From a virus (taxonomy: Duplodnaviria; Caudoviricetes), in IMG/VR virus record IMGVR_UViG_3300011412_000002, positions 1 to 44,244 of that record: DNA of 44,244 nucleotides. The stretch is one strand, 5' to 3'. The stretch's first letter is position 1; each line of letters opens with the position of its first letter. This document shows positions 1-44,244 of this stretch, piece after piece. The position numbers and the translations under genes were made by a program. The notes beneath the pieces are model-generated. The model did not search any database. It had not been told where the DNA came from and saw nothing but the letters and a program-made list of their open reading frames with translations.

Positions 1-123
1 CGCGGCCAACCCGGTCACCCTGCAGGCGCCGACCCGCACGGCCAGCTACCCGGCCAGCGTCGTGACGCAGGGCACCTTCGTCGGGGCGCTCGGCGCGTCG
101 GAGACCGAGACCCTGGCCCTGTC
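1..123. repeat. Terminal direct repeat (identical to 44122-44244); circular assembly overlap
   Basis: The first 123 nt (cgcggccaac...ccctgtc) are identical to the last 123 nt, and the capsid reading frame is continuous across the join. Confidence 0.95.
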
Positions 124-259
124 CGGGGACAAGGCGCAGCTCATCGAGGCCGCCCAGCGCAACCAGCGGGCGCTGCCCGAGGGCAACGGCGCCGACGCCG
201 AGGCCCGCTCCCGGCGCACCGCCGACCGCACCCCCGACCGCACCACCAACGCCGGCTAA
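2..259 (+). CDS. C-terminal part of the major capsid protein (continues from 43223)
   Basis: In frame with the ORF starting at 43223 across the circular junction (...RLAWC|AANPVTLQAP...TTNAG*). Confidence 0.9.
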   Translation, partial: AANPVTLQAPTRTASYPASVVTQGTFVGALGASETETLALSGDKAQLIEAAQRNQRALPEGNGADAEARSRRTADRTPDRTTNAG

Positions 260-263
260 GCGC

Positions 264-358
264 GTCGCACCGCTTTACGAGGGGTGGGGGTAGGATGGGG
301 GCGAGATGACCGATCGGTCAGCCCCCCCCACCCCCTCCCCCTCGTTAAGCGGTGCCAC
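264..358. repeat. Composite inverted element: motif A (rev, 271-283) - palindrome B (307-320) - motif A (fwd, 339-351)
   Basis: gtcgcaccgctttacgaggggtggggg is nearly the reverse complement of ccccctccccctcgttaagcggtgccac; tgaccgatcggtca lies between them, directly after the capsid stop. Confidence 0.85.
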
Positions 359-680
359 CCGAGATCTGGGCGCCGGGGTGGCCGACCCGATCCTGGTCGT
401 TACCCTCGACGCCCGCCACGTCGAGACGGTGCTGCGGGCGCACCGCCTGCTGCGCCCCACGCTCGAATGGGCGGACGAGGTCAACCGCGCCGATCGGGTG
501 ATCGCCGTCTGCGAGCGGGCCCTGCGGATTCACCGGGACTGGATCGAGGAGCGAGAACGTGCCAGCGAAGACCGCCAAGCAGCAGAGGTTCTTCGGCGCC
601 GAGAAAGCGCGGCGCGACGAGGGCAAGGCGCCCCGCGTGAAGGGGATGTCCGACGCCGAGGTCGACAAGATGGCGCATAA
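306..680 (+). CDS. Hypothetical protein (start uncertain; 3' third overlaps the next gene)
   Basis: The central part has phage-like codon usage; the N-terminus is made of motif B and motif A sequence. Confidence 0.4.
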   Translation: MTDRSAPPTPSPSLSGATRDLGAGVADPILVVTLDARHVETVLRAHRLLRPTLEWADEVNRADRVIAVCERALRIHRDWIEERERASEDRQAAEVLRRRESAARRGQGAPREGDVRRRGRQDGA

Positions 681-702
681 GGGGAAGGGCAAGCGGAAGT
701 GA
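559..702 (+). CDS. Small basic protein, DUF3008-like (MPAKTAKQQRFFGAEKARR...GMSDAEVDKMAHKGKGKRK), not in the ORF track
   Basis: GAGGAG RBS then GTG; MPAK-x-K-x-QQ and MS-x-x-E-x-x-x-MA pattern recalled for DUF3008 phage proteins; GTGA overlap with the next gene. Confidence 0.65.
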   Translation: MPAKTAKQQRFFGAEKARRDEGKAPRVKGMSDAEVDKMAHKGKGKRK

Positions 703-1313
703 CGGCCCCCCTGCTGCGTAACGTCGCCCTGGCCACCCCGCGCTCCGGCGCCGCCGGGAGCCAGGGGCGGGTCACCGAAGCGATCGTCTCCTGCTACACC
801 GGGCGGCACTCGACGCCGTGCTACATCGAGGTGGAGTACGGCCCGACGACGTCCTACGGGACGACGACCCCCCGCACGCCCACCGCCGGCTACCACGAGA
901 TGCCGGTGAGCGGGCTGACGCCGGGCGGGTACTACCACTTCCGGGTGAAGGCGACCGACCCGACCGACGCCGGCAACCCTACCTACTCGCAGGACTACAC
1001 GTTCACCCAACCCCCCGACGTGGTGCCCCCGGGCCCCACGATCGTCAACCAACCCATGACGGGGATCACGACGACGGGGGCCACCGTCAACTGGACGACC
1101 AACCCGGCGCAGCCCCCGGGGACGGTGCAGTACTCGACCTCGCCCAGCCTCGTGCCGCTGCTCAGCGCCACCGAGGGCGGGGGCAACGTGACCACCCACA
1201 CGCGCCCGCTGACGGGGCTCACGCCGGTGACCCGGTATTACTACCGGATTGTGCAGCCGGGGGTCACCGGGGGCGCCACCGTGGGCAGCCTGCAAACCTT
1301 CCTGACCGTGTGA
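699..1313 (+). CDS. Tandem fibronectin type III (Fn3)-domain virion protein, probable capsid decoration
   Basis: Two repeats of the type V(E/Q)Y...H...(V/L)xGLTPxxxY(H/Y)(F/Y)R(V/I); located near the capsid gene. Confidence 0.75.
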   Translation: MTAPLLRNVALATPRSGAAGSQGRVTEAIVSCYTGRHSTPCYIEVEYGPTTSYGTTTPRTPTAGYHEMPVSGLTPGGYYHFRVKATDPTDAGNPTYSQDYTFTQPPDVVPPGPTIVNQPMTGITTTGATVNWTTNPAQPPGTVQYSTSPSLVPLLSATEGGGNVTTHTRPLTGLTPVTRYYYRIVQPGVTGGATVGSLQTFLTV

Positions 1314-1326
1314 GAGGAGACCGCAG

Positions 1327-1590
1327 ATGGCCGAGCGCAAGCAGACCAGCGAGGAGCGGGCGCACGTCGAGGCGTCGAAGGCGGTGGGGCAGCAGCTCGG
1401 GCCCCGCAAGCTGGGGGGCACCATCATCGAGGCGGACGGGCGAGTGACCTACACCCGGGACGGCGCGCTGCGCGCGACGCCGAACGGGCCCCTCGACCCG
1501 ACCATCATCCCCGACCAGTTCCCGGAGCACGGGCAGGAGCTGAAGGTCGTCGACCGGGGCGACGCCGCGCCCCTGACCGGCGACAAGTAG
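1327..1590 (+). CDS. Hypothetical protein (structural module)
   Basis: GAGGAG RBS, ATG start, abuts the next gene. Confidence 0.7.
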   Translation: MAERKQTSEERAHVEASKAVGQQLGPRKLGGTIIEADGRVTYTRDGALRATPNGPLDPTIIPDQFPEHGQELKVVDRGDAAPLTGDK

Positions 1591-4179
1591 GTGGCCTGGG
1601 CGCACGGCCGGGTGGCGGTCTTCGTCCCCAGGGGGCGGGCCACCGTCCCCCTCCCCGGGGCGACGGTGCGGGCCTACGCGCCGGGGACGGACGTGCCCTG
1701 GGGTGCGCCCCTGTACCTCGACCCCCGGGGCGATACCCCGGCGGCGTTCCCGCTGACCACCGGCGCCGGCGGGACGGTCGAGCTGTGGGCCCCGGCGCCG
1801 GCGCGCTTCGAGGCCCGCGTCGAGGCGCCGGGCTACGCCCCGCGCCGGCTGCTGGTCGAGCTGGCGTACCCGGAGGAGCCGGCTGCGCCGGCGCTGCCGG
1901 TGCCGGCCTACCAGCTCATGCCGGCGCCGCTGGCGGCGGACTACGCCCGCGCGCTGGGGCAGGTCACGGTGTTCGGCGCCGACCGGGGCGGGGCGGTGCC
2001 CCTGGCCGGGGCGGCGGTCTGGGCCTACGAGCCCGGGACGGAGACCCCCTGGGGCGCGCCCCTGTACGACGACCCCGGCTCGCCCACCCCGCTGACCTTC
2101 CCGGTGCTGACCGACGCCAGCGGGCAGCTCGCGCTGTGGGCGGACGAACCGGGCCGGGTGGAACTGCGCTACCAGGCGACCGGCTACGCCGCCGAGCGGA
2201 CGCTGCTCGACCTCGAACCACCGCCTGTCGAGGGTGGTGGGCCACCGGGGCCTGAGGGGCCACCGGGGCCTGAGGGGCCGCCGGGGCCGCAGGGTGACCC
2301 GGGGCCGACCGGCCCACCGGGTGCGGATTCGGCGGTGCCTGGCCCGCAAGGCCCGGCTGGCGCAACGGGCGCGCAAGGCCCCGCCGGCCCCGGCGTGCCA
2401 ACGGGCGGCACCGCCCTCCAGGTGCTGACCAAGACCAGCGCGACCGACTACGCCACGGCCTGGCAGGCGCCCGCGGCGCCCCCTGCGGGCACCGGCGGCC
2501 TGCTCACCACGAAGGGCGACCTCGTCGGACGGAGCGCGAGTGCCGATGTCCGCATCCCGGTCGGGGCCACCGGGTACGTCCTCAAGGCGGACGCGGCGTG
2601 GCCGAACGGCGTGGTCTGGACGTCCACCCTGGGGTCGATGAACTTCGTAGACGCCTCCACGAGCGGCATCCTGGTGGGCGTGGACGCCACGGACGCCACG
2701 GGCGACCGCATCGCCGGGCACCTGCTCAAGCGGCGCGGCTCCCCCCGCTGGCTAGTCGGGAAGACCAGCAACGCCGAGGGGGGCGCGAACGCGGGCAGCG
2801 ACTTCTACGTCTACCGCTACGACGACGCGGGCGCGGGCCTCGGGCAGGCGCTGGGGATCAACCGGGCCAGCGGGCTGGTCACCATCCCCGGGGCGCTCAC
2901 GGTCGGCGGGAAGCTGATCACCCCGGCCTCCCTGGCCGGCGCCGCCGGGCTCAACGCGCCGCACGGGGTGGCCCCGACCGCCCCGGCCAACGGCGACCTC
3001 TGGACGACGACCGCAGGGCTGTACGCCCGCATCAACGGCGCGACGGTCGGGCCGCTGGGCGCCGGGGGTGGTGGCGGCGCGCCGGGCGGCGCGACCACGC
3101 AGCTCCAGTTCAACGACGCCGGGGCGTTCGGCGGGGCGGTCAACACCGTCTACAACAAGGCCACGGGGGCACTCACCCTCAACGGGCCGGTCACGTTGGG
3201 GAGCGACCTGCACCTCGACCGGGCCGCCGGAACCGACCGGGCGCTGCGGTGGCGCAGCAGCGGGAGCGAGCGGTGGGTGCTGGACGCGACCTCGGCCGCC
3301 GAGTCGGGGGGCGGGGCCGGGAGCGACCTCGCCCTCTACCGCTACGACGACGCCGGGGGGTTCCTCGGGCCGGCGCTCTCGTTCTCCCGGGCCACGGCGG
3401 CGGCCACCTTCGCGGGGAACGTCACCGCCCCCGAACTGCTCGCGACCGGCCCGACCGCCCAGGTGGTCGTGGGCGACCGCGACGGGGGCAACGGCTACCT
3501 GTTCTACGCCCAGGGCGGGGCCTTCTCCGTCTACGACCGCAACCGCTACGCCACGGTGCTGTCGATCAACAACACGGGGGCGGCCGCCTTCGCCGGGGCG
3601 ATCACCAGCGGCGGCTCCCCCGTCATCACCCAGACCACCGGGGACGCCCGCTACGAGCCCCTGGACAGCGCCTACACCAAGGCCGAGGCGGACGCCAAGT
3701 ACGCGCTCGCCGGGGCCTACCTGACCCAAGCGACGGCCGACCCGCTGTACGTCAACGTGACCGGCGCCGAGGCGATGGCCGGGCCGCTGAGCCTCGGCAC
3801 GAACCCGGCGGCGGCCGGGATCGTCCGCCTGCCCAACAACCAGGGCCTCTCCTGGCGCAACGCGGCGAACACGGCCGACATCACCCTGACGGTCAGCGCG
3901 AGCAACCTGCTCTACACCAACACGCACCTGATCCCCGCGTCCACCAACAACCACGACCTGGGGGCGACCGCCGTCCGCTGGCGCAAGACCTGGGCGGTGG
4001 ACGGGGAGACGACCAACGTCCCCACCATCGGAGGCGTGTCGATGGACACCCGCTACGCCCTCGCCTCCGCGCTGACGGCCCTGACCACCCGGGTGGCGAC
4101 CCTGGAGGCGCAGATCCTCAGCCACACGCACCAATCCGGCACCGTGCAGAACGCCGGCGGGGCGGCGATCGTCCCCTAA
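1591..4179 (+). CDS. Tail fibre / collagen-repeat virion protein
   Basis: G-X-Y collagen run ([25 protein letters not shown]...), duplicated N-terminal domain (PLxGAxVxAYxPGTxxPWGAPLYxDP x2), repeated fibre knob motif (AGSDxxxYRYDDAG x2), and a C-terminal coiled coil. Confidence 0.8.
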
Positions 4180-4188
4180 GGAGCCACG

Positions 4189-5337
4189 ATGGGCAGCGTC
4201 GTCTTACTCCCCCTGGCCCCGGAGCCGGCGCTGCCGGGCGAGCCCGTCTCGCTGGCGGACGTCGAGCGGGAGACCGCCTCCCGGCTGGGCCCCTTCTTCG
4301 ACCTCGTCGCCTCCGGCGGGACGCCCGACACCGTGCTCGTCGCCGGGCTGCGCTCCAGTGCCCCGTTGGGGGGCTACGAGGGGCTGTGGCTGCTGCGCCG
4401 GGACGCCGTCCGCACCAACGACCGCGTCCGCACGGTGACCGTCTACAACGGCCCCAACGGCAGCCTGGGGGTGGACTTCCCCTACGAGGACACCCCCGTC
4501 GCCGGCGAGCGGGTCGAGCTGCACCACCTGCACCCCGACCAGCAGCTCTTCGTCGACGTCCTGGCCGCCCTGCGCCGCTGCTACCTGCTGGACACGCTGG
4601 CCGTCGCGCCCCCGGCCCCCCCGGCCGAGGCATACGTCGCCCTGGCCACCATCCGGGAGGTGAACGGCTGGGTGGTCAACGGCCACGCCGACACCACCGC
4701 CCCCACCCCCCGTGCCCCCCACCCCTCGTTAAGCGGTGCCACCCGGAGCGCCTCCGGCGGCTCGGTGGTCGACCTGACGGCGCAGGCCTTCTGGCTGCAC
4801 GACCCCCGGCAGGTGCTGGCGGTGGGCTCCGACGGGGCCCTGCTGCCCCACGTCGGGCGCTACGGGGACGACCGCGCCGGGGGCTGGACGTGCTACGCCT
4901 CGCGCGGGAGGGTGTACCTCAACGTGCCCACGGGGGTGCCCCTGGACACCCTGGTGGTGCGGGCCTACCGGGACGCCTTTGGTTTGGTGAACGGGGAGGA
5001 CGCGCCGAGCGGGCCCGTCTTCGACGGCGACGCCGACGAGCTGGCGGTGCCCCTAGACTACATCTGCGCCTTCGCCCACATCGAGGCCTGGCGGCGCCAC
5101 CGCGACCGCCTCGAAGCGAGCGCCGCCGAGGGGCGCTTCGCCACCCAGAGCGAAGCGAGCACTGAGGCCACCCGCGTCGCCAGCCTGTACGCCGACTTCT
5201 TGTTCCGCCCCCAGACCGAGCGGGGCGACCGCATCGCGCTGCCCTTCGGCGCCTCGGGTCAGACGGTGAACGGGTTGGGTGGGAGCGGGGCCCTGACCGG
5301 GGCGGTGGTGAACATCAACGATCCCTACGCCGACTGA
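4189..5337 (+). CDS. Probable head-tail adaptor / tail tubular protein A-like
   Basis: AAGGAG RBS; position between fibre and nozzle-like gene; helical C-terminus (VPLDYICAFAHIEAW). The function is inferred from synteny. Confidence 0.5.
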   Translation: MGSVVLLPLAPEPALPGEPVSLADVERETASRLGPFFDLVASGGTPDTVLVAGLRSSAPLGGYEGLWLLRRDAVRTNDRVRTVTVYNGPNGSLGVDFPYEDTPVAGERVELHHLHPDQQLFVDVLAALRRCYLLDTLAVAPPAPPAEAYVALATIREVNGWVVNGHADTTAPTPRAPHPSLSGATRSASGGSVVDLTAQAFWLHDPRQVLAVGSDGALLPHVGRYGDDRAGGWTCYASRGRVYLNVPTGVPLDTLVVRAYRDAFGLVNGEDAPSGPVFDGDADELAVPLDYICAFAHIEAWRRHRDRLEASAAEGRFATQSEASTEATRVASLYADFLFRPQTERGDRIALPFGASGQTVNGLGGSGALTGAVVNINDPYAD

Positions 5338-5365
5338 CCGATTGGTCAAGGTAGACTGAGCGCAG

Positions 5366-7576
5366 ATGCCCCCCACGCGCACGCGCCCCTGGCCCTACGA
5401 CCTGCGCCTCGCCTTCGTGCAGCCCGCCGTGGGCGGGCCCGGCGGGGGCACCGTCGTGGACGCCTCCGGGGAGGAGATCCTGCCGGGTGAGGTGGGGCCC
5501 GAGTACGGGCTGATGACGGCGGACGGGCACGTCGCCCGGCGGGTCGACCCGCTGGGCACGGGGACGTTCCCCGAGGCCCAGGAGTACGCCGCGAGCGACG
5601 TCTACAAGGAGCGCTCGTTCGTCTACCGGCGCCCCTTCCTGGGGATGGGGGAGCGGACGCAGAACGGCAGCACCACGCCCCGCTACTATTATGCTTGGAA
5701 CGCCCAGAGCTACCTGACCATGCGCGGGCGGGGCCCCAAGTGGCACCCCGTCGACACCGGGGCGGCGACCGAGGGCCCGGTGCTGGGCTTCGTGGAGGGG
5801 GTGCACGCCGGCGCCGTTACCCTGTTCATCCTGGCCGGGCGTTACATCCGCCGGCACGCCGGCGACCTGCTCGGGCAGTCGGTGCTGAGCCACGACCTGG
5901 GGGCCGGCAACTGGGCCCGCAGCGCCACCCGCTGGCGCACCCGGGGCCCGGCGCCCCAGGAGTTCCTGTACGTCACCGACAACCTGGCCCGCGTCTGGCG
6001 CTACGACGGCGCGGTGTGGGCCCAGGTGACCACCATCGGCACCCGCTCGATCCTGTGGTCGACGCGCGACGAGCTGTGGGGCAGCGACCTGGAGTTCGTC
6101 ACCAAGTGCGAGGGCGACCCCGCCGACCCGGCGGACTGGACGCTGCCGGTGCCCTGCGGGGACGGCACCGCCCCGGTCAACGGGATCTCGGACATCGCCG
6201 GCGTCCCCTTCTTCTTCCTCGACGACGGTTCGGTCTGGTCGATGCTCAGCGACACCACCACGCAGCCCCTGTTCCGGGGCCTGGAGACGGCCCGCAACCC
6301 GGGCAACGGGCGCAACCCGCACCAGTGGCTGGGGCAGATCTTCTTCCGCTCCGGCGCCACCCTGTACAAGCTGACGTCGGGCGCCACCGGGGCGACCTTC
6401 GAGGTGGTCGGGCCGGAGAAGGTGCAGACCAACACCGGGCCGGTGCGCGGGCCCGTCACCTGCTTCACCGGGGCCCAGGGCTACTACGGGTTCGTGGGGC
6501 AGTACAACTCGATGGCCCGCTCCCCCACCGGCTTCGAGGGGCCCTGCTCGTTCCTGCAGCGGTACGGGACGTGGGCCCCCAGCGAGGGCGACGAGGAGGG
6601 CGTGGCCGTCTTCGTGGACGGCTACGACGGGGCCCAGATCGCCTGGGAGGGCCGGGAGATCACCACCCTCGCCTACGTGGACACGGCCACGGTGACCGGG
6701 CCGGACGCCGACGCGATCGGCGCCGGCAACCCCCGGCTGTTCGCGGGCTTCGCTGACGGCGGCTACGGCTGGTGCTACCAGCCCCGGAACGGCCCCAACC
6801 CGTTCACCGCCGGCAGCGGCTGCGACTACACCACCGACCTCTCGTTCCTGCGCTGGCCCCGCCACAGCATGGACGCCCCGGCCGACCTGAAGGGCTACCT
6901 GTCGTTCGACGTGTCCGGCCCCTACCTCGACCCCTACCGTTGGGTGGACGTCGAGTACCGGATCGACGCCAACGGGGAGACCGAGCCGTGGGCGCAGCTC
7001 GCCCGCCCGCTGTGGCAGACGGCCGAGCGGTTGACCTTCCCGGCGCCGACGCTGGGCAAGATCATCGAGGTGCGCGAGCGCTACGGGGCCAGCCCGCCGC
7101 CCGACCCGCCGCCGCCCCAGCCGGCGCCCTACCCGCCGGGCCCCACGCTGGCCGAGTGGACGCGCCTGCAGACCCCGGTGGTGGCCACCCTGGTGCTGCG
7201 CGAGCAGCTCCGGCCGGCCTACCGCGCCGAGTACGCGGTGACCCTGCGGGCCACCGACTGGGCCCCCCGCCACGACGGGGGCACCTCCCGCCTGACGGCG
7301 AGGCAAATTCGGGAACTGCTGAAGCGGGCGGCGGACGCCCCGAGCACGCTGCGGATCCTGCTGCCGGACGAGGAGGCGGGCGACTTCACCTTCGTCACCT
7401 ACCAGGAGCGGATGCCCCAGGCGGGGCGCTTCAAGCGCTACGGCCAGAGCACGCTGGTGGACGTCACCGCCGTGGCCTACCGCACCCAGGCGGTGCGGGG
7501 CATCGTGGCCCGCTTCTACGACCAGACCGTGCTGAGCCTGGACGACCTGACCGTGTTGGAGTGTGACGAGCTATGA
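5366..7576 (+). CDS. Probable tail nozzle / tubular protein B-like (beta-rich)
   Basis: 736 aa, aromatic and beta-strand rich, podovirus-type synteny. Confidence 0.5.
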   Translation: MPPTRTRPWPYDLRLAFVQPAVGGPGGGTVVDASGEEILPGEVGPEYGLMTADGHVARRVDPLGTGTFPEAQEYAASDVYKERSFVYRRPFLGMGERTQNGSTTPRYYYAWNAQSYLTMRGRGPKWHPVDTGAATEGPVLGFVEGVHAGAVTLFILAGRYIRRHAGDLLGQSVLSHDLGAGNWARSATRWRTRGPAPQEFLYVTDNLARVWRYDGAVWAQVTTIGTRSILWSTRDELWGSDLEFVTKCEGDPADPADWTLPVPCGDGTAPVNGISDIAGVPFFFLDDGSVWSMLSDTTTQPLFRGLETARNPGNGRNPHQWLGQIFFRSGATLYKLTSGATGATFEVVGPEKVQTNTGPVRGPVTCFTGAQGYYGFVGQYNSMARSPTGFEGPCSFLQRYGTWAPSEGDEEGVAVFVDGYDGAQIAWEGREITTLAYVDTATVTGPDADAIGAGNPRLFAGFADGGYGWCYQPRNGPNPFTAGSGCDYTTDLSFLRWPRHSMDAPADLKGYLSFDVSGPYLDPYRWVDVEYRIDANGETEPWAQLARPLWQTAERLTFPAPTLGKIIEVRERYGASPPPDPPPPQPAPYPPGPTLAEWTRLQTPVVATLVLREQLRPAYRAEYAVTLRATDWAPRHDGGTSRLTARQIRELLKRAADAPSTLRILLPDEEAGDFTFVTYQERMPQAGRFKRYGQSTLVDVTAVAYRTQAVRGIVARFYDQTVLSLDDLTVLECDEL

Positions 7577-7613
7577 GCGGCGCCTCGCTTAACGAGGGGT
7601 GGAGGGTGGGGAC

Positions 7614-9164
7614 ATGACGGTGTTGCTGGGGACGATGTCCCTGCCCGCGCCCGAGGACGCCGACCTGGTGCGGACGTACCTCAACGGGACGCACGGCAGC
7701 GGGGGGCTGTGGGAGGCCCTGACCCGGTCGAGCAACCACGACCACACGGGGGGCGCGAACGGGAAGCCGATCTCCATCAGCTCGATCCCAGACGGCTCGA
7801 TCACGACGGGCAAGCTTGACCCCAGCGTGCTGCTGCCCTACGCGCTGGTCGACGGGTCGAAGCCCTTCACCGGCCAGGTGACGATGCAGGCCGACGCCAT
7901 CGTCCGCGACGCCCTGTACTTCGGCCAGCAGGGGAGCGCGGTGGCCCCGGACGCGACCCTCACGCGGACGGGAGCGGGGGCGCTGCGGGTGGACACCCAC
8001 CTGGGGGTGGGTGTGAATCCGGCGGCGTGGGGGGCGGCCGACCGGGTGATCCAGGTCGGGCAGACGGGGGTCGTGCGCGGACAGGCGGCCGGACAGAACG
8101 TCTACGTGCAGGACAACTCCTACAGCGACGGCACGAATAACCGCGCCATCGTGGCGGGGTTCTCCTCGCTGCTCAACCTGACTGGCGGGGGGGTCACGGC
8201 GTATACCGCGCCCTCCGTCGCGGCGGGAGCGACCCAGACGTTCACGCAGCGGCTGAGCCTCGGCAACACCGGCACCCTCACCCTGACCCCGGATGGTGGG
8301 CAACCCTCCCTGGTCATCGGAACGGCATCGGGTGCGGGCTCAGCGGCCATCCAGTACCGCAGCGACGACAACGTGATCCGCTGGTCGGCGGGCATCGACA
8401 GCGCCGCGAGTGGGAAAGACCTCATCTGGTATCACGCCCCGGCTCCGGCGGGGGTGAAGGCACGACTGGCGACCACCGGCACCCTCACCCTGACCCCGGA
8501 TGCGGGGGTAACCGGGCTGACGGTCACGGGCACCGCAGCGGGAGCCGCCATCGACTTCTCCGGGGGCACCCAGTTGATCCGCAACGGGGCAGGCAACCTG
8601 CTGTTCCACGCCGGGGCGCCGGGCGTGGTCGGCCCCGCCCTCGACAACACCGTCAGCGCCGGGGGCGCGAGCAACCGCTACGGCAGCGTGTGGGCCGTGA
8701 CCGGGACGGTCAGCGCCTCCTCCGCGGCCGTCAAGGAGGGCATCACCCCCCTCGACCCGGCCGCCTGCTACCAGGCGGCGAAGGACGTGCGCTGGTACGA
8801 GTTCGCCTACCTGCCCATGACCTACGTCGCACCAGAACCGCCCCCGGACATCGCCTACGACGCCGCCGACGACAACGAGACGAAGGCCGCGAAGAAGGCG
8901 GCGCGGGACGAGGCCGAGGCGGCGAGCAAAGCGGCCCACCTGAAGATGGTGGCCGAGACGGCCCCGGCCCGGCACCAGCGGGGGTTCGTGTTCCCCGCCG
9001 GGGCCGAGAGCAAGGACGAGGCGGGTGGCACTTTGCCCCCGGTGCCCGACCTGTTCGGCCTTTCGGATCGGCAGTCCACCACCCCGCAGGCCGACCTCGC
9101 CACGCTGGGTTGTGCGCTGCAAGAGGTCATCCGTCGCCTCGAAACACTGGAGGCGCAGCCATGA
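7614..9164 (+). CDS. Tail fibre/spike with C-terminal intramolecular chaperone (peptidase S74-like)
   Basis: Gly/Thr-rich beta repeats; S-S-x-x-x-K-x-x-I-x-x-L (SSAAVKEGITPL) followed by WYEFAY, RGFV and a terminal coiled coil (ALQEVIRRLETLE). Confidence 0.75.
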   Translation: MTVLLGTMSLPAPEDADLVRTYLNGTHGSGGLWEALTRSSNHDHTGGANGKPISISSIPDGSITTGKLDPSVLLPYALVDGSKPFTGQVTMQADAIVRDALYFGQQGSAVAPDATLTRTGAGALRVDTHLGVGVNPAAWGAADRVIQVGQTGVVRGQAAGQNVYVQDNSYSDGTNNRAIVAGFSSLLNLTGGGVTAYTAPSVAAGATQTFTQRLSLGNTGTLTLTPDGGQPSLVIGTASGAGSAAIQYRSDDNVIRWSAGIDSAASGKDLIWYHAPAPAGVKARLATTGTLTLTPDAGVTGLTVTGTAAGAAIDFSGGTQLIRNGAGNLLFHAGAPGVVGPALDNTVSAGGASNRYGSVWAVTGTVSASSAAVKEGITPLDPAACYQAAKDVRWYEFAYLPMTYVAPEPPPDIAYDAADDNETKAAKKAARDEAEAASKAAHLKMVAETAPARHQRGFVFPAGAESKDEAGGTLPPVPDLFGLSDRQSTTPQADLATLGCALQEVIRRLETLEAQP

Positions 9165-9427
9165 CCGAACGGTCGAACGGGGGCGCACCGCTTTACGAGG
9201 GGGAGGGGGGTAGGGTGATCGAGCTGGGCCCGGCCACCCGCAAGCAGCTCGAAGCGGTGCTCGGGCAGGCCGCCGGCGGGCTGCTGGCGGCGGTGATCGA
9301 GGCCGCCGGCTACGAGCTGGAGGACGGCTGGGCCCTGACCATCGGCCACGCCACGCTCACCCGCACCGCCCCGCAGCGCAACGGCGCCCCTCCCCACCCC
9401 CACCCCTCGCTAAGCGAAGCCACCTGA
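9161..9427 (+). CDS. Hypothetical protein bracketed by motifs B/A at the start and A at the end (alternative GTG start at 9215)
   Basis: ATGA overlap with the fibre gene; GGAGG RBS. Confidence 0.55.
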   Translation: MTERSNGGAPLYEGEGGRVIELGPATRKQLEAVLGQAAGGLLAAVIEAAGYELEDGWALTIGHATLTRTAPQRNGAPPHPHPSLSEAT

Positions 9428-9428
9428 C

Positions 9429-10361
9429 ATGCCCCGGGTTGTTCACCACCACGCGCCGGTGCCCGGCGAGAGCCAGCCCTGGAGGCCCGTAGGGCGCCGC
9501 CAGGGGCCCCGTGAGCCGAAACAGGGTGGCGGGGGCTCCGGCCTCGTGAACGTCCAGAATCGGCTGTTCGCGCCCCTCCAGTCGCTCGACCCGAACAGCA
9601 TCCTGCAGGGCGGGTACGACTGGCTGAGCAAGACGGACGGGGGCATGACCTACCACCCCGGCCTGGACTTGAACACGCCGGGGGGCTGCGATTCCGACCT
9701 GGGCAAGCTGGTGGTGGCGCCCCTGGCCGGGGCGGTGCGGGCGGCGATCCCCTGGAACGGGTACACGCCGGGAGAGGGGAATCACGTCTGGCTGGAGCTG
9801 TTCGACGTCTGTTTGCCGGGCCCTACCTGGTTTCATATCGACCACCTGCAGGACGTCGACGTCGCCGTGGGCCAATCGGTCACGCCGGGGCAGCCGATCG
9901 GGACGTGCGGAAAATCCGGCGGGTGGTCGTGCGCCCACGGGCACAGCGAGTGGCTGACCGGGCCGCCCCGGGACGGCTTCTCCCAGTGGCCCTACGGGTG
10001 GAGTAAGGCGCAGGTCGAGGCGGCGTACTGGAACCCCTACACCTGGTGGAGCGCGGCGACGGCGCTGGTCTATGCGGAGCACGCCCAGCCCCCGCCGGAG
10101 GAGACGATCATGGCGATGAGCGACTTCGAGCTGACCAACTACGTGCTGGCGCAGCTCTACGAGTGGGCCCAGATCCCGTTCAACGCGGACGGGGGGATGG
10201 CCAAGACCTGGGTCGCCGCCATGCGGGCGGGCCACTACCCCGGCCGGCCCCGGACGGACGACCGGCGGTACGGGGTGGGCGAGGGCGACGGCTGGTGGGC
10301 CGAGTTCGAGAGTGGGTTACTCATTTACAAGCGCGACGGCACGATGAGCTGGACGGGTTGA
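9429..10361 (+). CDS. Endolysin, M23 family peptidase with a C-terminal putative binding domain
   Basis: HxxxD (YHPGLDLN), V.APLAG.V, GNHV, V.VGQ.V..GQPIG.CG.SG and HxH (AHGH); located upstream of small membrane-protein genes. Confidence 0.85.
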   Translation: MPRVVHHHAPVPGESQPWRPVGRRQGPREPKQGGGGSGLVNVQNRLFAPLQSLDPNSILQGGYDWLSKTDGGMTYHPGLDLNTPGGCDSDLGKLVVAPLAGAVRAAIPWNGYTPGEGNHVWLELFDVCLPGPTWFHIDHLQDVDVAVGQSVTPGQPIGTCGKSGGWSCAHGHSEWLTGPPRDGFSQWPYGWSKAQVEAAYWNPYTWWSAATALVYAEHAQPPPEETIMAMSDFELTNYVLAQLYEWAQIPFNADGGMAKTWVAAMRAGHYPGRPRTDDRRYGVGEGDGWWAEFESGLLIYKRDGTMSWTG

Positions 10362-10362
10362 C

Positions 10363-10536
10363 GTGGCCCGCACCCCGAAGACCCACTGCGGCCGCGGGCA
10401 CGAGTTCACCGAGGCCAACACCTACTGGCCCCCGGGGCGGCGGTTCCGGCAGTGCCGGGCGTGCCAGCGGGAGGACAGCCGGGGGCGGTACGAGCGGGAG
10501 CGGCGGGCGCCCGGAAAGATTACGAATCGGTCATGA
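10363..10536 (+). CDS. Stand-alone zinc-binding domain protein (KTHCxxGH...NTY...RQCRAC), not in the ORF track
   Basis: Translates MARTPKTHCGRGHEFTEANTYWPPGRRFRQCRACQRE...; the same domain ends the HNH ORFs at 24738 and 27546. Confidence 0.65.
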   Translation: MARTPKTHCGRGHEFTEANTYWPPGRRFRQCRACQREDSRGRYERERRAPGKITNRS

Positions 10537-10780
10537 CAGCGCCTGACGGTCGCTACAAACTGGCGTATGCGAGGCCCCCGCTTCCGCCCCCCGGAGCGGG
10601 GGATCGCCCCCCCCACCCGGACGGTCGCGCCCGACCACTTCTCGACCGGGGTCTGGGCGCGGGCCGGGCCGCTCCGGCTGCGGACGCACAGTTGCAATGA
10701 CTGCGGCCACCGCAGCACGACCTGGGCCTTATTCCTGCTTCATCGTCTCACCTGTCGAGATCGTGAGACGTGGGAGCGAG

Positions 10781-10987
10781 ATGAATCCGAGGATTCGGTT
10801 GTACGGGGCCTGGGCGCTGCTGGTGGCGAGCTTGATCTTGTGGCCGGTGAGCATGGTCACGTTCGCCAGAAATGAACCCCCGGTGGTGCTGAGCCTGAGC
10901 TGGTTTGCGATCACCCTGACGGCGCTGGACATCGTGGGGACGCAGGATGTCCGCAAGCAGCAAGAGGGGGCAGAGGGGGGAGCATGA
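10781..10987 (+). CDS. Small two-TM membrane protein, holin candidate
   Basis: Two hydrophobic helices, charged C-terminus, GGGAG RBS, in the lysis cassette. Confidence 0.6.
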   Translation: MNPRIRLYGAWALLVASLILWPVSMVTFARNEPPVVLSLSWFAITLTALDIVGTQDVRKQQEGAEGGA

Positions 10988-11139
10988 GCGCCCACAATTT
11001 GTGCCTGATCCTGGCCCTGCTCAGCTTCGTGATCGCCATCGTCTCTCGGGCCGTCTACCTCCGAGAGGGTGGGCCTGCGCGGATCGAGTGGATCGCCATC
11101 GGGCTGGCGCTGCTCACGCTCGCGCAGTTGATCCCGTGA
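10984..11139 (+). CDS. Small two-TM membrane protein (MSAHNLCLILALLSFVIAIV...WIAIGLALLTLAQLIP), not in the ORF track
   Basis: GGGGAG RBS, ATGA overlap, two hydrophobic segments. Confidence 0.65.
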   Translation: MSAHNLCLILALLSFVIAIVSRAVYLREGGPARIEWIAIGLALLTLAQLIP

Positions 11140-12204
11140 GTGTGGAAGCGGGAGGTCGTCCCGACCATCCTGCTCCTGCTGTGGCTGCTGCTTGCCATCT
11201 TCCTGGCGTGGCTCGTCCTGACGGTGGTGCCGGGGACGGCTTATGGGCAGCCCGGCCAGTGCGACCGCACGCCCCCGCCCGCCGCACCGACGCCTGATCC
11301 CAGGCTGTGCGCTACGCTGACGCCCGGGAGCCCGACATGGACAGCGACGCCCAACCCGCCACCCCCGACGAGCGTATCGACGCAACCGACCCCCACCCCG
11401 CTCACCCCGTCACCAACGTCGTCGTCCACGCCGGCGACGCCGTTGTCCCCGACACCACCCCCACCAACGCCGAGTTCCGCCTCTACGACGCCGGGGGGAG
11501 GCACTACGCCACCCTCATCGCCCGCGCCATCAGCGACGGCGCCTACCGCGTCGCCACCGTCCGGTACGTCGGGCGGAAGCTGCTGCCCCTTCGTCCCCTC
11601 GACGTCTCCCACATCCTCCAGCCCGACACCCCCCCCGTCTCCGACGAGACCACCACCTACACCATCACCGTTCCCGTCGACCCCGGCCGCCCCGACCTCT
11701 ACGCCACCGCCGTCGTCCACGCCCACCTCCACTGGCACCCCGACTTCCGCCCCGGCGACCGAGGAAGCGCCCGACACAGCCACCCCCACCCCCACAGCGG
11801 CACCGACGTCCACCGCGCCTCCCTCGCCGGCCACGACGACGACCCCCACGAGCACCCCCACCCCTAACCCCTCGTTAAGCGATGCGCCCACCGCGCCTCC
11901 GGCCACCCCGGCTCCCCCGGTTGTCGTTACGGTGGTGGTCACGGTGGAGGTGGAGGTGGCGGCCACTGTCCTGGTTCCGGGCCCTGCGAGCACGGTGGTG
12001 GTGGTGGTTACGGCAACACCCGCTGCTGGAGGAGGAGGTGTCGTTCCGGGCCCTGCTGGCGGGGCTGCTGGCGATCGTGCTGTTCCAGATGCTGCTGCTG
12101 ATCCTGTCCCGCTCGTAGCTCCGCTGGTGGAGGTGGCGCTGTTGGGCGCCTCCGGCCTCGCCGGGTTGGGGCTCGGGCTGCTGCAAGTGCGGCGTGGCCG
12201 ATGA
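11140..12204 (+). CDS. Pro/Thr/Ser-rich membrane-anchored protein (N-terminal TM or signal, C-terminal TM plus RRGR)
   Basis: Hydrophobic termini with normal codon usage; long low-complexity PTS core that overlaps two nested ORFs. Confidence 0.6.
   Translation: MWKREVVPTILLLLWLLLAIFLAWLVLTVVPGTAYGQPGQCDRTPPPAAPTPDPRLCATLTPGSPTWTATPNPPPPTSVSTQPTPTPLTPSPTSSSTPATPLSPTPPPPTPSSASTTPGGGTTPPSSPAPSATAPTASPPSGTSGGSCCPFVPSTSPTSSSPTPPPSPTRPPPTPSPFPSTPAAPTSTPPPSSTPTSTGTPTSAPATEEAPDTATPTPTAAPTSTAPPSPATTTTPTSTPTPNPSLSDAPTAPPATPAPPVVVTVVVTVEVEVAATVLVPGPASTVVVVVTATPAAGGGGVVPGPAGGAAGDRAVPDAAADPVPLVAPLVEVALLGASGLAGLGLGLLQVRRGR
11337..11867 (+). CDS. Nested overlapping ORF (different frame) with His-rich C-terminus
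   Basis: GGGAG RBS 6 nt before ATG 11337; protein-like sequence (EFRLYDAGGRHYATLIARAISDGAYRVATVRYVG); the stop abuts a motif A copy. Confidence 0.45.
   Translation: MDSDAQPATPDERIDATDPHPAHPVTNVVVHAGDAVVPDTTPTNAEFRLYDAGGRHYATLIARAISDGAYRVATVRYVGRKLLPLRPLDVSHILQPDTPPVSDETTTYTITVPVDPGRPDLYATAVVHAHLHWHPDFRPGDRGSARHSHPHPHSGTDVHRASLAGHDDDPHEHPHP
11882..12118 (+). CDS. Nested overlapping ORF (third frame): Trp/Arg-rich peptide with C-terminal TM helix
   Basis: Over about 12020-12118 this frame uses G/C-ending codons almost exclusively (CTG CTG GAG GAG GAG GTG TCG TTC...), while the long frame uses GCT/GAT/GTT/CCT codons. Confidence 0.5.
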   Translation: MRPPRLRPPRLPRLSLRWWSRWRWRWRPLSWFRALRARWWWWLRQHPLLEEEVSFRALLAGLLAIVLFQMLLLILSRS

Positions 12205-12475
12205 CACCCACGAAATCAACCCGCCCCCCGACGAGCTGCGGACGCGCGCCTTCGTGGTGCGCGAGGCGGCGGCGCTGGTCTTCGTCGCCGCCTGGCTCTT
12301 GCTCTTCGCCGGCGAGCTGCTGACCGGGCGCTACACGCTCCCCTTCTGGTACGACTGCGTCGCCGTGGCCGTGCTGGGGTACGCGCTGGGAATGAATCTA
12401 GGAGAGCTGGTGGCCAAGCCCCCCAGCAAGCGGGCGGTGGCGAAGCGGGCGGTGGCTTCGCTTTACGAGGGGTAG
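12194..12475 (+). CDS. Two-TM membrane protein, holin candidate
   Basis: Two hydrophobic helices and a basic C-terminus; last gene of the lysis cassette. Confidence 0.6.
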   Translation: MADDTHEINPPPDELRTRAFVVREAAALVFVAAWLLLFAGELLTGRYTLPFWYDCVAVAVLGYALGMNLGELVAKPPSKRAVAKRAVASLYEG

Positions 12476-12485
12476 GGGGGGCAAA

Positions 12486-12523
12486 CAGAAGCGCCGCTGA
12501 CCGATTGGTCAGCGGCGCTTCTG
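12486..12523. terminator. Long hairpin between convergent genes, centred on palindrome B
   Basis: cagaagcgccgc-tgaccgattggtca-gcggcgcttctg; T-rich run (tttg) follows on the minus strand. Confidence 0.7.
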
Positions 12524-12581
12524 CCACCTGAGGAACCCCGCCCTGGCGCCCAAACCAGGTCGAGCCGTGACTACGGGGTTG

Positions 12582-12851
12582 CTAGGGCGTAGCGGGTACG
12601 GTGGTGGCGCGTCTCCCCCGCACCGGGGGGTTGGCCTTGTTCAAGGCGTTGCGGGCCCGGATCGCCTCCTCGAAGTAGCCGTTCAGGCTGAGCCCCTCGG
12701 CGTCCGACCACTCCCGGGCGTCCGCGAAGACGTCGGGGTTGATCCGCAACGAGGTGTTCACCTTCAGGGCGTGGCGGATGCGGCCCCAGCGGTCGTCGCC
12801 GGTGGCCTCGATCTTCTCGGCGGCGTCAGCCGCTGCGGTGGTGGTTGCCAT
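12582..12851 (-). CDS. Ribbon-helix-helix (Arc/CopG-like) DNA-binding protein, repressor candidate
   Basis: VNTSLRINPDVFADAREWSDAEGLSLNGYFEEAIR matches the RHH beta-alpha-alpha pattern; GAGGAG RBS; divergent from the recombination operon. Confidence 0.7.
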   Translation of the reverse strand: MATTTAAADAAEKIEATGDDRWGRIRHALKVNTSLRINPDVFADAREWSDAEGLSLNGYFEEAIRARNALNKANPPVRGRRATTVPATP

Positions 12852-12873
12852 TTCGGTATCTCCTCACCCCAGA

Positions 12874-12902
12874 ATCTTAGCGGGTGGTAGCACTGTTGTC
12901 AA
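12874..12902 (-). promoter_or_regulatory. Sigma70-type promoter for the RHH gene
   Basis: Minus strand TTGACA-17 nt-TAAGAT; the spacer contains a GGTAGCAC box. Confidence 0.8.
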
Positions 12903-12997
12903 CTATGCTACTGTTGTTGGTGGAGGTGCGAGACTGCCGACGTGAGAGCGTAAGCGTACCGGAAGACCAGAAGCCGACTTTGAGCAAAGGATGAGCG

Positions 12998-13813
12998 ATG
13001 ACCGACCTGGGCACGATGTGGGACGCCGCTGAGCAGCGCGACGCGCAGCGGCGCAAAGACCGCCCGATGAGCTTCTACGGGAAGCTGTCCGTCGAGGGGC
13101 GTAAAGTCGTCTTCGAGAAGGGCGCCCCGATGGGCAAGCGGGACTTCGACCCGCAGCTCGACGACCCGGACGCCGAGCGTTTGGCGATCCGCCTGACGGT
13201 GGAGCCGGTGAGCGAGCGGGCCACCAAGAACTTCGAGCGGGAGTTCGTCACCTCCACGGGCGAGGGCGACCTGTTCCAGCAGAGCGTGCGCGCGCTGGGG
13301 CTGCGCCCGGCCGAGGTGATGGGCAAGTACGTCCGCCTCGACCTGGTCGAAGACCCCCGGCTGGGGCAGTACAACGACCGCACCACCGGGATGCCCCGCA
13401 CCCGCACGGGGCCGGTGTTGCGCGAGCTGTTCCCCGACGAGGAGACCTGCCGCGAGGCCGCCGACGCCCGCTACGGGGGCAACAAGGCGGGTGGGACACC
13501 GTCAGCTCAACACGCGGGGGATTGGGGTGTGACCGTCTCCACCTCGCCTGGGGTTGCTCCGAACGCACCGGCGAACGGGGGCACCGTCGCCTCCACCAAC
13601 GGAGGCACCGGGTCGAACAAGGCTCCTGGGATGACGCGCGAGGTGGCCGCCCACTTCCTGCCCGGGTTGCTGAAGACGGTGGGCAACGACCGGGAGAAGT
13701 TCCTGGCGGCGCTGTCGACCAACTCGCTGCTGTCCCCGCACTTCGACGCGACGTCGCCCGAAGTCGTCGCGCTGGTGGGCGAGGCCGGCGATGACGCCAA
13801 CGTCCCGTTCTAA
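12998..13813 (+). CDS. Hypothetical replication/recombination protein (possible ssDNA-binding protein)
   Basis: First gene of the recombination operon; beta-rich N-domain, flexible linker, acidic tail ending ...GDDANVPF as in SSBs. Confidence 0.45.
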   Translation: MTDLGTMWDAAEQRDAQRRKDRPMSFYGKLSVEGRKVVFEKGAPMGKRDFDPQLDDPDAERLAIRLTVEPVSERATKNFEREFVTSTGEGDLFQQSVRALGLRPAEVMGKYVRLDLVEDPRLGQYNDRTTGMPRTRTGPVLRELFPDEETCREAADARYGGNKAGGTPSAQHAGDWGVTVSTSPGVAPNAPANGGTVASTNGGTGSNKAPGMTREVAAHFLPGLLKTVGNDREKFLAALSTNSLLSPHFDATSPEVVALVGEAGDDANVPF

Positions 13814-13820
13814 CGACGAG

Positions 13821-14621
13821 ATGCCCCGGCCCAACCGGGCTACCACCATCCTGATCGACAGCCGGGAGCCGGCGTGGGTCAAGGTGCTCGACTTCGGGAA
13901 GGGCGCCACCGTCTCGGTGGCGCCGCTTCTGGCTGGTGATGTGCTGGCCATGTGCGACGACGGGGCGGTGGTGGCGATCGAGCGCAAGACCGCCGGGGAT
14001 TTGCTGGGCAGCCTGCGCGACGGGCGCCTGCTGGCCCAGGCCGGCGAGCTGCGGGCGATGACCCCCTGGGTCTACGTGGTGGTCACCGAGCCCCTGTACT
14101 GCGGGCGGGCCGGATTCGCCGTGTACGAGCCCAAGCGGGGGCGCACGCTGGTGGAGACGGCCTGGGCCTGGCGCGCCGTGCAGGGGGCCCTGCTGGCCGT
14201 CCAGGAGCTGGGCGTGGGGGTGGTGCTGGGCAAGGGCCAGGACGACTTCGAGGCCGACTGCCGCTGGTTGTTCGAGCGGGCCCGGGGCCCGATCGCCGTT
14301 GCACGGCGGGACACGGTGCCGATGGACGACGCCACCCGCATCCTGACGTCCATCCCCGGGGTAGGCGCCGAGCGGGCCAAGCAGTTGCTGCGCGACTGTG
14401 GGACGGTAGCCGACGCGCTGTGGGCTCTCACCGACACGCCCCGGGAACGGGGCAAGAACGTGGTGGGGGTGGGGCCCGGCACCCGGCGGGCGGCCCGCGC
14501 CGCGCTGGGGCTGACCGAGGGCTGGGTGCTGCGCGCTGCTCGGGAAGATGATTTCACTGAGGAAACGGAAGCCGATGAACGAGTACGAGCAGCTCAGGCA
14601 GCTAGCGGAAGCACTCCATAA
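13821..14621 (+). CDS. ERCC4-domain (XPF/Mus81-like) nuclease with HhH motifs; probable junction resolvase
   Basis: IDSRE, GD, ERKxxxDLxxSLxDGRLxxQ, then IPGVGAERA and VGVGPGT HhH motifs. Confidence 0.85.
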   Translation: MPRPNRATTILIDSREPAWVKVLDFGKGATVSVAPLLAGDVLAMCDDGAVVAIERKTAGDLLGSLRDGRLLAQAGELRAMTPWVYVVVTEPLYCGRAGFAVYEPKRGRTLVETAWAWRAVQGALLAVQELGVGVVLGKGQDDFEADCRWLFERARGPIAVARRDTVPMDDATRILTSIPGVGAERAKQLLRDCGTVADALWALTDTPRERGKNVVGVGPGTRRAARAALGLTEGWVLRAAREDDFTEETEADERVRAAQAASGSTP

Positions 14622-15273
14622 ATCGAGACTCTGGAAAACCGGCTCGATCGAGCAGGCCCTCGCCGTCATCCTGATGGGGCGGGAGCTGGGCATCGGGCCC
14701 ACCACCGCCCTGTCGAACATCATCATCAGCGCCGGCAAGCCCACGCTGGGCGCCTCCCTGGTGGGGGCCCTGATCCAGAAGAGCGGGCGCTACAGCTACA
14801 AGGTCACCGAGATGACCGACCAGCAGGTGTCGATCGACTTCTTCGAGGGGCCCCGCCCGCTGGGCACCTCCACCTTCACCCTGCAGGACGCGCAGCGGGC
14901 CCGCCTCTCGGCCTCGCAGACCTGGCAGCAGTATCCCCGCAACCTGCTGCTAGCCCGGGCCCTGACCAACGGGGCGAGGTGGTACACGCCCGGCGTGTTC
15001 GGGGGCGCGGTGTACGACCCCGAGGAGTTCGCCACCCCCGGCGTGCTCCCTCCCCCGGTGGAAGAGATCCCGACCGACGCGACGTTCACCCCTGCCCCCT
15101 CCCCCTCGTTAAGCGAAGCCACCATCGAGGGGCTGCTGGCTGAGTACAGTGCGGAGCAGATCGTGGCGGCGAACAACGGCAGGCTGCCGGCGACGGAGGA
15201 GGAGCTGCGTGCGGTGGCCGGACGGCTCGAACACATCCGGGAACTCGGCGGCGAGCCGGCGCCGGTGGGTTGA
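14575..15273 (+). CDS. RecT/Redbeta-like single-strand annealing protein
   Basis: ILMGRELGIGP..AL..I.I..GKP.L, FT..DA.RA.L, W..YP..LL.ARA pattern. Confidence 0.75.
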   Translation: MNEYEQLRQLAEALHKSRLWKTGSIEQALAVILMGRELGIGPTTALSNIIISAGKPTLGASLVGALIQKSGRYSYKVTEMTDQQVSIDFFEGPRPLGTSTFTLQDAQRARLSASQTWQQYPRNLLLARALTNGARWYTPGVFGGAVYDPEEFATPGVLPPPVEEIPTDATFTPAPSPSLSEATIEGLLAEYSAEQIVAANNGRLPATEEELRAVAGRLEHIRELGGEPAPVG

Positions 15274-15384
15274 CTGGGTGGCCGGCTTCGTCGCCGGGAT
15301 CGCCGTGACGCTGTGGCTGACGCGTGGTTGACGAGCGCCCTCCGGTGACGGGGGCGCTTCGCTTTACGAGGGGTGGAGGGTGGG

Positions 15385-15621
15385 GTGATCGGGGACGGGA
15401 CGCCGGCGTTCCAGCCGGGGTATACGCGGTTCCGGGTGGTGCAGGGAAACGTGCCCAGCTACGTGGTGGTGGCCCCGGACGGGCGGGTGGTGGCCAGCGA
15501 CCGGGAGGCGTGGCTCCGGTTCAACTGGCGGGTGCTGCGCCGCCGGCTGTTGGAGCGGGGGGCGGTGGTGGAGGCGTTGGATGCCCAGGATGAGGACGGC
15601 GGGGAAGACGGTGCTCCCTAA
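15385..15621 (+). CDS. Hypothetical protein
   Basis: GTG start directly after the G-rich strand of motif A (GGAGG). Confidence 0.5.
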   Translation: MIGDGTPAFQPGYTRFRVVQGNVPSYVVVAPDGRVVASDREAWLRFNWRVLRRRLLERGAVVEALDAQDEDGGEDGAP

Positions 15622-15892
15622 GCGCTGGCCGGACGAGGAGCTGTGGAGCATCACCGGGCACGACGGGCAGTTCCCGTTTCATTGCAAGGTGGTGGTGGCC
15701 GGCGGGGTGGTGCGGATGGCGCCGCTCCTGGCGGCGTGGACGCAGGGCCGGGTCTGGGCCGACGTGGCGCAGACCTGCGCCGAGCGGGGCTGGATCGTGG
15801 CGCACGTCGACACCGAACTGCGCCAGCTCAGAGAGCAAGAGCGGGCGCGCGTCGAGCGGGGCGTGACCCAGCTCGGGTTGGAGATACCGTGA
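15590..15892 (+). CDS. Hypothetical protein
   Basis: ORF with phage-like codon usage; GTGA overlap with the nuclease gene. Confidence 0.5.
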   Translation: MRTAGKTVLPKRWPDEELWSITGHDGQFPFHCKVVVAGGVVRMAPLLAAWTQGRVWADVAQTCAERGWIVAHVDTELRQLREQERARVERGVTQLGLEIP

Positions 15893-16728
15893 CCGAACGG
15901 TCAGCACTGAGGTCCTACCCCCCGCAGCACCTGAGTTCGTCGTCGGTGGACTTGCTGACCGACTGCGGCAAGCTGTGGTACGGCAAGTACGCCCGGGGGG
16001 TGCAGGAGAAGCGGGGCGACGGCCTCATGCTGGGGGCGGCGTTTGATGGCGCGGTGGAGTGGGCCCTGCGCCGGCGGTGGGACGGGCACTGGGTGACGGC
16101 CGAGGAGCTGGCGAAGCGCTTCGTGGCCGAGTGGGACGCCGGCCTCGCCCGGCCGGGCGAGATCGACTGGGGCACCCGGGGCCAGGAGGGGGCGCTGCAA
16201 GACGGGCTGACGCTGTGCCAGGCGCCGGCGACGCTGGCGGCGCTGCGGGCGATCGACCTGGCGCCGCACCCCGACAACCCCGACGCGCCGGGGCTGCAGG
16301 TGGAGGTGAAGCTGGCCGTGCCCGGGGTCAGCGTGCCCGTGATCGGGTTTGTGGATGTGCTGGCCAAGACGTCGACGCCGTCCGGGCCCGGGACGCTGAT
16401 CCTGGACGTCAAGACGGCCCGCCGGGCGTGGAACAAGGGCCGGGAGCGCAAGGAGCTGCAGGCCCGCATCTACGCCGCCGCGCTGTGGCAGGCCGGGGCC
16501 CCGTTTCCCACCCTGTCGACGGGGTACTGGGTGTTCATCCCGGGGATGACCCCCGAGGCCTGCCGGGTGCAGCGCCTCGACCCGGCGCTGACCGAACGGG
16601 ACGTGCTGTTGACGATGGATTTGCTCCGGCGAAGCTGGAGACAAATCGAAGCGGGCACGTTCGTGGGCAACCCGCATTCGTGGCGGTGCACGCCGCGCTG
16701 CCCGCTGTGGTCGGAGTGCTACGGCTGA
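15889..16728 (+). CDS. PD-(D/E)XK RecB/Cas4-like exonuclease
   Basis: HLSxSS...C, G.A.D, GFVDV, ILDVKT, LQARIY, and C-terminal CxxxCP...C cluster. Confidence 0.85.
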   Translation: MTERSALRSYPPQHLSSSSVDLLTDCGKLWYGKYARGVQEKRGDGLMLGAAFDGAVEWALRRRWDGHWVTAEELAKRFVAEWDAGLARPGEIDWGTRGQEGALQDGLTLCQAPATLAALRAIDLAPHPDNPDAPGLQVEVKLAVPGVSVPVIGFVDVLAKTSTPSGPGTLILDVKTARRAWNKGRERKELQARIYAAALWQAGAPFPTLSTGYWVFIPGMTPEACRVQRLDPALTERDVLLTMDLLRRSWRQIEAGTFVGNPHSWRCTPRCPLWSECYG

Positions 16729-16793
16729 TCCCACGGTTTAAGCCTGGGGTAAAAGTGAGGTAAGTGGGTTCTCCCTCTCCCCGGAATCCGATC

Positions 16794-16823
16794 TTGTGGT
16801 GGTAGCTATCTATCTGGTATGAT
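16794..16823 (+). promoter_or_regulatory. Sigma70-type promoter with GGTAGCTA box
   Basis: TTGTGG-18 nt-TATGAT with extended TGn; followed by GAGGAGG RBS and ATG 16850. Confidence 0.7.
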
Positions 16824-16849
16824 AGATAGACACTGAGGAGGAACCGACC

Positions 16850-17746
16850 ATGCCTACCGCCCAGATGACTGACGCCGGCAACGGCTCCCTGTGGTTCTCC
16901 AGCAGCTACGACCCGGCACTGCAGGCCGACCTGAAGGCGACCGTGGCCGCCCACCACCGGGCGTGGGATCCGGCGAGCAAGCGCTGGCTGATCGACCCCA
17001 CGGCGGCGGCGCAGGTGGCGGCGCTGTGCGCCTTCCACCTGGGCGTGGACGTCGCCGTGCCCCCGCTGGGCGCGGCGGCGGCGGTGAAGCAGGTGCGCCT
17101 GGTGCGGGTGCTGTACATCGGGCAGGCCAAGTGGCGCTCGGACAACACCTACACCGCCTCGGCCTACGTCGAGGACGAGAAGGGGCAGGGGCGCTGGGGG
17201 CTGGTCATCCCGGTGGGCGTCATGCGGACGTTCTTCGAGGGCGGGCTGGCCGACCTCTTTGCCGACCTCGCCGTCGACGACGAGTGGTCGATCCTGGGCC
17301 TGGATCGGGCCCGCGCCACCAGCTACTCCGAGGCCGACGTCAAGGCGGCGGCGCGCAAGGCGAAGGCGATGGCGCACCCCGACCGCCACGGCGGGACGAA
17401 AGAGGCGCACGAGCACTTCCTGCGGGTGCAGGAGGCCGGCGAGCTGCTCCAGGATCCGTTCGCCCGCCACATCAGCCTGACGGCGGCGGACGAGGCCGAG
17501 AAAGACCGCCAGCTCAAGCTGCGCGACTACGCCGCCGCCGGGCGGATCAGCTACACCTACGCCCCGCCGGCGACGGCGCGCACCGGCTGGATGCTGGTCG
17601 AGGGAGCCCCGCTGCTGGGCGACCGGCAGTTCATGGTCTCCAGGATCGTGCAGTACGAGGCCATCGAGGACGACTACGGCCGGGTGCTGACCGCCGTCAT
17701 CAAGCGGGGCGAGCGCACCCCCACCCCCTACTGGCTGGAGCCGTGA
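16850..17746 (+). CDS. J-domain (DnaJ-like) protein with N-terminal HARP-like domain
   Basis: WSILGL...EADVKAAARK...AHPDRHGG...EHFLRVQEAGELLQDP; N-terminus YDPAL..DLK.....R.WDP.SKRW.I. Confidence 0.75.
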   Translation: MPTAQMTDAGNGSLWFSSSYDPALQADLKATVAAHHRAWDPASKRWLIDPTAAAQVAALCAFHLGVDVAVPPLGAAAAVKQVRLVRVLYIGQAKWRSDNTYTASAYVEDEKGQGRWGLVIPVGVMRTFFEGGLADLFADLAVDDEWSILGLDRARATSYSEADVKAAARKAKAMAHPDRHGGTKEAHEHFLRVQEAGELLQDPFARHISLTAADEAEKDRQLKLRDYAAAGRISYTYAPPATARTGWMLVEGAPLLGDRQFMVSRIVQYEAIEDDYGRVLTAVIKRGERTPTPYWLEP

Positions 17747-17871
17747 TGCGGTTCGAGTTTCGGATCGAACCGAGAGACTGCTGGGTGGGTCTGTTCTGGG
17801 ATCGTCGCCCCGAGCTGCACCTGTACGTGTGCCCCCTCCCGACCGTCCTCTTCCACTGGTGGTGGCCGTAG
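17746..17871 (+). CDS. Small Trp-rich hypothetical protein (MRFEFRIEPRDCWVGLFWD...)
   Basis: TGATG coupling with the upstream gene; GGAG RBS. Confidence 0.55.
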   Translation: MRFEFRIEPRDCWVGLFWDRRPELHLYVCPLPTVLFHWWWP

Positions 17872-17925
17872 CGAGGGCTTCGCTTTACGAGGGGGAGAGA
17901 TCGGTCGGGATTCTCCCCCGGGGGC

Positions 17926-17954
17926 TTGCGCTGGTAGCTACTACCTGATAGAAT
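17926..17954 (+). promoter_or_regulatory. Sigma70-type promoter with GGTAGCTAC box
   Basis: TTGCGC-17 nt-TAGAAT with extended TGn. Confidence 0.75.
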
Positions 17955-17995
17955 AGATGTACGGGGTTCACCGCCCCGGACGAAAGAGGAACGAG

Positions 17996-18604
17996 ATGGG
18001 CAACTCCCTGGCGCAGAGCACGACCGGCGGATCGATCGAGGGCAGCATGGCGGACTACCAGCGCAAGACCGGCGCGGGGCTGGCGAAGAGCTGGCTGGCG
18101 GTCAAGGCGGTGGTGGTGGTCGACATCTCCGGCAGCATGAGCACCCAGGACGCCGGCGACGGGCACGCCCGGGTGGACGTCGCCAAGATGGAGCTGGCCA
18201 AGCTGCAGAAGAAGCTGCAGGGCCAGATCGCGGTGGTCGAGTTCAACTACGACGCGCGCTGGCGGCGGGACGGCAGCCTCGGGTCGCCGGACGGCGGGAC
18301 GAACCTGGCCGGGGCCCTGGACTACGTGCGCGAGCTGGTGGGGCCCGGCGCGCCCCGGATGCAGGTGGTGGTGGTGAGCGATGGCTCCCCCGACCTGGAA
18401 GAGACCGCCCTGGCCAGCGCCCGCACCCTGCACGCCGCCGGCGCCAAGATCAGCGCCGTCTACGTGGGGCCCGACCACTTCGAGGCCGGCAAGCGCTTCC
18501 TGGCCCAGCTCGCCGCGCTGGGCGGGGGCGAGGCCTCCGACGCCTTCCTGGTCAAAGCGCTCGCGCAACAGATCACAAAGTTGCTCACCGCCGGCCCCGC
18601 CTGA
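17996..18604 (+). CDS. von Willebrand factor A (vWA) domain protein
   Basis: MIDAS motif DISGSM, GGTNLAGAL, VVVVSDG; AGAGGA RBS. Confidence 0.85.
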   Translation: MGNSLAQSTTGGSIEGSMADYQRKTGAGLAKSWLAVKAVVVVDISGSMSTQDAGDGHARVDVAKMELAKLQKKLQGQIAVVEFNYDARWRRDGSLGSPDGGTNLAGALDYVRELVGPGAPRMQVVVVSDGSPDLEETALASARTLHAAGAKISAVYVGPDHFEAGKRFLAQLAALGGGEASDAFLVKALAQQITKLLTAGPA

Positions 18605-18635
18605 TCCCCTCCCCCTCGTAAAGCGTAGCCACCCA

Positions 18636-18659
18636 GGCGCCCCTCGGAAGAGGGGCGCC
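18636..18659 (+). terminator. GC-rich hairpin after the vWA gene
   Basis: ggcgcccctc-ggaa-gaggggcgcc (10-bp stem); no clear U-tract. Confidence 0.55.
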
Positions 18660-18675
18660 GCCTGTCTGTGGAGTG

Positions 18676-21081
18676 ATGATGGGGACGCTCGAAGACGCGA
18701 TCGTGGACTACAGCGGCCGGGGCTGGAGCCTGATGCTGCTGGATCCGGGCCAGAAGAAGACGACGGTGCCGGACTGGCCGAACGGCCCCGACGCCGTCGA
18801 TTGGCTGCTGGGGGAGGCGGGCACCCTCCCCGGGGCGCACAACCTCGCCGTCCGGCTGGGGGAGCGGTCGGCCCAGTTGGCGGACGTCGACCTCGACACC
18901 GACGCCAGCCGGGCGGTGGCGCCGCACCTGCTGCCGAAGACGCCGGCGAGGTTCGGGCGCGACGGGGTGGCCGGCGACACGCACTACCTGTACCTGGCCC
19001 CGGACGGGCCCCCGAGGGGGCAGCGGGGCACCATGCGCCTGAACACGGCGGCGGCGCCGGGTGATCAGACGATCAAGACCTACTCGGAGCTGCGCTGGAA
19101 CGGGGCGTACACCGTGCTGCCCCCCAGCACGCACCCGGAGGGCGGCGCGTACCGCTGGTCGAGCGCCGGTTCCACGGCGGCCGTCGCCTGGGCTACCCTA
19201 GCCGAAGCGACGCGGGAGGTGGCCGCGGCGGCCCTGCTGGTCGAGGCGTACCCCGAGACGAAGCGCCTGCGCCAGCGCCACTACACCTCCCTGGCCCTGT
19301 CCGCCGCGCTGCTGCGCGCCGGCTGGCCCCTCCCGCGCGTCGAGAAGTTCGTCTACGCCTGCGCGCAGGCGTCGGGCGACGAGGAAGCAGACGCGAGGGT
19401 CGACAATGCGCGGAGCACGGCGGAACGGCTGGCGGCGGGGGAGCACCTGGGCGGGTGGAGCGCGCTGGTCTCGTACCTGGGGGACGGGGTGGTCACCCGG
19501 TTTCAGCGCTTCTTGGGCCTGGATGCTCGGGCCACGAGCGCCGGAAGCTGGGCGGGCGTCGTGAGTTCGCCTCCGACTTCCACGTCAGCGGGAAAGCCCC
19601 CAGCAGCCCCCACGACGCCCAACCAGGCCCCTGCGCCCCCCGGCGCCAGGCAGGGCGCAGTATCGCAAGTTCCGGGCCCGCAGGCGCCCGTCATCCAGAC
19701 GGCGCAGCAGGCCCAGCAGGCGGCGACGCAGCAGAAGAAGGCGGCGGCGCTGAAACCGAACGAGGTGGCCCTCAACGTCGCCGTGGCGTTGATGAGCAAG
19801 GTGCCGATCGCGCGCGACGAGGGGCAGCAGCTCTACCACTACGCCGGCGGCGTGTACCGCAGCAAAGCGACCGAGCTGTACCTGCGCGAGCGCATCGCCG
19901 TGGAGGTGCTGCAGTACGGCTCGGAATATCTGGACAAGGGCATCGAGGACGAGGTGCTGCATCGGCTGCTGGTAGGCGCCGGTGAGTTGGAAGAGGTGCC
20001 CAACCCCTACCTGCTCAACCTCGAAAACGGGGTGCTGGATCTCCGCACGATGGTGCTGGGGCCCCACGACCCCGACCTCCGCACCACGCTCAAGCTGCCC
20101 ATCGCCTACGACCCGGCGGCGGGGTGCCCAGCGATCGAGGCGTTCTGCAAGCAGGTGTTTCCCGAAGACGCCTACGACGCCGGCGTGCCGTGGGAGGTGG
20201 TGGCGCTGTGCGCCTGCGCCGTCGAGGGGATCGACAAGGCGGTGCTGCTGCTGGGCGAGGGCGAGAACGGCAAGGGCGTGTACCTGGATCTGGTGCTTCG
20301 CTTCGTGGGCAAGGCGAACGCCTCGGCGGTGAGCCTGCAGCGCATCGGGGACGACCGCTTCGCCACCGCCGACCTGCGGGGCAAGCTGCTCAACGTGTGC
20401 GCCGACCTCCCCACCCGGCGCTTGGAAGACAGCGGGGACTTCAAGATCATCGTCAGCCGGGAGACGGTACGGGCCCAGCGCAAGAGCCAGCCGGCATTCG
20501 ACTTCCGACCGTTTTGTCGGCTCCTCTTCTCGTCGAACAACGCCCCGGAGAGCGCCGACCGCAGCCGGGGCTACATCCGGCGCTGGCACATCATCCCTTT
20601 CACCCAGACCTTCGACGTCGCCAACCCGCTGCGCCGCTCGCGTCAGGAGCTGCAGGCCGAGTTGTTCACCTCAGGCGAACTGAGCGGGCTGTTGAACCGC
20701 GCCATCCCGGCGATGCTGGGCTTCCTGAATGGGGCGACGCCGACCGAGACGGACAGCATGCGGGAGGCGATCGAGGAGTTCATCGAGAGCGTCGACGACT
20801 TCGGCTCCTGGCTGCAGACGCAGCTACGCAAGGATCCGACCGGGTTTGTGCCAACCGAGGACATCCGGGCCCGGTGGAAGAACCGGCAAGAGCGCCGGCG
20901 GTTACCCGGCGGCGTGACGTGGCAAGGGATCGCCACGGCGATGAAGGCGAGGTTCCCGAGTGCGGTGCGGACGCAACCGTTCGTCGGTGGTTCGGGCAGG
21001 GGCGGCGCGCTGCTCAAGGGGCAAACGACGGTGGGACAGCGGCAACGGGGGTACAGCGGAGTATCATGGCTCCAGCCATGA
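18676..21081 (+). CDS. Bifunctional primase-polymerase fused to D5/P4-family SF3 helicase
   Basis: NLAVRLG...DVDLD, HYLY, YTVLPPSTHPEG..YRW (Prim-Pol); LNLENGVLDL (D5_N); Walker A GEGENGKG; RRWHIIPF. Confidence 0.9.
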   Translation: MMGTLEDAIVDYSGRGWSLMLLDPGQKKTTVPDWPNGPDAVDWLLGEAGTLPGAHNLAVRLGERSAQLADVDLDTDASRAVAPHLLPKTPARFGRDGVAGDTHYLYLAPDGPPRGQRGTMRLNTAAAPGDQTIKTYSELRWNGAYTVLPPSTHPEGGAYRWSSAGSTAAVAWATLAEATREVAAAALLVEAYPETKRLRQRHYTSLALSAALLRAGWPLPRVEKFVYACAQASGDEEADARVDNARSTAERLAAGEHLGGWSALVSYLGDGVVTRFQRFLGLDARATSAGSWAGVVSSPPTSTSAGKPPAAPTTPNQAPAPPGARQGAVSQVPGPQAPVIQTAQQAQQAATQQKKAAALKPNEVALNVAVALMSKVPIARDEGQQLYHYAGGVYRSKATELYLRERIAVEVLQYGSEYLDKGIEDEVLHRLLVGAGELEEVPNPYLLNLENGVLDLRTMVLGPHDPDLRTTLKLPIAYDPAAGCPAIEAFCKQVFPEDAYDAGVPWEVVALCACAVEGIDKAVLLLGEGENGKGVYLDLVLRFVGKANASAVSLQRIGDDRFATADLRGKLLNVCADLPTRRLEDSGDFKIIVSRETVRAQRKSQPAFDFRPFCRLLFSSNNAPESADRSRGYIRRWHIIPFTQTFDVANPLRRSRQELQAELFTSGELSGLLNRAIPAMLGFLNGATPTETDSMREAIEEFIESVDDFGSWLQTQLRKDPTGFVPTEDIRARWKNRQERRRLPGGVTWQGIATAMKARFPSAVRTQPFVGGSGRGGALLKGQTTVGQRQRGYSGVSWLQP

Positions 21082-21116
21082 CGCGGTGGTTTCGCTTTAC
21101 GAGGGGAGGAGGGAGC

Positions 21117-21344
21117 ATCTGTGCGGTTTGGTCACCAGATCAAAACGCACAGAGCTACTCAGTGCATTCTCCTCGTTACCAGATCAAAACGCACAGTGCA
21201 CAGTACTCAGTGTCAACTCTCACCTAACACGCGTCACGCGAGAGGTACCTCTGTGCACTGTGCACTGTGCTGTTTGATCTGGTACAAACCAAAATCGTCT
21301 GAGTAGTACTGTGCGTTTTGATCTGGTAGGTAAAACGCACAGAT
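21117..21344. repeat. Iterated inverted-repeat region; putative replication origin (or packaging site)
   Basis: ACCAGATCAAAACGCACAG direct at 21134-21152 and 21178-21196, inverted at 21309-21327 and (variant) 21265-21283; partial copies at both ends; AT-richer, non-coding; between helicase and terminase genes. Confidence 0.75.
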
Positions 21345-21353
21345 GAACCGGAC

Positions 21354-21881
21354 ATGAGCGGTTTCTGGGAGGCGGCGGAAGAGGCCCTGGCTCGGAGGCA
21401 ACCGCCGGCGCCGACGAAGAGCAGCATCCGGGCCCAGCGGGCCTCGTTCGACTGGCTGCAGTCCCTCGAAGGGCGCCGGATGATCCTGGAGAAGACCCGG
21501 AACGGGGAGGAGCTGGTCGACTTCCTGGTGGCGGTGCTCCGAGGCGCCCGGTTCCGGTGGCCGGAGTTGCACCCCAAGGAGCTGCCGGGGCTGCCGATCC
21601 GGCCCACCGCCCAGCAGCGGGTGCTGGCGGCGACCTGGCTGGCCGAGCGGGTTTGGGGTCTGGCCCCCAGGTTAAACGAGCCGGCGCCGGAACCCCAGCT
21701 CGCGGTGGAGGCGGCCGAACTGCAGTTGACGGCGGCCGAGGCCCAGTTCCTGGAGGCGGCGCGCTCCCTGGCGATCGAGCGGGGGGAGCAGGGTGCCGAC
21801 GCCGGCGATCTTGACCGTTCGGTCACGCCATCCGTGACACCATCCGTGACATCCGGTGGCGACGTCGACCCAGCCCCCTAG
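21354..21881 (+). CDS. Hypothetical protein, possible terminase small subunit
   Basis: Helical protein directly upstream of and overlapping terL; the call rests on synteny only. Confidence 0.45.
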   Translation: MSGFWEAAEEALARRQPPAPTKSSIRAQRASFDWLQSLEGRRMILEKTRNGEELVDFLVAVLRGARFRWPELHPKELPGLPIRPTAQQRVLAATWLAERVWGLAPRLNEPAPEPQLAVEAAELQLTAAEAQFLEAARSLAIERGEQGADAGDLDRSVTPSVTPSVTSGGDVDPAP

Positions 21882-23466
21882 CCCCTCCCCCTCGTTAAGC
21901 GTAGCCACCCTTGCAGCGCTTGCGCGCTGCTACCCGGAGGCCTACCAGCGCTTCGTGTTCGGCCTGGAGCCGCGGCCCCATCATCTTGTTTGGTGGTCGC
22001 TGCTGCTCCGGCTGCTGCGGGAGAGCGCCGTGCCCCCGCCGGCGCTGCGGGTGAGCGCGCCGCCCCTCTCTGGGGGCTTCGACGTCGAGACCCTGCGGGA
22101 GCGGGCCGACCCGGGGGAGCAGGAGCCGCCGGCCACCGGGGCCCCGAGGCTCTACGTGGTGGCGCCGCCGGGGCACGCCAAGAGCACCCTGTTCTCCCAG
22201 GTGCTGCCGGCCTGGTACCTGGGGCACGCGCCCGACCAGACCCTGCTGATGCTGACCTCATCCTCACCTATGGCGAGGACGTACCACGACGTGGTGTCGA
22301 CCGTCCTGGCCGAGAGCGCCCGGCACCGGGCGGTGTTCCCCGAGCCGGCCTGCCGGCCCGACCCGAAGCGGGGCTGGTCGACCAACGGGCTGTACCTGCA
22401 GGGCACGCCGTGGAGCCAGAAGGAGCCCGCTTTTCGGATCGCGGGGTGGGGGGCCAGTGTGCTCGGCGCGCGGGCCCACGGCATCATCCTGGACGACGCG
22501 CTGACCCAGGAGGAGAGCGAGAGCGCCCTGGTCACCGAGCGCTCCTGGTCGCACCTGCAGATGACGATCGAGAACCGGCTGCACCCCGGGGGCTGGCTGC
22601 TGGGGGTGGGCACCCGCTGGACGGCGGACGACCTGATCGGGCGGGCCCGGCGCGCCGGGTGGCCGGTGTACCGCTTCCCGGCCCTGGGCCCCTACCCCTG
22701 GGGCACCGCCGTCGACCAGCCCACCGGCGGGCGGGCCCTGTGGTGGACGCGGTTCGACGTCCCCTACCTGGAAGCGGAGCGGAGGAGAATCGGCGGCGCC
22801 AGGTTCGCCACCGTCTGGCAGGGCGTGCCCACGGGGGTCGGCGCCGGCGTCTTCCGCTCAGGGGAGTGGTTCCGGGGGCTGCCCGCGGCCTACCCGACGC
22901 TGGCCCGGCGGTTCACCACGGTGACCTACGTGGACACGGCGTGGTCGGAGAAGAAGACGGCGGACTTCACGGCCGCCTGCACGCTGGGGTACGACCCGGC
23001 CGACCAGCAGCGGCGCCTGTACGTCACCGGCTGGTGGCGCCAGCGGGTGAACGAGGACGGCCTCGCCGCCGCCCTGGCCGACCACCTGGTGGCCATGCGC
23101 CCCGACCTGGTGGGGGTAGAGATCCCCGCCTTTCGGCAGGAACCCACCCTGGAGCTGGTGCGGGCGATCAACCAGCAGCTCGTCAACCGCCACGCCTGCT
23201 CGGTGGTGGCCGTCCCCGTCTCCACCGACAAGGTGGTGCGGGCCCGGCCCCACGCCGCCAAGGCCGAGGCCGGTCTGGCCCACTACGACCGCAGCCACCC
23301 CCTGTGGCCTGTAGCGGAAGCGGAGCTGCTAGGCTTCCCCGGCGCCGCCCACGACGACCTGGTCGACGCCGCCAGCGGCGCCGTCACGATGGCCCTCTAC
23401 GGCCCCGACCTGCTCCTCCGAGGCCAGAACGCCGGCGGCCCGAGCACGGCGCTGCGCTTCGGCTAG
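21856..23466 (+). CDS. terL: Terminase large subunit
   Basis: Walker A variant APPGHAKST, Walker B IILDD, GTRW..DDL.G, YVDTAWS.K..ADFTA, K..RA and FP...HDDLVDA nuclease motifs. Confidence 0.92.
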   Translation: MATSTQPPSPSPSLSVATLAALARCYPEAYQRFVFGLEPRPHHLVWWSLLLRLLRESAVPPPALRVSAPPLSGGFDVETLRERADPGEQEPPATGAPRLYVVAPPGHAKSTLFSQVLPAWYLGHAPDQTLLMLTSSSPMARTYHDVVSTVLAESARHRAVFPEPACRPDPKRGWSTNGLYLQGTPWSQKEPAFRIAGWGASVLGARAHGIILDDALTQEESESALVTERSWSHLQMTIENRLHPGGWLLGVGTRWTADDLIGRARRAGWPVYRFPALGPYPWGTAVDQPTGGRALWWTRFDVPYLEAERRRIGGARFATVWQGVPTGVGAGVFRSGEWFRGLPAAYPTLARRFTTVTYVDTAWSEKKTADFTAACTLGYDPADQQRRLYVTGWWRQRVNEDGLAAALADHLVAMRPDLVGVEIPAFRQEPTLELVRAINQQLVNRHACSVVAVPVSTDKVVRARPHAAKAEAGLAHYDRSHPLWPVAEAELLGFPGAAHDDLVDAASGAVTMALYGPDLLLRGQNAGGPSTALRFG

Positions 23467-23691
23467 CCCGGCGGCGACGTTCAGCGCCTCGGCCGTGGTC
23501 GCGTCGCTGCGCCGGCGCTTCTCCTCGGGCGTCTCTGCGACCGCCCGGTACTCGTCCGCCTTCACCCGGAGGGCGAGGGCGTGCACCAGCGTGTGCGCCG
23601 CCTGCTGGGCGTCGCTGCGCCGCTTGCGCTTCGCCAGCGCGTGCAGCACCTCCAGCTCTTCGGCGGACAGCTCGATCGTGAGCTGCGGCAT
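23329..23691 (-). CDS. Arc/CopG-like ribbon-helix-helix protein (3' end overlaps terL antisense)
   Basis: MPQLTIELSAEELEVLHALAKRKRRSDAQQAAHTL; GAGGAG RBS following motif A. Confidence 0.6.
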   Translation of the reverse strand: MPQLTIELSAEELEVLHALAKRKRRSDAQQAAHTLVHALALRVKADEYRAVAETPEEKRRRSDATTAEALNVAAGLAEAQRRARAAGVLASEEQVGAVEGHRDGAAGGVDQVVVGGAGEA

Positions 23692-23737
23692 CCCCTGCTC
23701 CTCTCCCCCTCGTAAAGCGTAGCCACCCGTGATCTCG

Positions 23738-24082
23738 TCATGGCGGTGACGGGTAGGGTACGACGGCGACGTACTGGCCCCGGCGCGGGCGCTCCAGGGT
23801 GCCGTCCGCCACCAGCGAGGCCAGCAGGTCGAAGGCGTACTCCGAGCTGATCCCCAGCACCTGCGCCGCCAGCACCGGCGTCACCGGCGCCGGGTACGCG
23901 CTGCGGCACAAACTCAGGGCGGCGGCGCAGTTCTCGTTGGCCCGGGTGATGCGGATGCGCTGCCGCCTGACTTGGATGCCGGCGGCGCGCAGGGTGTCCC
24001 GCAGCGCGGCCAGCTCCTTCTCGGTGGCGGCGATGTGGGCCTCGATGCGCCGCCCGAAGCCCAGCCACTCCTCGTCCTTCAT
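23738..24082 (-). CDS. Coiled-coil plus winged-helix DNA-binding protein
   Basis: VTPVLAAQVLGISSEYAFDLLASLVADGTLERPRRGQY wHTH pattern. Confidence 0.6.
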   Translation of the reverse strand: MKDEEWLGFGRRIEAHIAATEKELAALRDTLRAAGIQVRRQRIRITRANENCAAALSLCRSAYPAPVTPVLAAQVLGISSEYAFDLLASLVADGTLERPRRGQYVAVVPYPSPP

Positions 24083-24113
24083 CTGTCACCCGGTGCCAGG
24101 TCGTTTCCGCCCG

Positions 24114-24428
24114 CTAGCGTACCCCGCTGGCTTGCTTCTTTGCACGCAACCGTTTGACCGATTGGTCGAGGCAGGCGAAGTTGCGCCAGTGCGCCGACAC
24201 CGGCTCCCCGCAGCGGGGGCAGCGCCACGCCCCGGCTTGGCACTGCCGGCGCAGCTCTTGGATCTCCTCCCGGGTGGCCACGATCACGCTCAGCGTGGCG
24301 GTGCAGCAGCTCCGCTCGCAGCACCCCCGGTAGGCGTCGGGGTGCAGCATGGCCCAGTCCACCCGCCGGGAGCGGCAGGTGCAGCGCGCCGCCCCCGGCG
24401 GCACCCGGGCGTTCCACCCGCCCGCCAT
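24114..24428 (-). CDS. Cys-rich hypothetical protein (zinc finger)
   Basis: CTC, CCxxxCC, CPRCG...H motifs; TGATG coupling. Confidence 0.45.
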   Translation of the reverse strand: MAGGWNARVPPGAARCTCRSRRVDWAMLHPDAYRGCCERSCCTATLSVIVATREEIQELRRQCQAGAWRCPRCGEPVSAHWRNFACLDQSVKRLRAKKQASGVR

Positions 24429-24583
24429 CAGCGGCGCCCGCTCATGGACGTCGGCGCCTCGACCGGGCCCGCGTCGCCCCACGGCGGCGCCACCAGGAAC
24501 CAGAAGACGACCCCCACCGCCAGCGCCCACACCGCCACCATGAGCCACCCGTGCCAGACCTTCCACTCCGGCCGATCGTCCAT
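24428..24583 (-). CDS. Small single-TM membrane protein
   Basis: AGGAGG RBS; MDDRPEWKVWHGWLMVAVWALAVGVVFWFLVAPPW. Confidence 0.55.
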   Translation of the reverse strand: MDDRPEWKVWHGWLMVAVWALAVGVVFWFLVAPPWGDAGPVEAPTSMSGRR

Positions 24584-24737
24584 CACCCCTCCTCTCTCGT
24601 GCGTCCCTGCCCCGGTTCCCCTAGGGGAACCGCCTTCCCTAAAGGGGAAGCGGTGTTCCCCCGGGGAACCGCTGGGGACGCAGGGGGAACTCGGGGATAT
24701 CCACACCTCTCCTCCCCCTCGTAAAGCGAAGCGCCGC

Positions 24738-25079
24738 TCATCGCTTCCTCCGACGCTCGTTATGGCAAATACGGCAGGAACGCACCCCATCTGGGTAGAC
24801 GTAGGTGTTCTCTGGGGTGCGCGGGTGGCCGTGGACGCAGTGCGTCTTCGCCAACCGCGCTGCGATCGACGCGCGGACGCCGTTCGCGGTGAGTTGCTTG
24901 AGCCGACCGTCGATCCGTTGGTGGCAACCTCGGCAGAGCGAGACAACGTTGTCGACGTTGTTCGTCGCGTCGCCGTCCCAGTGGTGACGCTCGGTGGCCG
25001 GGGCGACCTCGCACTCGGCGCAGACGGGGTGGAGGGGCACAGCGCGGCGGGCGTATTGCCGGCCGGTCTGGGGCCTCAT
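24738..25079 (-). CDS. HNH endonuclease with C-terminal KTHC zinc domain
   Basis: CAEC...ERHHWDGDATNN..DN...LCRGCH, then KTHCVHGH...NTY...CRIC. Confidence 0.75.
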   Translation of the reverse strand: MRPQTGRQYARRAVPLHPVCAECEVAPATERHHWDGDATNNVDNVVSLCRGCHQRIDGRLKQLTANGVRASIAARLAKTHCVHGHPRTPENTYVYPDGVRSCRICHNERRRKR

Positions 25080-25285
25080 TCCTTCGGCCCCAAGATGACA
25101 TCAAGAGCGCGTAAGAAGCGGTCGATGCGCCACAGCCGCAGCTCCAGGTACGGGCGGGGGTTGCGCTCCAGCGCGTCGACCACCCTGGTGCGCTCCAGGC
25201 GCCACAGCGTCCTGTCCAGCTCGACCCAGGTCTCGTCGGGCAGCGTGTGGGCCAAGGGGCCCGGTGTGGGCAGCCCGTCAGGCAT
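25076..25285 (-). CDS. Hypothetical protein
   Basis: Tightly coupled ORF in the minus-strand operon. Confidence 0.5.
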   Translation of the reverse strand: MPDGLPTPGPLAHTLPDETWVELDRTLWRLERTRVVDALERNPRPYLELRLWRIDRFLRALDVILGPKE

Positions 25286-25517
25286 TGGCGATCTTGCGGA
25301 TGTGCCGCTGAATCTTGCGGACGGACGGGTCGTCGTAGGCGTCGAAGTCGTAGGCCGGGTTCGAGACCGCCCCGTACTGCGCCAGCCGGTCGACGAAGTC
25401 CTCCCAGTCGATCCGGTCGTCGCCGGAGAACCAGCCGTCGTACACCCGCTCGGCGTCGGCCAGCACCTCGGCGGTGACGTCCGCCGCCGTGCGGAGGATG
25501 TGGGCGTCCTTGGGCAC
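25278..25517 (-). CDS. Acidic hypothetical protein (MPKDAHILRTAADVT...)
   Basis: AAGGAG RBS and GTG start; good codon usage. Confidence 0.6.
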   Translation of the reverse strand: MPKDAHILRTAADVTAEVLADAERVYDGWFSGDDRIDWEDFVDRLAQYGAVSNPAYDFDAYDDPSVRKIQRHIRKIANA

Positions 25518-25519
25518 GA

Positions 25520-25759
25520 TCAGGCTCCTTTCGTCCAGCAGCGCGACCCCCAGGCCCGCCGACAGCGGGGGCACACGTCGTCGTCCAGCGGCAGTCCGTC
25601 CTCGCCGGTGTGGGTGTCCCCGAGCTGCTCGCTCTCCAGAACGCGGCGCTTGCACGCCGTCACCGTAAAGTCGCCGTCCTCGCCGGCCACGGCGTGCCAC
25701 CGGGCGCGGACGCCCTGCCCCTTCACCCATGCCACCTTCTGCCCGTAGAGCGTGTTCAC
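25520..25759 (-). CDS. Small hypothetical protein, possible zinc finger
   Basis: WH...TAC...CPRC; GTGA overlap. Confidence 0.55.
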   Translation of the reverse strand: MNTLYGQKVAWVKGQGVRARWHAVAGEDGDFTVTACKRRVLESEQLGDTHTGEDGLPLDDDVCPRCRRAWGSRCWTKGA

Positions 25760-25995
25760 CGGTTCGCCGTCTGGTCGTACTCGGCGTCGGCGGCCGCCTC
25801 GGCCGCCTCCAGCGCGTCCTCGATCGTCACCCGCGCCGCCGCCTCGGGGCCCCGCTCCCGGCGCAGCCGGGCCTGCGCGTCGCTGGCGAAGCGGACGGCA
25901 TCGCGGAAGCCGGCGAAGACGCGCCAGTTGTCGAGCCCGCCGGGGAAGTCCGGGTTGGCGAAGGACGGGTAGTGGACGGTGTAGCGGTCGCGCAT
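25756..25995 (-). CDS. Hypothetical protein, first gene after the promoter at 26026-26054
   Basis: GAGAGGA RBS and ATG. Confidence 0.6.
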   Translation of the reverse strand: MRDRYTVHYPSFANPDFPGGLDNWRVFAGFRDAVRFASDAQARLRRERGPEAAARVTIEDALEAAEAAADAEYDQTANR

Positions 25996-26025
25996 CGGCG
26001 GGTTCCTCTCGGCGGTGATGTATCT

Positions 26026-26054
26026 ATTCTACCAGATAGCTACCACAACCGCAA
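26026..26054 (-). promoter_or_regulatory. Sigma70-type promoter with GGTAGCTA box; palindrome B (26056-26069) abuts the -35
   Basis: Minus strand TTGCGG-17 nt-TAGAAT with extended TGn. Confidence 0.75.
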
Positions 26055-26066
26055 GTGACCGAACGG

Positions 26067-26546
26067 TCAGGTTTTGAGGGCGGTCTCGGCGTACCTGGCG
26101 CAGATCTCCAGGAAGGCGGCACCCAGCACCACCTCCCACTCGTCCCGGGTCAGCTCGCAGCCGGCGGTGCAGGCGGTGACGGGGCGGGGCTCGTCGCCGG
26201 GCCCGACCGCCAACCGGGGCGTCGCCGTCAGCCCCAGCCCCACCGCCAACCGCCCGTCGCTCATCTCCAGGGGCAGCGCCGCGTAGTGCAGGGAGAAGCT
26301 CACCACCACCACGCCCCGCACGTCGTCGTGCAGCTCGGGGTCTTCCAAACACCGGGGGCAGTCCATCGCCCGGTTCAGGTGCACGCCCTGGCCCCCCATC
26401 GGGAGCACGAACAGATCCTGCACCGGCGGCGGGCAGACCGGCAGGGGAGGCGCCGGCTGCCCCCCCACCACCTTCACCTTCCTCCCCCTCGTTAAGCGAG
26501 GGGAATTCGCGGTGAAGCCGATCGGCGCGTCTTTCGAGTGGCTCAT
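26067..26546 (-). CDS. Hypothetical protein (Cys pairs)
   Basis: AAGGAG RBS; CPRC...CTAGC. Confidence 0.5.
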   Translation of the reverse strand: MSHSKDAPIGFTANSPRLTRGRKVKVVGGQPAPPLPVCPPPVQDLFVLPMGGQGVHLNRAMDCPRCLEDPELHDDVRGVVVVSFSLHYAALPLEMSDGRLAVGLGLTATPRLAVGPGDEPRPVTACTAGCELTRDEWEVVLGAAFLEICARYAETALKT

Positions 26547-26555
26547 CTCCGCTCC

Positions 26556-27476
26556 TTACGGCAGCTTCGGCAGGGCGCCGGCGATCGTCGACCGGAGCAG
26601 CTCGCCGTAGACGGCGAGGGCGACCCCCTCCGGGCTGCCGGCGGCGGTGGGGGTCATCATCGCCGCCACCTGCTCGATCAGCGCGGACAGCCCGTCGAAG
26701 AGGGGTTTGCGGGACAACGGGTTGTCGACGGAGAGGCGCCGGGTGCGGACGTCGTCCGCCAGCTCGAAGAGCACCTCGCAGTTAACTTCGACCGGCGTGG
26801 TCACCGCAACCCCGTTGGTCGACGGCGCCGCCACGCCAACATTGGGGCCAACATTGGGGGCAGCGCTTGACGAGGGGGAGGGGGGCGACTGCTGGGCCCC
26901 CGTGCGCCGGGTGTGGGCGGTGACGTTGGTGACGGTGCCGTTGCTGGCCTGCGTGGCCGAGCCCGCGCGGGCCCGCGAGGTGCCCGCCCGGCGGTTGGCG
27001 CCGGCGTCGGCCAGCGCCTGGTCGACGAAGCCCTTCAGGAAGACGCCGGTCAGACGCCCGGCCGGGTTGAGCATCGGATCCTGGCTGGCGGCGAGGGCCC
27101 GCACCCACGTCCCGGCGGCGGTGGCCACGTCCGTCTTGTTGATGAGCACCGCCAGGTCGCGCGCCTGCCAGGGGTTCTGGGGCAGGTCGGCCTCCCGCAC
27201 GCCGAAGTCCCGGAGCTGCTGCACCTGGTTGAAGGCGTCGATTTTGCGGTCGGCCTCGCGCTTGCCGAAGCCCCACCGTTGCTCGGTGTACTGCTCGAAG
27301 CTGGCGTAGGCCCGGTCGGGGTCGACGGCGAACAACTGCTCGTCCCGGATCTGCTGCAGGATCCCGCCGGCGGCGATCTTGCCGGCCTCGATCAGCTCCA
27401 GGGTCTTCTCCAGGTCGAAGAGGCGGGCGCGCTGGGCCTGGACGGCGGTCTTCTGGGCGCTGGTCATCTGGGCCAT
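26556..27476 (-). CDS. Phage DNA-binding protein (DUF3102/KorB-HTH-like N-domain)
   Basis: G..LQQIRDEQLF...YASFEQYTEQRWGFGKREADRKI.A...LPQN..QAR.L pattern; AAGGAG RBS; own promoter. Confidence 0.6.
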   Translation of the reverse strand: MAQMTSAQKTAVQAQRARLFDLEKTLELIEAGKIAAGGILQQIRDEQLFAVDPDRAYASFEQYTEQRWGFGKREADRKIDAFNQVQQLRDFGVREADLPQNPWQARDLAVLINKTDVATAAGTWVRALAASQDPMLNPAGRLTGVFLKGFVDQALADAGANRRAGTSRARAGSATQASNGTVTNVTAHTRRTGAQQSPPSPSSSAAPNVGPNVGVAAPSTNGVAVTTPVEVNCEVLFELADDVRTRRLSVDNPLSRKPLFDGLSALIEQVAAMMTPTAAGSPEGVALAVYGELLRSTIAGALPKLP

Positions 27477-27507
27477 TTGGGCGGCTCCTTTGGTGTGGTG
27501 TATGTCT

Positions 27508-27537
27508 ATTCTATCACAGTAGCTACCATTCATGCAA
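27508..27537 (-). promoter_or_regulatory. Sigma70-type promoter with GGTAGCTAC box
   Basis: Minus strand TTGCAT-18 nt-TAGAAT with extended TGn; half-site of B next to the -35. Confidence 0.75.
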
Positions 27538-27545
27538 ATGATCGG

Positions 27546-27887
27546 TCACCGGTGGAGGCGTTTCCACTCCTGGTTGCGGGCGTTGAGGCACGTCCGGCAC
27601 TGGCGCATCCCGTTTGGGCGCACGTAGACGTTCCACCCTTCGAGTGGGTGGCCCTGCCGGCAGTGGGTTTGCTTCTGGGTGATTGGTGAGTTGTGGTGGC
27701 GCGCGTGGCAGGCGCGGCACAGCAGTTCGATATTTTCCGGGGCGTTGTTGAGGGGGTTTTCGTCGCGGTGGTGGTGCACCGCGGCGGGCGCCTCGCACCG
27801 GGTGCAGTGTTGGCCGGTGAGGGGGTAGCGGCGTCGCGCTTCTTCGCGCCCAGAGTAGGGCGTGCGTGCGGTAGCCTTGCGGGGCAT
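27546..27887 (-). CDS. HNH endonuclease with C-terminal xTHC zinc domain (paralogue of 24738-25079)
   Basis: CTRC...HHHRDENPLNNAPENIELLCRACH...QTHCRQGH...NVY...CRTC; GAGGAG RBS. Confidence 0.8.
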   Translation of the reverse strand: MPRKATARTPYSGREEARRRYPLTGQHCTRCEAPAAVHHHRDENPLNNAPENIELLCRACHARHHNSPITQKQTHCRQGHPLEGWNVYVRPNGMRQCRTCLNARNQEWKRLHR

Positions 27888-27978
27888 CGAGGCTCTCTCC
27901 TCTGTGCCAGGCCCCCGGCAGTTCACGCTGCGCGGGGGTTCTTTATGACCAATCGGTCAGCAGAGTACACTCCCGGCA

Positions 27979-30171
27979 ATGGCAGCACGGAAGCGCGCGG
28001 GTGACGAGTACGTCCGGGCGAAGGGTAAACGCTACGCGCCGGACGCCGCCGGTTTCGTGACGGACGTCGCGCAGCAGCTCCTCACCGACTTCACCGCCCG
28101 GGATCAACTGCTGCGGGACACCGAGGCGGTGCTGTTCCGGCGCCACAAGGTGGCCGTGCCCAAGGCCTACGAGGGGTCGACCATCGAGGTCAAGGCCCCG
28201 ATCGCGCTGGACATGGTGAACACCATCACGGCGGCGCTGACGGTCAACCCGCCGGAGGTCAACTTCGAGCCCGTCGCCAGCGGGAGCGAGGCCCAGAACA
28301 ACGCCGAGCTGCGCGAGAAGTTCTTCGGTGCCTCCTGGGCCCGCCAGGAGCAGGAGGCGGGCCGGCAGCTCTTCCGGGCCTTCATGTGGAACCTCGTCGG
28401 GTACGGCGAGGCCGTGATGAAGACGGTGGAGCGGTCGCAGTCGGCGTGGCGGGCCTACACGGCTACCGTGCGCGAGCTGGATCGGCGGATGCGCGACCCC
28501 GAGGACGCCGACTTCGGCCACTACGCGGACGGCCGGGAGAAGGCCAAAGACCGCCAGAAAGACTACGACGAGCTGACCGACCAGGCTAAGCGGGCGGCGT
28601 CGTACCCGATCAAGACCACCGACGTGCCCCCGAACACGTTCTACCGCTGGCTCTCCGGGGACGGCGGGATGTCTGTCGCCGGGGAGATCAAGTCGATCCC
28701 CTACCTCGAAGGGCTGACCCGCTTCGGCGCCGGCCTGGGGTCGGGGGGCAACGTGGTGGCCGAGGAAGACCTGGGGCTGCCCCGGGCCCAGTGGTCGTCC
28801 GCCATGAGCGGCGTGTCGACGCTCGACCTGATCGAGCTGTGGGACTACCGGGAGGTGCACTACTCCCTGATCGGGCCCGGCCAGGGCAGCTCCCGCAGCG
28901 GCCTGGGGCGGGGCACCATCGTCAAGTCCCTGCCCCACAACTACGGGATCAAGGACACCCGCACCCTGCGGGGCCCCTACTTCCAGGCCGGCGGGATCAC
29001 CACCGGGCAGCGCGAACCCGAGCTGATGAGCCTGGGCATCCTCTTCGGCTACCTCGACCTGTTCAAGATGTACGACCAGTTGCTGACGCTCACCACGAAC
29101 GCAGCGTTCATGACCGGATTCCCGGCCTACAAACGGAACGCGCCCTCCGGGGCCAGCCTGGTCAGCGCGATCGGCGCCGCGGCCGGCCCGGCGGTGGCCC
29201 CCTTCGGCATCGACGGCGGGGAGCGCAACGCCGAGCGCCCGGTGCAGGTGGTGCCCGGCGAGGTGCTGCCTTTCGACGTCTCCCCGATCGAGCCGCCCCG
29301 GACGGGCACCGACCTGCAGCAGGCGAAAGACGACGTGGTCGGCATCTTCAAGCGCATCCTGCCCGACGCGCTGGCCGGCGCCGACACCGGCTCCAGCGGC
29401 TACGCCCTGAACCAGTCGGCGTATTTGGGCAACCTGCGCTACTCCCCGATCCTGAGCAACGCCCAGTTCGCCCTGTCCGAGCGGGCCGGCTTCGAGAGCT
29501 ACTTGATCGAGGAGTGCATCCAGGAGAAGGTCTACGCCTGGGGCACGCTACCGGTAGTGTCCCCCCGCCGGGGCTACAACCCCGGCATCCGGGGGGCCCG
29601 GGAGGGCTGGCTCGGAATCGGGCCCGACGAGCTGAAGGGCGCCCACCGCTACCGGGTGGCGCTCGACGCCGAGGTGCCCAGCAACCGGGTGCTGGAAGTC
29701 CGCACCCAGGTGGAGATGCTGCAGGCCGGGCTGACCTCCCGGACGCAGGCGATGGAGGAGCTGGGCCAGGATCCCGGCGCGGTGGAGCGGCAGTTGCTCG
29801 TCGAGAACCTGAAGCGCTCCCCGGAGATCCAGAAGCGCCTGATGGATCGCATCCACCAGCTCTTGGGCATCGCCCAGGAGCAGCAGATCCAGGAGCTGGG
29901 AGGGCCCCCCGGCCCGCCGCCGGGTGCTGCCCCTCCGGGCGGCCCCGGGGGCCCTCCCGGCGGTCTGCAGATGGGCGCCCCCGACGCCGTGGCCCCCGGC
30001 CAGGGCATGCCGTTCGCCCCGCCGCCCCCGGGCAGCGTGACCGGCGCCGGCTCCACCGGCCCGGCGATGGGCCCCGGCGGCCTCCCCGGCAACCCCGGCG
30101 GCGCCCCCGCCGGCGTGATGGGCCCGCCCGGCAACGCCCTGCCCCTGCCCGGCCAGCAGATGGGGCGCTAG
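27979..30171 (+). CDS. Portal protein (podovirus-type head-tail connector) with Pro/Gly-rich tail
   Basis: 730 aa; first gene of the morphogenesis operon; portal-like segments (..GYGEAVMK, SSGYALNQ, G..SR..AMEELG); synteny. Confidence 0.7.
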   Translation: MAARKRAGDEYVRAKGKRYAPDAAGFVTDVAQQLLTDFTARDQLLRDTEAVLFRRHKVAVPKAYEGSTIEVKAPIALDMVNTITAALTVNPPEVNFEPVASGSEAQNNAELREKFFGASWARQEQEAGRQLFRAFMWNLVGYGEAVMKTVERSQSAWRAYTATVRELDRRMRDPEDADFGHYADGREKAKDRQKDYDELTDQAKRAASYPIKTTDVPPNTFYRWLSGDGGMSVAGEIKSIPYLEGLTRFGAGLGSGGNVVAEEDLGLPRAQWSSAMSGVSTLDLIELWDYREVHYSLIGPGQGSSRSGLGRGTIVKSLPHNYGIKDTRTLRGPYFQAGGITTGQREPELMSLGILFGYLDLFKMYDQLLTLTTNAAFMTGFPAYKRNAPSGASLVSAIGAAAGPAVAPFGIDGGERNAERPVQVVPGEVLPFDVSPIEPPRTGTDLQQAKDDVVGIFKRILPDALAGADTGSSGYALNQSAYLGNLRYSPILSNAQFALSERAGFESYLIEECIQEKVYAWGTLPVVSPRRGYNPGIRGAREGWLGIGPDELKGAHRYRVALDAEVPSNRVLEVRTQVEMLQAGLTSRTQAMEELGQDPGAVERQLLVENLKRSPEIQKRLMDRIHQLLGIAQEQQIQELGGPPGPPPGAAPPGGPGGPPGGLQMGAPDAVAPGQGMPFAPPPPGSVTGAGSTGPAMGPGGLPGNPGGAPAGVMGPPGNALPLPGQQMGR

Positions 30172-30174
30172 GCC

Positions 30175-30882
30175 GTGACCCCCTCCCTCCCCTCCCCCTC
30201 GTTAAGCGAAGGGAATTCGCAGGGCTCGCCGGTCGGTGCTGTGGCTTCCGAAACCGACCCCACATCGAGCGCTGCGCGCTCGGATAACCTCCCGGCCCCG
30301 CCGGACGGCGCGGCCCCGCCTACGGCCATTTCTGGCCCTCCGGCGACCATCGGGCGGGCCCGGGGCGGTCGGGTGCGAATCCGAACGGGCGCGTGGCCCG
30401 CCGGGGGCACGCCGCGGGTCGACACCAACAGCCTGGAGGCGGTCTCCGACGACGTCGCGCACTGGATCGAGACGATGGCCCAGGACGTCGCCCGGGCCAT
30501 GATGGACGGCATCCACGCCCCGTTCGCCGCCCGCATCAGCACCGAAGAGACCGCCCGCTACTTCGGGGAGACCCTGTTCAACCCGGACGGCTCGCTGGAC
30601 AGCGACCAGTGGTGGGCCGAGTACTCCCGCATCGGGCCGGACGGGCTGGCCAAAGCGATCAACGGCGGCGCCGCGTGGCGCCGCAAGATGGGGCTGCGGG
30701 TGGCCCTGCCGGTCTCGAAGTTCCAGGAGACGCCGGTGGGCCCCGCCGCAGGCGGGGTAATCGGTGTGACGCCGGCCGGGGGCTGGCCCGGCAACACCCC
30801 GCCGGGGGAGCCTGGGCCGGACGGCCCGCTGCCGGAAGAGCTGACCGAGATGCTCGGTGAGATGCGCGAGGAGACGACCTGA
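30175..30882 (+). CDS. Hypothetical virion-associated protein (start uncertain)
   Basis: TGATG coupling to the next gene; ordered central domain. Confidence 0.5.
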   Translation: MTPSLPSPSLSEGNSQGSPVGAVASETDPTSSAARSDNLPAPPDGAAPPTAISGPPATIGRARGGRVRIRTGAWPAGGTPRVDTNSLEAVSDDVAHWIETMAQDVARAMMDGIHAPFAARISTEETARYFGETLFNPDGSLDSDQWWAEYSRIGPDGLAKAINGGAAWRRKMGLRVALPVSKFQETPVGPAAGGVIGVTPAGGWPGNTPPGEPGPDGPLPEELTEMLGEMREETT

Positions 30883-33026
30883 TGCCCGCACCCGGCGCGA
30901 CCCCCGTCGACAAGTACGACCAGCTCGACCTCGGGCGGGGCGACGACGGCATCTGGCGGATCGGCACCAAGTACTCGGACGGCAGCTACGTCATCTGGAA
31001 CGCCGAGGGCGCCAACGAGGAGCTGGCCTACATCGCCCCGGGGCAGACCGCCCCGGCGGACATCGGGGGTGGACGCGCCGCCGTCATCAACCCCGACCAG
31101 AGCCTGCTGGTCTACGACATCAAGAACCCCCCGCCGCAGGTGGCCGGAGCCCCCAGCGCGGGGAGCACGGGCGCCGGCGCAGGGGGGCCAGGAAGCACCG
31201 GCGTCGGCGCCGGCGTCTACCCCTCCACCCCGTTCTCGGGCCAGACCTCCGGCACCGGGAGCGTTAAGAGCGGGCAGACCGGGGCCCCCTCGACCTGGAA
31301 CGCGGCCTCGCCGGGGCGCAACGAGGGCTGGGGCTCGATCGGCGCCGGCACGGCCGGTATCCCCTACGGCCAGGGCGTCCCCGGCTTCGGGCAGCAGCCG
31401 ATCGACATCAACCCCAACGACCTGCCCCACCTGTTCAACGATTCGCCCACCGTGGCGCCGGGCTACATCCCCGGCAGCGGGACGTACAACCAGTTCCGCC
31501 TCGACACCCAGAACCAGGAGCCCCGCTTCCCGGGTGCGCCGCAGGGGTTGTTCGCCACCATGCAGGGGCCTAACGGGCCGGAGGTGGTCAACACCCGGTT
31601 CGGCCTGGGGGGAACCGGGGATCCGACCAACGGCTCCGAAGTCCAGACCCCGCAGCGGTGGATCACCGGCAACGCCACCGACAGCGGGCAGGCGATGAAG
31701 GGTGACGCCGCGTGGCGGGCGAAGTACGGGGGCGGTGGGGGCTGGGACACCGCCTTCGCCGGCGTGGGGCCCTACCAGCCACCGCCACCGACGCAGGGCG
31801 CCTACGGGGCTTCCGGCTACCCGATGCAGCAGCCCCAGCAACCGCAGCAGTACGGTGGCGGCGGGGGGTATCAGGATCCCTACCAGAACGCCTACCTCGA
31901 CGCCGCCGGGGGCGGCGGGACGGGCGGGGGCTTCTTCGGGTCGACCGTCACCAGCAACTGGGGGCAGACCCAGGAGACGGCAGGCAAGGACTACATCGCC
32001 ACCCTGTTCTTGCGGAGCGACACCCCGACCGGGATCGGCACCCCGGCGTGGTCGGCGCCGCCGGCCATGTGGCAAGGGCTGCTGGAGGAGATCCGGGCCG
32101 GGCGCATCTACGTCACCGACCCGCAGGCGTGGGCCATGATCCAGGAGAAGACGGGCGCCACCCCCCAGAGCATCGGGGGCGCCGCCACCGGCGGGCAGAA
32201 CGTCCAGCCGGGGGGCTCCTCGACCACGGACGCGATCGCCAACGGCAACGCCGCCGAGGCCGCCGACAAGGCGGCGTACTGGGCCTACCAGCAGGCCCTG
32301 CTGGCGCAGGGGGACAAGCGCATCGCGCTGGAGGCGGCCCGCGACGCCTGGACGAAGACCTACCAGGAGGCCCAGACCACCGGGATGCTGAACGGGGAGG
32401 CCACCCTGGCGAAGCTCAAGCAGGAGTACGACCAGAAGGTGGCCGCCGCCGGCCTCACCGGCACCTTCGACGGCAACCCGACGCTGGCCCGGTTGCAGCA
32501 GGAGTTCGCCCAGAAGGTCTCCGAGGCGGGCCTCACCGGATTGTGGAACGGCCAGAAGACCCAGCAGGCGATCGCCCAGGAGAACACCACGGCGATGGGC
32601 TTGCTGGGCCTGCAGGCGTCGCTCAAGGGCCCGCGCGACTGGGCCCGCTACCAGACCACCTTCGGCAGCACCCCGCAGGGGCTGAAGGACGTCATGGGCG
32701 CCTTCCAGGGGCGCTACCAGCTCCCCACCGGCACGGGCGCCCAGGCCAGCGCGCAGGGGGGCCAGAACACGGTGGGCGGCCTCGCCGGCGACATCCTGTC
32801 GGGCACCTACGGGCAGCAGCAGCAGGGGCAGACCCAGGCGATGGGCAACCCCCGGCAGGCCGACCTCCAGAACTGGGCCCGGATGCAACCCAGCCAGCGC
32901 GAGATGGTGCTCGGTCAGTACGAGAACGAGGGCTGGTACGCACCAGATGTGGAAAACATCATGAGAACCGCCGCCCCTCGATATGCTGGCCCCAGTTCAG
33001 GAAGCTACAACTTCTTTGCTAAGTAG
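30882..33026 (+). CDS. Probable internal virion / DNA ejection protein (Gly/Gln-rich)
   Basis: Repeats of TGxxNGxxTLA(K/R)LxQE; composition typical of pilot proteins; GAGGAG RBS. Confidence 0.6.
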   Translation: MPAPGATPVDKYDQLDLGRGDDGIWRIGTKYSDGSYVIWNAEGANEELAYIAPGQTAPADIGGGRAAVINPDQSLLVYDIKNPPPQVAGAPSAGSTGAGAGGPGSTGVGAGVYPSTPFSGQTSGTGSVKSGQTGAPSTWNAASPGRNEGWGSIGAGTAGIPYGQGVPGFGQQPIDINPNDLPHLFNDSPTVAPGYIPGSGTYNQFRLDTQNQEPRFPGAPQGLFATMQGPNGPEVVNTRFGLGGTGDPTNGSEVQTPQRWITGNATDSGQAMKGDAAWRAKYGGGGGWDTAFAGVGPYQPPPPTQGAYGASGYPMQQPQQPQQYGGGGGYQDPYQNAYLDAAGGGGTGGGFFGSTVTSNWGQTQETAGKDYIATLFLRSDTPTGIGTPAWSAPPAMWQGLLEEIRAGRIYVTDPQAWAMIQEKTGATPQSIGGAATGGQNVQPGGSSTTDAIANGNAAEAADKAAYWAYQQALLAQGDKRIALEAARDAWTKTYQEAQTTGMLNGEATLAKLKQEYDQKVAAAGLTGTFDGNPTLARLQQEFAQKVSEAGLTGLWNGQKTQQAIAQENTTAMGLLGLQASLKGPRDWARYQTTFGSTPQGLKDVMGAFQGRYQLPTGTGAQASAQGGQNTVGGLAGDILSGTYGQQQQGQTQAMGNPRQADLQNWARMQPSQREMVLGQYENEGWYAPDVENIMRTAAPRYAGPSSGSYNFFAK

Positions 33027-33368
33027 CCGGCGGCGCTCGTAAGAACGACGCACATTCTCCGAGGTGGTCACGTACTCCAGGTTCGTCAGGCGGCTATCGC
33101 CCCGATCGTTGTTCAAGTGGTCGATGTCGTGACCGATCGGTCGAACCCCAACGAAGGCAGCGAGGACGACGGCGTGGACGTAGGGGTTGTGCTCACAGCG
33201 ACTGCGCGTCAGGCGGACGCGCAGATACCCGTCTCGGCTGTACCGCTGGCACAGCACCCGCCCCGGCGGGCGACGCCCCTTCCCCTTCCCGATCGTCCGC
33301 ACCCGCCCCAGGTCGCTGATCTCGTAAAGCTCCTCCCACCCGGGGATCGGTCGCCACTCTTCATCCAT
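32997..33368 (-). CDS. Free-standing NUMOD4-HNH homing endonuclease
   Basis: EEWRPIPGWEELYEISDLGRVR (NUMOD4); VHAVVLAAFVG.RP....IDHLN.DR.D.RL.NLEYVT.SEN (HNH). Confidence 0.9.
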   Translation of the reverse strand: MDEEWRPIPGWEELYEISDLGRVRTIGKGKGRRPPGRVLCQRYSRDGYLRVRLTRSRCEHNPYVHAVVLAAFVGVRPIGHDIDHLNNDRGDSRLTNLEYVTTSENVRRSYERRRLLSKEVVAS

Positions 33369-33388
33369 GACAGCATGGTAGCAATCTG

Positions 33389-36300
33389 ATGGACGGGATG
33401 CTGCCCCCGGTCGACACCGGCGGCTGGTTAAATTATCAGCGCCGGCGCGCTCAGCAATTTGCAAGAGAGCGGATCGCCCGGGCCGGGCAGATCGGCCAGG
33501 TGGGCGGGGACTGGCTGTCCCGCGCCGGCACCTCCCTGGACAACCTCCTGCCCGACTGGGCGAAGGAGGAGGCCCCGCGCCCCAACCTGCCCCAGATCAC
33601 CCCACCCCCCTCCCCCTCGTTAAGCGAAGGGAATTCGGGCGGCCTGCCGGACTGGGCCCGCAGCGCGAGCGACCGCATCGGGCAGATCGGCAGCGACCTC
33701 GGCGGGGTGATCGACCAGGCGCAGGGCATCCTCCCCGGCGGGGAGGCGTGGAACGCCGACTTGGAGCGCATCCGCCGGGAGCGGGAGGCGTCGGAGGCGC
33801 GGTTCCCGCAGCCGGAGCCGGGCCCCACCGGGATGGTCAACCAGACGGGTACACCGGAGGGCGAGGCGATCACGTCGGCGCTGGCCGAGACCGCCCAGCG
33901 GGAGACCCCCGGTGGGCAGTTTGCGACCAACATGGCCCGGCGCGCGGCGGGCCCGGCCTCGGGCCCCATGACGGCCGACACGCCGGTGCAGAACCTGGCC
34001 GGCATGGCCGGGCTCGCCTTCCAGAACGTCGGCGCGCCCCTGCCCGGCGGGCGGGCGATCGGCGCCGGGTTGCTGCCGGATATGGCGGCGCGGGCGGCGA
34101 CGGAGGCCATCCCGGGCGGGGAGACGTCGGTGCTGGAGGGGGCCCAGATCCCGGAGTGGGTGCCGGGGTTGGGTGGGCAGAGGCTGACCAAGGACACCCC
34201 TGTACTGGGCGGGCTGACCACCCCGGACGAGGCGATCCCGTTCGCGGTGGGGGCGAAGTACGGTGACCCCGACCAGCTCGCCGGCGGCTTCGACGACGTG
34301 CTGCGGGCCTCGCAGGGAGTGGCCCGGCGCTTCGGCACGCGGGCGGACGAGGGGTTGGGGGCGGTGGCCGGGCGGGGGCTGCGCCCGGAGCGCAGCGAGT
34401 TCGGCATCGCCGCCGACGAGTTCACCCCCCGGGACATCGAGGGGTTGGTGCTGGACGGGGCCGAGGGCACCGCCGACGAGTTGCGGGCGCTGCCCGGGGC
34501 GCCGGGGCACAGCAGCACCTCGCCGGGCGTCGCCCGCACCCGCAGCGAGCGCCCGGGCCCGGGGATGGAGGCGGTGCGCGAGGCGCCGACCCCCTACGAG
34601 TACCTGAAGGGGATGGCCTCGGACTACGAGCGGTTCCGGGACTTCTACCCCGACTTCGGGCGCTTCTACCGCAGCCTGGCCGAGCCGGCCGGGGAGCAGT
34701 CCGAGGGGCTGTTCAACGAGCTGGGGGCGATGTGGGCGGCCACGGCAGCGCAGACGGCGCCCCACGACAACTTGATCAAGGCCTTGCAGGCGTCGATCGC
34801 CGCCCGCAAGTTCCGGGAGCTGACCGGGAAGCTGCCGAACCAGGACGAACTGCTGTACCTGCTGCGGACGGGCGAGGCCGCCCCGGGGATGCGCTACGAC
34901 CGGGTGCGGGCCAACCCGAAGCTGCAGATCGAGGCGAAGCTCGACCCGGTGCTGGGCCCCGAGGGGGTCATCGCCAAGGTGCCCGAGGCGAAGCTGGAGG
35001 GGGGCGCCGCCAAGATCACCAGCGACGACGCCAAGAAGATCGCCGCCATCTGGGAGGAGGGCGGCATCGACATCCCCACCAACTTCAAGCTCACCGCCTT
35101 CAACATCCTGAACGCCCTGGCGGCGCGCAACGAGCACGCCCCCTGGAGCGTGATCGACACGCATATGTTCCGCCTCTTCGGCTACGGCGACGAGGCCCGC
35201 AAGATCAAGGCGGGCGACCTGGCCGGCAACCCCACCGCCTCACGCTACGTTCAGGCCACCGTCAAGCGGCTGGCGGACGAGCTGGGTTGGGAGCCCCACC
35301 AGGTGCAGTCGGCGCTGTGGTACGGGGCGAAGAACGAGATCAGCCGGGTCGACGTGAAGAACGCCACCATGAAGGGGGGCGCCGCCGAGTTCGCCGGGAT
35401 GCCGGAGGGCACCGTGGTGGACGACGGCACGCTGGCCTACTCCATCCAGAAGGCGTGGGACGCCGGGGTGCTGCCCAACTTCTTGAAGAACTACGCCCCG
35501 CAGGGGCCCATCAACGAGATGAGCGGCGGGGCCCGGGTGCGCTTCACCGGGCCGATCGGGCCGGGGAACTTCGGGAAGGGGCCCTCCCAAGCGCGGGGCG
35601 TTCGCCTCTCTGGCAAAGACCCGGTTACGGGCCAGAAGTACGGGCGCTTCCGGTTGGACATGCCCGAGCAGGAAGGGGCCAACGCCTGGGCTGAGAACCG
35701 GGGCTACACCACCACCGTCGACGCCGGGCCCCAGGAACTCGACGCGCTGGGCTACGACCGGGACACCGGCAAGATCCGGGCGCTGACCGAACGGTCGATC
35801 CCTCACGCGGTGACGGAGAACGTCGACGGCAGCACCTCCGTGCAGCTCTTCGCCCGGGCCGACGCGCCGGCGCAGGAGGCGCAGGACGTGCTGGCCGGGG
35901 CGCTGGGGGGCGACATCCCCCAGATGCACCGCCCGATCCTGGAGACCCAGCAGGGGCGTTTGGGGCCCTCTACGGGGCAGGCGTTCCAGCTCGATAAGGC
36001 GGACGGGGCCCGCTGGACGCTGGCCGAGGTGCAGGCCGCCCGGCGCTCCGGGCTGCCCATCCGCATGTCCCCGGACGGGTTGTCGCTGGTGGCGCGGGCG
36101 GACGACCTGCCCTCGGGGACGACGATCGCTGACCTGCAGCGGGAGTTGGAGGCGGCCGGGGCCCCGCCCCTGGAGGCGCAGGCGGTGGACGTGCGGACGC
36201 TGCCGCCCCGCACGCAGGCGCCGGGGGCGGTGGATACGGTGGGGGCCGTCGCCGGCGAGGAGGGCGCCGGCGAAGCCGGCGATGTGCAGTCGGCGCTGCA

Positions 36301-38506
36301 GCGGGCGCTGGCCAGCGTGCAGCCCTACGGCGCCGCCTCGACGCAGGGCGAGCGCACGTTCGACGTCGCCGCCGGCACCGCCGGCGGGGTGGCCGGGGCC
36401 GCCACCGCCGACGAGGACGCCACCTGGCAGGAGCGCGCCAAGCGCTTCGCCGTGGGCTCGGCCGGGGCGGCGCTGGCGGGCCCCACCGCCCGGGGTGCGC
36501 TGGGACAGCTCGCCGGGCGCAGCGCCGACACGCTCGGCGCCGCCGCCGGCGCCAGGGGCCCGCGCGGGGGCGTCCCCCGCCAACTCGGGTTGGGGGAGGC
36601 CGAGGGCGCGGGCGGCTTGCCGAAGGAGGCCCGCCGGTTGCTGACGCCCGGCGCAAACGGGGCGACGAAGCTGGGCGCCGCCACGCAGCTCGCGCAGGCC
36701 ACCCCGCTGGCCTCGATTCCCAGCCTGGGCTGGAACGCGGCGGGCGGCGTGTTCCGCACCGCCCAGCGGTACCTGCAGGACAGCGCGGGCAACCTCGACC
36801 GGCCGGCCGAGAGCCTGTCCGACCTGATCGGGATGGGGCAGGAGTTGCTGAGCGGGCGGGCCCTCAAGGCGGGGGTGAGGGAGTTCAACAAGGTCTCCGA
36901 GCGGGGGGCCTCGGCGCAGGGGCTGACCCCGGGGGGTATCTACGAATCGACCAACCCGGTGCTGCGGGGGCTCACCGCCGGGACGCGGGCGAACGCCGCC
37001 ACCGACCAGTTCTTCCGCACGCTGAACGAGGCCGGGGCGCGGGCGCGCATGGCCCGCCGGGGGGCGACCGGGCCGGAGGCGGCCGAGGGGGTCACCCGCG
37101 CCGGCGACTTCGCCTCGTTCCTGGGGAAGAGCAGCCCGGTGGCGGACGCCCTGGTCTCGGCCGGGCAGTGGGCCAACAACCGCGACCTGCCGATGGCCAA
37201 GCGCCTGCTGGGCGCCGCCACGGCCGGCTTCGCCCCCTACGTCCGCACGCCCGAGCGCATCCTGTGGGCCACCACCAAGCTGGCCAGCGACTGGGCCACC
37301 CAGCCGGGGCAGTTCGCCTACAGGCTGGCGAAGGGGGACAAGGACGCGGCGCGGGAGGCCGGGGGGCGCTTCCTGCTCTCGGCCGGCCTGGTCGGGCTGT
37401 TCGCCAACGAGTACCTGTCCGGGGCCCTGCGGGGCGACCCCCCGGCCAACCCGACCGAGCGGCGCAAGGCCGAGGCGGACGGGGCGCAGTGGAACACCTG
37501 GCGGGGGATGCCGATCTCCCGCATCGGCCCGGTGGGGGGCGCCGCCTCGATCGTCGCCACCACCCTCGCCGCCGGCGAGCGGGCGGTGGTGCGCGGGGAG
37601 CACCCCGCCGACGTCGGTCGGGACACGGTCAACGCCATCGGGCGCTGGACGCTGTCCAACTCCTACCTCGAAGACCTCCAGAACTTCAGCGAGGACGTCG
37701 CCGCCGGCCGGCTGGCGCAGGCCGCCGAGAAGCAGGCGGTGAACGTCGGCACGCGCGCCCTCTCCCCGCTCACGAGCATCGGCAGCGCCATCGACCCGAG
37801 CGAGCGCACCCGGGAGGGCACGGGCGAGGAGCTGCTGTACAAGCTCCCCGGCGGGCGCTTCTTCCTGCCCGAGCGCCTCGACCCGACCAGCGGCGAGCCG
37901 GTGCGCCGCAAGGGCAATTTCGCCTCCCGCTACGCCGGCTTCTCGCAAGGCCGGGAGACCACCCCGGAGGGCACCGAACTCTCCCGCTTCGGGGTGAACG
38001 CCCCCGAGTACCGCGCCGGCGACACCTACCAGGGGGCACCGCTCACCAGCGCGCAGGCCCGCATCCTCCAGCGCGCCTCGGGCAGCGAGATCAACCGCGC
38101 GACGCGCGAGGTGCTGGCCTCCCCCGAGTACAAGGCGGCCGACGAGGCGGGCAAGGAGAAGCAGCTCCGCGCCGCCCTCACCCGGGCCCGGGAGCGGGCC
38201 GACGTCGTCGCCGGCGAGCAGGTCAGCCGGGGCACGAAGCAGCAGGCGCAGCGGGAGTACGACGCCGTCCCCAGGTACCGGGGCGTCTCCGGCACCCCCG
38301 ACCAGATCCGCACCAAGAACGACGAGATCTCCCAGGCCAAGAGCGCCCGCAGCAAGGCGAAGAGCAAGAGCGCGCAGGCCGAGGCGGACTGGATCAAGGC
38401 GCACCCCGACGAGTACCGCCTCTCCCGGATGGAGGCCGTCGACCCGGCCCGCCTGAAGTACCAGCGCGAGCAGATCGAGAAGAAGCACGGCGTGGAGCTG
38501 GGCTGA
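33389..38506 (+). CDS. Giant (1705 aa) internal virion / ejection protein containing an alpha-helical DNA-glycosylase-like domain
   Basis: Largest ORF in the morphogenesis operon; segment K-LTAF...VIDTHMFR...[18 protein letters not shown]. Confidence 0.65.
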
Positions 38507-38507
38507 G

Positions 38508-39719
38508 ATGGCGAACGAGCCGGACTGGGTCAAAGACCTCCTGGGGTCGAGCGCCACCACCTACCGCCCACCCGAGCAGCGCACGAGCGGGGGCGACGAT
38601 GACGTGGCGGGCTACATCCGCAGCGCCGCCGCCAAGCGGGGCATCGACCCGGAGACCGCCATCAAGGTGGCCCAGAGCGAGGGCGGGTTGGTGCCCAACC
38701 GCACCGGCTCCTTCAAGACGGGCAAATCGTTCTGGCCCTTCCAGCTCCACTACGGCGGGCCCGGCTACGAGCAGTTCGGCACCACCGCCGGGATGGGCAA
38801 CTCGTTCACCGCCCAGACCGGGCTGCAGCCCGGCGACCCCAACGCCTGGCGGCAGGCCACCGACTACGCGCTCGACGCCGCCGCGAAGAACGGCTGGGGC
38901 GCCTGGTACGGGGCCCGCAACGTGGGCGTCACCGGGCGCCAGGGCATCGGCACCGCCCCCTCCGCTCCCGCCGCCGCGGCTCCCGCTGCGACCGATGGGG
39001 CCCCGGATTGGGTGCGCGATCTGATGGGAAGTTCGGTTGCGGGGAGAAACGGTCAGCCCCTTATCTCCACCAACAACAGCAATACGGAAGCCCCCGACTG
39101 GGTGCGCGACCTCCAGGCCTCCTCCCCCTCGTTAAGCGGTGCGAGCAGGAGTACGCCGAGTTACGCCGGTGCGGCGCAGACCGACGAGATCTGGCCGGTG
39201 GCGGGGCAGCGCTGGGGGCAGGTCAACAACCCCTTCGGCGGCACCCAGGCGCGCAGCGCCGGCGCCACCGTGGCCCTACCCAGCCAGAACGTGGGCGCCG
39301 ACCTCACCGCCCGCTACGGGGCCCAGGTGGTGGCGCCGGTCTCCGGCACGGTCGTGGAGGCGTTCGACGCCCCCAACGAGACCGACCGCAACGCCAACCA
39401 CGGCTGGGGCGGGATGACCCTGCTGCGGGGCGACAACGGCTACTTCTACCGCATGAGCCACGCCAAGCCCGGCAGCGTCGCCGCGCAGCCGGGGCAGCGG
39501 GTGGCGCAGGGGCAGCCGCTGCAGCAGGTGGGGGTGAGCGGCAACACCACCGGGGCCCACCTGGACTACGAGAAGTTCGACCGCCCCGGCCACTTCGTCG
39601 ACCCCGTCCAGGGTCGGGGCGGTACAGTGGCTTCGCCTAACGAGGGGCGGGGGTCTGCGGTGACCGATCGGTCACCAACGATGCCCGACTGGGTGCGCGA
39701 TCTGATGGGAGCCAGGTAG
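38508..39719 (+). CDS. Virion-associated peptidoglycan hydrolase: lysozyme/transglycosylase-like domain plus M23 peptidase domain
   Basis: IRSAAAKRGIDP..AIKVAQSEGG...PFQL...GWGAW; then GADL.A.YGAQVVAPVSGTV...SH...GQRV..GQ....VG.SGNTTGAHLDY. Confidence 0.8.
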   Translation: MANEPDWVKDLLGSSATTYRPPEQRTSGGDDDVAGYIRSAAAKRGIDPETAIKVAQSEGGLVPNRTGSFKTGKSFWPFQLHYGGPGYEQFGTTAGMGNSFTAQTGLQPGDPNAWRQATDYALDAAAKNGWGAWYGARNVGVTGRQGIGTAPSAPAAAAPAATDGAPDWVRDLMGSSVAGRNGQPLISTNNSNTEAPDWVRDLQASSPSLSGASRSTPSYAGAAQTDEIWPVAGQRWGQVNNPFGGTQARSAGATVALPSQNVGADLTARYGAQVVAPVSGTVVEAFDAPNETDRNANHGWGGMTLLRGDNGYFYRMSHAKPGSVAAQPGQRVAQGQPLQQVGVSGNTTGAHLDYEKFDRPGHFVDPVQGRGGTVASPNEGRGSAVTDRSPTMPDWVRDLMGAR

Positions 39720-41648
39720 ATGCCGGACAACAACCCGTACCCGAACAGTCCGGCGAATTGGTTCCTGGATTGGTGGGCCCAGCAGCAGGCGAAGCGGTTG
39801 GGGACGCCGGTGCCCGGCACAGTTCCGGCGCCGATCCAGGCGCCCGGGGCCCCGGGGGGCTTCGTGGCGCCGGGGAACCCGGCGGCGCCGGGTGGCCCGA
39901 GCACGGATTTTGGCCCGGCCCCGAGCACCTCGACGGCTGCGGTCGACACCTACGACACCACGTACCCGTACCCGGAGAGCACCACCGACGACCTGGAGCG
40001 GTACGAGAACAACCGCAAGAAGATCGAGAACGACGTCCACGAGGTCGGGAAGATCCTGAGCGACCCGACCAAGCCGGCCGACCACCCCGACAAGATCGAG
40101 GCCCAGAAGCGCCTCGACACCTACAACATCCAGTACCAGGCGGCGATCGACCGCATCGCCCAGGAGAAGAACCGGCGGGCGGACAACGCCCGGGCGGACG
40201 CCGACAAGCAGCGCCAGATCGACAAAGAGAGCAAGGCCGAGGCCGAGAAGCGCGACGCCACGCCCAAGAACGGCGACACGCGCAACATCCTGCGGGAGTG
40301 GACGGATCCGCAGGGGCGCAAGATCACCGGCATGGTCACCGAGACCTACAACAACGGGGTCTGGGGCTACGTCAAGGGCAGCGCCACCGCCGACACCGGC
40401 ATCCCCGCCGGGCCCGGCGAGCGGCCCTCGGTCATCACGGACGGGCAGGGCACCTACTGGACGGTCGACCCGACCACCGGGCAGGCCAGGTCGATCACCG
40501 GCCCGAAGGCGGCGGCGAAGACCATCACCGACCCGGACGGCAACATCTGGCTGCAGAACCCGGACGGCACCAAGGGCTCCAAGCTCTTCGACGCGGCGCC
40601 GAAGACGGTCACCGACAACGGGCGGATCATCGCCTACGACCCCCGCAGCGGGGCCAAAATCTTCGAGACCGACACCAAGACGCCGGAGGGCCGGGCCCTG
40701 GCCGACCGGCTGGAGCGGGCCAACGTCGCCGCCGCCGAAAGGCAGGCCGACCCCCAGTTCGCCAGCGCGATCGCCCAGTACCGGGCCGAGGCCCAGCGCC
40801 GGCAGGGCCTCGCCCGCACCGAGTTGGCCCGCCTGCAAGACCTCCAGAAGTCGGGGCAGCTCAGCCCGGAGATGGCCGAGGCGCAGTTCGACACCTGGAT
40901 GCAGACCAACGTCGAGGGGCCCCTGGCCGGCTTCAAGGCGGCCGCCGAGCAGGAGCAGCGCAAGCTGGAGCAGGAGAACCTCACCCGGCAGAACGCCGAG
41001 GAGGGGCGCGTCGAGACCGCCAACCGGGAGCGGGGGCGCCTCGCCTACGAGGCCGACACCGCCGGCCGTGCCATCTCCCGGGAGATCGCGCAGCGCACGC
41101 GGGCCCCGGAGTTCATCCGGGACACCGGCAAGCTGGCGGCCTCGCTGGCCAGCGGGCGGACGGACTTCGCCTTCTCGCCCGAGAGCCTCGACCCGGCCAA
41201 CTTCAAGAAGGCCCTGCCCAACATGGACGAGCTGGCGGACAAGGCGGTGCAGCGCCTGTTCTCGTTCGTCCCCGAGGCCCGGGCTCGCAACGTCAACGTG
41301 CCCCTGCCGGAGATGCCCTCGGGCGATAACCTACGGGGCATGATGGATCAGGTGCGGTACACCCCTTCCGCCGGCGCCGCGGGCGGCGTCGGGGCCGGCA
41401 GCCAAGTGGCCGAGGGGCAGGGCGCGGTCGATCTGAAAGACCAGGGGCGGCCGGGCTGGGCCCGCACGGTCTACCAGAACGGGAAGTACGAGGACTGGGA
41501 GATCCCCACCACCTCCTCCGGCCAGATCGCGCAGCTCGCCGCCGGGGCCCCGCCGCCGGCGATGGCGAGCGGCGGGCTGCCCGGCCAGCAGGAGGGCGAG
41601 ACCGAGGAGCAGCGTCAGGCGCGCTGGCGGGCGATCATGTCCCGCTAA
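39720..41648 (+). CDS. Probable internal virion / ejection protein (coiled-coil plus short beta repeats)
   Basis: ITDGQG/ITDPDG/VTDNG beta-hairpin repeats and long helical segments; operon context. Confidence 0.55.
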   Translation: MPDNNPYPNSPANWFLDWWAQQQAKRLGTPVPGTVPAPIQAPGAPGGFVAPGNPAAPGGPSTDFGPAPSTSTAAVDTYDTTYPYPESTTDDLERYENNRKKIENDVHEVGKILSDPTKPADHPDKIEAQKRLDTYNIQYQAAIDRIAQEKNRRADNARADADKQRQIDKESKAEAEKRDATPKNGDTRNILREWTDPQGRKITGMVTETYNNGVWGYVKGSATADTGIPAGPGERPSVITDGQGTYWTVDPTTGQARSITGPKAAAKTITDPDGNIWLQNPDGTKGSKLFDAAPKTVTDNGRIIAYDPRSGAKIFETDTKTPEGRALADRLERANVAAAERQADPQFASAIAQYRAEAQRRQGLARTELARLQDLQKSGQLSPEMAEAQFDTWMQTNVEGPLAGFKAAAEQEQRKLEQENLTRQNAEEGRVETANRERGRLAYEADTAGRAISREIAQRTRAPEFIRDTGKLAASLASGRTDFAFSPESLDPANFKKALPNMDELADKAVQRLFSFVPEARARNVNVPLPEMPSGDNLRGMMDQVRYTPSAGAAGGVGAGSQVAEGQGAVDLKDQGRPGWARTVYQNGKYEDWEIPTTSSGQIAQLAAGAPPPAMASGGLPGQQEGETEEQRQARWRAIMSR

Positions 41649-41770
41649 AGCCAGGACAGCAGGATGCGCCAGCCGATGATCGCCAGCCCGGAGGCGACGT
41701 AGCCCGCCATCCCCACCCCGAGCACCAGCACCAGCAGCAGGAAGGCCCACTCGATCGGGTGGATCTTCAC
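41645..41770 (-). CDS. Small membrane protein (MKIHPIEWAFLLLVLVLGVG...), not in the ORF track
   Basis: GTGA overlap with the upstream minus-strand gene; entirely hydrophobic. Confidence 0.5.
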   Translation of the reverse strand: MKIHPIEWAFLLLVLVLGVGMAGYVASGLAIIGWRILLSWL

Positions 41771-42063
41771 ACCCCCCACCCCTCGTAAAGCGAGACCACC
41801 GGGGACGACAACCCCGGGTCGAAGGCCAGTGCGCCCCGGTCGCGCAGGAAGCGCAGCCGGCGCACGCCCCGCTCCAGCAGGTGGCGCACCGCCAGCTCCG
41901 TCTTGCCCAGCTCGCGCGCGATCGAACGCAGCGAGCGGGGCTGCCCGTTGGCGACGCCCAGCGCCCGGTAGAGCACCACGCGCTCCTCCCGGGGTAGGCG
42001 CCGCAGGTGGTTGATGAGCAGGGCCGTCAGCTCTTCGGGGGTCAACGGTTCGTCAGCACTCAT
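41767..42063 (-). CDS. Sigma70 region-4 HTH domain protein (stand-alone)
   Basis: LRRLPREERVVL....G......SLRSIARELG.T...VRHLLERGVRRLR. Confidence 0.8.
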   Translation of the reverse strand: MSADEPLTPEELTALLINHLRRLPREERVVLYRALGVANGQPRSLRSIARELGKTELAVRHLLERGVRRLRFLRDRGALAFDPGLSSPVVSLYEGWGV

Positions 42064-42069
42064 ACATCT

Positions 42070-42099
42070 ATGATAGCAGATGGTAGCTACTGATGTGGA
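42070..42099 (-). promoter_or_regulatory. Probable leaderless promoter for the sigma-R4 gene, containing a GTAGCTAC box
   Basis: Minus strand TGn-TATCAT 6 nt before the ATG at 42063. Confidence 0.55.
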
Positions 42100-42176
42100 A
42101 AGCCAATGACCGATACGGTGGTTGCGCTGACCAATCGGTCAGGATTACCCTGTGTCTCGGAAGGCGTAGTGTGTAG

Positions 42177-43175
42177 GTGACCGAGGGCCCCGCAGTCCCA
42201 GCCGAGCCGAGTGCGGCCGCCGCTGAGAACTCGACGCCCCCGGGCCCGGCACCGGGCCGGATGACGGCGCCACCGCCGTCGATCCGGCAACGGCCCGGAG
42301 AAGCCCCGCCTGCGCCCTCCCGAAACGCCCCTCCCCAAGATCGGGACGGGCAGGCCGGTAGCGGTGCCGAGGCACCCGCCACGCCCTCGCGGGCCGGGTC
42401 GGACTTCATCTCCCGCCTCTTCGGGAGACGCGAGGTTCGCAGCCCGGACGCGGGGGAGGGCGGGGGGCCCCGGGACGAGCCCGCATCGCGCCCTGACGAC
42501 CGACCAACGGGGACTGCACCCCAGCCACCCGGGCAGGCGCCCCCGATCTCGGGGCGCGCCGCCGACGTGGCGCGCCAGCTCGCCTCCCTGCCGGGGGACG
42601 AGCTGGCGGCGCTGGCCCAGGCGGACAACCCGTTCGCGCGGGCCGTCCAGAGCGAGATCGACCGCCGCACGGCGCGCGCCAACAAGGAGCGCGACGAGCA
42701 AGGCCGGTACGTTCGCCAGCGCAAGGTGGAGGAGCTGCGCGGGGAGGCCCGGCAGGCCCGCCAGACGGACGTCTACAAGGCGGCCGAGTTGGAGGAGCAG
42801 GCCGACGCGATCCAGCAGCAGGAGCAGTTCGTGCGGGGGCTCGTGGAGCACTACGACCGGGTGAGCATCGACCCGATCGTGCAAGCCCTGCCGGAGAGCG
42901 ACCGGGCCTCCATCCTGGCTGCCGTGCCGGACGGTCTGGACGGGCGCGCCGAGGTGGTGCGCGCCGCCCTGAAGCGTCTGGAGCAGATCTGGCGGGCCGA
43001 CGAGGCGCGCAAGATCAAGGGCGCCGGCGGTGGCCGGCGCCGGGACAACGCCGAGCGCCGGGTGGCCCAGGCGATCGACGACGGGGAACCCGAACTCGTC
43101 ACCGGTATCGGGCGGGGACGGAACGGGACGCCCACGATGAACGACTGGCTGCGCCGGGAGTTCAACCGCCGCTAG
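42177..43175 (+). CDS. Capsid scaffolding protein
   Basis: Disordered N-terminus, coiled coil, C-terminal MNDWLR helix; directly upstream of the capsid gene. Confidence 0.7.
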   Translation: MTEGPAVPAEPSAAAAENSTPPGPAPGRMTAPPPSIRQRPGEAPPAPSRNAPPQDRDGQAGSGAEAPATPSRAGSDFISRLFGRREVRSPDAGEGGGPRDEPASRPDDRPTGTAPQPPGQAPPISGRAADVARQLASLPGDELAALAQADNPFARAVQSEIDRRTARANKERDEQGRYVRQRKVEELRGEARQARQTDVYKAAELEEQADAIQQQEQFVRGLVEHYDRVSIDPIVQALPESDRASILAAVPDGLDGRAEVVRAALKRLEQIWRADEARKIKGAGGGRRRDNAERRVAQAIDDGEPELVTGIGRGRNGTPTMNDWLRREFNRR

Positions 43176-43222
43176 CGCGCGGTAGTAAAACACCCCCCCA
43201 CGGTCAAGAAAGGCCGCCCGAT

Positions 43223-44244
43223 ATGTCCTACTCAGCCGCGATCGACAGAACCGAGGCCGGGCCACTCATCCCGGAAGACGTGGCGCACGAGATCATCAGC
43301 GCCACCACCGAGAAGAGCTTCGCCCTCTCCTCCTTCGACCGGGTGCCCATGTCCCGTAAGCAGCGCAGACTTCCGATTCTCGATCGGAAACCGCTGGCCT
43401 ACTTTGTTAACGGAGACACCGGGCTCAAGCAAACTTCGGACATGAAGTGGGACAATATCTTTCTTAATGCCGAAGAGTTGGCTGTTCTTGTGCCAATTCC
43501 TGATCTTGTTTATGATGACACTGACTACGATATGTGGTCACTCATCAAGCCGCAGGTGACCGAAGCTATGGGCAAAGTCATTGACGATGCCATACTTTTC
43601 GGTACGGGTAAGCCCACTTTGTGGCCTGACGGAATTTTGGTCGCCGCCACCGCCGCCGGCAACGTGGCGACGGGCGCCGTCGCCTCGGCCACGCACGATA
43701 TCTTCGACGACCTGAACGCGGCCCTGATGCTCCTGGAGAGCGACGGGTACGAGCCCGACGCCTGGCTGCTGCGCCAGACCATGCGGGGCGTCATCCGCAA
43801 CACCCGCGACGGGAACCGGGGCTTCCTCTACCCGGCCAGCGGGCCCTCGAACGCCGGCGCCCAGGCCGGGCGCTGGGCGGGCGAGGTGTGGAACATCCCC
43901 GCCAAGGTGAGCAAGATGGGGCTGACCGGCTTCTCCTCCGGCGCCGCCAACGCCCTCGCCTTCGCTTTTGATACGTCCATGTTCAAGATCGCCGTGCGGG
44001 ACGATATCAACATGCGCGTCTTCGACCAGGGGGTCATTTCGGACGCCTCCGGCGTCGTCCTGCTCAACTTGATGCAGGCCGACAGCAAGGTGCTCAGAGT
44101 GACGTTCCGTCTGGCCTGGTGCGCGGCCAACCCGGTCACCCTGCAGGCGCCGACCCGCACGGCCAGCTACCCGGCCAGCGTCGTGACGCAGGGCACCTTC
44201 GTCGGGGCGCTCGGCGCGTCGGAGACCGAGACCCTGGCCCTGTC
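43223..44244 (+). CDS. Major capsid protein, HK97 fold (continues at window positions 124-259); absent from the ORF track
   Basis: MSYSAAIDRTEAGPLIPEDVAHEII...VPM...P.L...P.AYFVNGDTGLKQTS...W.N..L.AEELAV.VPIP...DD..YD.W..IKP...EA.GKVID.A.LFG...NLMQ.D...LRV.FRLAW..ANP; GAAAGG RBS. Confidence 0.92.
   Translation, partial: MSYSAAIDRTEAGPLIPEDVAHEIISATTEKSFALSSFDRVPMSRKQRRLPILDRKPLAYFVNGDTGLKQTSDMKWDNIFLNAEELAVLVPIPDLVYDDTDYDMWSLIKPQVTEAMGKVIDDAILFGTGKPTLWPDGILVAATAAGNVATGAVASATHDIFDDLNAALMLLESDGYEPDAWLLRQTMRGVIRNTRDGNRGFLYPASGPSNAGAQAGRWAGEVWNIPAKVSKMGLTGFSSGAANALAFAFDTSMFKIAVRDDINMRVFDQGVISDASGVVLLNLMQADSKVLRVTFRLAWCAANPVTLQAPTRTASYPASVVTQGTFVGALGASETETLAL

Follow-up and report, generated by a model that had tools for sequence, protein, structure and literature searches.

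Motif A, a directional word dispersed through a phage genome

What would a phage do with a long asymmetric word written on both of its strands and also inside its genes? The question is raised by motif A, a directional word of about 29 bases in an uncultured 44-kb phage. The window, 44,244 nucleotides long, is the whole circular phage, with a 123-nt overlap between its ends. An earlier note on this DNA had listed 23 copies, and all 23 coordinates and orientations proved correct. Twenty copies have the exact core CCCTCGTWAAGCG and three have one mismatch (9404, 26864 and 39634); 14 sites are on the plus strand and 9 on the minus strand.

Exact cores occurred at a mean of 0.00 in 100 dinucleotide shuffles, and with up to two mismatches 24 matches were seen against a shuffled mean of 1.77. 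When 47 ORFs were shuffled synonymously 1000 times, a mean of 0.55 and a maximum of 3 in-gene sites were obtained, compared with 12 in the phage. With a weight matrix all 23 sites score at least 31 bits and the interval from 10 to 31 bits is empty. Each site holds about 35 bits of information, where 12–19 are needed. The synonymous shuffle and the weight matrix, together with the homologue insertions and conserved positions described below, support the earlier proposal that selection acts on the DNA and that motif A belongs to a dedicated cis-acting system. Two details were revised. The 5' tract, drawn previously with a single W column, occurs in two registers, CCCCTCC or CCCCCAC. The rare TTA codon in PSLS peptides, once offered as a sign of DNA-level selection, is not independent evidence, because the other core variant gives an in-frame TAA stop and the codon is therefore forced.

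No conserved hairpin or common fold was found across the 23 sites. The mini-hairpin word GCGNAGC is present at 10/23 sites, and GTGG occurs on the G-rich strand in only 11/23 flanks. The first base 3' of the core is A in 14/23 and G in 5/23. A search of Rfam gave no match. Neither this motif nor phage sites copied between neighbours is described in the literature searched, whose coverage excludes most subscription journals. A search of IMG/VR with the core pattern returned 31 loci, every one a single match on a separate contig.

Location of the sites

Relatives are designated here by letter and number. The site at 271..283 (minus) lies 12 bp past the capsid stop, is the first of an inverted pair flanking a motif B copy, and has same-orientation counterparts at L139 3374 and L034 11148. 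The site at 339..351 (plus) encodes an in-frame PSLSG in the small ORF 306–680; its 3' flank, GTGCCACCC, is common to 4723, and its counterpart encodes PSPY in L081 ORF 5692–6081. The site at 4723..4735 (plus) is in gene 4189–5337, labelled 'adaptor' earlier and matching no family. Alignment of orthologues placed it within a 35–55 aa insertion missing from 3/3 motif-less homologues. Minus-strand sites follow at the 7576/7614 junction (7586..7598; counterpart L139 10019) and past the tail fibre stop (9189..9201; no counterpart in the L155/L139 phage). The one-mismatch core at 9404..9416 (plus) forms the C-terminus of the small gene 9215–9427, which ends in PSLSEAT; its counterpart at L139 11728 encodes PSPYAER.

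The site at 11869..11881 (plus) is intergenic, and that at 12459..12471 (minus) supplies the last codons (SLYEG) of gene 12194–12475. The gene for a RecT-like annealing protein (14548..15273, plus; PHROG 561 and 4171) carries a site in a linker (15103..15115, plus), where PSLSE is replaced by PSPY in a homologue, and is followed by an intergenic site at 15360..15372 (minus). Another intergenic site precedes the VWA gene (17881..17893, minus). Between the VWA and Prim-Pol genes is the site at 18613..18625 (plus), whose flank TAGCCACCC is common to 21889 and 23707. The site at 21093..21105 (minus) is 12 bp past the Prim-Pol stop and adjoins an origin/cos-like repeat region. At 21889..21901 (plus) the N-terminus of TerL reads PSLSV, with PSPY in L047.

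The site at 23707..23719 (plus) separates leftward wHTH-like and RHH-like genes, and that at 24716..24728 (plus) is right beyond the stop of the leftward HNH gene 24738–25079. The flank of 26486..26498 (plus), GGGAATTCG, is common to 30196 and 33614, and the only three GAATTC sequences in the genome are in the flanks of these three sites. A one-mismatch core at 26864..26876 (minus) encodes PSSSA in the linker of a ParB/KorB-like protein. Sites at 30196..30208 (plus) and 33614..33626 (plus) are in the N-terminus of gene 30175–30882 and in a 1705-aa protein. An M23-domain protein contains two, at 39126..39138 (plus; in L034 this linker holds a site facing the other way) and, with one mismatch, near its C-terminus at 39634..39646 (minus; SPNEG). 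The last, 41780..41792 (plus), provides the final codons (SLYEG) of the sigma-70 region-4 gene.

Spacing, orientation and shared flanks

With our own gene calls, 12 sites are G-strand-sense and 11 C-strand-sense relative to transcription. The plus-strand series of 14 sites has an even spacing of about 3.2 kb (CV 0.37, P 1.5e-4), and this holds when a 1-kb minimum gap is imposed (P 0.014) or orientations are permuted over fixed positions (P 0.0016). The 9 minus-strand sites show no even spacing (P 0.18). Even spacing alone does not indicate priming, because the palindromic motif B is just as even (CV 0.37).

Successive plus-strand sites are alike in the 8–12 bases directly 3' of the core, being identical at 7.5/12 positions compared with 5.7 when permuted (P 0.00075), in a test that was post hoc with several windows tried. 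Sharing is seen at +1 to +4 (P 0.02), +5 to +8 (P 0.006) and +9 to +12 (P 0.009), with none at +13 to +27; a 5' block (−20 to −14) also gives P 0.03. Identity falls over lags 1 to 3 (7.5, 6.4, 5.1). The effect is strand-specific: positional neighbours taken irrespective of strand give P 0.23, and the minus series shows no sharing (P 0.61). A second dialect repeats it in the plus series (P 0.022, n=15), and in a third it is not significant (P 0.29, n=7). Protein constraint does not explain the shared flanks, since both coding and intergenic sites are included.

All 8 neighbour pairs closer than 800 bp are in opposite orientation (P 0.002), and the number of such pairs is at chance level (8 vs 7.6). 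Replichore polarity around 21.2 kb (8:2 on the right, 6:7 on the left) was considered and rejected, since transcription is a confounder and L034 does not keep the pattern. Nor was a convincing joint for inversion between sites found among the joints listed, from contigs that cannot show absence.

Dialects in related phages

The frame CCCCTC-N6-CG is kept in two related phages, with sites at mostly orthologous positions and in the same orientation. The core is swapped genome-wide between dialects, being GTWAAG here and GYCATA and TRGAGG in the two relatives. Peptides encoded at the sites suggest a fourth dialect. In L047 sites move between gene junctions and their spacing is kept. Motif B is unchanged across dialects.

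The only complete motif-less relative, G003, is temperate and without the Prim-Pol/RecT module. Absence of the motif there does not single out Prim-Pol, because the whole early module is missing. None of the relatives that carry the motif yielded a Prim-Pol. Searches of IMG/VR with the portal, Prim-Pol and ParB-like proteins and of GTDB with the capsid found no relative. The nearest cultured capsids, from Arthrobacter phages, are 38% identical.

Candidate readers and motif B

An AEP Prim-Pol gene with D5_N and SF3 helicase domains is at 18673..21081 (plus; Pfam PF09250, PF08706, PF19263; TIGR01613). Residues 12–165 match PF09250 (E 1e-13), fused to the D5/SF3 helicase, which matches PDB 7ola (E 2e-21); residues 166–300 have no match to a Pfam helix bundle. 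We propose this Prim-Pol-helicase as the reader of motif A, and the RecT-like protein may be a helper in site-to-site copying. Just beyond the gene, an inverted region (21116..21345, 49% GC) with four 18-bp repeats unique to it is a candidate origin or cos/pac.

Two RHH-like proteins are encoded on the minus strand. The one at 23329..23691, labelled by eye, is 39% identical to its L047 homologue, belongs to a family with two N-terminal types, and is the main rival candidate as reader of motif A. The other (12582..12851) is 81% identical across dialects and has a sigma-70-like promoter ahead of it.

Motif B is the palindrome YGACCRNNYGGTCR, present in 13 copies between 307 and 42141 (307, 5335, 9162, 12498, 15890, 21812, 24155, 26056, 27946, 33130, 35784, 39661 and 42128). 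For five of the 13, the nearest motif A core is less than 100 bp away (P 0.006). A protein with a ParB/KorB/SopB-like DNA-binding domain and without the N-terminal CTPase domain is encoded at 26556..27533 (minus); it has no cultured match. Its predicted fold, the only one computed, gave middling ParB matches (Z 6.1–6.5) tied with unrelated helical proteins and below Raf1, and the 50 matches listed include no repressor with HTH and stoperator domains. It was rejected as a motif A reader: across 19 homologues with differing embedded dialects the predicted recognition helix is near-invariant, and the protein was therefore assigned to motif B, which it more likely reads.

A priming-site reading

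The best reading, which we hold tentatively and which was among the candidates of the earlier note, is that the phage Prim-Pol/D5 helicase primes DNA synthesis at motif A and that copying from neighbour to neighbour homogenises the sites. The Prim-Pol would bind the core on single-stranded DNA and lay a short DNA primer over the adjoining 8–12 bases, about every 3 kb. This primer or a nascent end could re-anneal at the next same-template site, perhaps with the help of RecT, so that the flank would be copied forward and each site now and then rewritten from its same-strand neighbour. A fork or rolling circle travelling the full circle would use the complete plus series, and the patchier minus series would be for the opposite direction. 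Primase specificity and the core would change together. In favour of priming, the plus series is evenly spaced, its flank sharing is strand-specific, the first flank base is mostly A, the 8–12-base shared tract has the length of an AEP primase DNA primer, the phage encodes a Prim-Pol-helicase while the motif-less G003 has none, and one site adjoins the origin-like repeats. Against it, the minus series is uneven and without flank sharing, replichore polarity is not conserved, and no hairpin is conserved across sites. Most known primase sites are 3–8 nt long.

The pRN1 primase is reported to make an 8 nt primer directly 5' of GTG (PMC2034472), RepB' makes 10–12 nt primers starting with dATP at the 40-nt ssiA and ssiB on opposite strands (PMC8567376), and the Prim-Pol-helicase of phage NrS-1 uses dNTPs at TTTGGTTA or GTGG (PMC8718748). 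Such sites resemble motif A in being strand-specific, asymmetric, on both strands and beside an AEP primase gene. They differ in that ssiA and ssiB are single-copy origin sites that depend on a hairpin, whereas motif A has 23 copies running through genes; and the pRN1 and NrS-1 sites are short, whereas motif A has its roughly 35 bits and lineage dialects, and its priming is a prediction. In a stronger version, which we consider unlikely, motif A is a self-propagating replication password: the primase's DNA primers move on to the following site and replace its sequence, some 23 long sites thereby evolve in concert, a change of specificity sweeps the genome, and sister phages can neither replicate nor stably recombine each other's DNA.

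Rival readings

Motif A could instead be where a phage DNA-binding protein (the RHH-like protein at 23329–23691, sigma-R4 or wHTH) docks on double-stranded DNA. These sites, motif B and the ParB-like protein would jointly organise, protect or silence the genome, and conversion between direct repeats, driven by RecT, would leave shared flanks as a by-product. We find this reading doubtful. The dialects resemble the co-divergence of repressors and stoperators (PMC6550527), and the divergence of the RHH-like protein between two dialects, its two N-terminal types, the proximity of motif B and the uniform opposition of close pairs all fit docking. However, an operator network usually includes weak sites, and here the range from 10 to 31 bits is empty; motif A overlaps neither of the two sigma-70-like promoters, sites in L047 shift between junctions yet keep their spacing, and docking predicts neither even spacing per strand nor a shared tract that stops at +12. 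The number of close pairs is also no higher than chance, and one of three in the L155/L139 phage is in the same orientation. Programmed nicks made by a phage HNH, ERCC4 or PD-(D/E)XK nuclease, with the nicked end invading the next direct copy and converting its flank, seem decidedly unlikely. Several nucleases are encoded in the window and one-sided conversion would also be expected from a nick. The nick sites of tf and of phiKMV-like and T5-like phages are sharp, at conserved positions and changed in consensus between relatives, about 14 per 45 kb on one strand (PMC3517423); in tf there are 14 of them, asymmetric, over 46 kb, the same number as in the plus-strand series here. Those sites are shorter and, as far as described, all on one strand, whereas 9/23 here are on the other strand. 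Opposite sites 33–77 bp apart in three genomes and the HNH-like genes of motif-less G003 also argue against nicking.

The remaining two readings carry little weight. Mimicry of a host self-signal, such as a Chi, uptake-sequence-like or nucleoid-protein site, with dialects standing for different hosts, is very improbable. Neisseriaceae uptake sequences are a dispersed word with species dialects around a common core, as in motif A (PMC3630211); those are chromosomal, number thousands and are read in transformation, whereas no host counterpart of motif A was found. The 20-nt form had 15 single matches in GTDB (14 in Streptomyces, one copy per genome in two homologous contexts, and 1 in Salinibacter) and no genome with two. 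The over-representation suggested earlier was not seen in any of 4 genomes examined, where cores with up to one mismatch gave 13–17 matches vs 10–17 for the reversed control. Relatives with 78–82% identical capsids carry no dialect at all. True stoperators, repressor sites that halt elongation in a lysogen, are extremely improbable. The Cluster A stoperators are 20–30 asymmetric genome-wide sites whose consensus varies between relatives (PMC9283540, PMC6550527), a description that 23 copies with a lineage-specific consensus would fit. Unlike them, motif A is about twice as long, often lies inside essential genes, many of its sites being within virion genes, and is not oriented with transcription (12 vs 11), so the sites are not stoperators. 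Nor is a temperate lifestyle, their second defining feature, evident: the phage is apparently not temperate, the 49 ORFs scanned include no integrase or ParA, and it is the temperate relative G003 that is without the motif.

Significance

If the priming-site reading is true, a phage primase would have a long, retunable recognition code usable as an orthogonal priming tool, and short dispersed sites would have a route to concerted evolution that we did not find in the literature searched. If a rival is true, motif A would still stand for a self-recognition system that spans the genome and can switch its specificity. With three dialects sequenced, one enzyme as candidate and a primer footprint predicted from +1 to +12, a sharp test is at hand. 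Dispersed phage repeats without known function, such as Cluster O repeats and T5-type nicks, are an old puzzle. The 17-bp repeat of Cluster O mycobacteriophages resembles motif A in being scattered both inside genes and at their junctions in a non-temperate phage, independently of transcription direction and with function unknown, and these phages have a ParB-like protein, as here (PMC4351075). That repeat is palindromic, whereas motif A is asymmetric with dialects; it is motif B that fits the Cluster O repeat well (PMC4351075).

Results

The earlier note described 23 copies of an asymmetric element, motif A, dispersed through the window. All were correctly identified: 20 are exact copies of CCCTCGTWAAGCG, and three carry one mismatch where it had placed them. 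Copy number is above shuffled expectation, as no exact copy arose in 100 dinucleotide shuffles. The codon-preserving shuffle that it had proposed, run on 47 annotated ORFs, gave 0.55 sites against the 12 present inside ORFs. Conserved positions run from roughly −7 to +8 relative to the core, CCCC(TC/CA)C-CCCTCGTWAAGCG-RWGCCACC, and carry ~35 bits; 12 suffice to locate 23 sites in the phage and 19 in a 5-Mb host. A weight matrix scan of the window found no sites scoring between 10 and 31 bits. Sense-strand coding sites use a single frame throughout, giving PSLS or PSSS, and the TTA codon is forced because the other core variant is a stop codon. No description of motif A was found in the literature searched.

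Spacing is even among the 14 plus sites (CV 0.37, P 1.5e-4) but not among the 9 minus sites (P 0.18) or all 23 pooled (P 0.085). Neighbours <800 bp apart are always opposite in orientation (8/8 pairs, P 0.002), as are 3/3 close pairs in one related phage (L034) and 2/3 in another (L155/L139). Such pairs are not in surplus, 8 being seen versus 7.6 by chance. Where the G strand of a site matches gene sense, 9/12 sites lie at junctions; where the C strand does, 9/11 lie in Pro/Ser linkers. Coding tolerance can explain this split. Neither sigma-70-like promoter overlaps motif A.

The center of motif A is a lineage-specific code, or dialect, which is GTWAAG in the window. In L034 (85% capsid identity), CCCCTC-TRGAGG-CG occurs 7 times within 12 kb. 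A second related phage has 11 sites of CCCCTC-GYCATA-CG on the 23-kb contig L155+L139, to which L081 and L162 are 99.9% identical; we take L047, with 4 sites of this dialect, to be the same phage. By our matching of flanking genes, 10/11 L155+L139 sites have a same-orientation counterpart in the window, including one beside 41780 that occupies the same place in a different gene. In this second dialect PSPY replaces PSLS in five genes: that at 4189, RecT, TerL and two small ones. Sites are also gained or lost: the L139 J-domain gene has one and a conserved part of the giant protein in L034 another, neither with a window counterpart, window sites 9189, 11869 and 39634 have none in the relatives compared, and two L047 sites are displaced by one gene junction. 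Matrices for the three dialects found no cross-dialect site or relic. AFYEG, AFNEG, AFDEG or AFSEG in 7/18 TerS homologues and PSLNA in 2/18 ParB-like homologues suggest, from protein alone, a possible fourth dialect.

No site of any dialect was found in seven partly redundant loci of other relatives (G003, G002, L074, L077, L032, L033 and L035; capsids 78–82% identical), only G003 being complete. G003 is a temperate phage in which Prim-Pol and the entire early module are missing. Its virion genes are the same and adjoin another early module, a temperate one with a serine integrase, HTH repressor and methyltransferase (L086 2100-13900). One structural module is common to the two lifestyles. 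The site in gene 4189-5337 lies within an insertion absent from 3/3 motif-less homologues. The N-terminal half of the giant protein is exchanged between relatives (L034 66-800 versus window 33389-38506); that of L034 has a TnsA-like endonuclease domain (PF08722) and the window's a different domain.

Successive plus sites share 3′ flanks (P 0.00075, post hoc, the pattern having been noticed before the test and several windows tried). On the plus strand, GGGAATTCG flanks 26486, 30196 and 33614, and GAATTC occurs nowhere else in the genome; TAGCCACCC flanks 18613, 21889 and 23707, and GTGCCACCC flanks 339 and 4723. The signal spans +1 to +12 with none beyond, depends on the same strand and has faded by the third neighbour. 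It recurs in the second dialect (P 0.022) and was not seen in the third (n 7) or in the window's minus series. The sharing may instead reflect position-specific selection on flank classes. Copying between neighbouring sites is the simpler reading, and would also account for the excess of information and the absence of decayed copies.

A companion palindrome, motif B (YGACCRNNYGGTCR), occurs in 13 evenly spaced copies (P 3e-4) across 307-42141, 5/13 of them <100 bp from motif A. It is identical in all motif-A phages, missing from motif-less ones, and appears as DRSV in the TerS tails of 17/18 TerS homologues. Both divergent intergenic regions hold a copy (27946, 42128). At 12490-12524, convergent genes flank a GC hairpin with a copy in its loop, a layout repeated at L139 14152. 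The DNA-binding fold of the 26556-27533 protein is ParB/KorB-like by a middling match (Z 6.1–6.5, rmsd 3.3–5.0, 100–115 aligned), and its predicted recognition helix is near-constant among homologues. This protein is the likelier reader of motif B.

The window is a complete circular phage of 44.1 kb and 72% GC. It encodes capsid, TerL, RecT, ERCC4 and PD-(D/E)XK nucleases, J-domain, VWA and HNH-like proteins, several small DNA-binding proteins, and an AEP Prim-Pol fused to a D5/SF3 helicase (18673..21081, plus strand). Integrase, ParA and a separate DNA polymerase were not found among the 49 ORFs scanned, 22 of which were covered by one further family scan. The J-domain and then the VWA protein (16850-18604) lie directly upstream of Prim-Pol; the J-domain protein's N-terminal domain is HARP-like by eye and has no Pfam match. 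Between Prim-Pol and TerS lies an inverted region (21116-21345), AT-rich and holding four unique 18-bp repeats, that is a candidate origin or cos/pac.

Discussion

Our analysis tentatively favors motif A as a set of priming sites, which would function like the primase-site family and belong to no described one. A DNA primer would account for a strand-specific event every ~3 kb with an 8–12 nt footprint beside the core. RecT-type proteins anneal short strands at forks. RepB′ acts on 40-nt sites lying on opposite strands, where it makes DNA primers of 10–12 nt (PMC8567376). pRN1 makes a primer of 8 nt directly 5′ of its motif (PMC2034472), the enzyme of phage NrS-1 primes at defined words with dNTPs (PMC8718748), and T7 primase has about 26 preferred sites partly defined by flanks (PMC12839067). 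Priming stays below an even chance because its reader is only a candidate, no Prim-Pol sequence matching a dialect was recovered from relatives, the minus series has neither even spacing nor flank sharing, and palindromic motif B is spaced just as evenly.

Docking by a phage protein is a somewhat less probable reading of motif A, and nicking a less probable one again; motif A lacks defining features of sci nick sites (PMC3517423), of the Cluster O repeat (PMC4351075) and of stoperators (PMC9283540, PMC6550527). The earlier note had also offered stoperators and host mimicry. Both now appear unlikely, and the 12 versus 11 orientation of sites relative to transcription speaks against stoperators. 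What motif A adds is an orthologous dialect switch and a flank apparently copied between neighbours.

Core end and flank together form the mini-hairpin word GCGNAGC in 10/23 sites (9404, 12459, 15103, 15360, 17881, 18613, 21889, 23707, 24716 and 39634). The word is not retained in other dialects; mini-hairpins of this type are linked to priming origins in one report (PMC13037366). In each of fourteen Streptomyces genomes (L167-L176, L178-L181) the window motif has a single identical 20-nt match, the matches falling into two different contexts.

Follow-up and report, generated by a model that had tools for sequence, protein, structure and literature searches.

The window, a stretch of 44,244 nucleotides that represents a complete circular genome (44,121 bp) of an uncultured bacteriophage, carries two dispersed motifs, A and B, which are probably selected sites read by phage proteins; B is spaced more evenly than gene boundaries can explain, and this spacing is kept in a relative where half of the compared sites have moved. 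Motif A consists of an asymmetric 14-bp core, CGCTTWACGAGGGG, and a G-rich tail, with 23 copies at no more than one mismatch (chance mean 0.01), while motif B is the palindrome TGACCRWWYGGTCA, with 13 copies (chance mean 0.07). PWM scores fall sharply past the 23rd A copy (32.0 to 9.7) and drop from 20.8 to 13.4 past the 13th B copy, and the counts and coordinates given in a first-pass annotation hold for both. The copies of A are as follows.

271-284, plus strand: intergenic, after the capsid module
338-351, minus strand: intergenic
4722-4735, minus strand: antisense within gene 4189-5337, in a segment mostly missing in motif-free homologues
7586-7599, plus strand: start codon 14 nt downstream; the tail could double as ribosome-binding site
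9189-9202, plus strand: start codon 12 nt downstream
9403-9416, minus strand: one mismatch; antisense, end of gene 9215-9427
11868-11881, minus strand: occupies the spacer between two ORFs
12459-12472, plus strand: end of gene 12194-12475
15102-15115, minus strand: antisense, within the linker of the RecT-like gene
15360-15373, plus strand: gene start
17881-17894, plus strand: intergenic
18612-18625, minus strand: 7 nt past the vWA gene
21093-21106, plus strand: points into the putative origin from the left; equivalent in L055 and L062
21888-21901, minus strand: points toward the putative origin from the right
23706-23719, minus strand: leftward start codon 14 nt further on
24715-24728, minus strand: leftward early region
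26485-26498, minus strand: leftward start codon 7 nt further on
26864-26877, plus strand: one mismatch; antisense, disordered linker of P0001
30195-30208, minus strand: 23 nt past the putative portal gene
33613-33626, minus strand: antisense within the 1,705-aa gene
39125-39138, minus strand: antisense, linker of gene 38508-39719
39634-39647, plus strand: one mismatch; near the end of gene 38508-39719
41779-41792, minus strand: end of the sigma70_r4 gene

The copies of B, given without strand, are the following.

307-320: between the A pair 271/338
5335-5348: on a stop codon; TAGACT hexamer 3 nt after
9162-9175: terminal mismatch; on a stop codon
12498-12511: between convergent genes, in the middle of a perfect palindrome that extends beyond it; likewise in G002
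15890-15903: on a stop codon
21812-21825: within gene 21354-21881 (putative small terminase), at its end
24155-24168: terminal mismatch
26056-26069: at the end of gene 26067-26477 and ahead of an AT-rich tract that looks like a promoter; L061 has B here too
27946-27959: between divergent genes; a TACACT hexamer, upstream of the putative portal gene, lies 6 nt on
33130-33143: terminal mismatch; intergenic
35784-35797: terminal mismatch; middle of the 1,705-aa gene
39661-39674: near the end of gene 38508-39719
42128-42141: divergent genes; 4 nt before a TACCCT hexamer

We compared the spacing with junction nulls, in which placement was limited to spacers with a minimum length of 0, 25, 45 or 70 nt and which are approximate, being built on gene spacers rather than true transcription units. 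All of them were rejected for B (gap CV 0.37, P≤2.3e-4), so that gene boundaries, the explanation against which the first-pass annotation had set its proposal in advance, do not account for the spacing. The 14 minus-strand A copies, a subset split off post hoc, were likewise spaced around the whole circle more evenly than these nulls allow. For A and B together, the periodogram peaked at 15 cycles per circle, or 2,941 bp (P=0.003 uniform; 0.002-0.018 under the junction nulls), in line with the periodicity of about 3 kb proposed earlier, but B alone gave no peak (P=0.73) and is therefore better called evenly spaced than periodic. Similarly, a ceiling on gaps of about 4.4 kb had been noted, and the largest A+B gap is indeed 4,384 bp (5,512 bp for A alone and 5,922 bp for B alone), but this maximum is not significant by itself (P=0.32 uniform; 0.08-0.13 junction nulls). 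The proposed co-clustering fared less well: 5 of the 13 B sites do have an A copy no more than 80 bp away, but junction-restricted placement explains this in the window (P=0.07-0.12).

Relatives provided a second view of the spacing. In a 23-kb relative, five of ten B sites are at new positions, and these lineage-specific B sites fill gaps (P≤0.002); spacing is thus kept while positions move, a point that the first-pass annotation had proposed to check. Because gene boundaries fail as an explanation and the relative keeps the spacing, there is support for a function in which sites must recur every few kb. Among the functions suggested earlier, stepwise DNA entry is disfavoured, since relatives with homologous virion genes (capsid 78-82% identical) carry no motifs; looping or coating and lagging-strand priming may each be what the lattice serves. 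Seven related records have an identical B but one of two other A cores, so that the A core exists as three lineage variants, switched in all copies of a lineage at once, and B is invariant across the three lineages. A host-factor site (Chi, KOPS, an uptake sequence or a host operator) would be frequent in the chromosomes of the host and common to all of its phages; among 121 genomes of Actinomycetota, a group to which the host may or may not belong, B was present in 14, at two copies at most, and it was absent from the motif-free relatives.

The sites could instead be dispersed regulatory elements (operators, stoperator-like or start-associated sites), about one set per transcription unit, with evenness as a by-product of operon length. 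All but one of the 13 B sites are no more than 150 bp from a gene spacer, several overlap stop codons and three of 13 in the window have a -10-like hexamer 3-6 nt away; given these hexamers, gene regulation, which the first-pass annotation ranked below a spacing function, is conceivable. Moreover, six of the 23 A copies lie in sense within 15 nt of a start codon and could serve as ribosome-binding sites, and CI has disappeared from the motif-bearing clade, which has acquired small DNA-binding proteins. Nonetheless, we regard this alternative as rather unlikely: the junction nulls reject it at every spacer length, within the approximation stated above, A shows no orientation with transcription (12 copies co-directional, 11 opposed), sites are written into gene interiors, and known systems put through the same test were uneven (CV 1.16 for L5 stoperators, 1.06 for Corndog dyads and 0.73 for OB of R751).

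The orientation of A bears on a different alternative, priming. All eight neighbouring A pairs less than 800 bp apart are in opposite orientation (P=0.0024), which bears out the inverted pairing described previously, and same-strand copies are never less than 1 kb apart. Two features of the window are relevant here.

21116-21345, no strand: putative replication origin with inverted iteron pairs
18673-21081, plus strand: Prim-Pol/D5 primase-helicase (Prim-Pol/D5_N/DUF5906), a candidate A reader if A primes

A would then be a priming site for the phage Prim-Pol/D5 enzyme, with the core read on the template strand and the adjacent pyrimidine tract copied into a G/A-rich primer; either strand would have one such site roughly every 3 kb for lagging-strand or rolling-circle synthesis, and B would be a separate operator or helper site. 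This is the main rival to a lattice of docking sites, although we consider it unlikely. In its favour, besides the even minus-strand copies and their minimum distance, the plus-strand copy at 21093 and the minus-strand copy at 21888 converge on the iteron origin, the left one being conserved in L055 and L062; in the window, the 15 nt 3' of the core contain little C (0.01-0.09) and much G, as fits a copied tract 5' of the site on the template, and the Prim-Pol is encoded alongside; NrS-1 PrimPol, according to PMC8718748, starts at the base 5' of its site; and the Prim-Pol is only 48-50% identical between lineages. Against it, G005 has the same kind of Prim-Pol module (35% identical) and no such motif, and the AEP sites cited in that source span 3-8 nt versus 14 or more here. 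Coding also explains the choice of strand, with six of nine in-gene copies antisense in addition to the six sense copies near starts. Perfect A copies to the right of the origin had been described as one-stranded, and they are (8/8, Fisher P=0.015), but this polarity is not significant over all 23 copies (P=0.20). In G004, A occurs in both orientations far from the origin and, in that lineage, with a much shorter tail. Priming, finally, leaves B unexplained.

Five putative DNA-binding proteins are encoded by the window, and the candidate readers of the sites, all on the minus strand, are these.

26556-27476, minus strand: P0001, 306 aa, predicted candidate reader of B
12582-12851, minus strand: ribbon-helix-helix (RHH)-like protein, candidate reader; weak RHH label
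23329-23691, minus strand: small protein, RHH-like by eye only and without Pfam support for this assignment, candidate reader of A; 39% identical in L061
23738-24082, minus strand: coiled-coil and winged-helix-like protein, candidate reader (Pfam AbiEi_4 E=7e-5, under the cut-off); 66% identical in L061
41767-42063, minus strand: candidate reader, an HTH protein of the sigma70 region 4 type; counterpart in G002 55% identical, gene not found in the 12.4-kb G004 fragment

Modelling of P0001 predicts an N-terminal helix, an HTH/helical-bundle domain, a linker and a C-terminal helical domain, and the HTH/helical-bundle domain weakly resembles the DNA-binding domain of ParB/KorB/SopB. A ParB N-terminal (CTPase) domain was not detected, there being no Pfam match and the modelled N-terminus being one long helix, and ParA had no Pfam match in the window. 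P0001 gave no tblastn match in the phage collection; in phages the ParB-type domain is often fused to DNA methylases, as in seven of 41 homologues scanned. In the 12582-12851 protein, the putative DNA-contact strand is invariant in 12 of 12 aligned sequences, with a weak RHH label (hhalign E=4.8e-4, probability 32%; BrnA E=0.019). We infer that palindrome B is read by a P0001 dimer, with the invariant RHH-like protein as alternative reader, and that a faster-evolving phage protein recognises the asymmetric A, at single sites on each strand, which would account for the lineage specificity of A.

Docked on A and B, phage proteins would cover the DNA in stretches of about 3 kb, a coating that would keep a non-integrating genome organised and transcriptionally controlled. 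Each nucleation site may act about 1.5 kb to either side, by spreading or bridging, in which case selection would close large gaps and gain nothing from close duplicates; a site overlapping a promoter could double as operator, like KorB and KorA on IncP plasmids. This two-protein lattice, with its reader assignment and its organising and repressing function, is plausible, though we put it somewhat short of an even chance.

Bound sites might alternatively be a self-mark for a translocating machine, stopping a nuclease (of a host defence, or the phage PD-(D/E)XK or ERCC4 protein) or licensing terminase packaging every few kb in either direction. A processive motor arriving from either side would be well served by gaps of limited size and by clusters with a single site for each strand, RecT-like, PD-(D/E)XK and ERCC4 proteins are encoded in the window, and motif-bearing terminases form a long-stemmed clade. 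Yet G005 shares the recombination nucleases and is motif-free, and the maximum gap, on which this model should set the tightest bound, is the weakest of the A+B statistics (P=0.08-0.13). We consider this reading unlikely. Very improbable, and disfavoured, is that A and B are selfish or neutral repeats which local duplication, gene conversion or the RecT-like annealase has spread and which linkers tolerate. Nearer A copies do have more similar flanks (Mantel rho -0.195, P=0.0016), and the reading frame is the same for the in-gene copies in antisense; however, local copying yields clumps, in contrast to the observed minimum gaps of 1.0 and 1.9 kb, rank-adjacent copies are no more alike in their flanks (P=0.27), B is the same in all three lineages, and the search of the window's 54 ORFs gave neither a transposase nor a site-specific recombinase.

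Dispersed phage repeats are known, among them stoperators, SAS/ESAS and Cluster O dyads, several without function. On IncP plasmids, the KorB/OB and KorA/OA operators are dispersed palindromes with a second operator class (PMC11790492, PMC2665229 and PMC13768133). The window resembles them in its dozen-odd dispersed 13-14-bp palindromes (12 OB in R751; 13 B), a partly co-located second class and a putative element-encoded ParB-type DNA-binding fold (a weak match for P0001), and differs in that P0001 is without the CTPase domain, no ParA was found, and A lacks the symmetry of OA, a palindrome that spans the -10 element; moreover, R751 OB sites are not even (P=0.22). Cluster O 17-bp dyads are described in PMC4351075 as mostly off promoters, of unknown function and in a genome with a ParB-like gene, and like B they are palindromes peculiar to a phage without integrase, located both within genes and between them. 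Their sequence, TGTTCGG-N3-CCGAACA, differs from B, and Corndog, whose gp90 is annotated as a ParB-like nuclease-domain protein, has 34 sites of one motif class clumped toward one end. Cluster A stoperators (PMC6550527) match A as asymmetric 13-14-bp sites, 20-30 per genome, with a lineage-specific consensus, but follow transcription direction, as A does not, and the system has no second palindromic lattice. Stoperators work with a gp71-like immunity repressor; PHROGs and Pfam gave no repressor-family match among the ORFs of the window. Cluster K SAS/ESAS (PMC3203893) likewise have an asymmetric Shine-Dalgarno-like repeat, at some sites paired with an inverted repeat, but SAS lie nearly all directly before starts in one orientation, unlike all but six A copies, and there the inverted-repeat consensus varies by subcluster whereas in the window's family it is the asymmetric word that changes, next to a constant palindrome. 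The AEP primases NrS-1 PrimPol and pRN1 ORF904 share the Prim-Pol plus helicase architecture and an A-compatible template geometry, an even lattice not being reported for their sites in the available text of PMC8718748. Borrelia ParZ, a further comparison, acts at one locus with ParA (PMC9712426). In the window's family spacing is kept despite site turnover, and the three known systems tested (L5, Corndog, R751) are not even.

Neither an integrase nor a repressor-family match, including an XRE repressor, was found among the window's 54 ORFs (PHROGs and Pfam), whereas two motif-free complete relatives both have integrase and XRE repressor; this association of lattice with gene content is one evolutionary event. 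More tentatively still than the lattice itself, we propose that a soil/sediment clade swapped integrase-plus-CI lysogeny for a genome-tiling code, in which a CTPase-less ParB/KorB-fold protein would read an invariant B lattice and a second reader, possibly the primase-polymerase, strand-specific lattices of lineage-specific A, with spacing rather than position under selection as a chromatin or priming grid of about 3 kb. Spacing kept through turnover suggests a process that works on a scale of about 3 kb, not control of one gene at a time. Because the candidate readers are small and expressible and A comes in three natural variants, this is testable in vitro without phage culture, and spreading or bridging by P0001 in the absence of a CTPase domain, should it occur, would bear on the function of the ParB fold in phages.

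Motif A (CGCTTWACGAGGGG), an asymmetric 14-bp core extended by a G-rich, C-poor tail of ~15 nt, occurs in 23 copies in the window at ≤1 mismatch, against 0.01 by chance, and the palindromic motif B (TGACCRWWYGGTCA) in 13 copies against 0.07, with a clear PWM score gap closing both site sets. Nine A and three B copies are contained entirely within genes, and another four B copies extend over a gene end. The six A copies that lie antisense in genes are all in the same frame, in Pro/Ser-rich linkers. At least four G runs fall within 42 nt in 11 of the 23 A tails (e.g. 4722, 9403, 30195, 33613; background ~2%), which makes G-quadruplex formation by these tails possible. At window:12486–12523, between convergent genes, a longer perfect palindrome is centred on B; because the motif-bearing relative G002 keeps this layout around its corresponding B with a different arm sequence, it suggests a terminator hairpin built around B.

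Spacing of the B sites in the window is even, with gaps of 1,890 to 5,922 bp and a coefficient of variation (CV) of 0.37 compared to about 0.9–1.0 in nulls. This evenness was significant against uniform placement (P≤3e-4), three nulls restricting random placement to gene junctions (P≤1e-4) and four spacer-size nulls (P≤2.3e-4), and depends on four copies with a terminal mismatch, the perfect copies alone giving P=0.10. Gene boundaries alone, named in the first-pass annotation as what would refute its reading, do not account for the spacing of B. The maximum A+B gap of 4.4 kb, to which it also pointed, falls within the junction nulls (P=0.08–0.13). All A copies together are not significantly even (CV 0.73, P=0.09); after a post hoc split by strand, evenness holds for the 14 on the minus strand (CV 0.37, P=1.6e-4; P=0.0015 with strands permuted over fixed positions) and not for the nine on the plus strand (P=0.18). 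The inverted pairing of A and the roughly 3-kb periodicity described earlier were both recovered, with 8/8 close A pairs in opposite orientation (P=0.0024) and an A+B periodogram peak at 2,941 bp (P=0.002–0.018). Proximity of A and B within 80 bp, also put forward then, is within junction nulls (5/13, P=0.07–0.12). A rotation test revealed a looser phase-locking, 11/13 B sites lying within 800 bp of a minus-strand A (P=0.008); for B to all A it gave P=0.06, and medians were not significant.

Related contigs were gathered by scanning for the capsid, the terminase and sequence patterns, and 8 of the 24 records counted contain both B and a single A variant: CG-CTTWA-CGAGGGG in the window, CG-TATGR-CGAGGGGG in G002 and locus L061, and CG-CCTYY-AGAGGGG in G004, L020, L028, L055 and L062. 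The remaining 16 have neither, save one stray B (G006) and one generic A-like match (G005). This count omits duplicates (L012, L018, L060 and loci inside G records), the distant L014, L075–L081 and twelve motif-free metagenome loci of 1.2–3.9 kb. Linkers in several homologues (P0002–P0019) of P0001, a 306-aa window protein (26556–27476, minus strand) weakly resembling ParB/KorB DNA-binding domains, retain peptides (PSPSLSGA, PSLNAS) that look like the footprint of an A site within the gene, a hint that more A variants exist.

The feature is genuine, with replication in a single independent relative. In G002 (23 kb, 55% complete), 10 B sites are evenly spaced (CV 0.32; P=0.0008 uniform, 0.0004 junction), A lies within 100 bp of five of them (P=0.005) and A evenness is borderline (P=0.04–0.06). 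Judged by eye from gene context, five of these B sites match window positions and five do not; with the shared five fixed, the others close gaps more effectively than random placement would (P=0.0019 uniform, 1.4e-4 junction), and the mirror test in the window gave P=0.023. The check proposed in the first-pass annotation, whether related genomes keep the spacing as positions move, thus came out positive in G002, with the A core changing as well. Sites in window gene 4189–5337 fall within a segment mostly missing from motif-free homologues.

In the G004-type lineage, where the A tail is shorter than in the window, a tight and almost perfect palindrome made of two A copies lies directly behind the capsid gene, and B is 4 nt from it; the same B–A spacing occurs in G002 at 13511/13529. 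Tight A–A palindromes with B after the capsid gene are located at:

L020:1063–1099
L010:11148–11194
L028:748–794

These two motif-bearing lineages also have in common a 387-aa coiled-coil protein (G002:2696–3859, G004:3674–4837) with no match among window ORFs. The putative window portal (27979–30171) is 77% identical to that of motif-free G003 and 49% to those of G001 and G005, so motif-bearing and motif-free phages exchange structural modules. Strong local repeats of 9-mers (~15 and 9 copies) were seen in two unrelated viral contigs, L036 and L044.

The window, which carries direct terminal repeats, is the record of a complete phage (G+C 72%; a circle of 44,121 bp after joining the 123-nt overlap of its ends). 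Its gene calls, chosen by codon score, include a major head protein, terminase, tail fibres, M23 peptidases, RecT-like, ERCC4 and PD-(D/E)XK proteins and a Prim-Pol/D5 primase-helicase. A scan of 54 ORFs yielded no integrase, CI-like repressor or ParA. HNH-related sequences, as small ORFs or fragments, occur at three places, 10363–10536, 24738–25079 and 27546–27926. Within the replication module, 16850–18604 encodes a DnaJ-domain protein and a vWA protein, which are also present in G005 and partly in G002. We read the following as a putative replication origin:

21116–21345, array of inverted iteron pairs directly 3' of the Prim-Pol/D5 gene

Inverted iteron pairs right behind the Prim-Pol gene are also found at L055:1440–1700, with a core related to that of the window, and at G005:26500–26740, with a different one.

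That A primes the phage Prim-Pol is the main rival explanation, favoured by the strand-specific evenness of A, the convergence of A sites on the putative origin, the C-poor tail and the geometry described for NrS-1 (PMC8718748). However, G005 has Prim-Pol without the motifs, and the strand choice of A is also explained by coding constraints. We rank lower the ideas that the lattice marks the phage's own DNA, either against a translocating nuclease or for packaging, and that A and B are neutral repeats, even given the local similarity among A flanks (Mantel P=0.0016). Ordinary operators are likewise ranked lower.

Among known systems, Cluster A stoperators resemble A in size, copy number and lineage specificity but differ in orientation (PMC6550527), SAS differ from A in position (PMC3203893), B is similar to Cluster O dyads (PMC4351075) and KorB operators (PMC11790492, PMC13768133, PMC2665229), and ParZ is a looser parallel (PMC9712426). 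In outline the phage system would work like KorA/KorB, but it has neither CTPase domain nor ParA and is therefore not a member. With the statistic used for the window, L5 stoperators (26 sites matching a consensus; CV 1.16), Corndog dyads (34 sites; CV 1.06) and R751 OB (12 sites; CV 0.73) were not even. In the open-access main text searched, a lattice of two motifs at even spacing was not described. B is not an abundant word in the 121 Actinomycetota genomes sampled (14 positives, one of them the unpublished G130).

We infer that A and B form a two-protein binding-site lattice. The palindromic, invariant B would most likely be read by a P0001 dimer or by the invariant ribbon-helix-helix-like product of 12582–12851 (minus strand), and the asymmetric, lineage-specific A by a phage protein that evolves faster, with one site on each strand. 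Each site would reach ~1.5 kb on either side through spreading or bridging. A number of B sites probably serve as operators as well, 6/36 having a −10-like hexamer 1–6 nt away, a count subject to caveats on the expected rate. We class the lattice as a variant form among dispersed phage binding-site systems, and give rather less than even credence to its being a new kind of genome-tiling system. In function, the lattice may organise and repress a phage genome unable to integrate.

Follow-up and report, generated by a model that had tools for sequence, protein, structure and literature searches.

In 18 phage lineages, three forward reading frames of the same kilobase have been conserved, and all three are very probably genes: a long ORF for a predicted membrane-anchored stalk protein, and two ORFs, named here N1 and N2, which are nested in it one after the other in the two other frames. 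We hold this with high confidence because each of the two readings in which some of the frames are mere shadows of others is left with very little probability. Together with a downstream gene for a 93-aa membrane protein they form a module of four genes in the lysis region of the phage. The DNA analysed, referred to as the window, is a single contig of 44,244 bp that carries a terminal repeat of 123 bp and has a GC content of 71.6%; its record is classed as virus, and its genes include tail, terminase, primase and RecT-like genes. Among public sequencing runs its best holder is a freshwater sediment metagenome, possibly the sample it came from; RNA runs were sought among the listed holders of the window, and none was found.

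Layout of the module and its predicted products

On re-derivation, the coordinates and frames of the long ORF, of N1 with its GGGAG RBS and of N2 came out as claimed in the first-pass annotation (Table 1), and its description of a multiply overprinted gene is strongly supported, all three frames being kept across relatives. The nested ORFs form consecutive double overlaps, with no triple overlap of one stretch, and N1, N2 and the 93-aa gene together cover 779 of the 1,065 nt (73%) of the long ORF, whose end overlaps the 93-aa gene by 11 nt. The latter gene had been overlooked as a member of the module earlier. The 51-aa gene upstream is putatively called holin-like from its size, hydrophobicity and position; a family search against Pfam and PHROGs gave no match for it, and similar genes exist also in relatives without the module. 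Homologues of the 68-aa gene lie just before the terminase genes of unrelated phages (L005, L006, L007, L008), and this gene is therefore not specific to the lysis cassette or the module. On the other side of the module, the 89-aa gene on the reverse strand, which has a similar gene at the equivalent place in L037, may encode a small DNA-binding regulator.

Table 1. Features of the module, its surroundings and other sites mentioned in the text (window coordinates).
Feature	Position	Strand	Description
M23 peptidase, probable endolysin	9429..10361	+	Pfam PF01551, E 1.6e-6; PHROG peptidase/endolysin matches
HNH-related zinc-finger ORF	10363..10536		Small ORF after the endolysin
68-aa gene	10781..10987	+	Small membrane gene upstream of the module
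51-aa gene, holin-like	10984..11139	+	Two helices; stop abuts the GTG of the long ORF, same frame
Long ORF	11140..12204	+	GTG start; 354 aa; open in 22/22 related loci as far as contigs reach
N1	11337..11867	+	176 aa; -1 frame; ATG after GGGAG
Motif A copy	11869..11882	+	N1-N2 gap; one of 24 copies in the genome; phage-specific, outside the conserved module
N2	11882..12118	+	78 aa; +1 frame
93-aa gene	12194..12475	+	Two-helix membrane protein; fourth module member; co-occurs with the long ORF in 22/22 related loci
89-aa gene	12582..12902	-	Region's only sigma-70-like promoter, 10/12 match
Gene with DnaJ domain	16850..17746		Phage gene
Second M23 peptidase	38508..39719		Amid large structural genes
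Motif A sites, including	339, 4723, 7585, 9404, 12458, 15103, 26486, 33614, 41780

The long protein is predicted to be a type I membrane protein, with a hydrophobic N-terminal signal or anchor, two Cys, a stalk (75% Pro/Thr/Ser over residues 44-260), a C-terminal transmembrane helix and an Arg tail. N1 is predicted to be cytosolic, with a beta-meander, a Pro-rich linker and two HxHxHxH blocks; no hydrophobic segment was found in the N1 of the window (maximum KD17 0.76). Its AlphaFold2 model, built with 23 sequences, contains a 4-stranded beta-meander over about residues 25-80, with pLDDT above 90 over about residues 30-70, and is of low confidence elsewhere (mean 67, pTM 0.42), the His-rich half being poorly modelled. 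Compared with solved structures, the model gave no match in Foldseek (best E 0.29), and a VIA search reached at best Z 4.1, to generic beta-meanders, so that no fold was assigned; the ESM Atlas had no usable match for N1. N2 consists of an Arg/Trp-rich segment (net +14) followed by one predicted transmembrane helix, and a second possible start is the GTG at 12038, just behind a stretch that is purine-rich and RBS-like.

The gap between N1 and N2 is filled by a copy of motif A, an asymmetric 14-bp sequence preceded by a C-rich run, which occurs 24 times in the genome at up to 2 mismatches as opposed to 0.5 times expected by chance. The first-pass annotation read this copy as being placed as at ordinary gene junctions. 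The copy is indeed present, but it is no junction marker: the motif lies on both strands, at junctions and also inside genes (15103 and 33614), and no copy turned up when 20 related loci were scanned for the exact pattern, so it does not support an N1-N2 junction. It is possibly a phage-specific repressor site or a packaging or host-factor site.

Constraint on the three frames in related phages

Relatives were sought first through the endolysin and next through the 93-aa gene. This gave 22 related loci with the 93-aa gene, not counting L011, which is the contig of the window, or second fetches of the phages of L001 and L009; one further locus, L048, was rejected as a chance match. When these 22, a locus from the endolysin search (L039) and the window are merged at 90% identity or as the same phage, 18 lineages carry the layout. 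The loci are mutually related and counts over them are not independent, and the family of the module may be wider than the 18 lineages found. As far as the contigs reach, the long frame runs without a stop up to a hydrophobic helix followed by a basic tail in all 22 loci, except that in L026 an acidic extension follows the helix instead; N1 is present in all 16 loci that reach it, and a profile search for it returned 13 proteins, one of them that of the window. By similarity, 21 of the 22 have a clear N2 helix, the exception again being L026, which has a hydrophobic ORF in the +1 frame that the N2 profile does not match, and the 93-aa gene is always found downstream in the 18 lineages. The module is likely real because its layout recurs in so many related phages. 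Homologues that conserve one frame only, which the earlier annotation had set against its own reading, were looked for, and all three frames are kept in the relatives.

The module of L026 (2150-3770) is divergent and of lower GC; the two halves of N1 exist there as separate ORFs, one with the beta domain and one that is His-rich, and the long protein has its acidic tail. In L023 the long ORF is flanked on either side by HNH-like genes of the reverse strand (1461-1877 and 3034-3555), and here an HNH-like insertion separates the long ORF from the 93-aa gene.

Codon usage differs between the overlapping and the free parts of the long frame. The ordinary genes of the genome have a GC3 of 0.84-0.98, while A/T-ending codons make up 0.22 of the long frame under N1 and 0.65 under the N2 helix, against 0.06 expected. 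In the window the counts are 3/32 before N1, 43/176 (24%) under N1, 19/28 (68%) under the N2 helix and 3/27 after N2, and an A/T-ending fraction of at least 0.5 is reached in only 2 of 383 30-codon windows of the genome's other genes. These counts bear out the earlier observation of normal G/C-ending codons at the termini and A/T-ending codons internally, under the nested ORFs. The companion observation, that N1 has G/C-ending codons, is true as well, but this is forced by the Pro/Thr/Ser-rich (PTS) frame (C3 0.85, G3 0.09).

A PTS-rich frame was also suspected to keep a shifted frame open automatically, and it does. In an openness test, in which the long protein was fixed and the codons were redrawn in 2,000 shuffles per locus at 11 loci, the frame stayed open in 44-61% of shuffles for N1 (about 61% of the synonymous shuffles in the window) and in 7-85% for N2. 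Because about half of the shuffles keep N1 open, its openness alone is no evidence, and open-frame length was rejected as an argument for it. The same applies to its His-richness, which is near chance: the last 50 codons of N1 contain 77 C-wobbles before Thr as opposed to 71 expected, so that it is mostly a shadow of the Pro-Thr repeats. A pairwise-score shuffle test (z -2.3 to 4.6 for N1, -1.6 to 3.0 for N2) is confounded by low complexity, and DNA indel tallies in close pairs, which are noisy above 10% divergence, were excluded.

Other features of N1 are not given by the long protein. In 14 of 14 loci its ATG spans two adjoining codons of the long frame (ACA-TGG, GTA-TGY or GGA-TGT). The first codons (ACA, GTA, GGA) have a background use of 1-3%, giving a chance of 0.006-0.021 per locus, and AGGAGG stands just upstream of the ATG in L013, L021 and L039. 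The wobbles that give Tyr in N1 number 41 and those that give Asn 19, against about 7 expected for each. In leave-one-out profile tests N1 scored 61-113 bits in 11 of 11 loci, compared with a maximum of 42 in 300 synonymous shuffles, and the N1 of the window reached 74 bits against a profile of 7 loci with the other head type (see below), compared with at most 26 in 1,000 shuffles. In one related contig of depth 5.5, which is the sole basis for strain-level variation, the N1 stop is kept as a different stop codon and a 12-nt deletion just after N2 keeps both frames, the other changes being mixed (14 of 20 listed).

The N2 start is likewise recurrent: an ATG made from the long-frame codons GAT or TAT lies -1 to 71 nt past the N1 stop in 14 of 14 loci, counted by picking the first such ATG and leaving out L001, L028, L026, truncated loci and near-copies; several have purine-rich RBS-like runs, and two take the form TGATG. 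The hydropathy of the N2 helix is 2.4-3.0 in 11 of 11 loci, and no shuffle exceeds 2.1. Three Val codons of the window stand before a codon starting with A, and all of them avoid GTG, which would stop N2, whereas GTG is used in 9 of the 17 others. Against a distant profile, the N2 of the window scored 12 bits compared with 9.9 for the null, a thin margin. In L001 (7221-7223) and L028 (1433-1435) N2 is split at an equivalent place by an in-frame TGA followed by C, and both halves resemble the intact N2 of L034; readthrough, a split gene or decay are possible explanations.

Taken by these patterns of constraint, N1 and N2 are genes. That they are instead frame shadows of Pro-Thr and Val repeats, with the long ORF alone being real, agrees with the openness in shuffles, the near-chance His content and the way in which Val/Ala runs give Trp/Arg runs in the +1 frame; it is made very improbable by the conserved starts on rare codons, the excess of A/T wobbles and of those making Tyr, the profile and hydropathy tests, the modelled N1 fold and the exchange of one stop codon of N1 for another.

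The long ORF is a gene as well, itself constrained, judging from its composition and its ends. Given the N1 protein and ordinary codons, the chance of the long frame being open is 0-0.054 per locus (11 loci), and its PTS content of 67-78% goes beyond the 46-59% expected from N1 alone. Among 19 non-independent pairs, the third positions of N1 codons vary least (0.20, against 0.34 for first positions), and the pattern is reversed in the 93-aa gene and in the tail of the long ORF, with 0.35 and 0.34 for third positions and 0.22 in both for first positions. Outside the overlaps the codons of the long frame are those of ordinary genes and residues are conserved. The CCP motif of the stalk is found in 13 of 14 loci, and within the last 35 residues KD17 reaches 1.9-2.6 in 13 of 14, with L026 and its acidic tail as the exception.

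The export head of the long protein, by comparison, exists in several versions: an own signal peptide, a signal overprinted on a small membrane gene, what may be a gene of this kind captured in frame, and a candidate -1 frameshift from the holin-like gene. A first head type, a Trp/Leu-rich helix, occurs in the window, L009, L020, L023 and L031 and resembles a stand-alone 31-aa gene of L001; a second, a Cys/His domain of about 45 residues for which the ESM Atlas had no usable match, is common to nine other loci. In L001, L028 and L034 a signal-like segment precedes the Cys/His head and shares its DNA with a small membrane ORF of the +1 frame, and a small ORF of this kind stands alone in L037, which lacks the module. 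The long frame is without a start codon in L013 and L021. There, the upstream membrane gene contains T-TTT-TTC at 2521-2527 and 2414-2420, respectively, an X XXY YYZ heptamer in the right phase for a -1 shift into the start-less frame; it is the only T6 run in either locus, and the 44-kb window has none. Hairpins form 3' of the heptamer in both, but with z at only about -1 no clear stimulatory structure was found. The holin-like gene likely feeds the long frame by a -1 frameshift in these phages. The holin-like gene of L034 ends in a long Leu-Gly dipeptide repeat (about 1250-1356).

A reading in which the long ORF is a shadow of codon bias, leaving N1, N2 and the small membrane genes as the sole real ones, could appeal to the high share of A/T-ending codons under the N2 helix, where 75-93% of shuffles leave the long frame open, and to the databases, in which N1 and the 93-aa gene are called but the long ORFs looked up are absent. 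It can hardly be correct in view of the low chance of openness given N1, the PTS content beyond the need of N1, the normal codons and conserved residues outside the overlaps and the repeated gain of export heads.

Place in the lysis cassette and comparison with known systems

An M23 homologue lies upstream in all 10 related lineages whose DNA reaches that far (L001, L013, L018/19, L020, L021, L023, L026, L031, L034, L039). The module, however, is not found beside every endolysin of this kind: the endolysin search gave 12 loci, which correspond to 9 lineages after two truncated loci and one near-copy are dropped, and 4 of these 9 lack it beside the endolysin. Two of these records, which carry the same endolysin family and are rated 99% and 100% complete, have neither N1 nor the 93-aa gene anywhere, and the endolysin tree requires at least 3 gains or losses of the module. 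It therefore travels as an optional block and is not core lysis machinery, and a universal requirement for lysis is argued against by the two complete relatives. Unrelated cargo, HNH-like and HTH-like ORFs, has also been inserted in the region.

The long, N1, N2 and 93-aa proteins had no match at useful E-values in Pfam, PHROGs and NCBIfam; holins are often unmatched in family libraries. Rows for WD40 had 0 passing stretches and were rejected. A phmmer search with the long ORF returned nothing among the 8,000 candidates scored, and the exact long and N2 sequences are absent from the protein collection searched, since gene callers report one frame only. Cultured phages gave weak endolysin matches only and none for N1 or the 93-aa gene, and two scans of GTDB genomes for a host returned nothing. 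The Pro-Thr repeats and Val-rich runs presumably resemble those of Chloroflexota surface proteins. To our knowledge, nested genes of lysis cassettes are known as single pairs, such as Rz/Rz1 and E in D.

One close arrangement is that of Rz/Rz1 of lambda, also an out-of-frame nested gene at the end of the lysis cassette with a Pro-rich partner; the o-spanin is nested or overlapping, in the +1 or the -1 frame, and carries a lipobox in its signal (PMC6139136). The module shares the position in the lysis cassette and the out-of-frame nesting, but it has two nested genes in different frames, its host protein is PTS-rich rather than helical, and N1 has no export signal. As an i-spanin the long protein would have the N-terminal helix, but a PTS stalk stands in the place of the coiled-coil body and a C-terminal helix is added. 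The earlier statement that there is no convincing lipobox holds: a scan of the first 45 residues of the long, N1 and N2 proteins with the pattern [LVI][ASTVI][GAS]C, which does not cover non-canonical forms such as AWAC, found none in 14 of 14 loci, and the first Cys of the window's long protein lies beyond the predicted cleavage site. By the definition of PMC6139136, the module is therefore not a spanin. The unimolecular spanin gp11 of T1 resembles the long protein in that an N-terminal export signal and a C-terminal transmembrane helix (predicted here) flank an envelope-spanning body (PMC6139136), whereas the long protein has no lipoylated Cys or lipoprotein signal, a low-complexity stalk of about 200 residues or more, and two nested genes.

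LysZ/LysY of actinophages is similar in place and linker. LysZ, described as having an N-terminal helix anchor, a long helical body, a linker rich in Pro and, at the C-terminus, a helix, is required for host lysis (10.1101/2025.06.24.661397), whereas the module is optional, C-anchored and overprinted, and the long protein, judged by its composition against the description of LysZ, lacks the long helical body. N2 is small, cationic and, as predicted, membrane-bound like the disruptin gp28 of phiKT (10.1101/515445) and has a single helix like LysF1b (PMC13056207), but its helix is C-terminal, its gene is nested, and no sequence likeness was found in family libraries. By their predicted features, N2 and the 93-aa protein also agree with the description of a holin as a small protein with 1-4 transmembrane helices encoded beside the endolysin, and lysis cassettes with up to four holin-like genes have been described (PMC9671378). 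In phiX174, a lysis-type hydrophobic helix also arises from a shifted frame, E in D, and disorder is known to relieve the constraint of overlap, with overprinting on disordered regions being known (PMC8227390); here, however, it occurs in a dsDNA phage of 44 kb for which no limit on size is obvious, in all three frames of one kilobase and in 18 lineages. The literature searched, which leaves most subscription journals outside its coverage, contains no description of the module, the four proteins or the three-frame use. Nesting itself is thus a known device, and a module with four unmatched proteins and all three frames in use is not previously described in the literature searched.

Possible roles of the module

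An envelope-disruption function, as proposed in the first-pass annotation, is suggested by position only. What the sequence itself shows is the three frames with their conservation and start signals, their coupling to neighbouring genes and the loss of the module from some relatives. That the conserved four-gene module is an optional, accessory add-on for lysis or egress is close to an even call, if slightly short of it. All products of the module would be made late together with the endolysin. A disordered stalk would tolerate almost any third base and so have left room for the two overprinted genes. After export, the long protein would stay attached through its C-terminal helix, with its stalk of about 200 residues reaching out through the wall layers; N2, with its cationic segment and one helix, and the 93-aa protein would act as holin-type partners in the cytoplasmic membrane, and N1 would stay in the cytoplasm, where it may bind metal. 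The module would then help to breach or loosen an outer envelope layer, as LysZ does in actinophages.

Two other roles start from the same three real genes and both seem unlikely. In the first, the module sets the timing of lysis: the exported stalk senses or binds phages outside, and N2, the 93-aa protein and N1 restrain the holin. The T4 lysis-inhibition proteins hold their holin back in a similar way. The mixture of one exported, two membrane and one cytosolic part would fit such a role, as would the optional nature of the module and the translational tie to the holin-like gene (the abutting stop and start, and the candidate -1 slip in L013 and L021), but likeness to known antiholins is lacking in sequence and fold, and the strongly cationic N2 looks disruptive rather than inhibitory. 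In the second, to which we give a comparably low probability, the genes are cargo on the late transcript, and a glycosylated stalk masks the receptor on the host or its debris, blocking adsorption by competitors or by progeny. A signal, a PTS stalk and a C-terminal helix are the build of a surface brush, and patchy presence is typical of cargo; late expression, however, is poor timing for exclusion, and N2 and the tight coupling to the holin-like gene are left unexplained.

Under the lysis and egress reading, we tentatively propose, as a plausible rather than a probable view, that the module represents a spanin-independent class in which a gene for a mucin-like membrane stalk is a standing scaffold for de novo genes. 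Two proteins of unrecognised sequence would have been overprinted on it, N1 as a folded beta/His protein and N2 as a membrane peptide of cationic character; the export head would have been rebuilt several times, and the four products would act together on the outer envelope layer of an uncultured soil bacterium. The module would offer a natural case, with replicates, in which overprinting on a disordered gene gave rise to folded proteins, with an order of events that can be read from relatives. If the role in lysis is true, the module would be a new way through a non-proteobacterial envelope, and its cationic membrane peptide, N2, lends itself to direct tests in laboratory strains.
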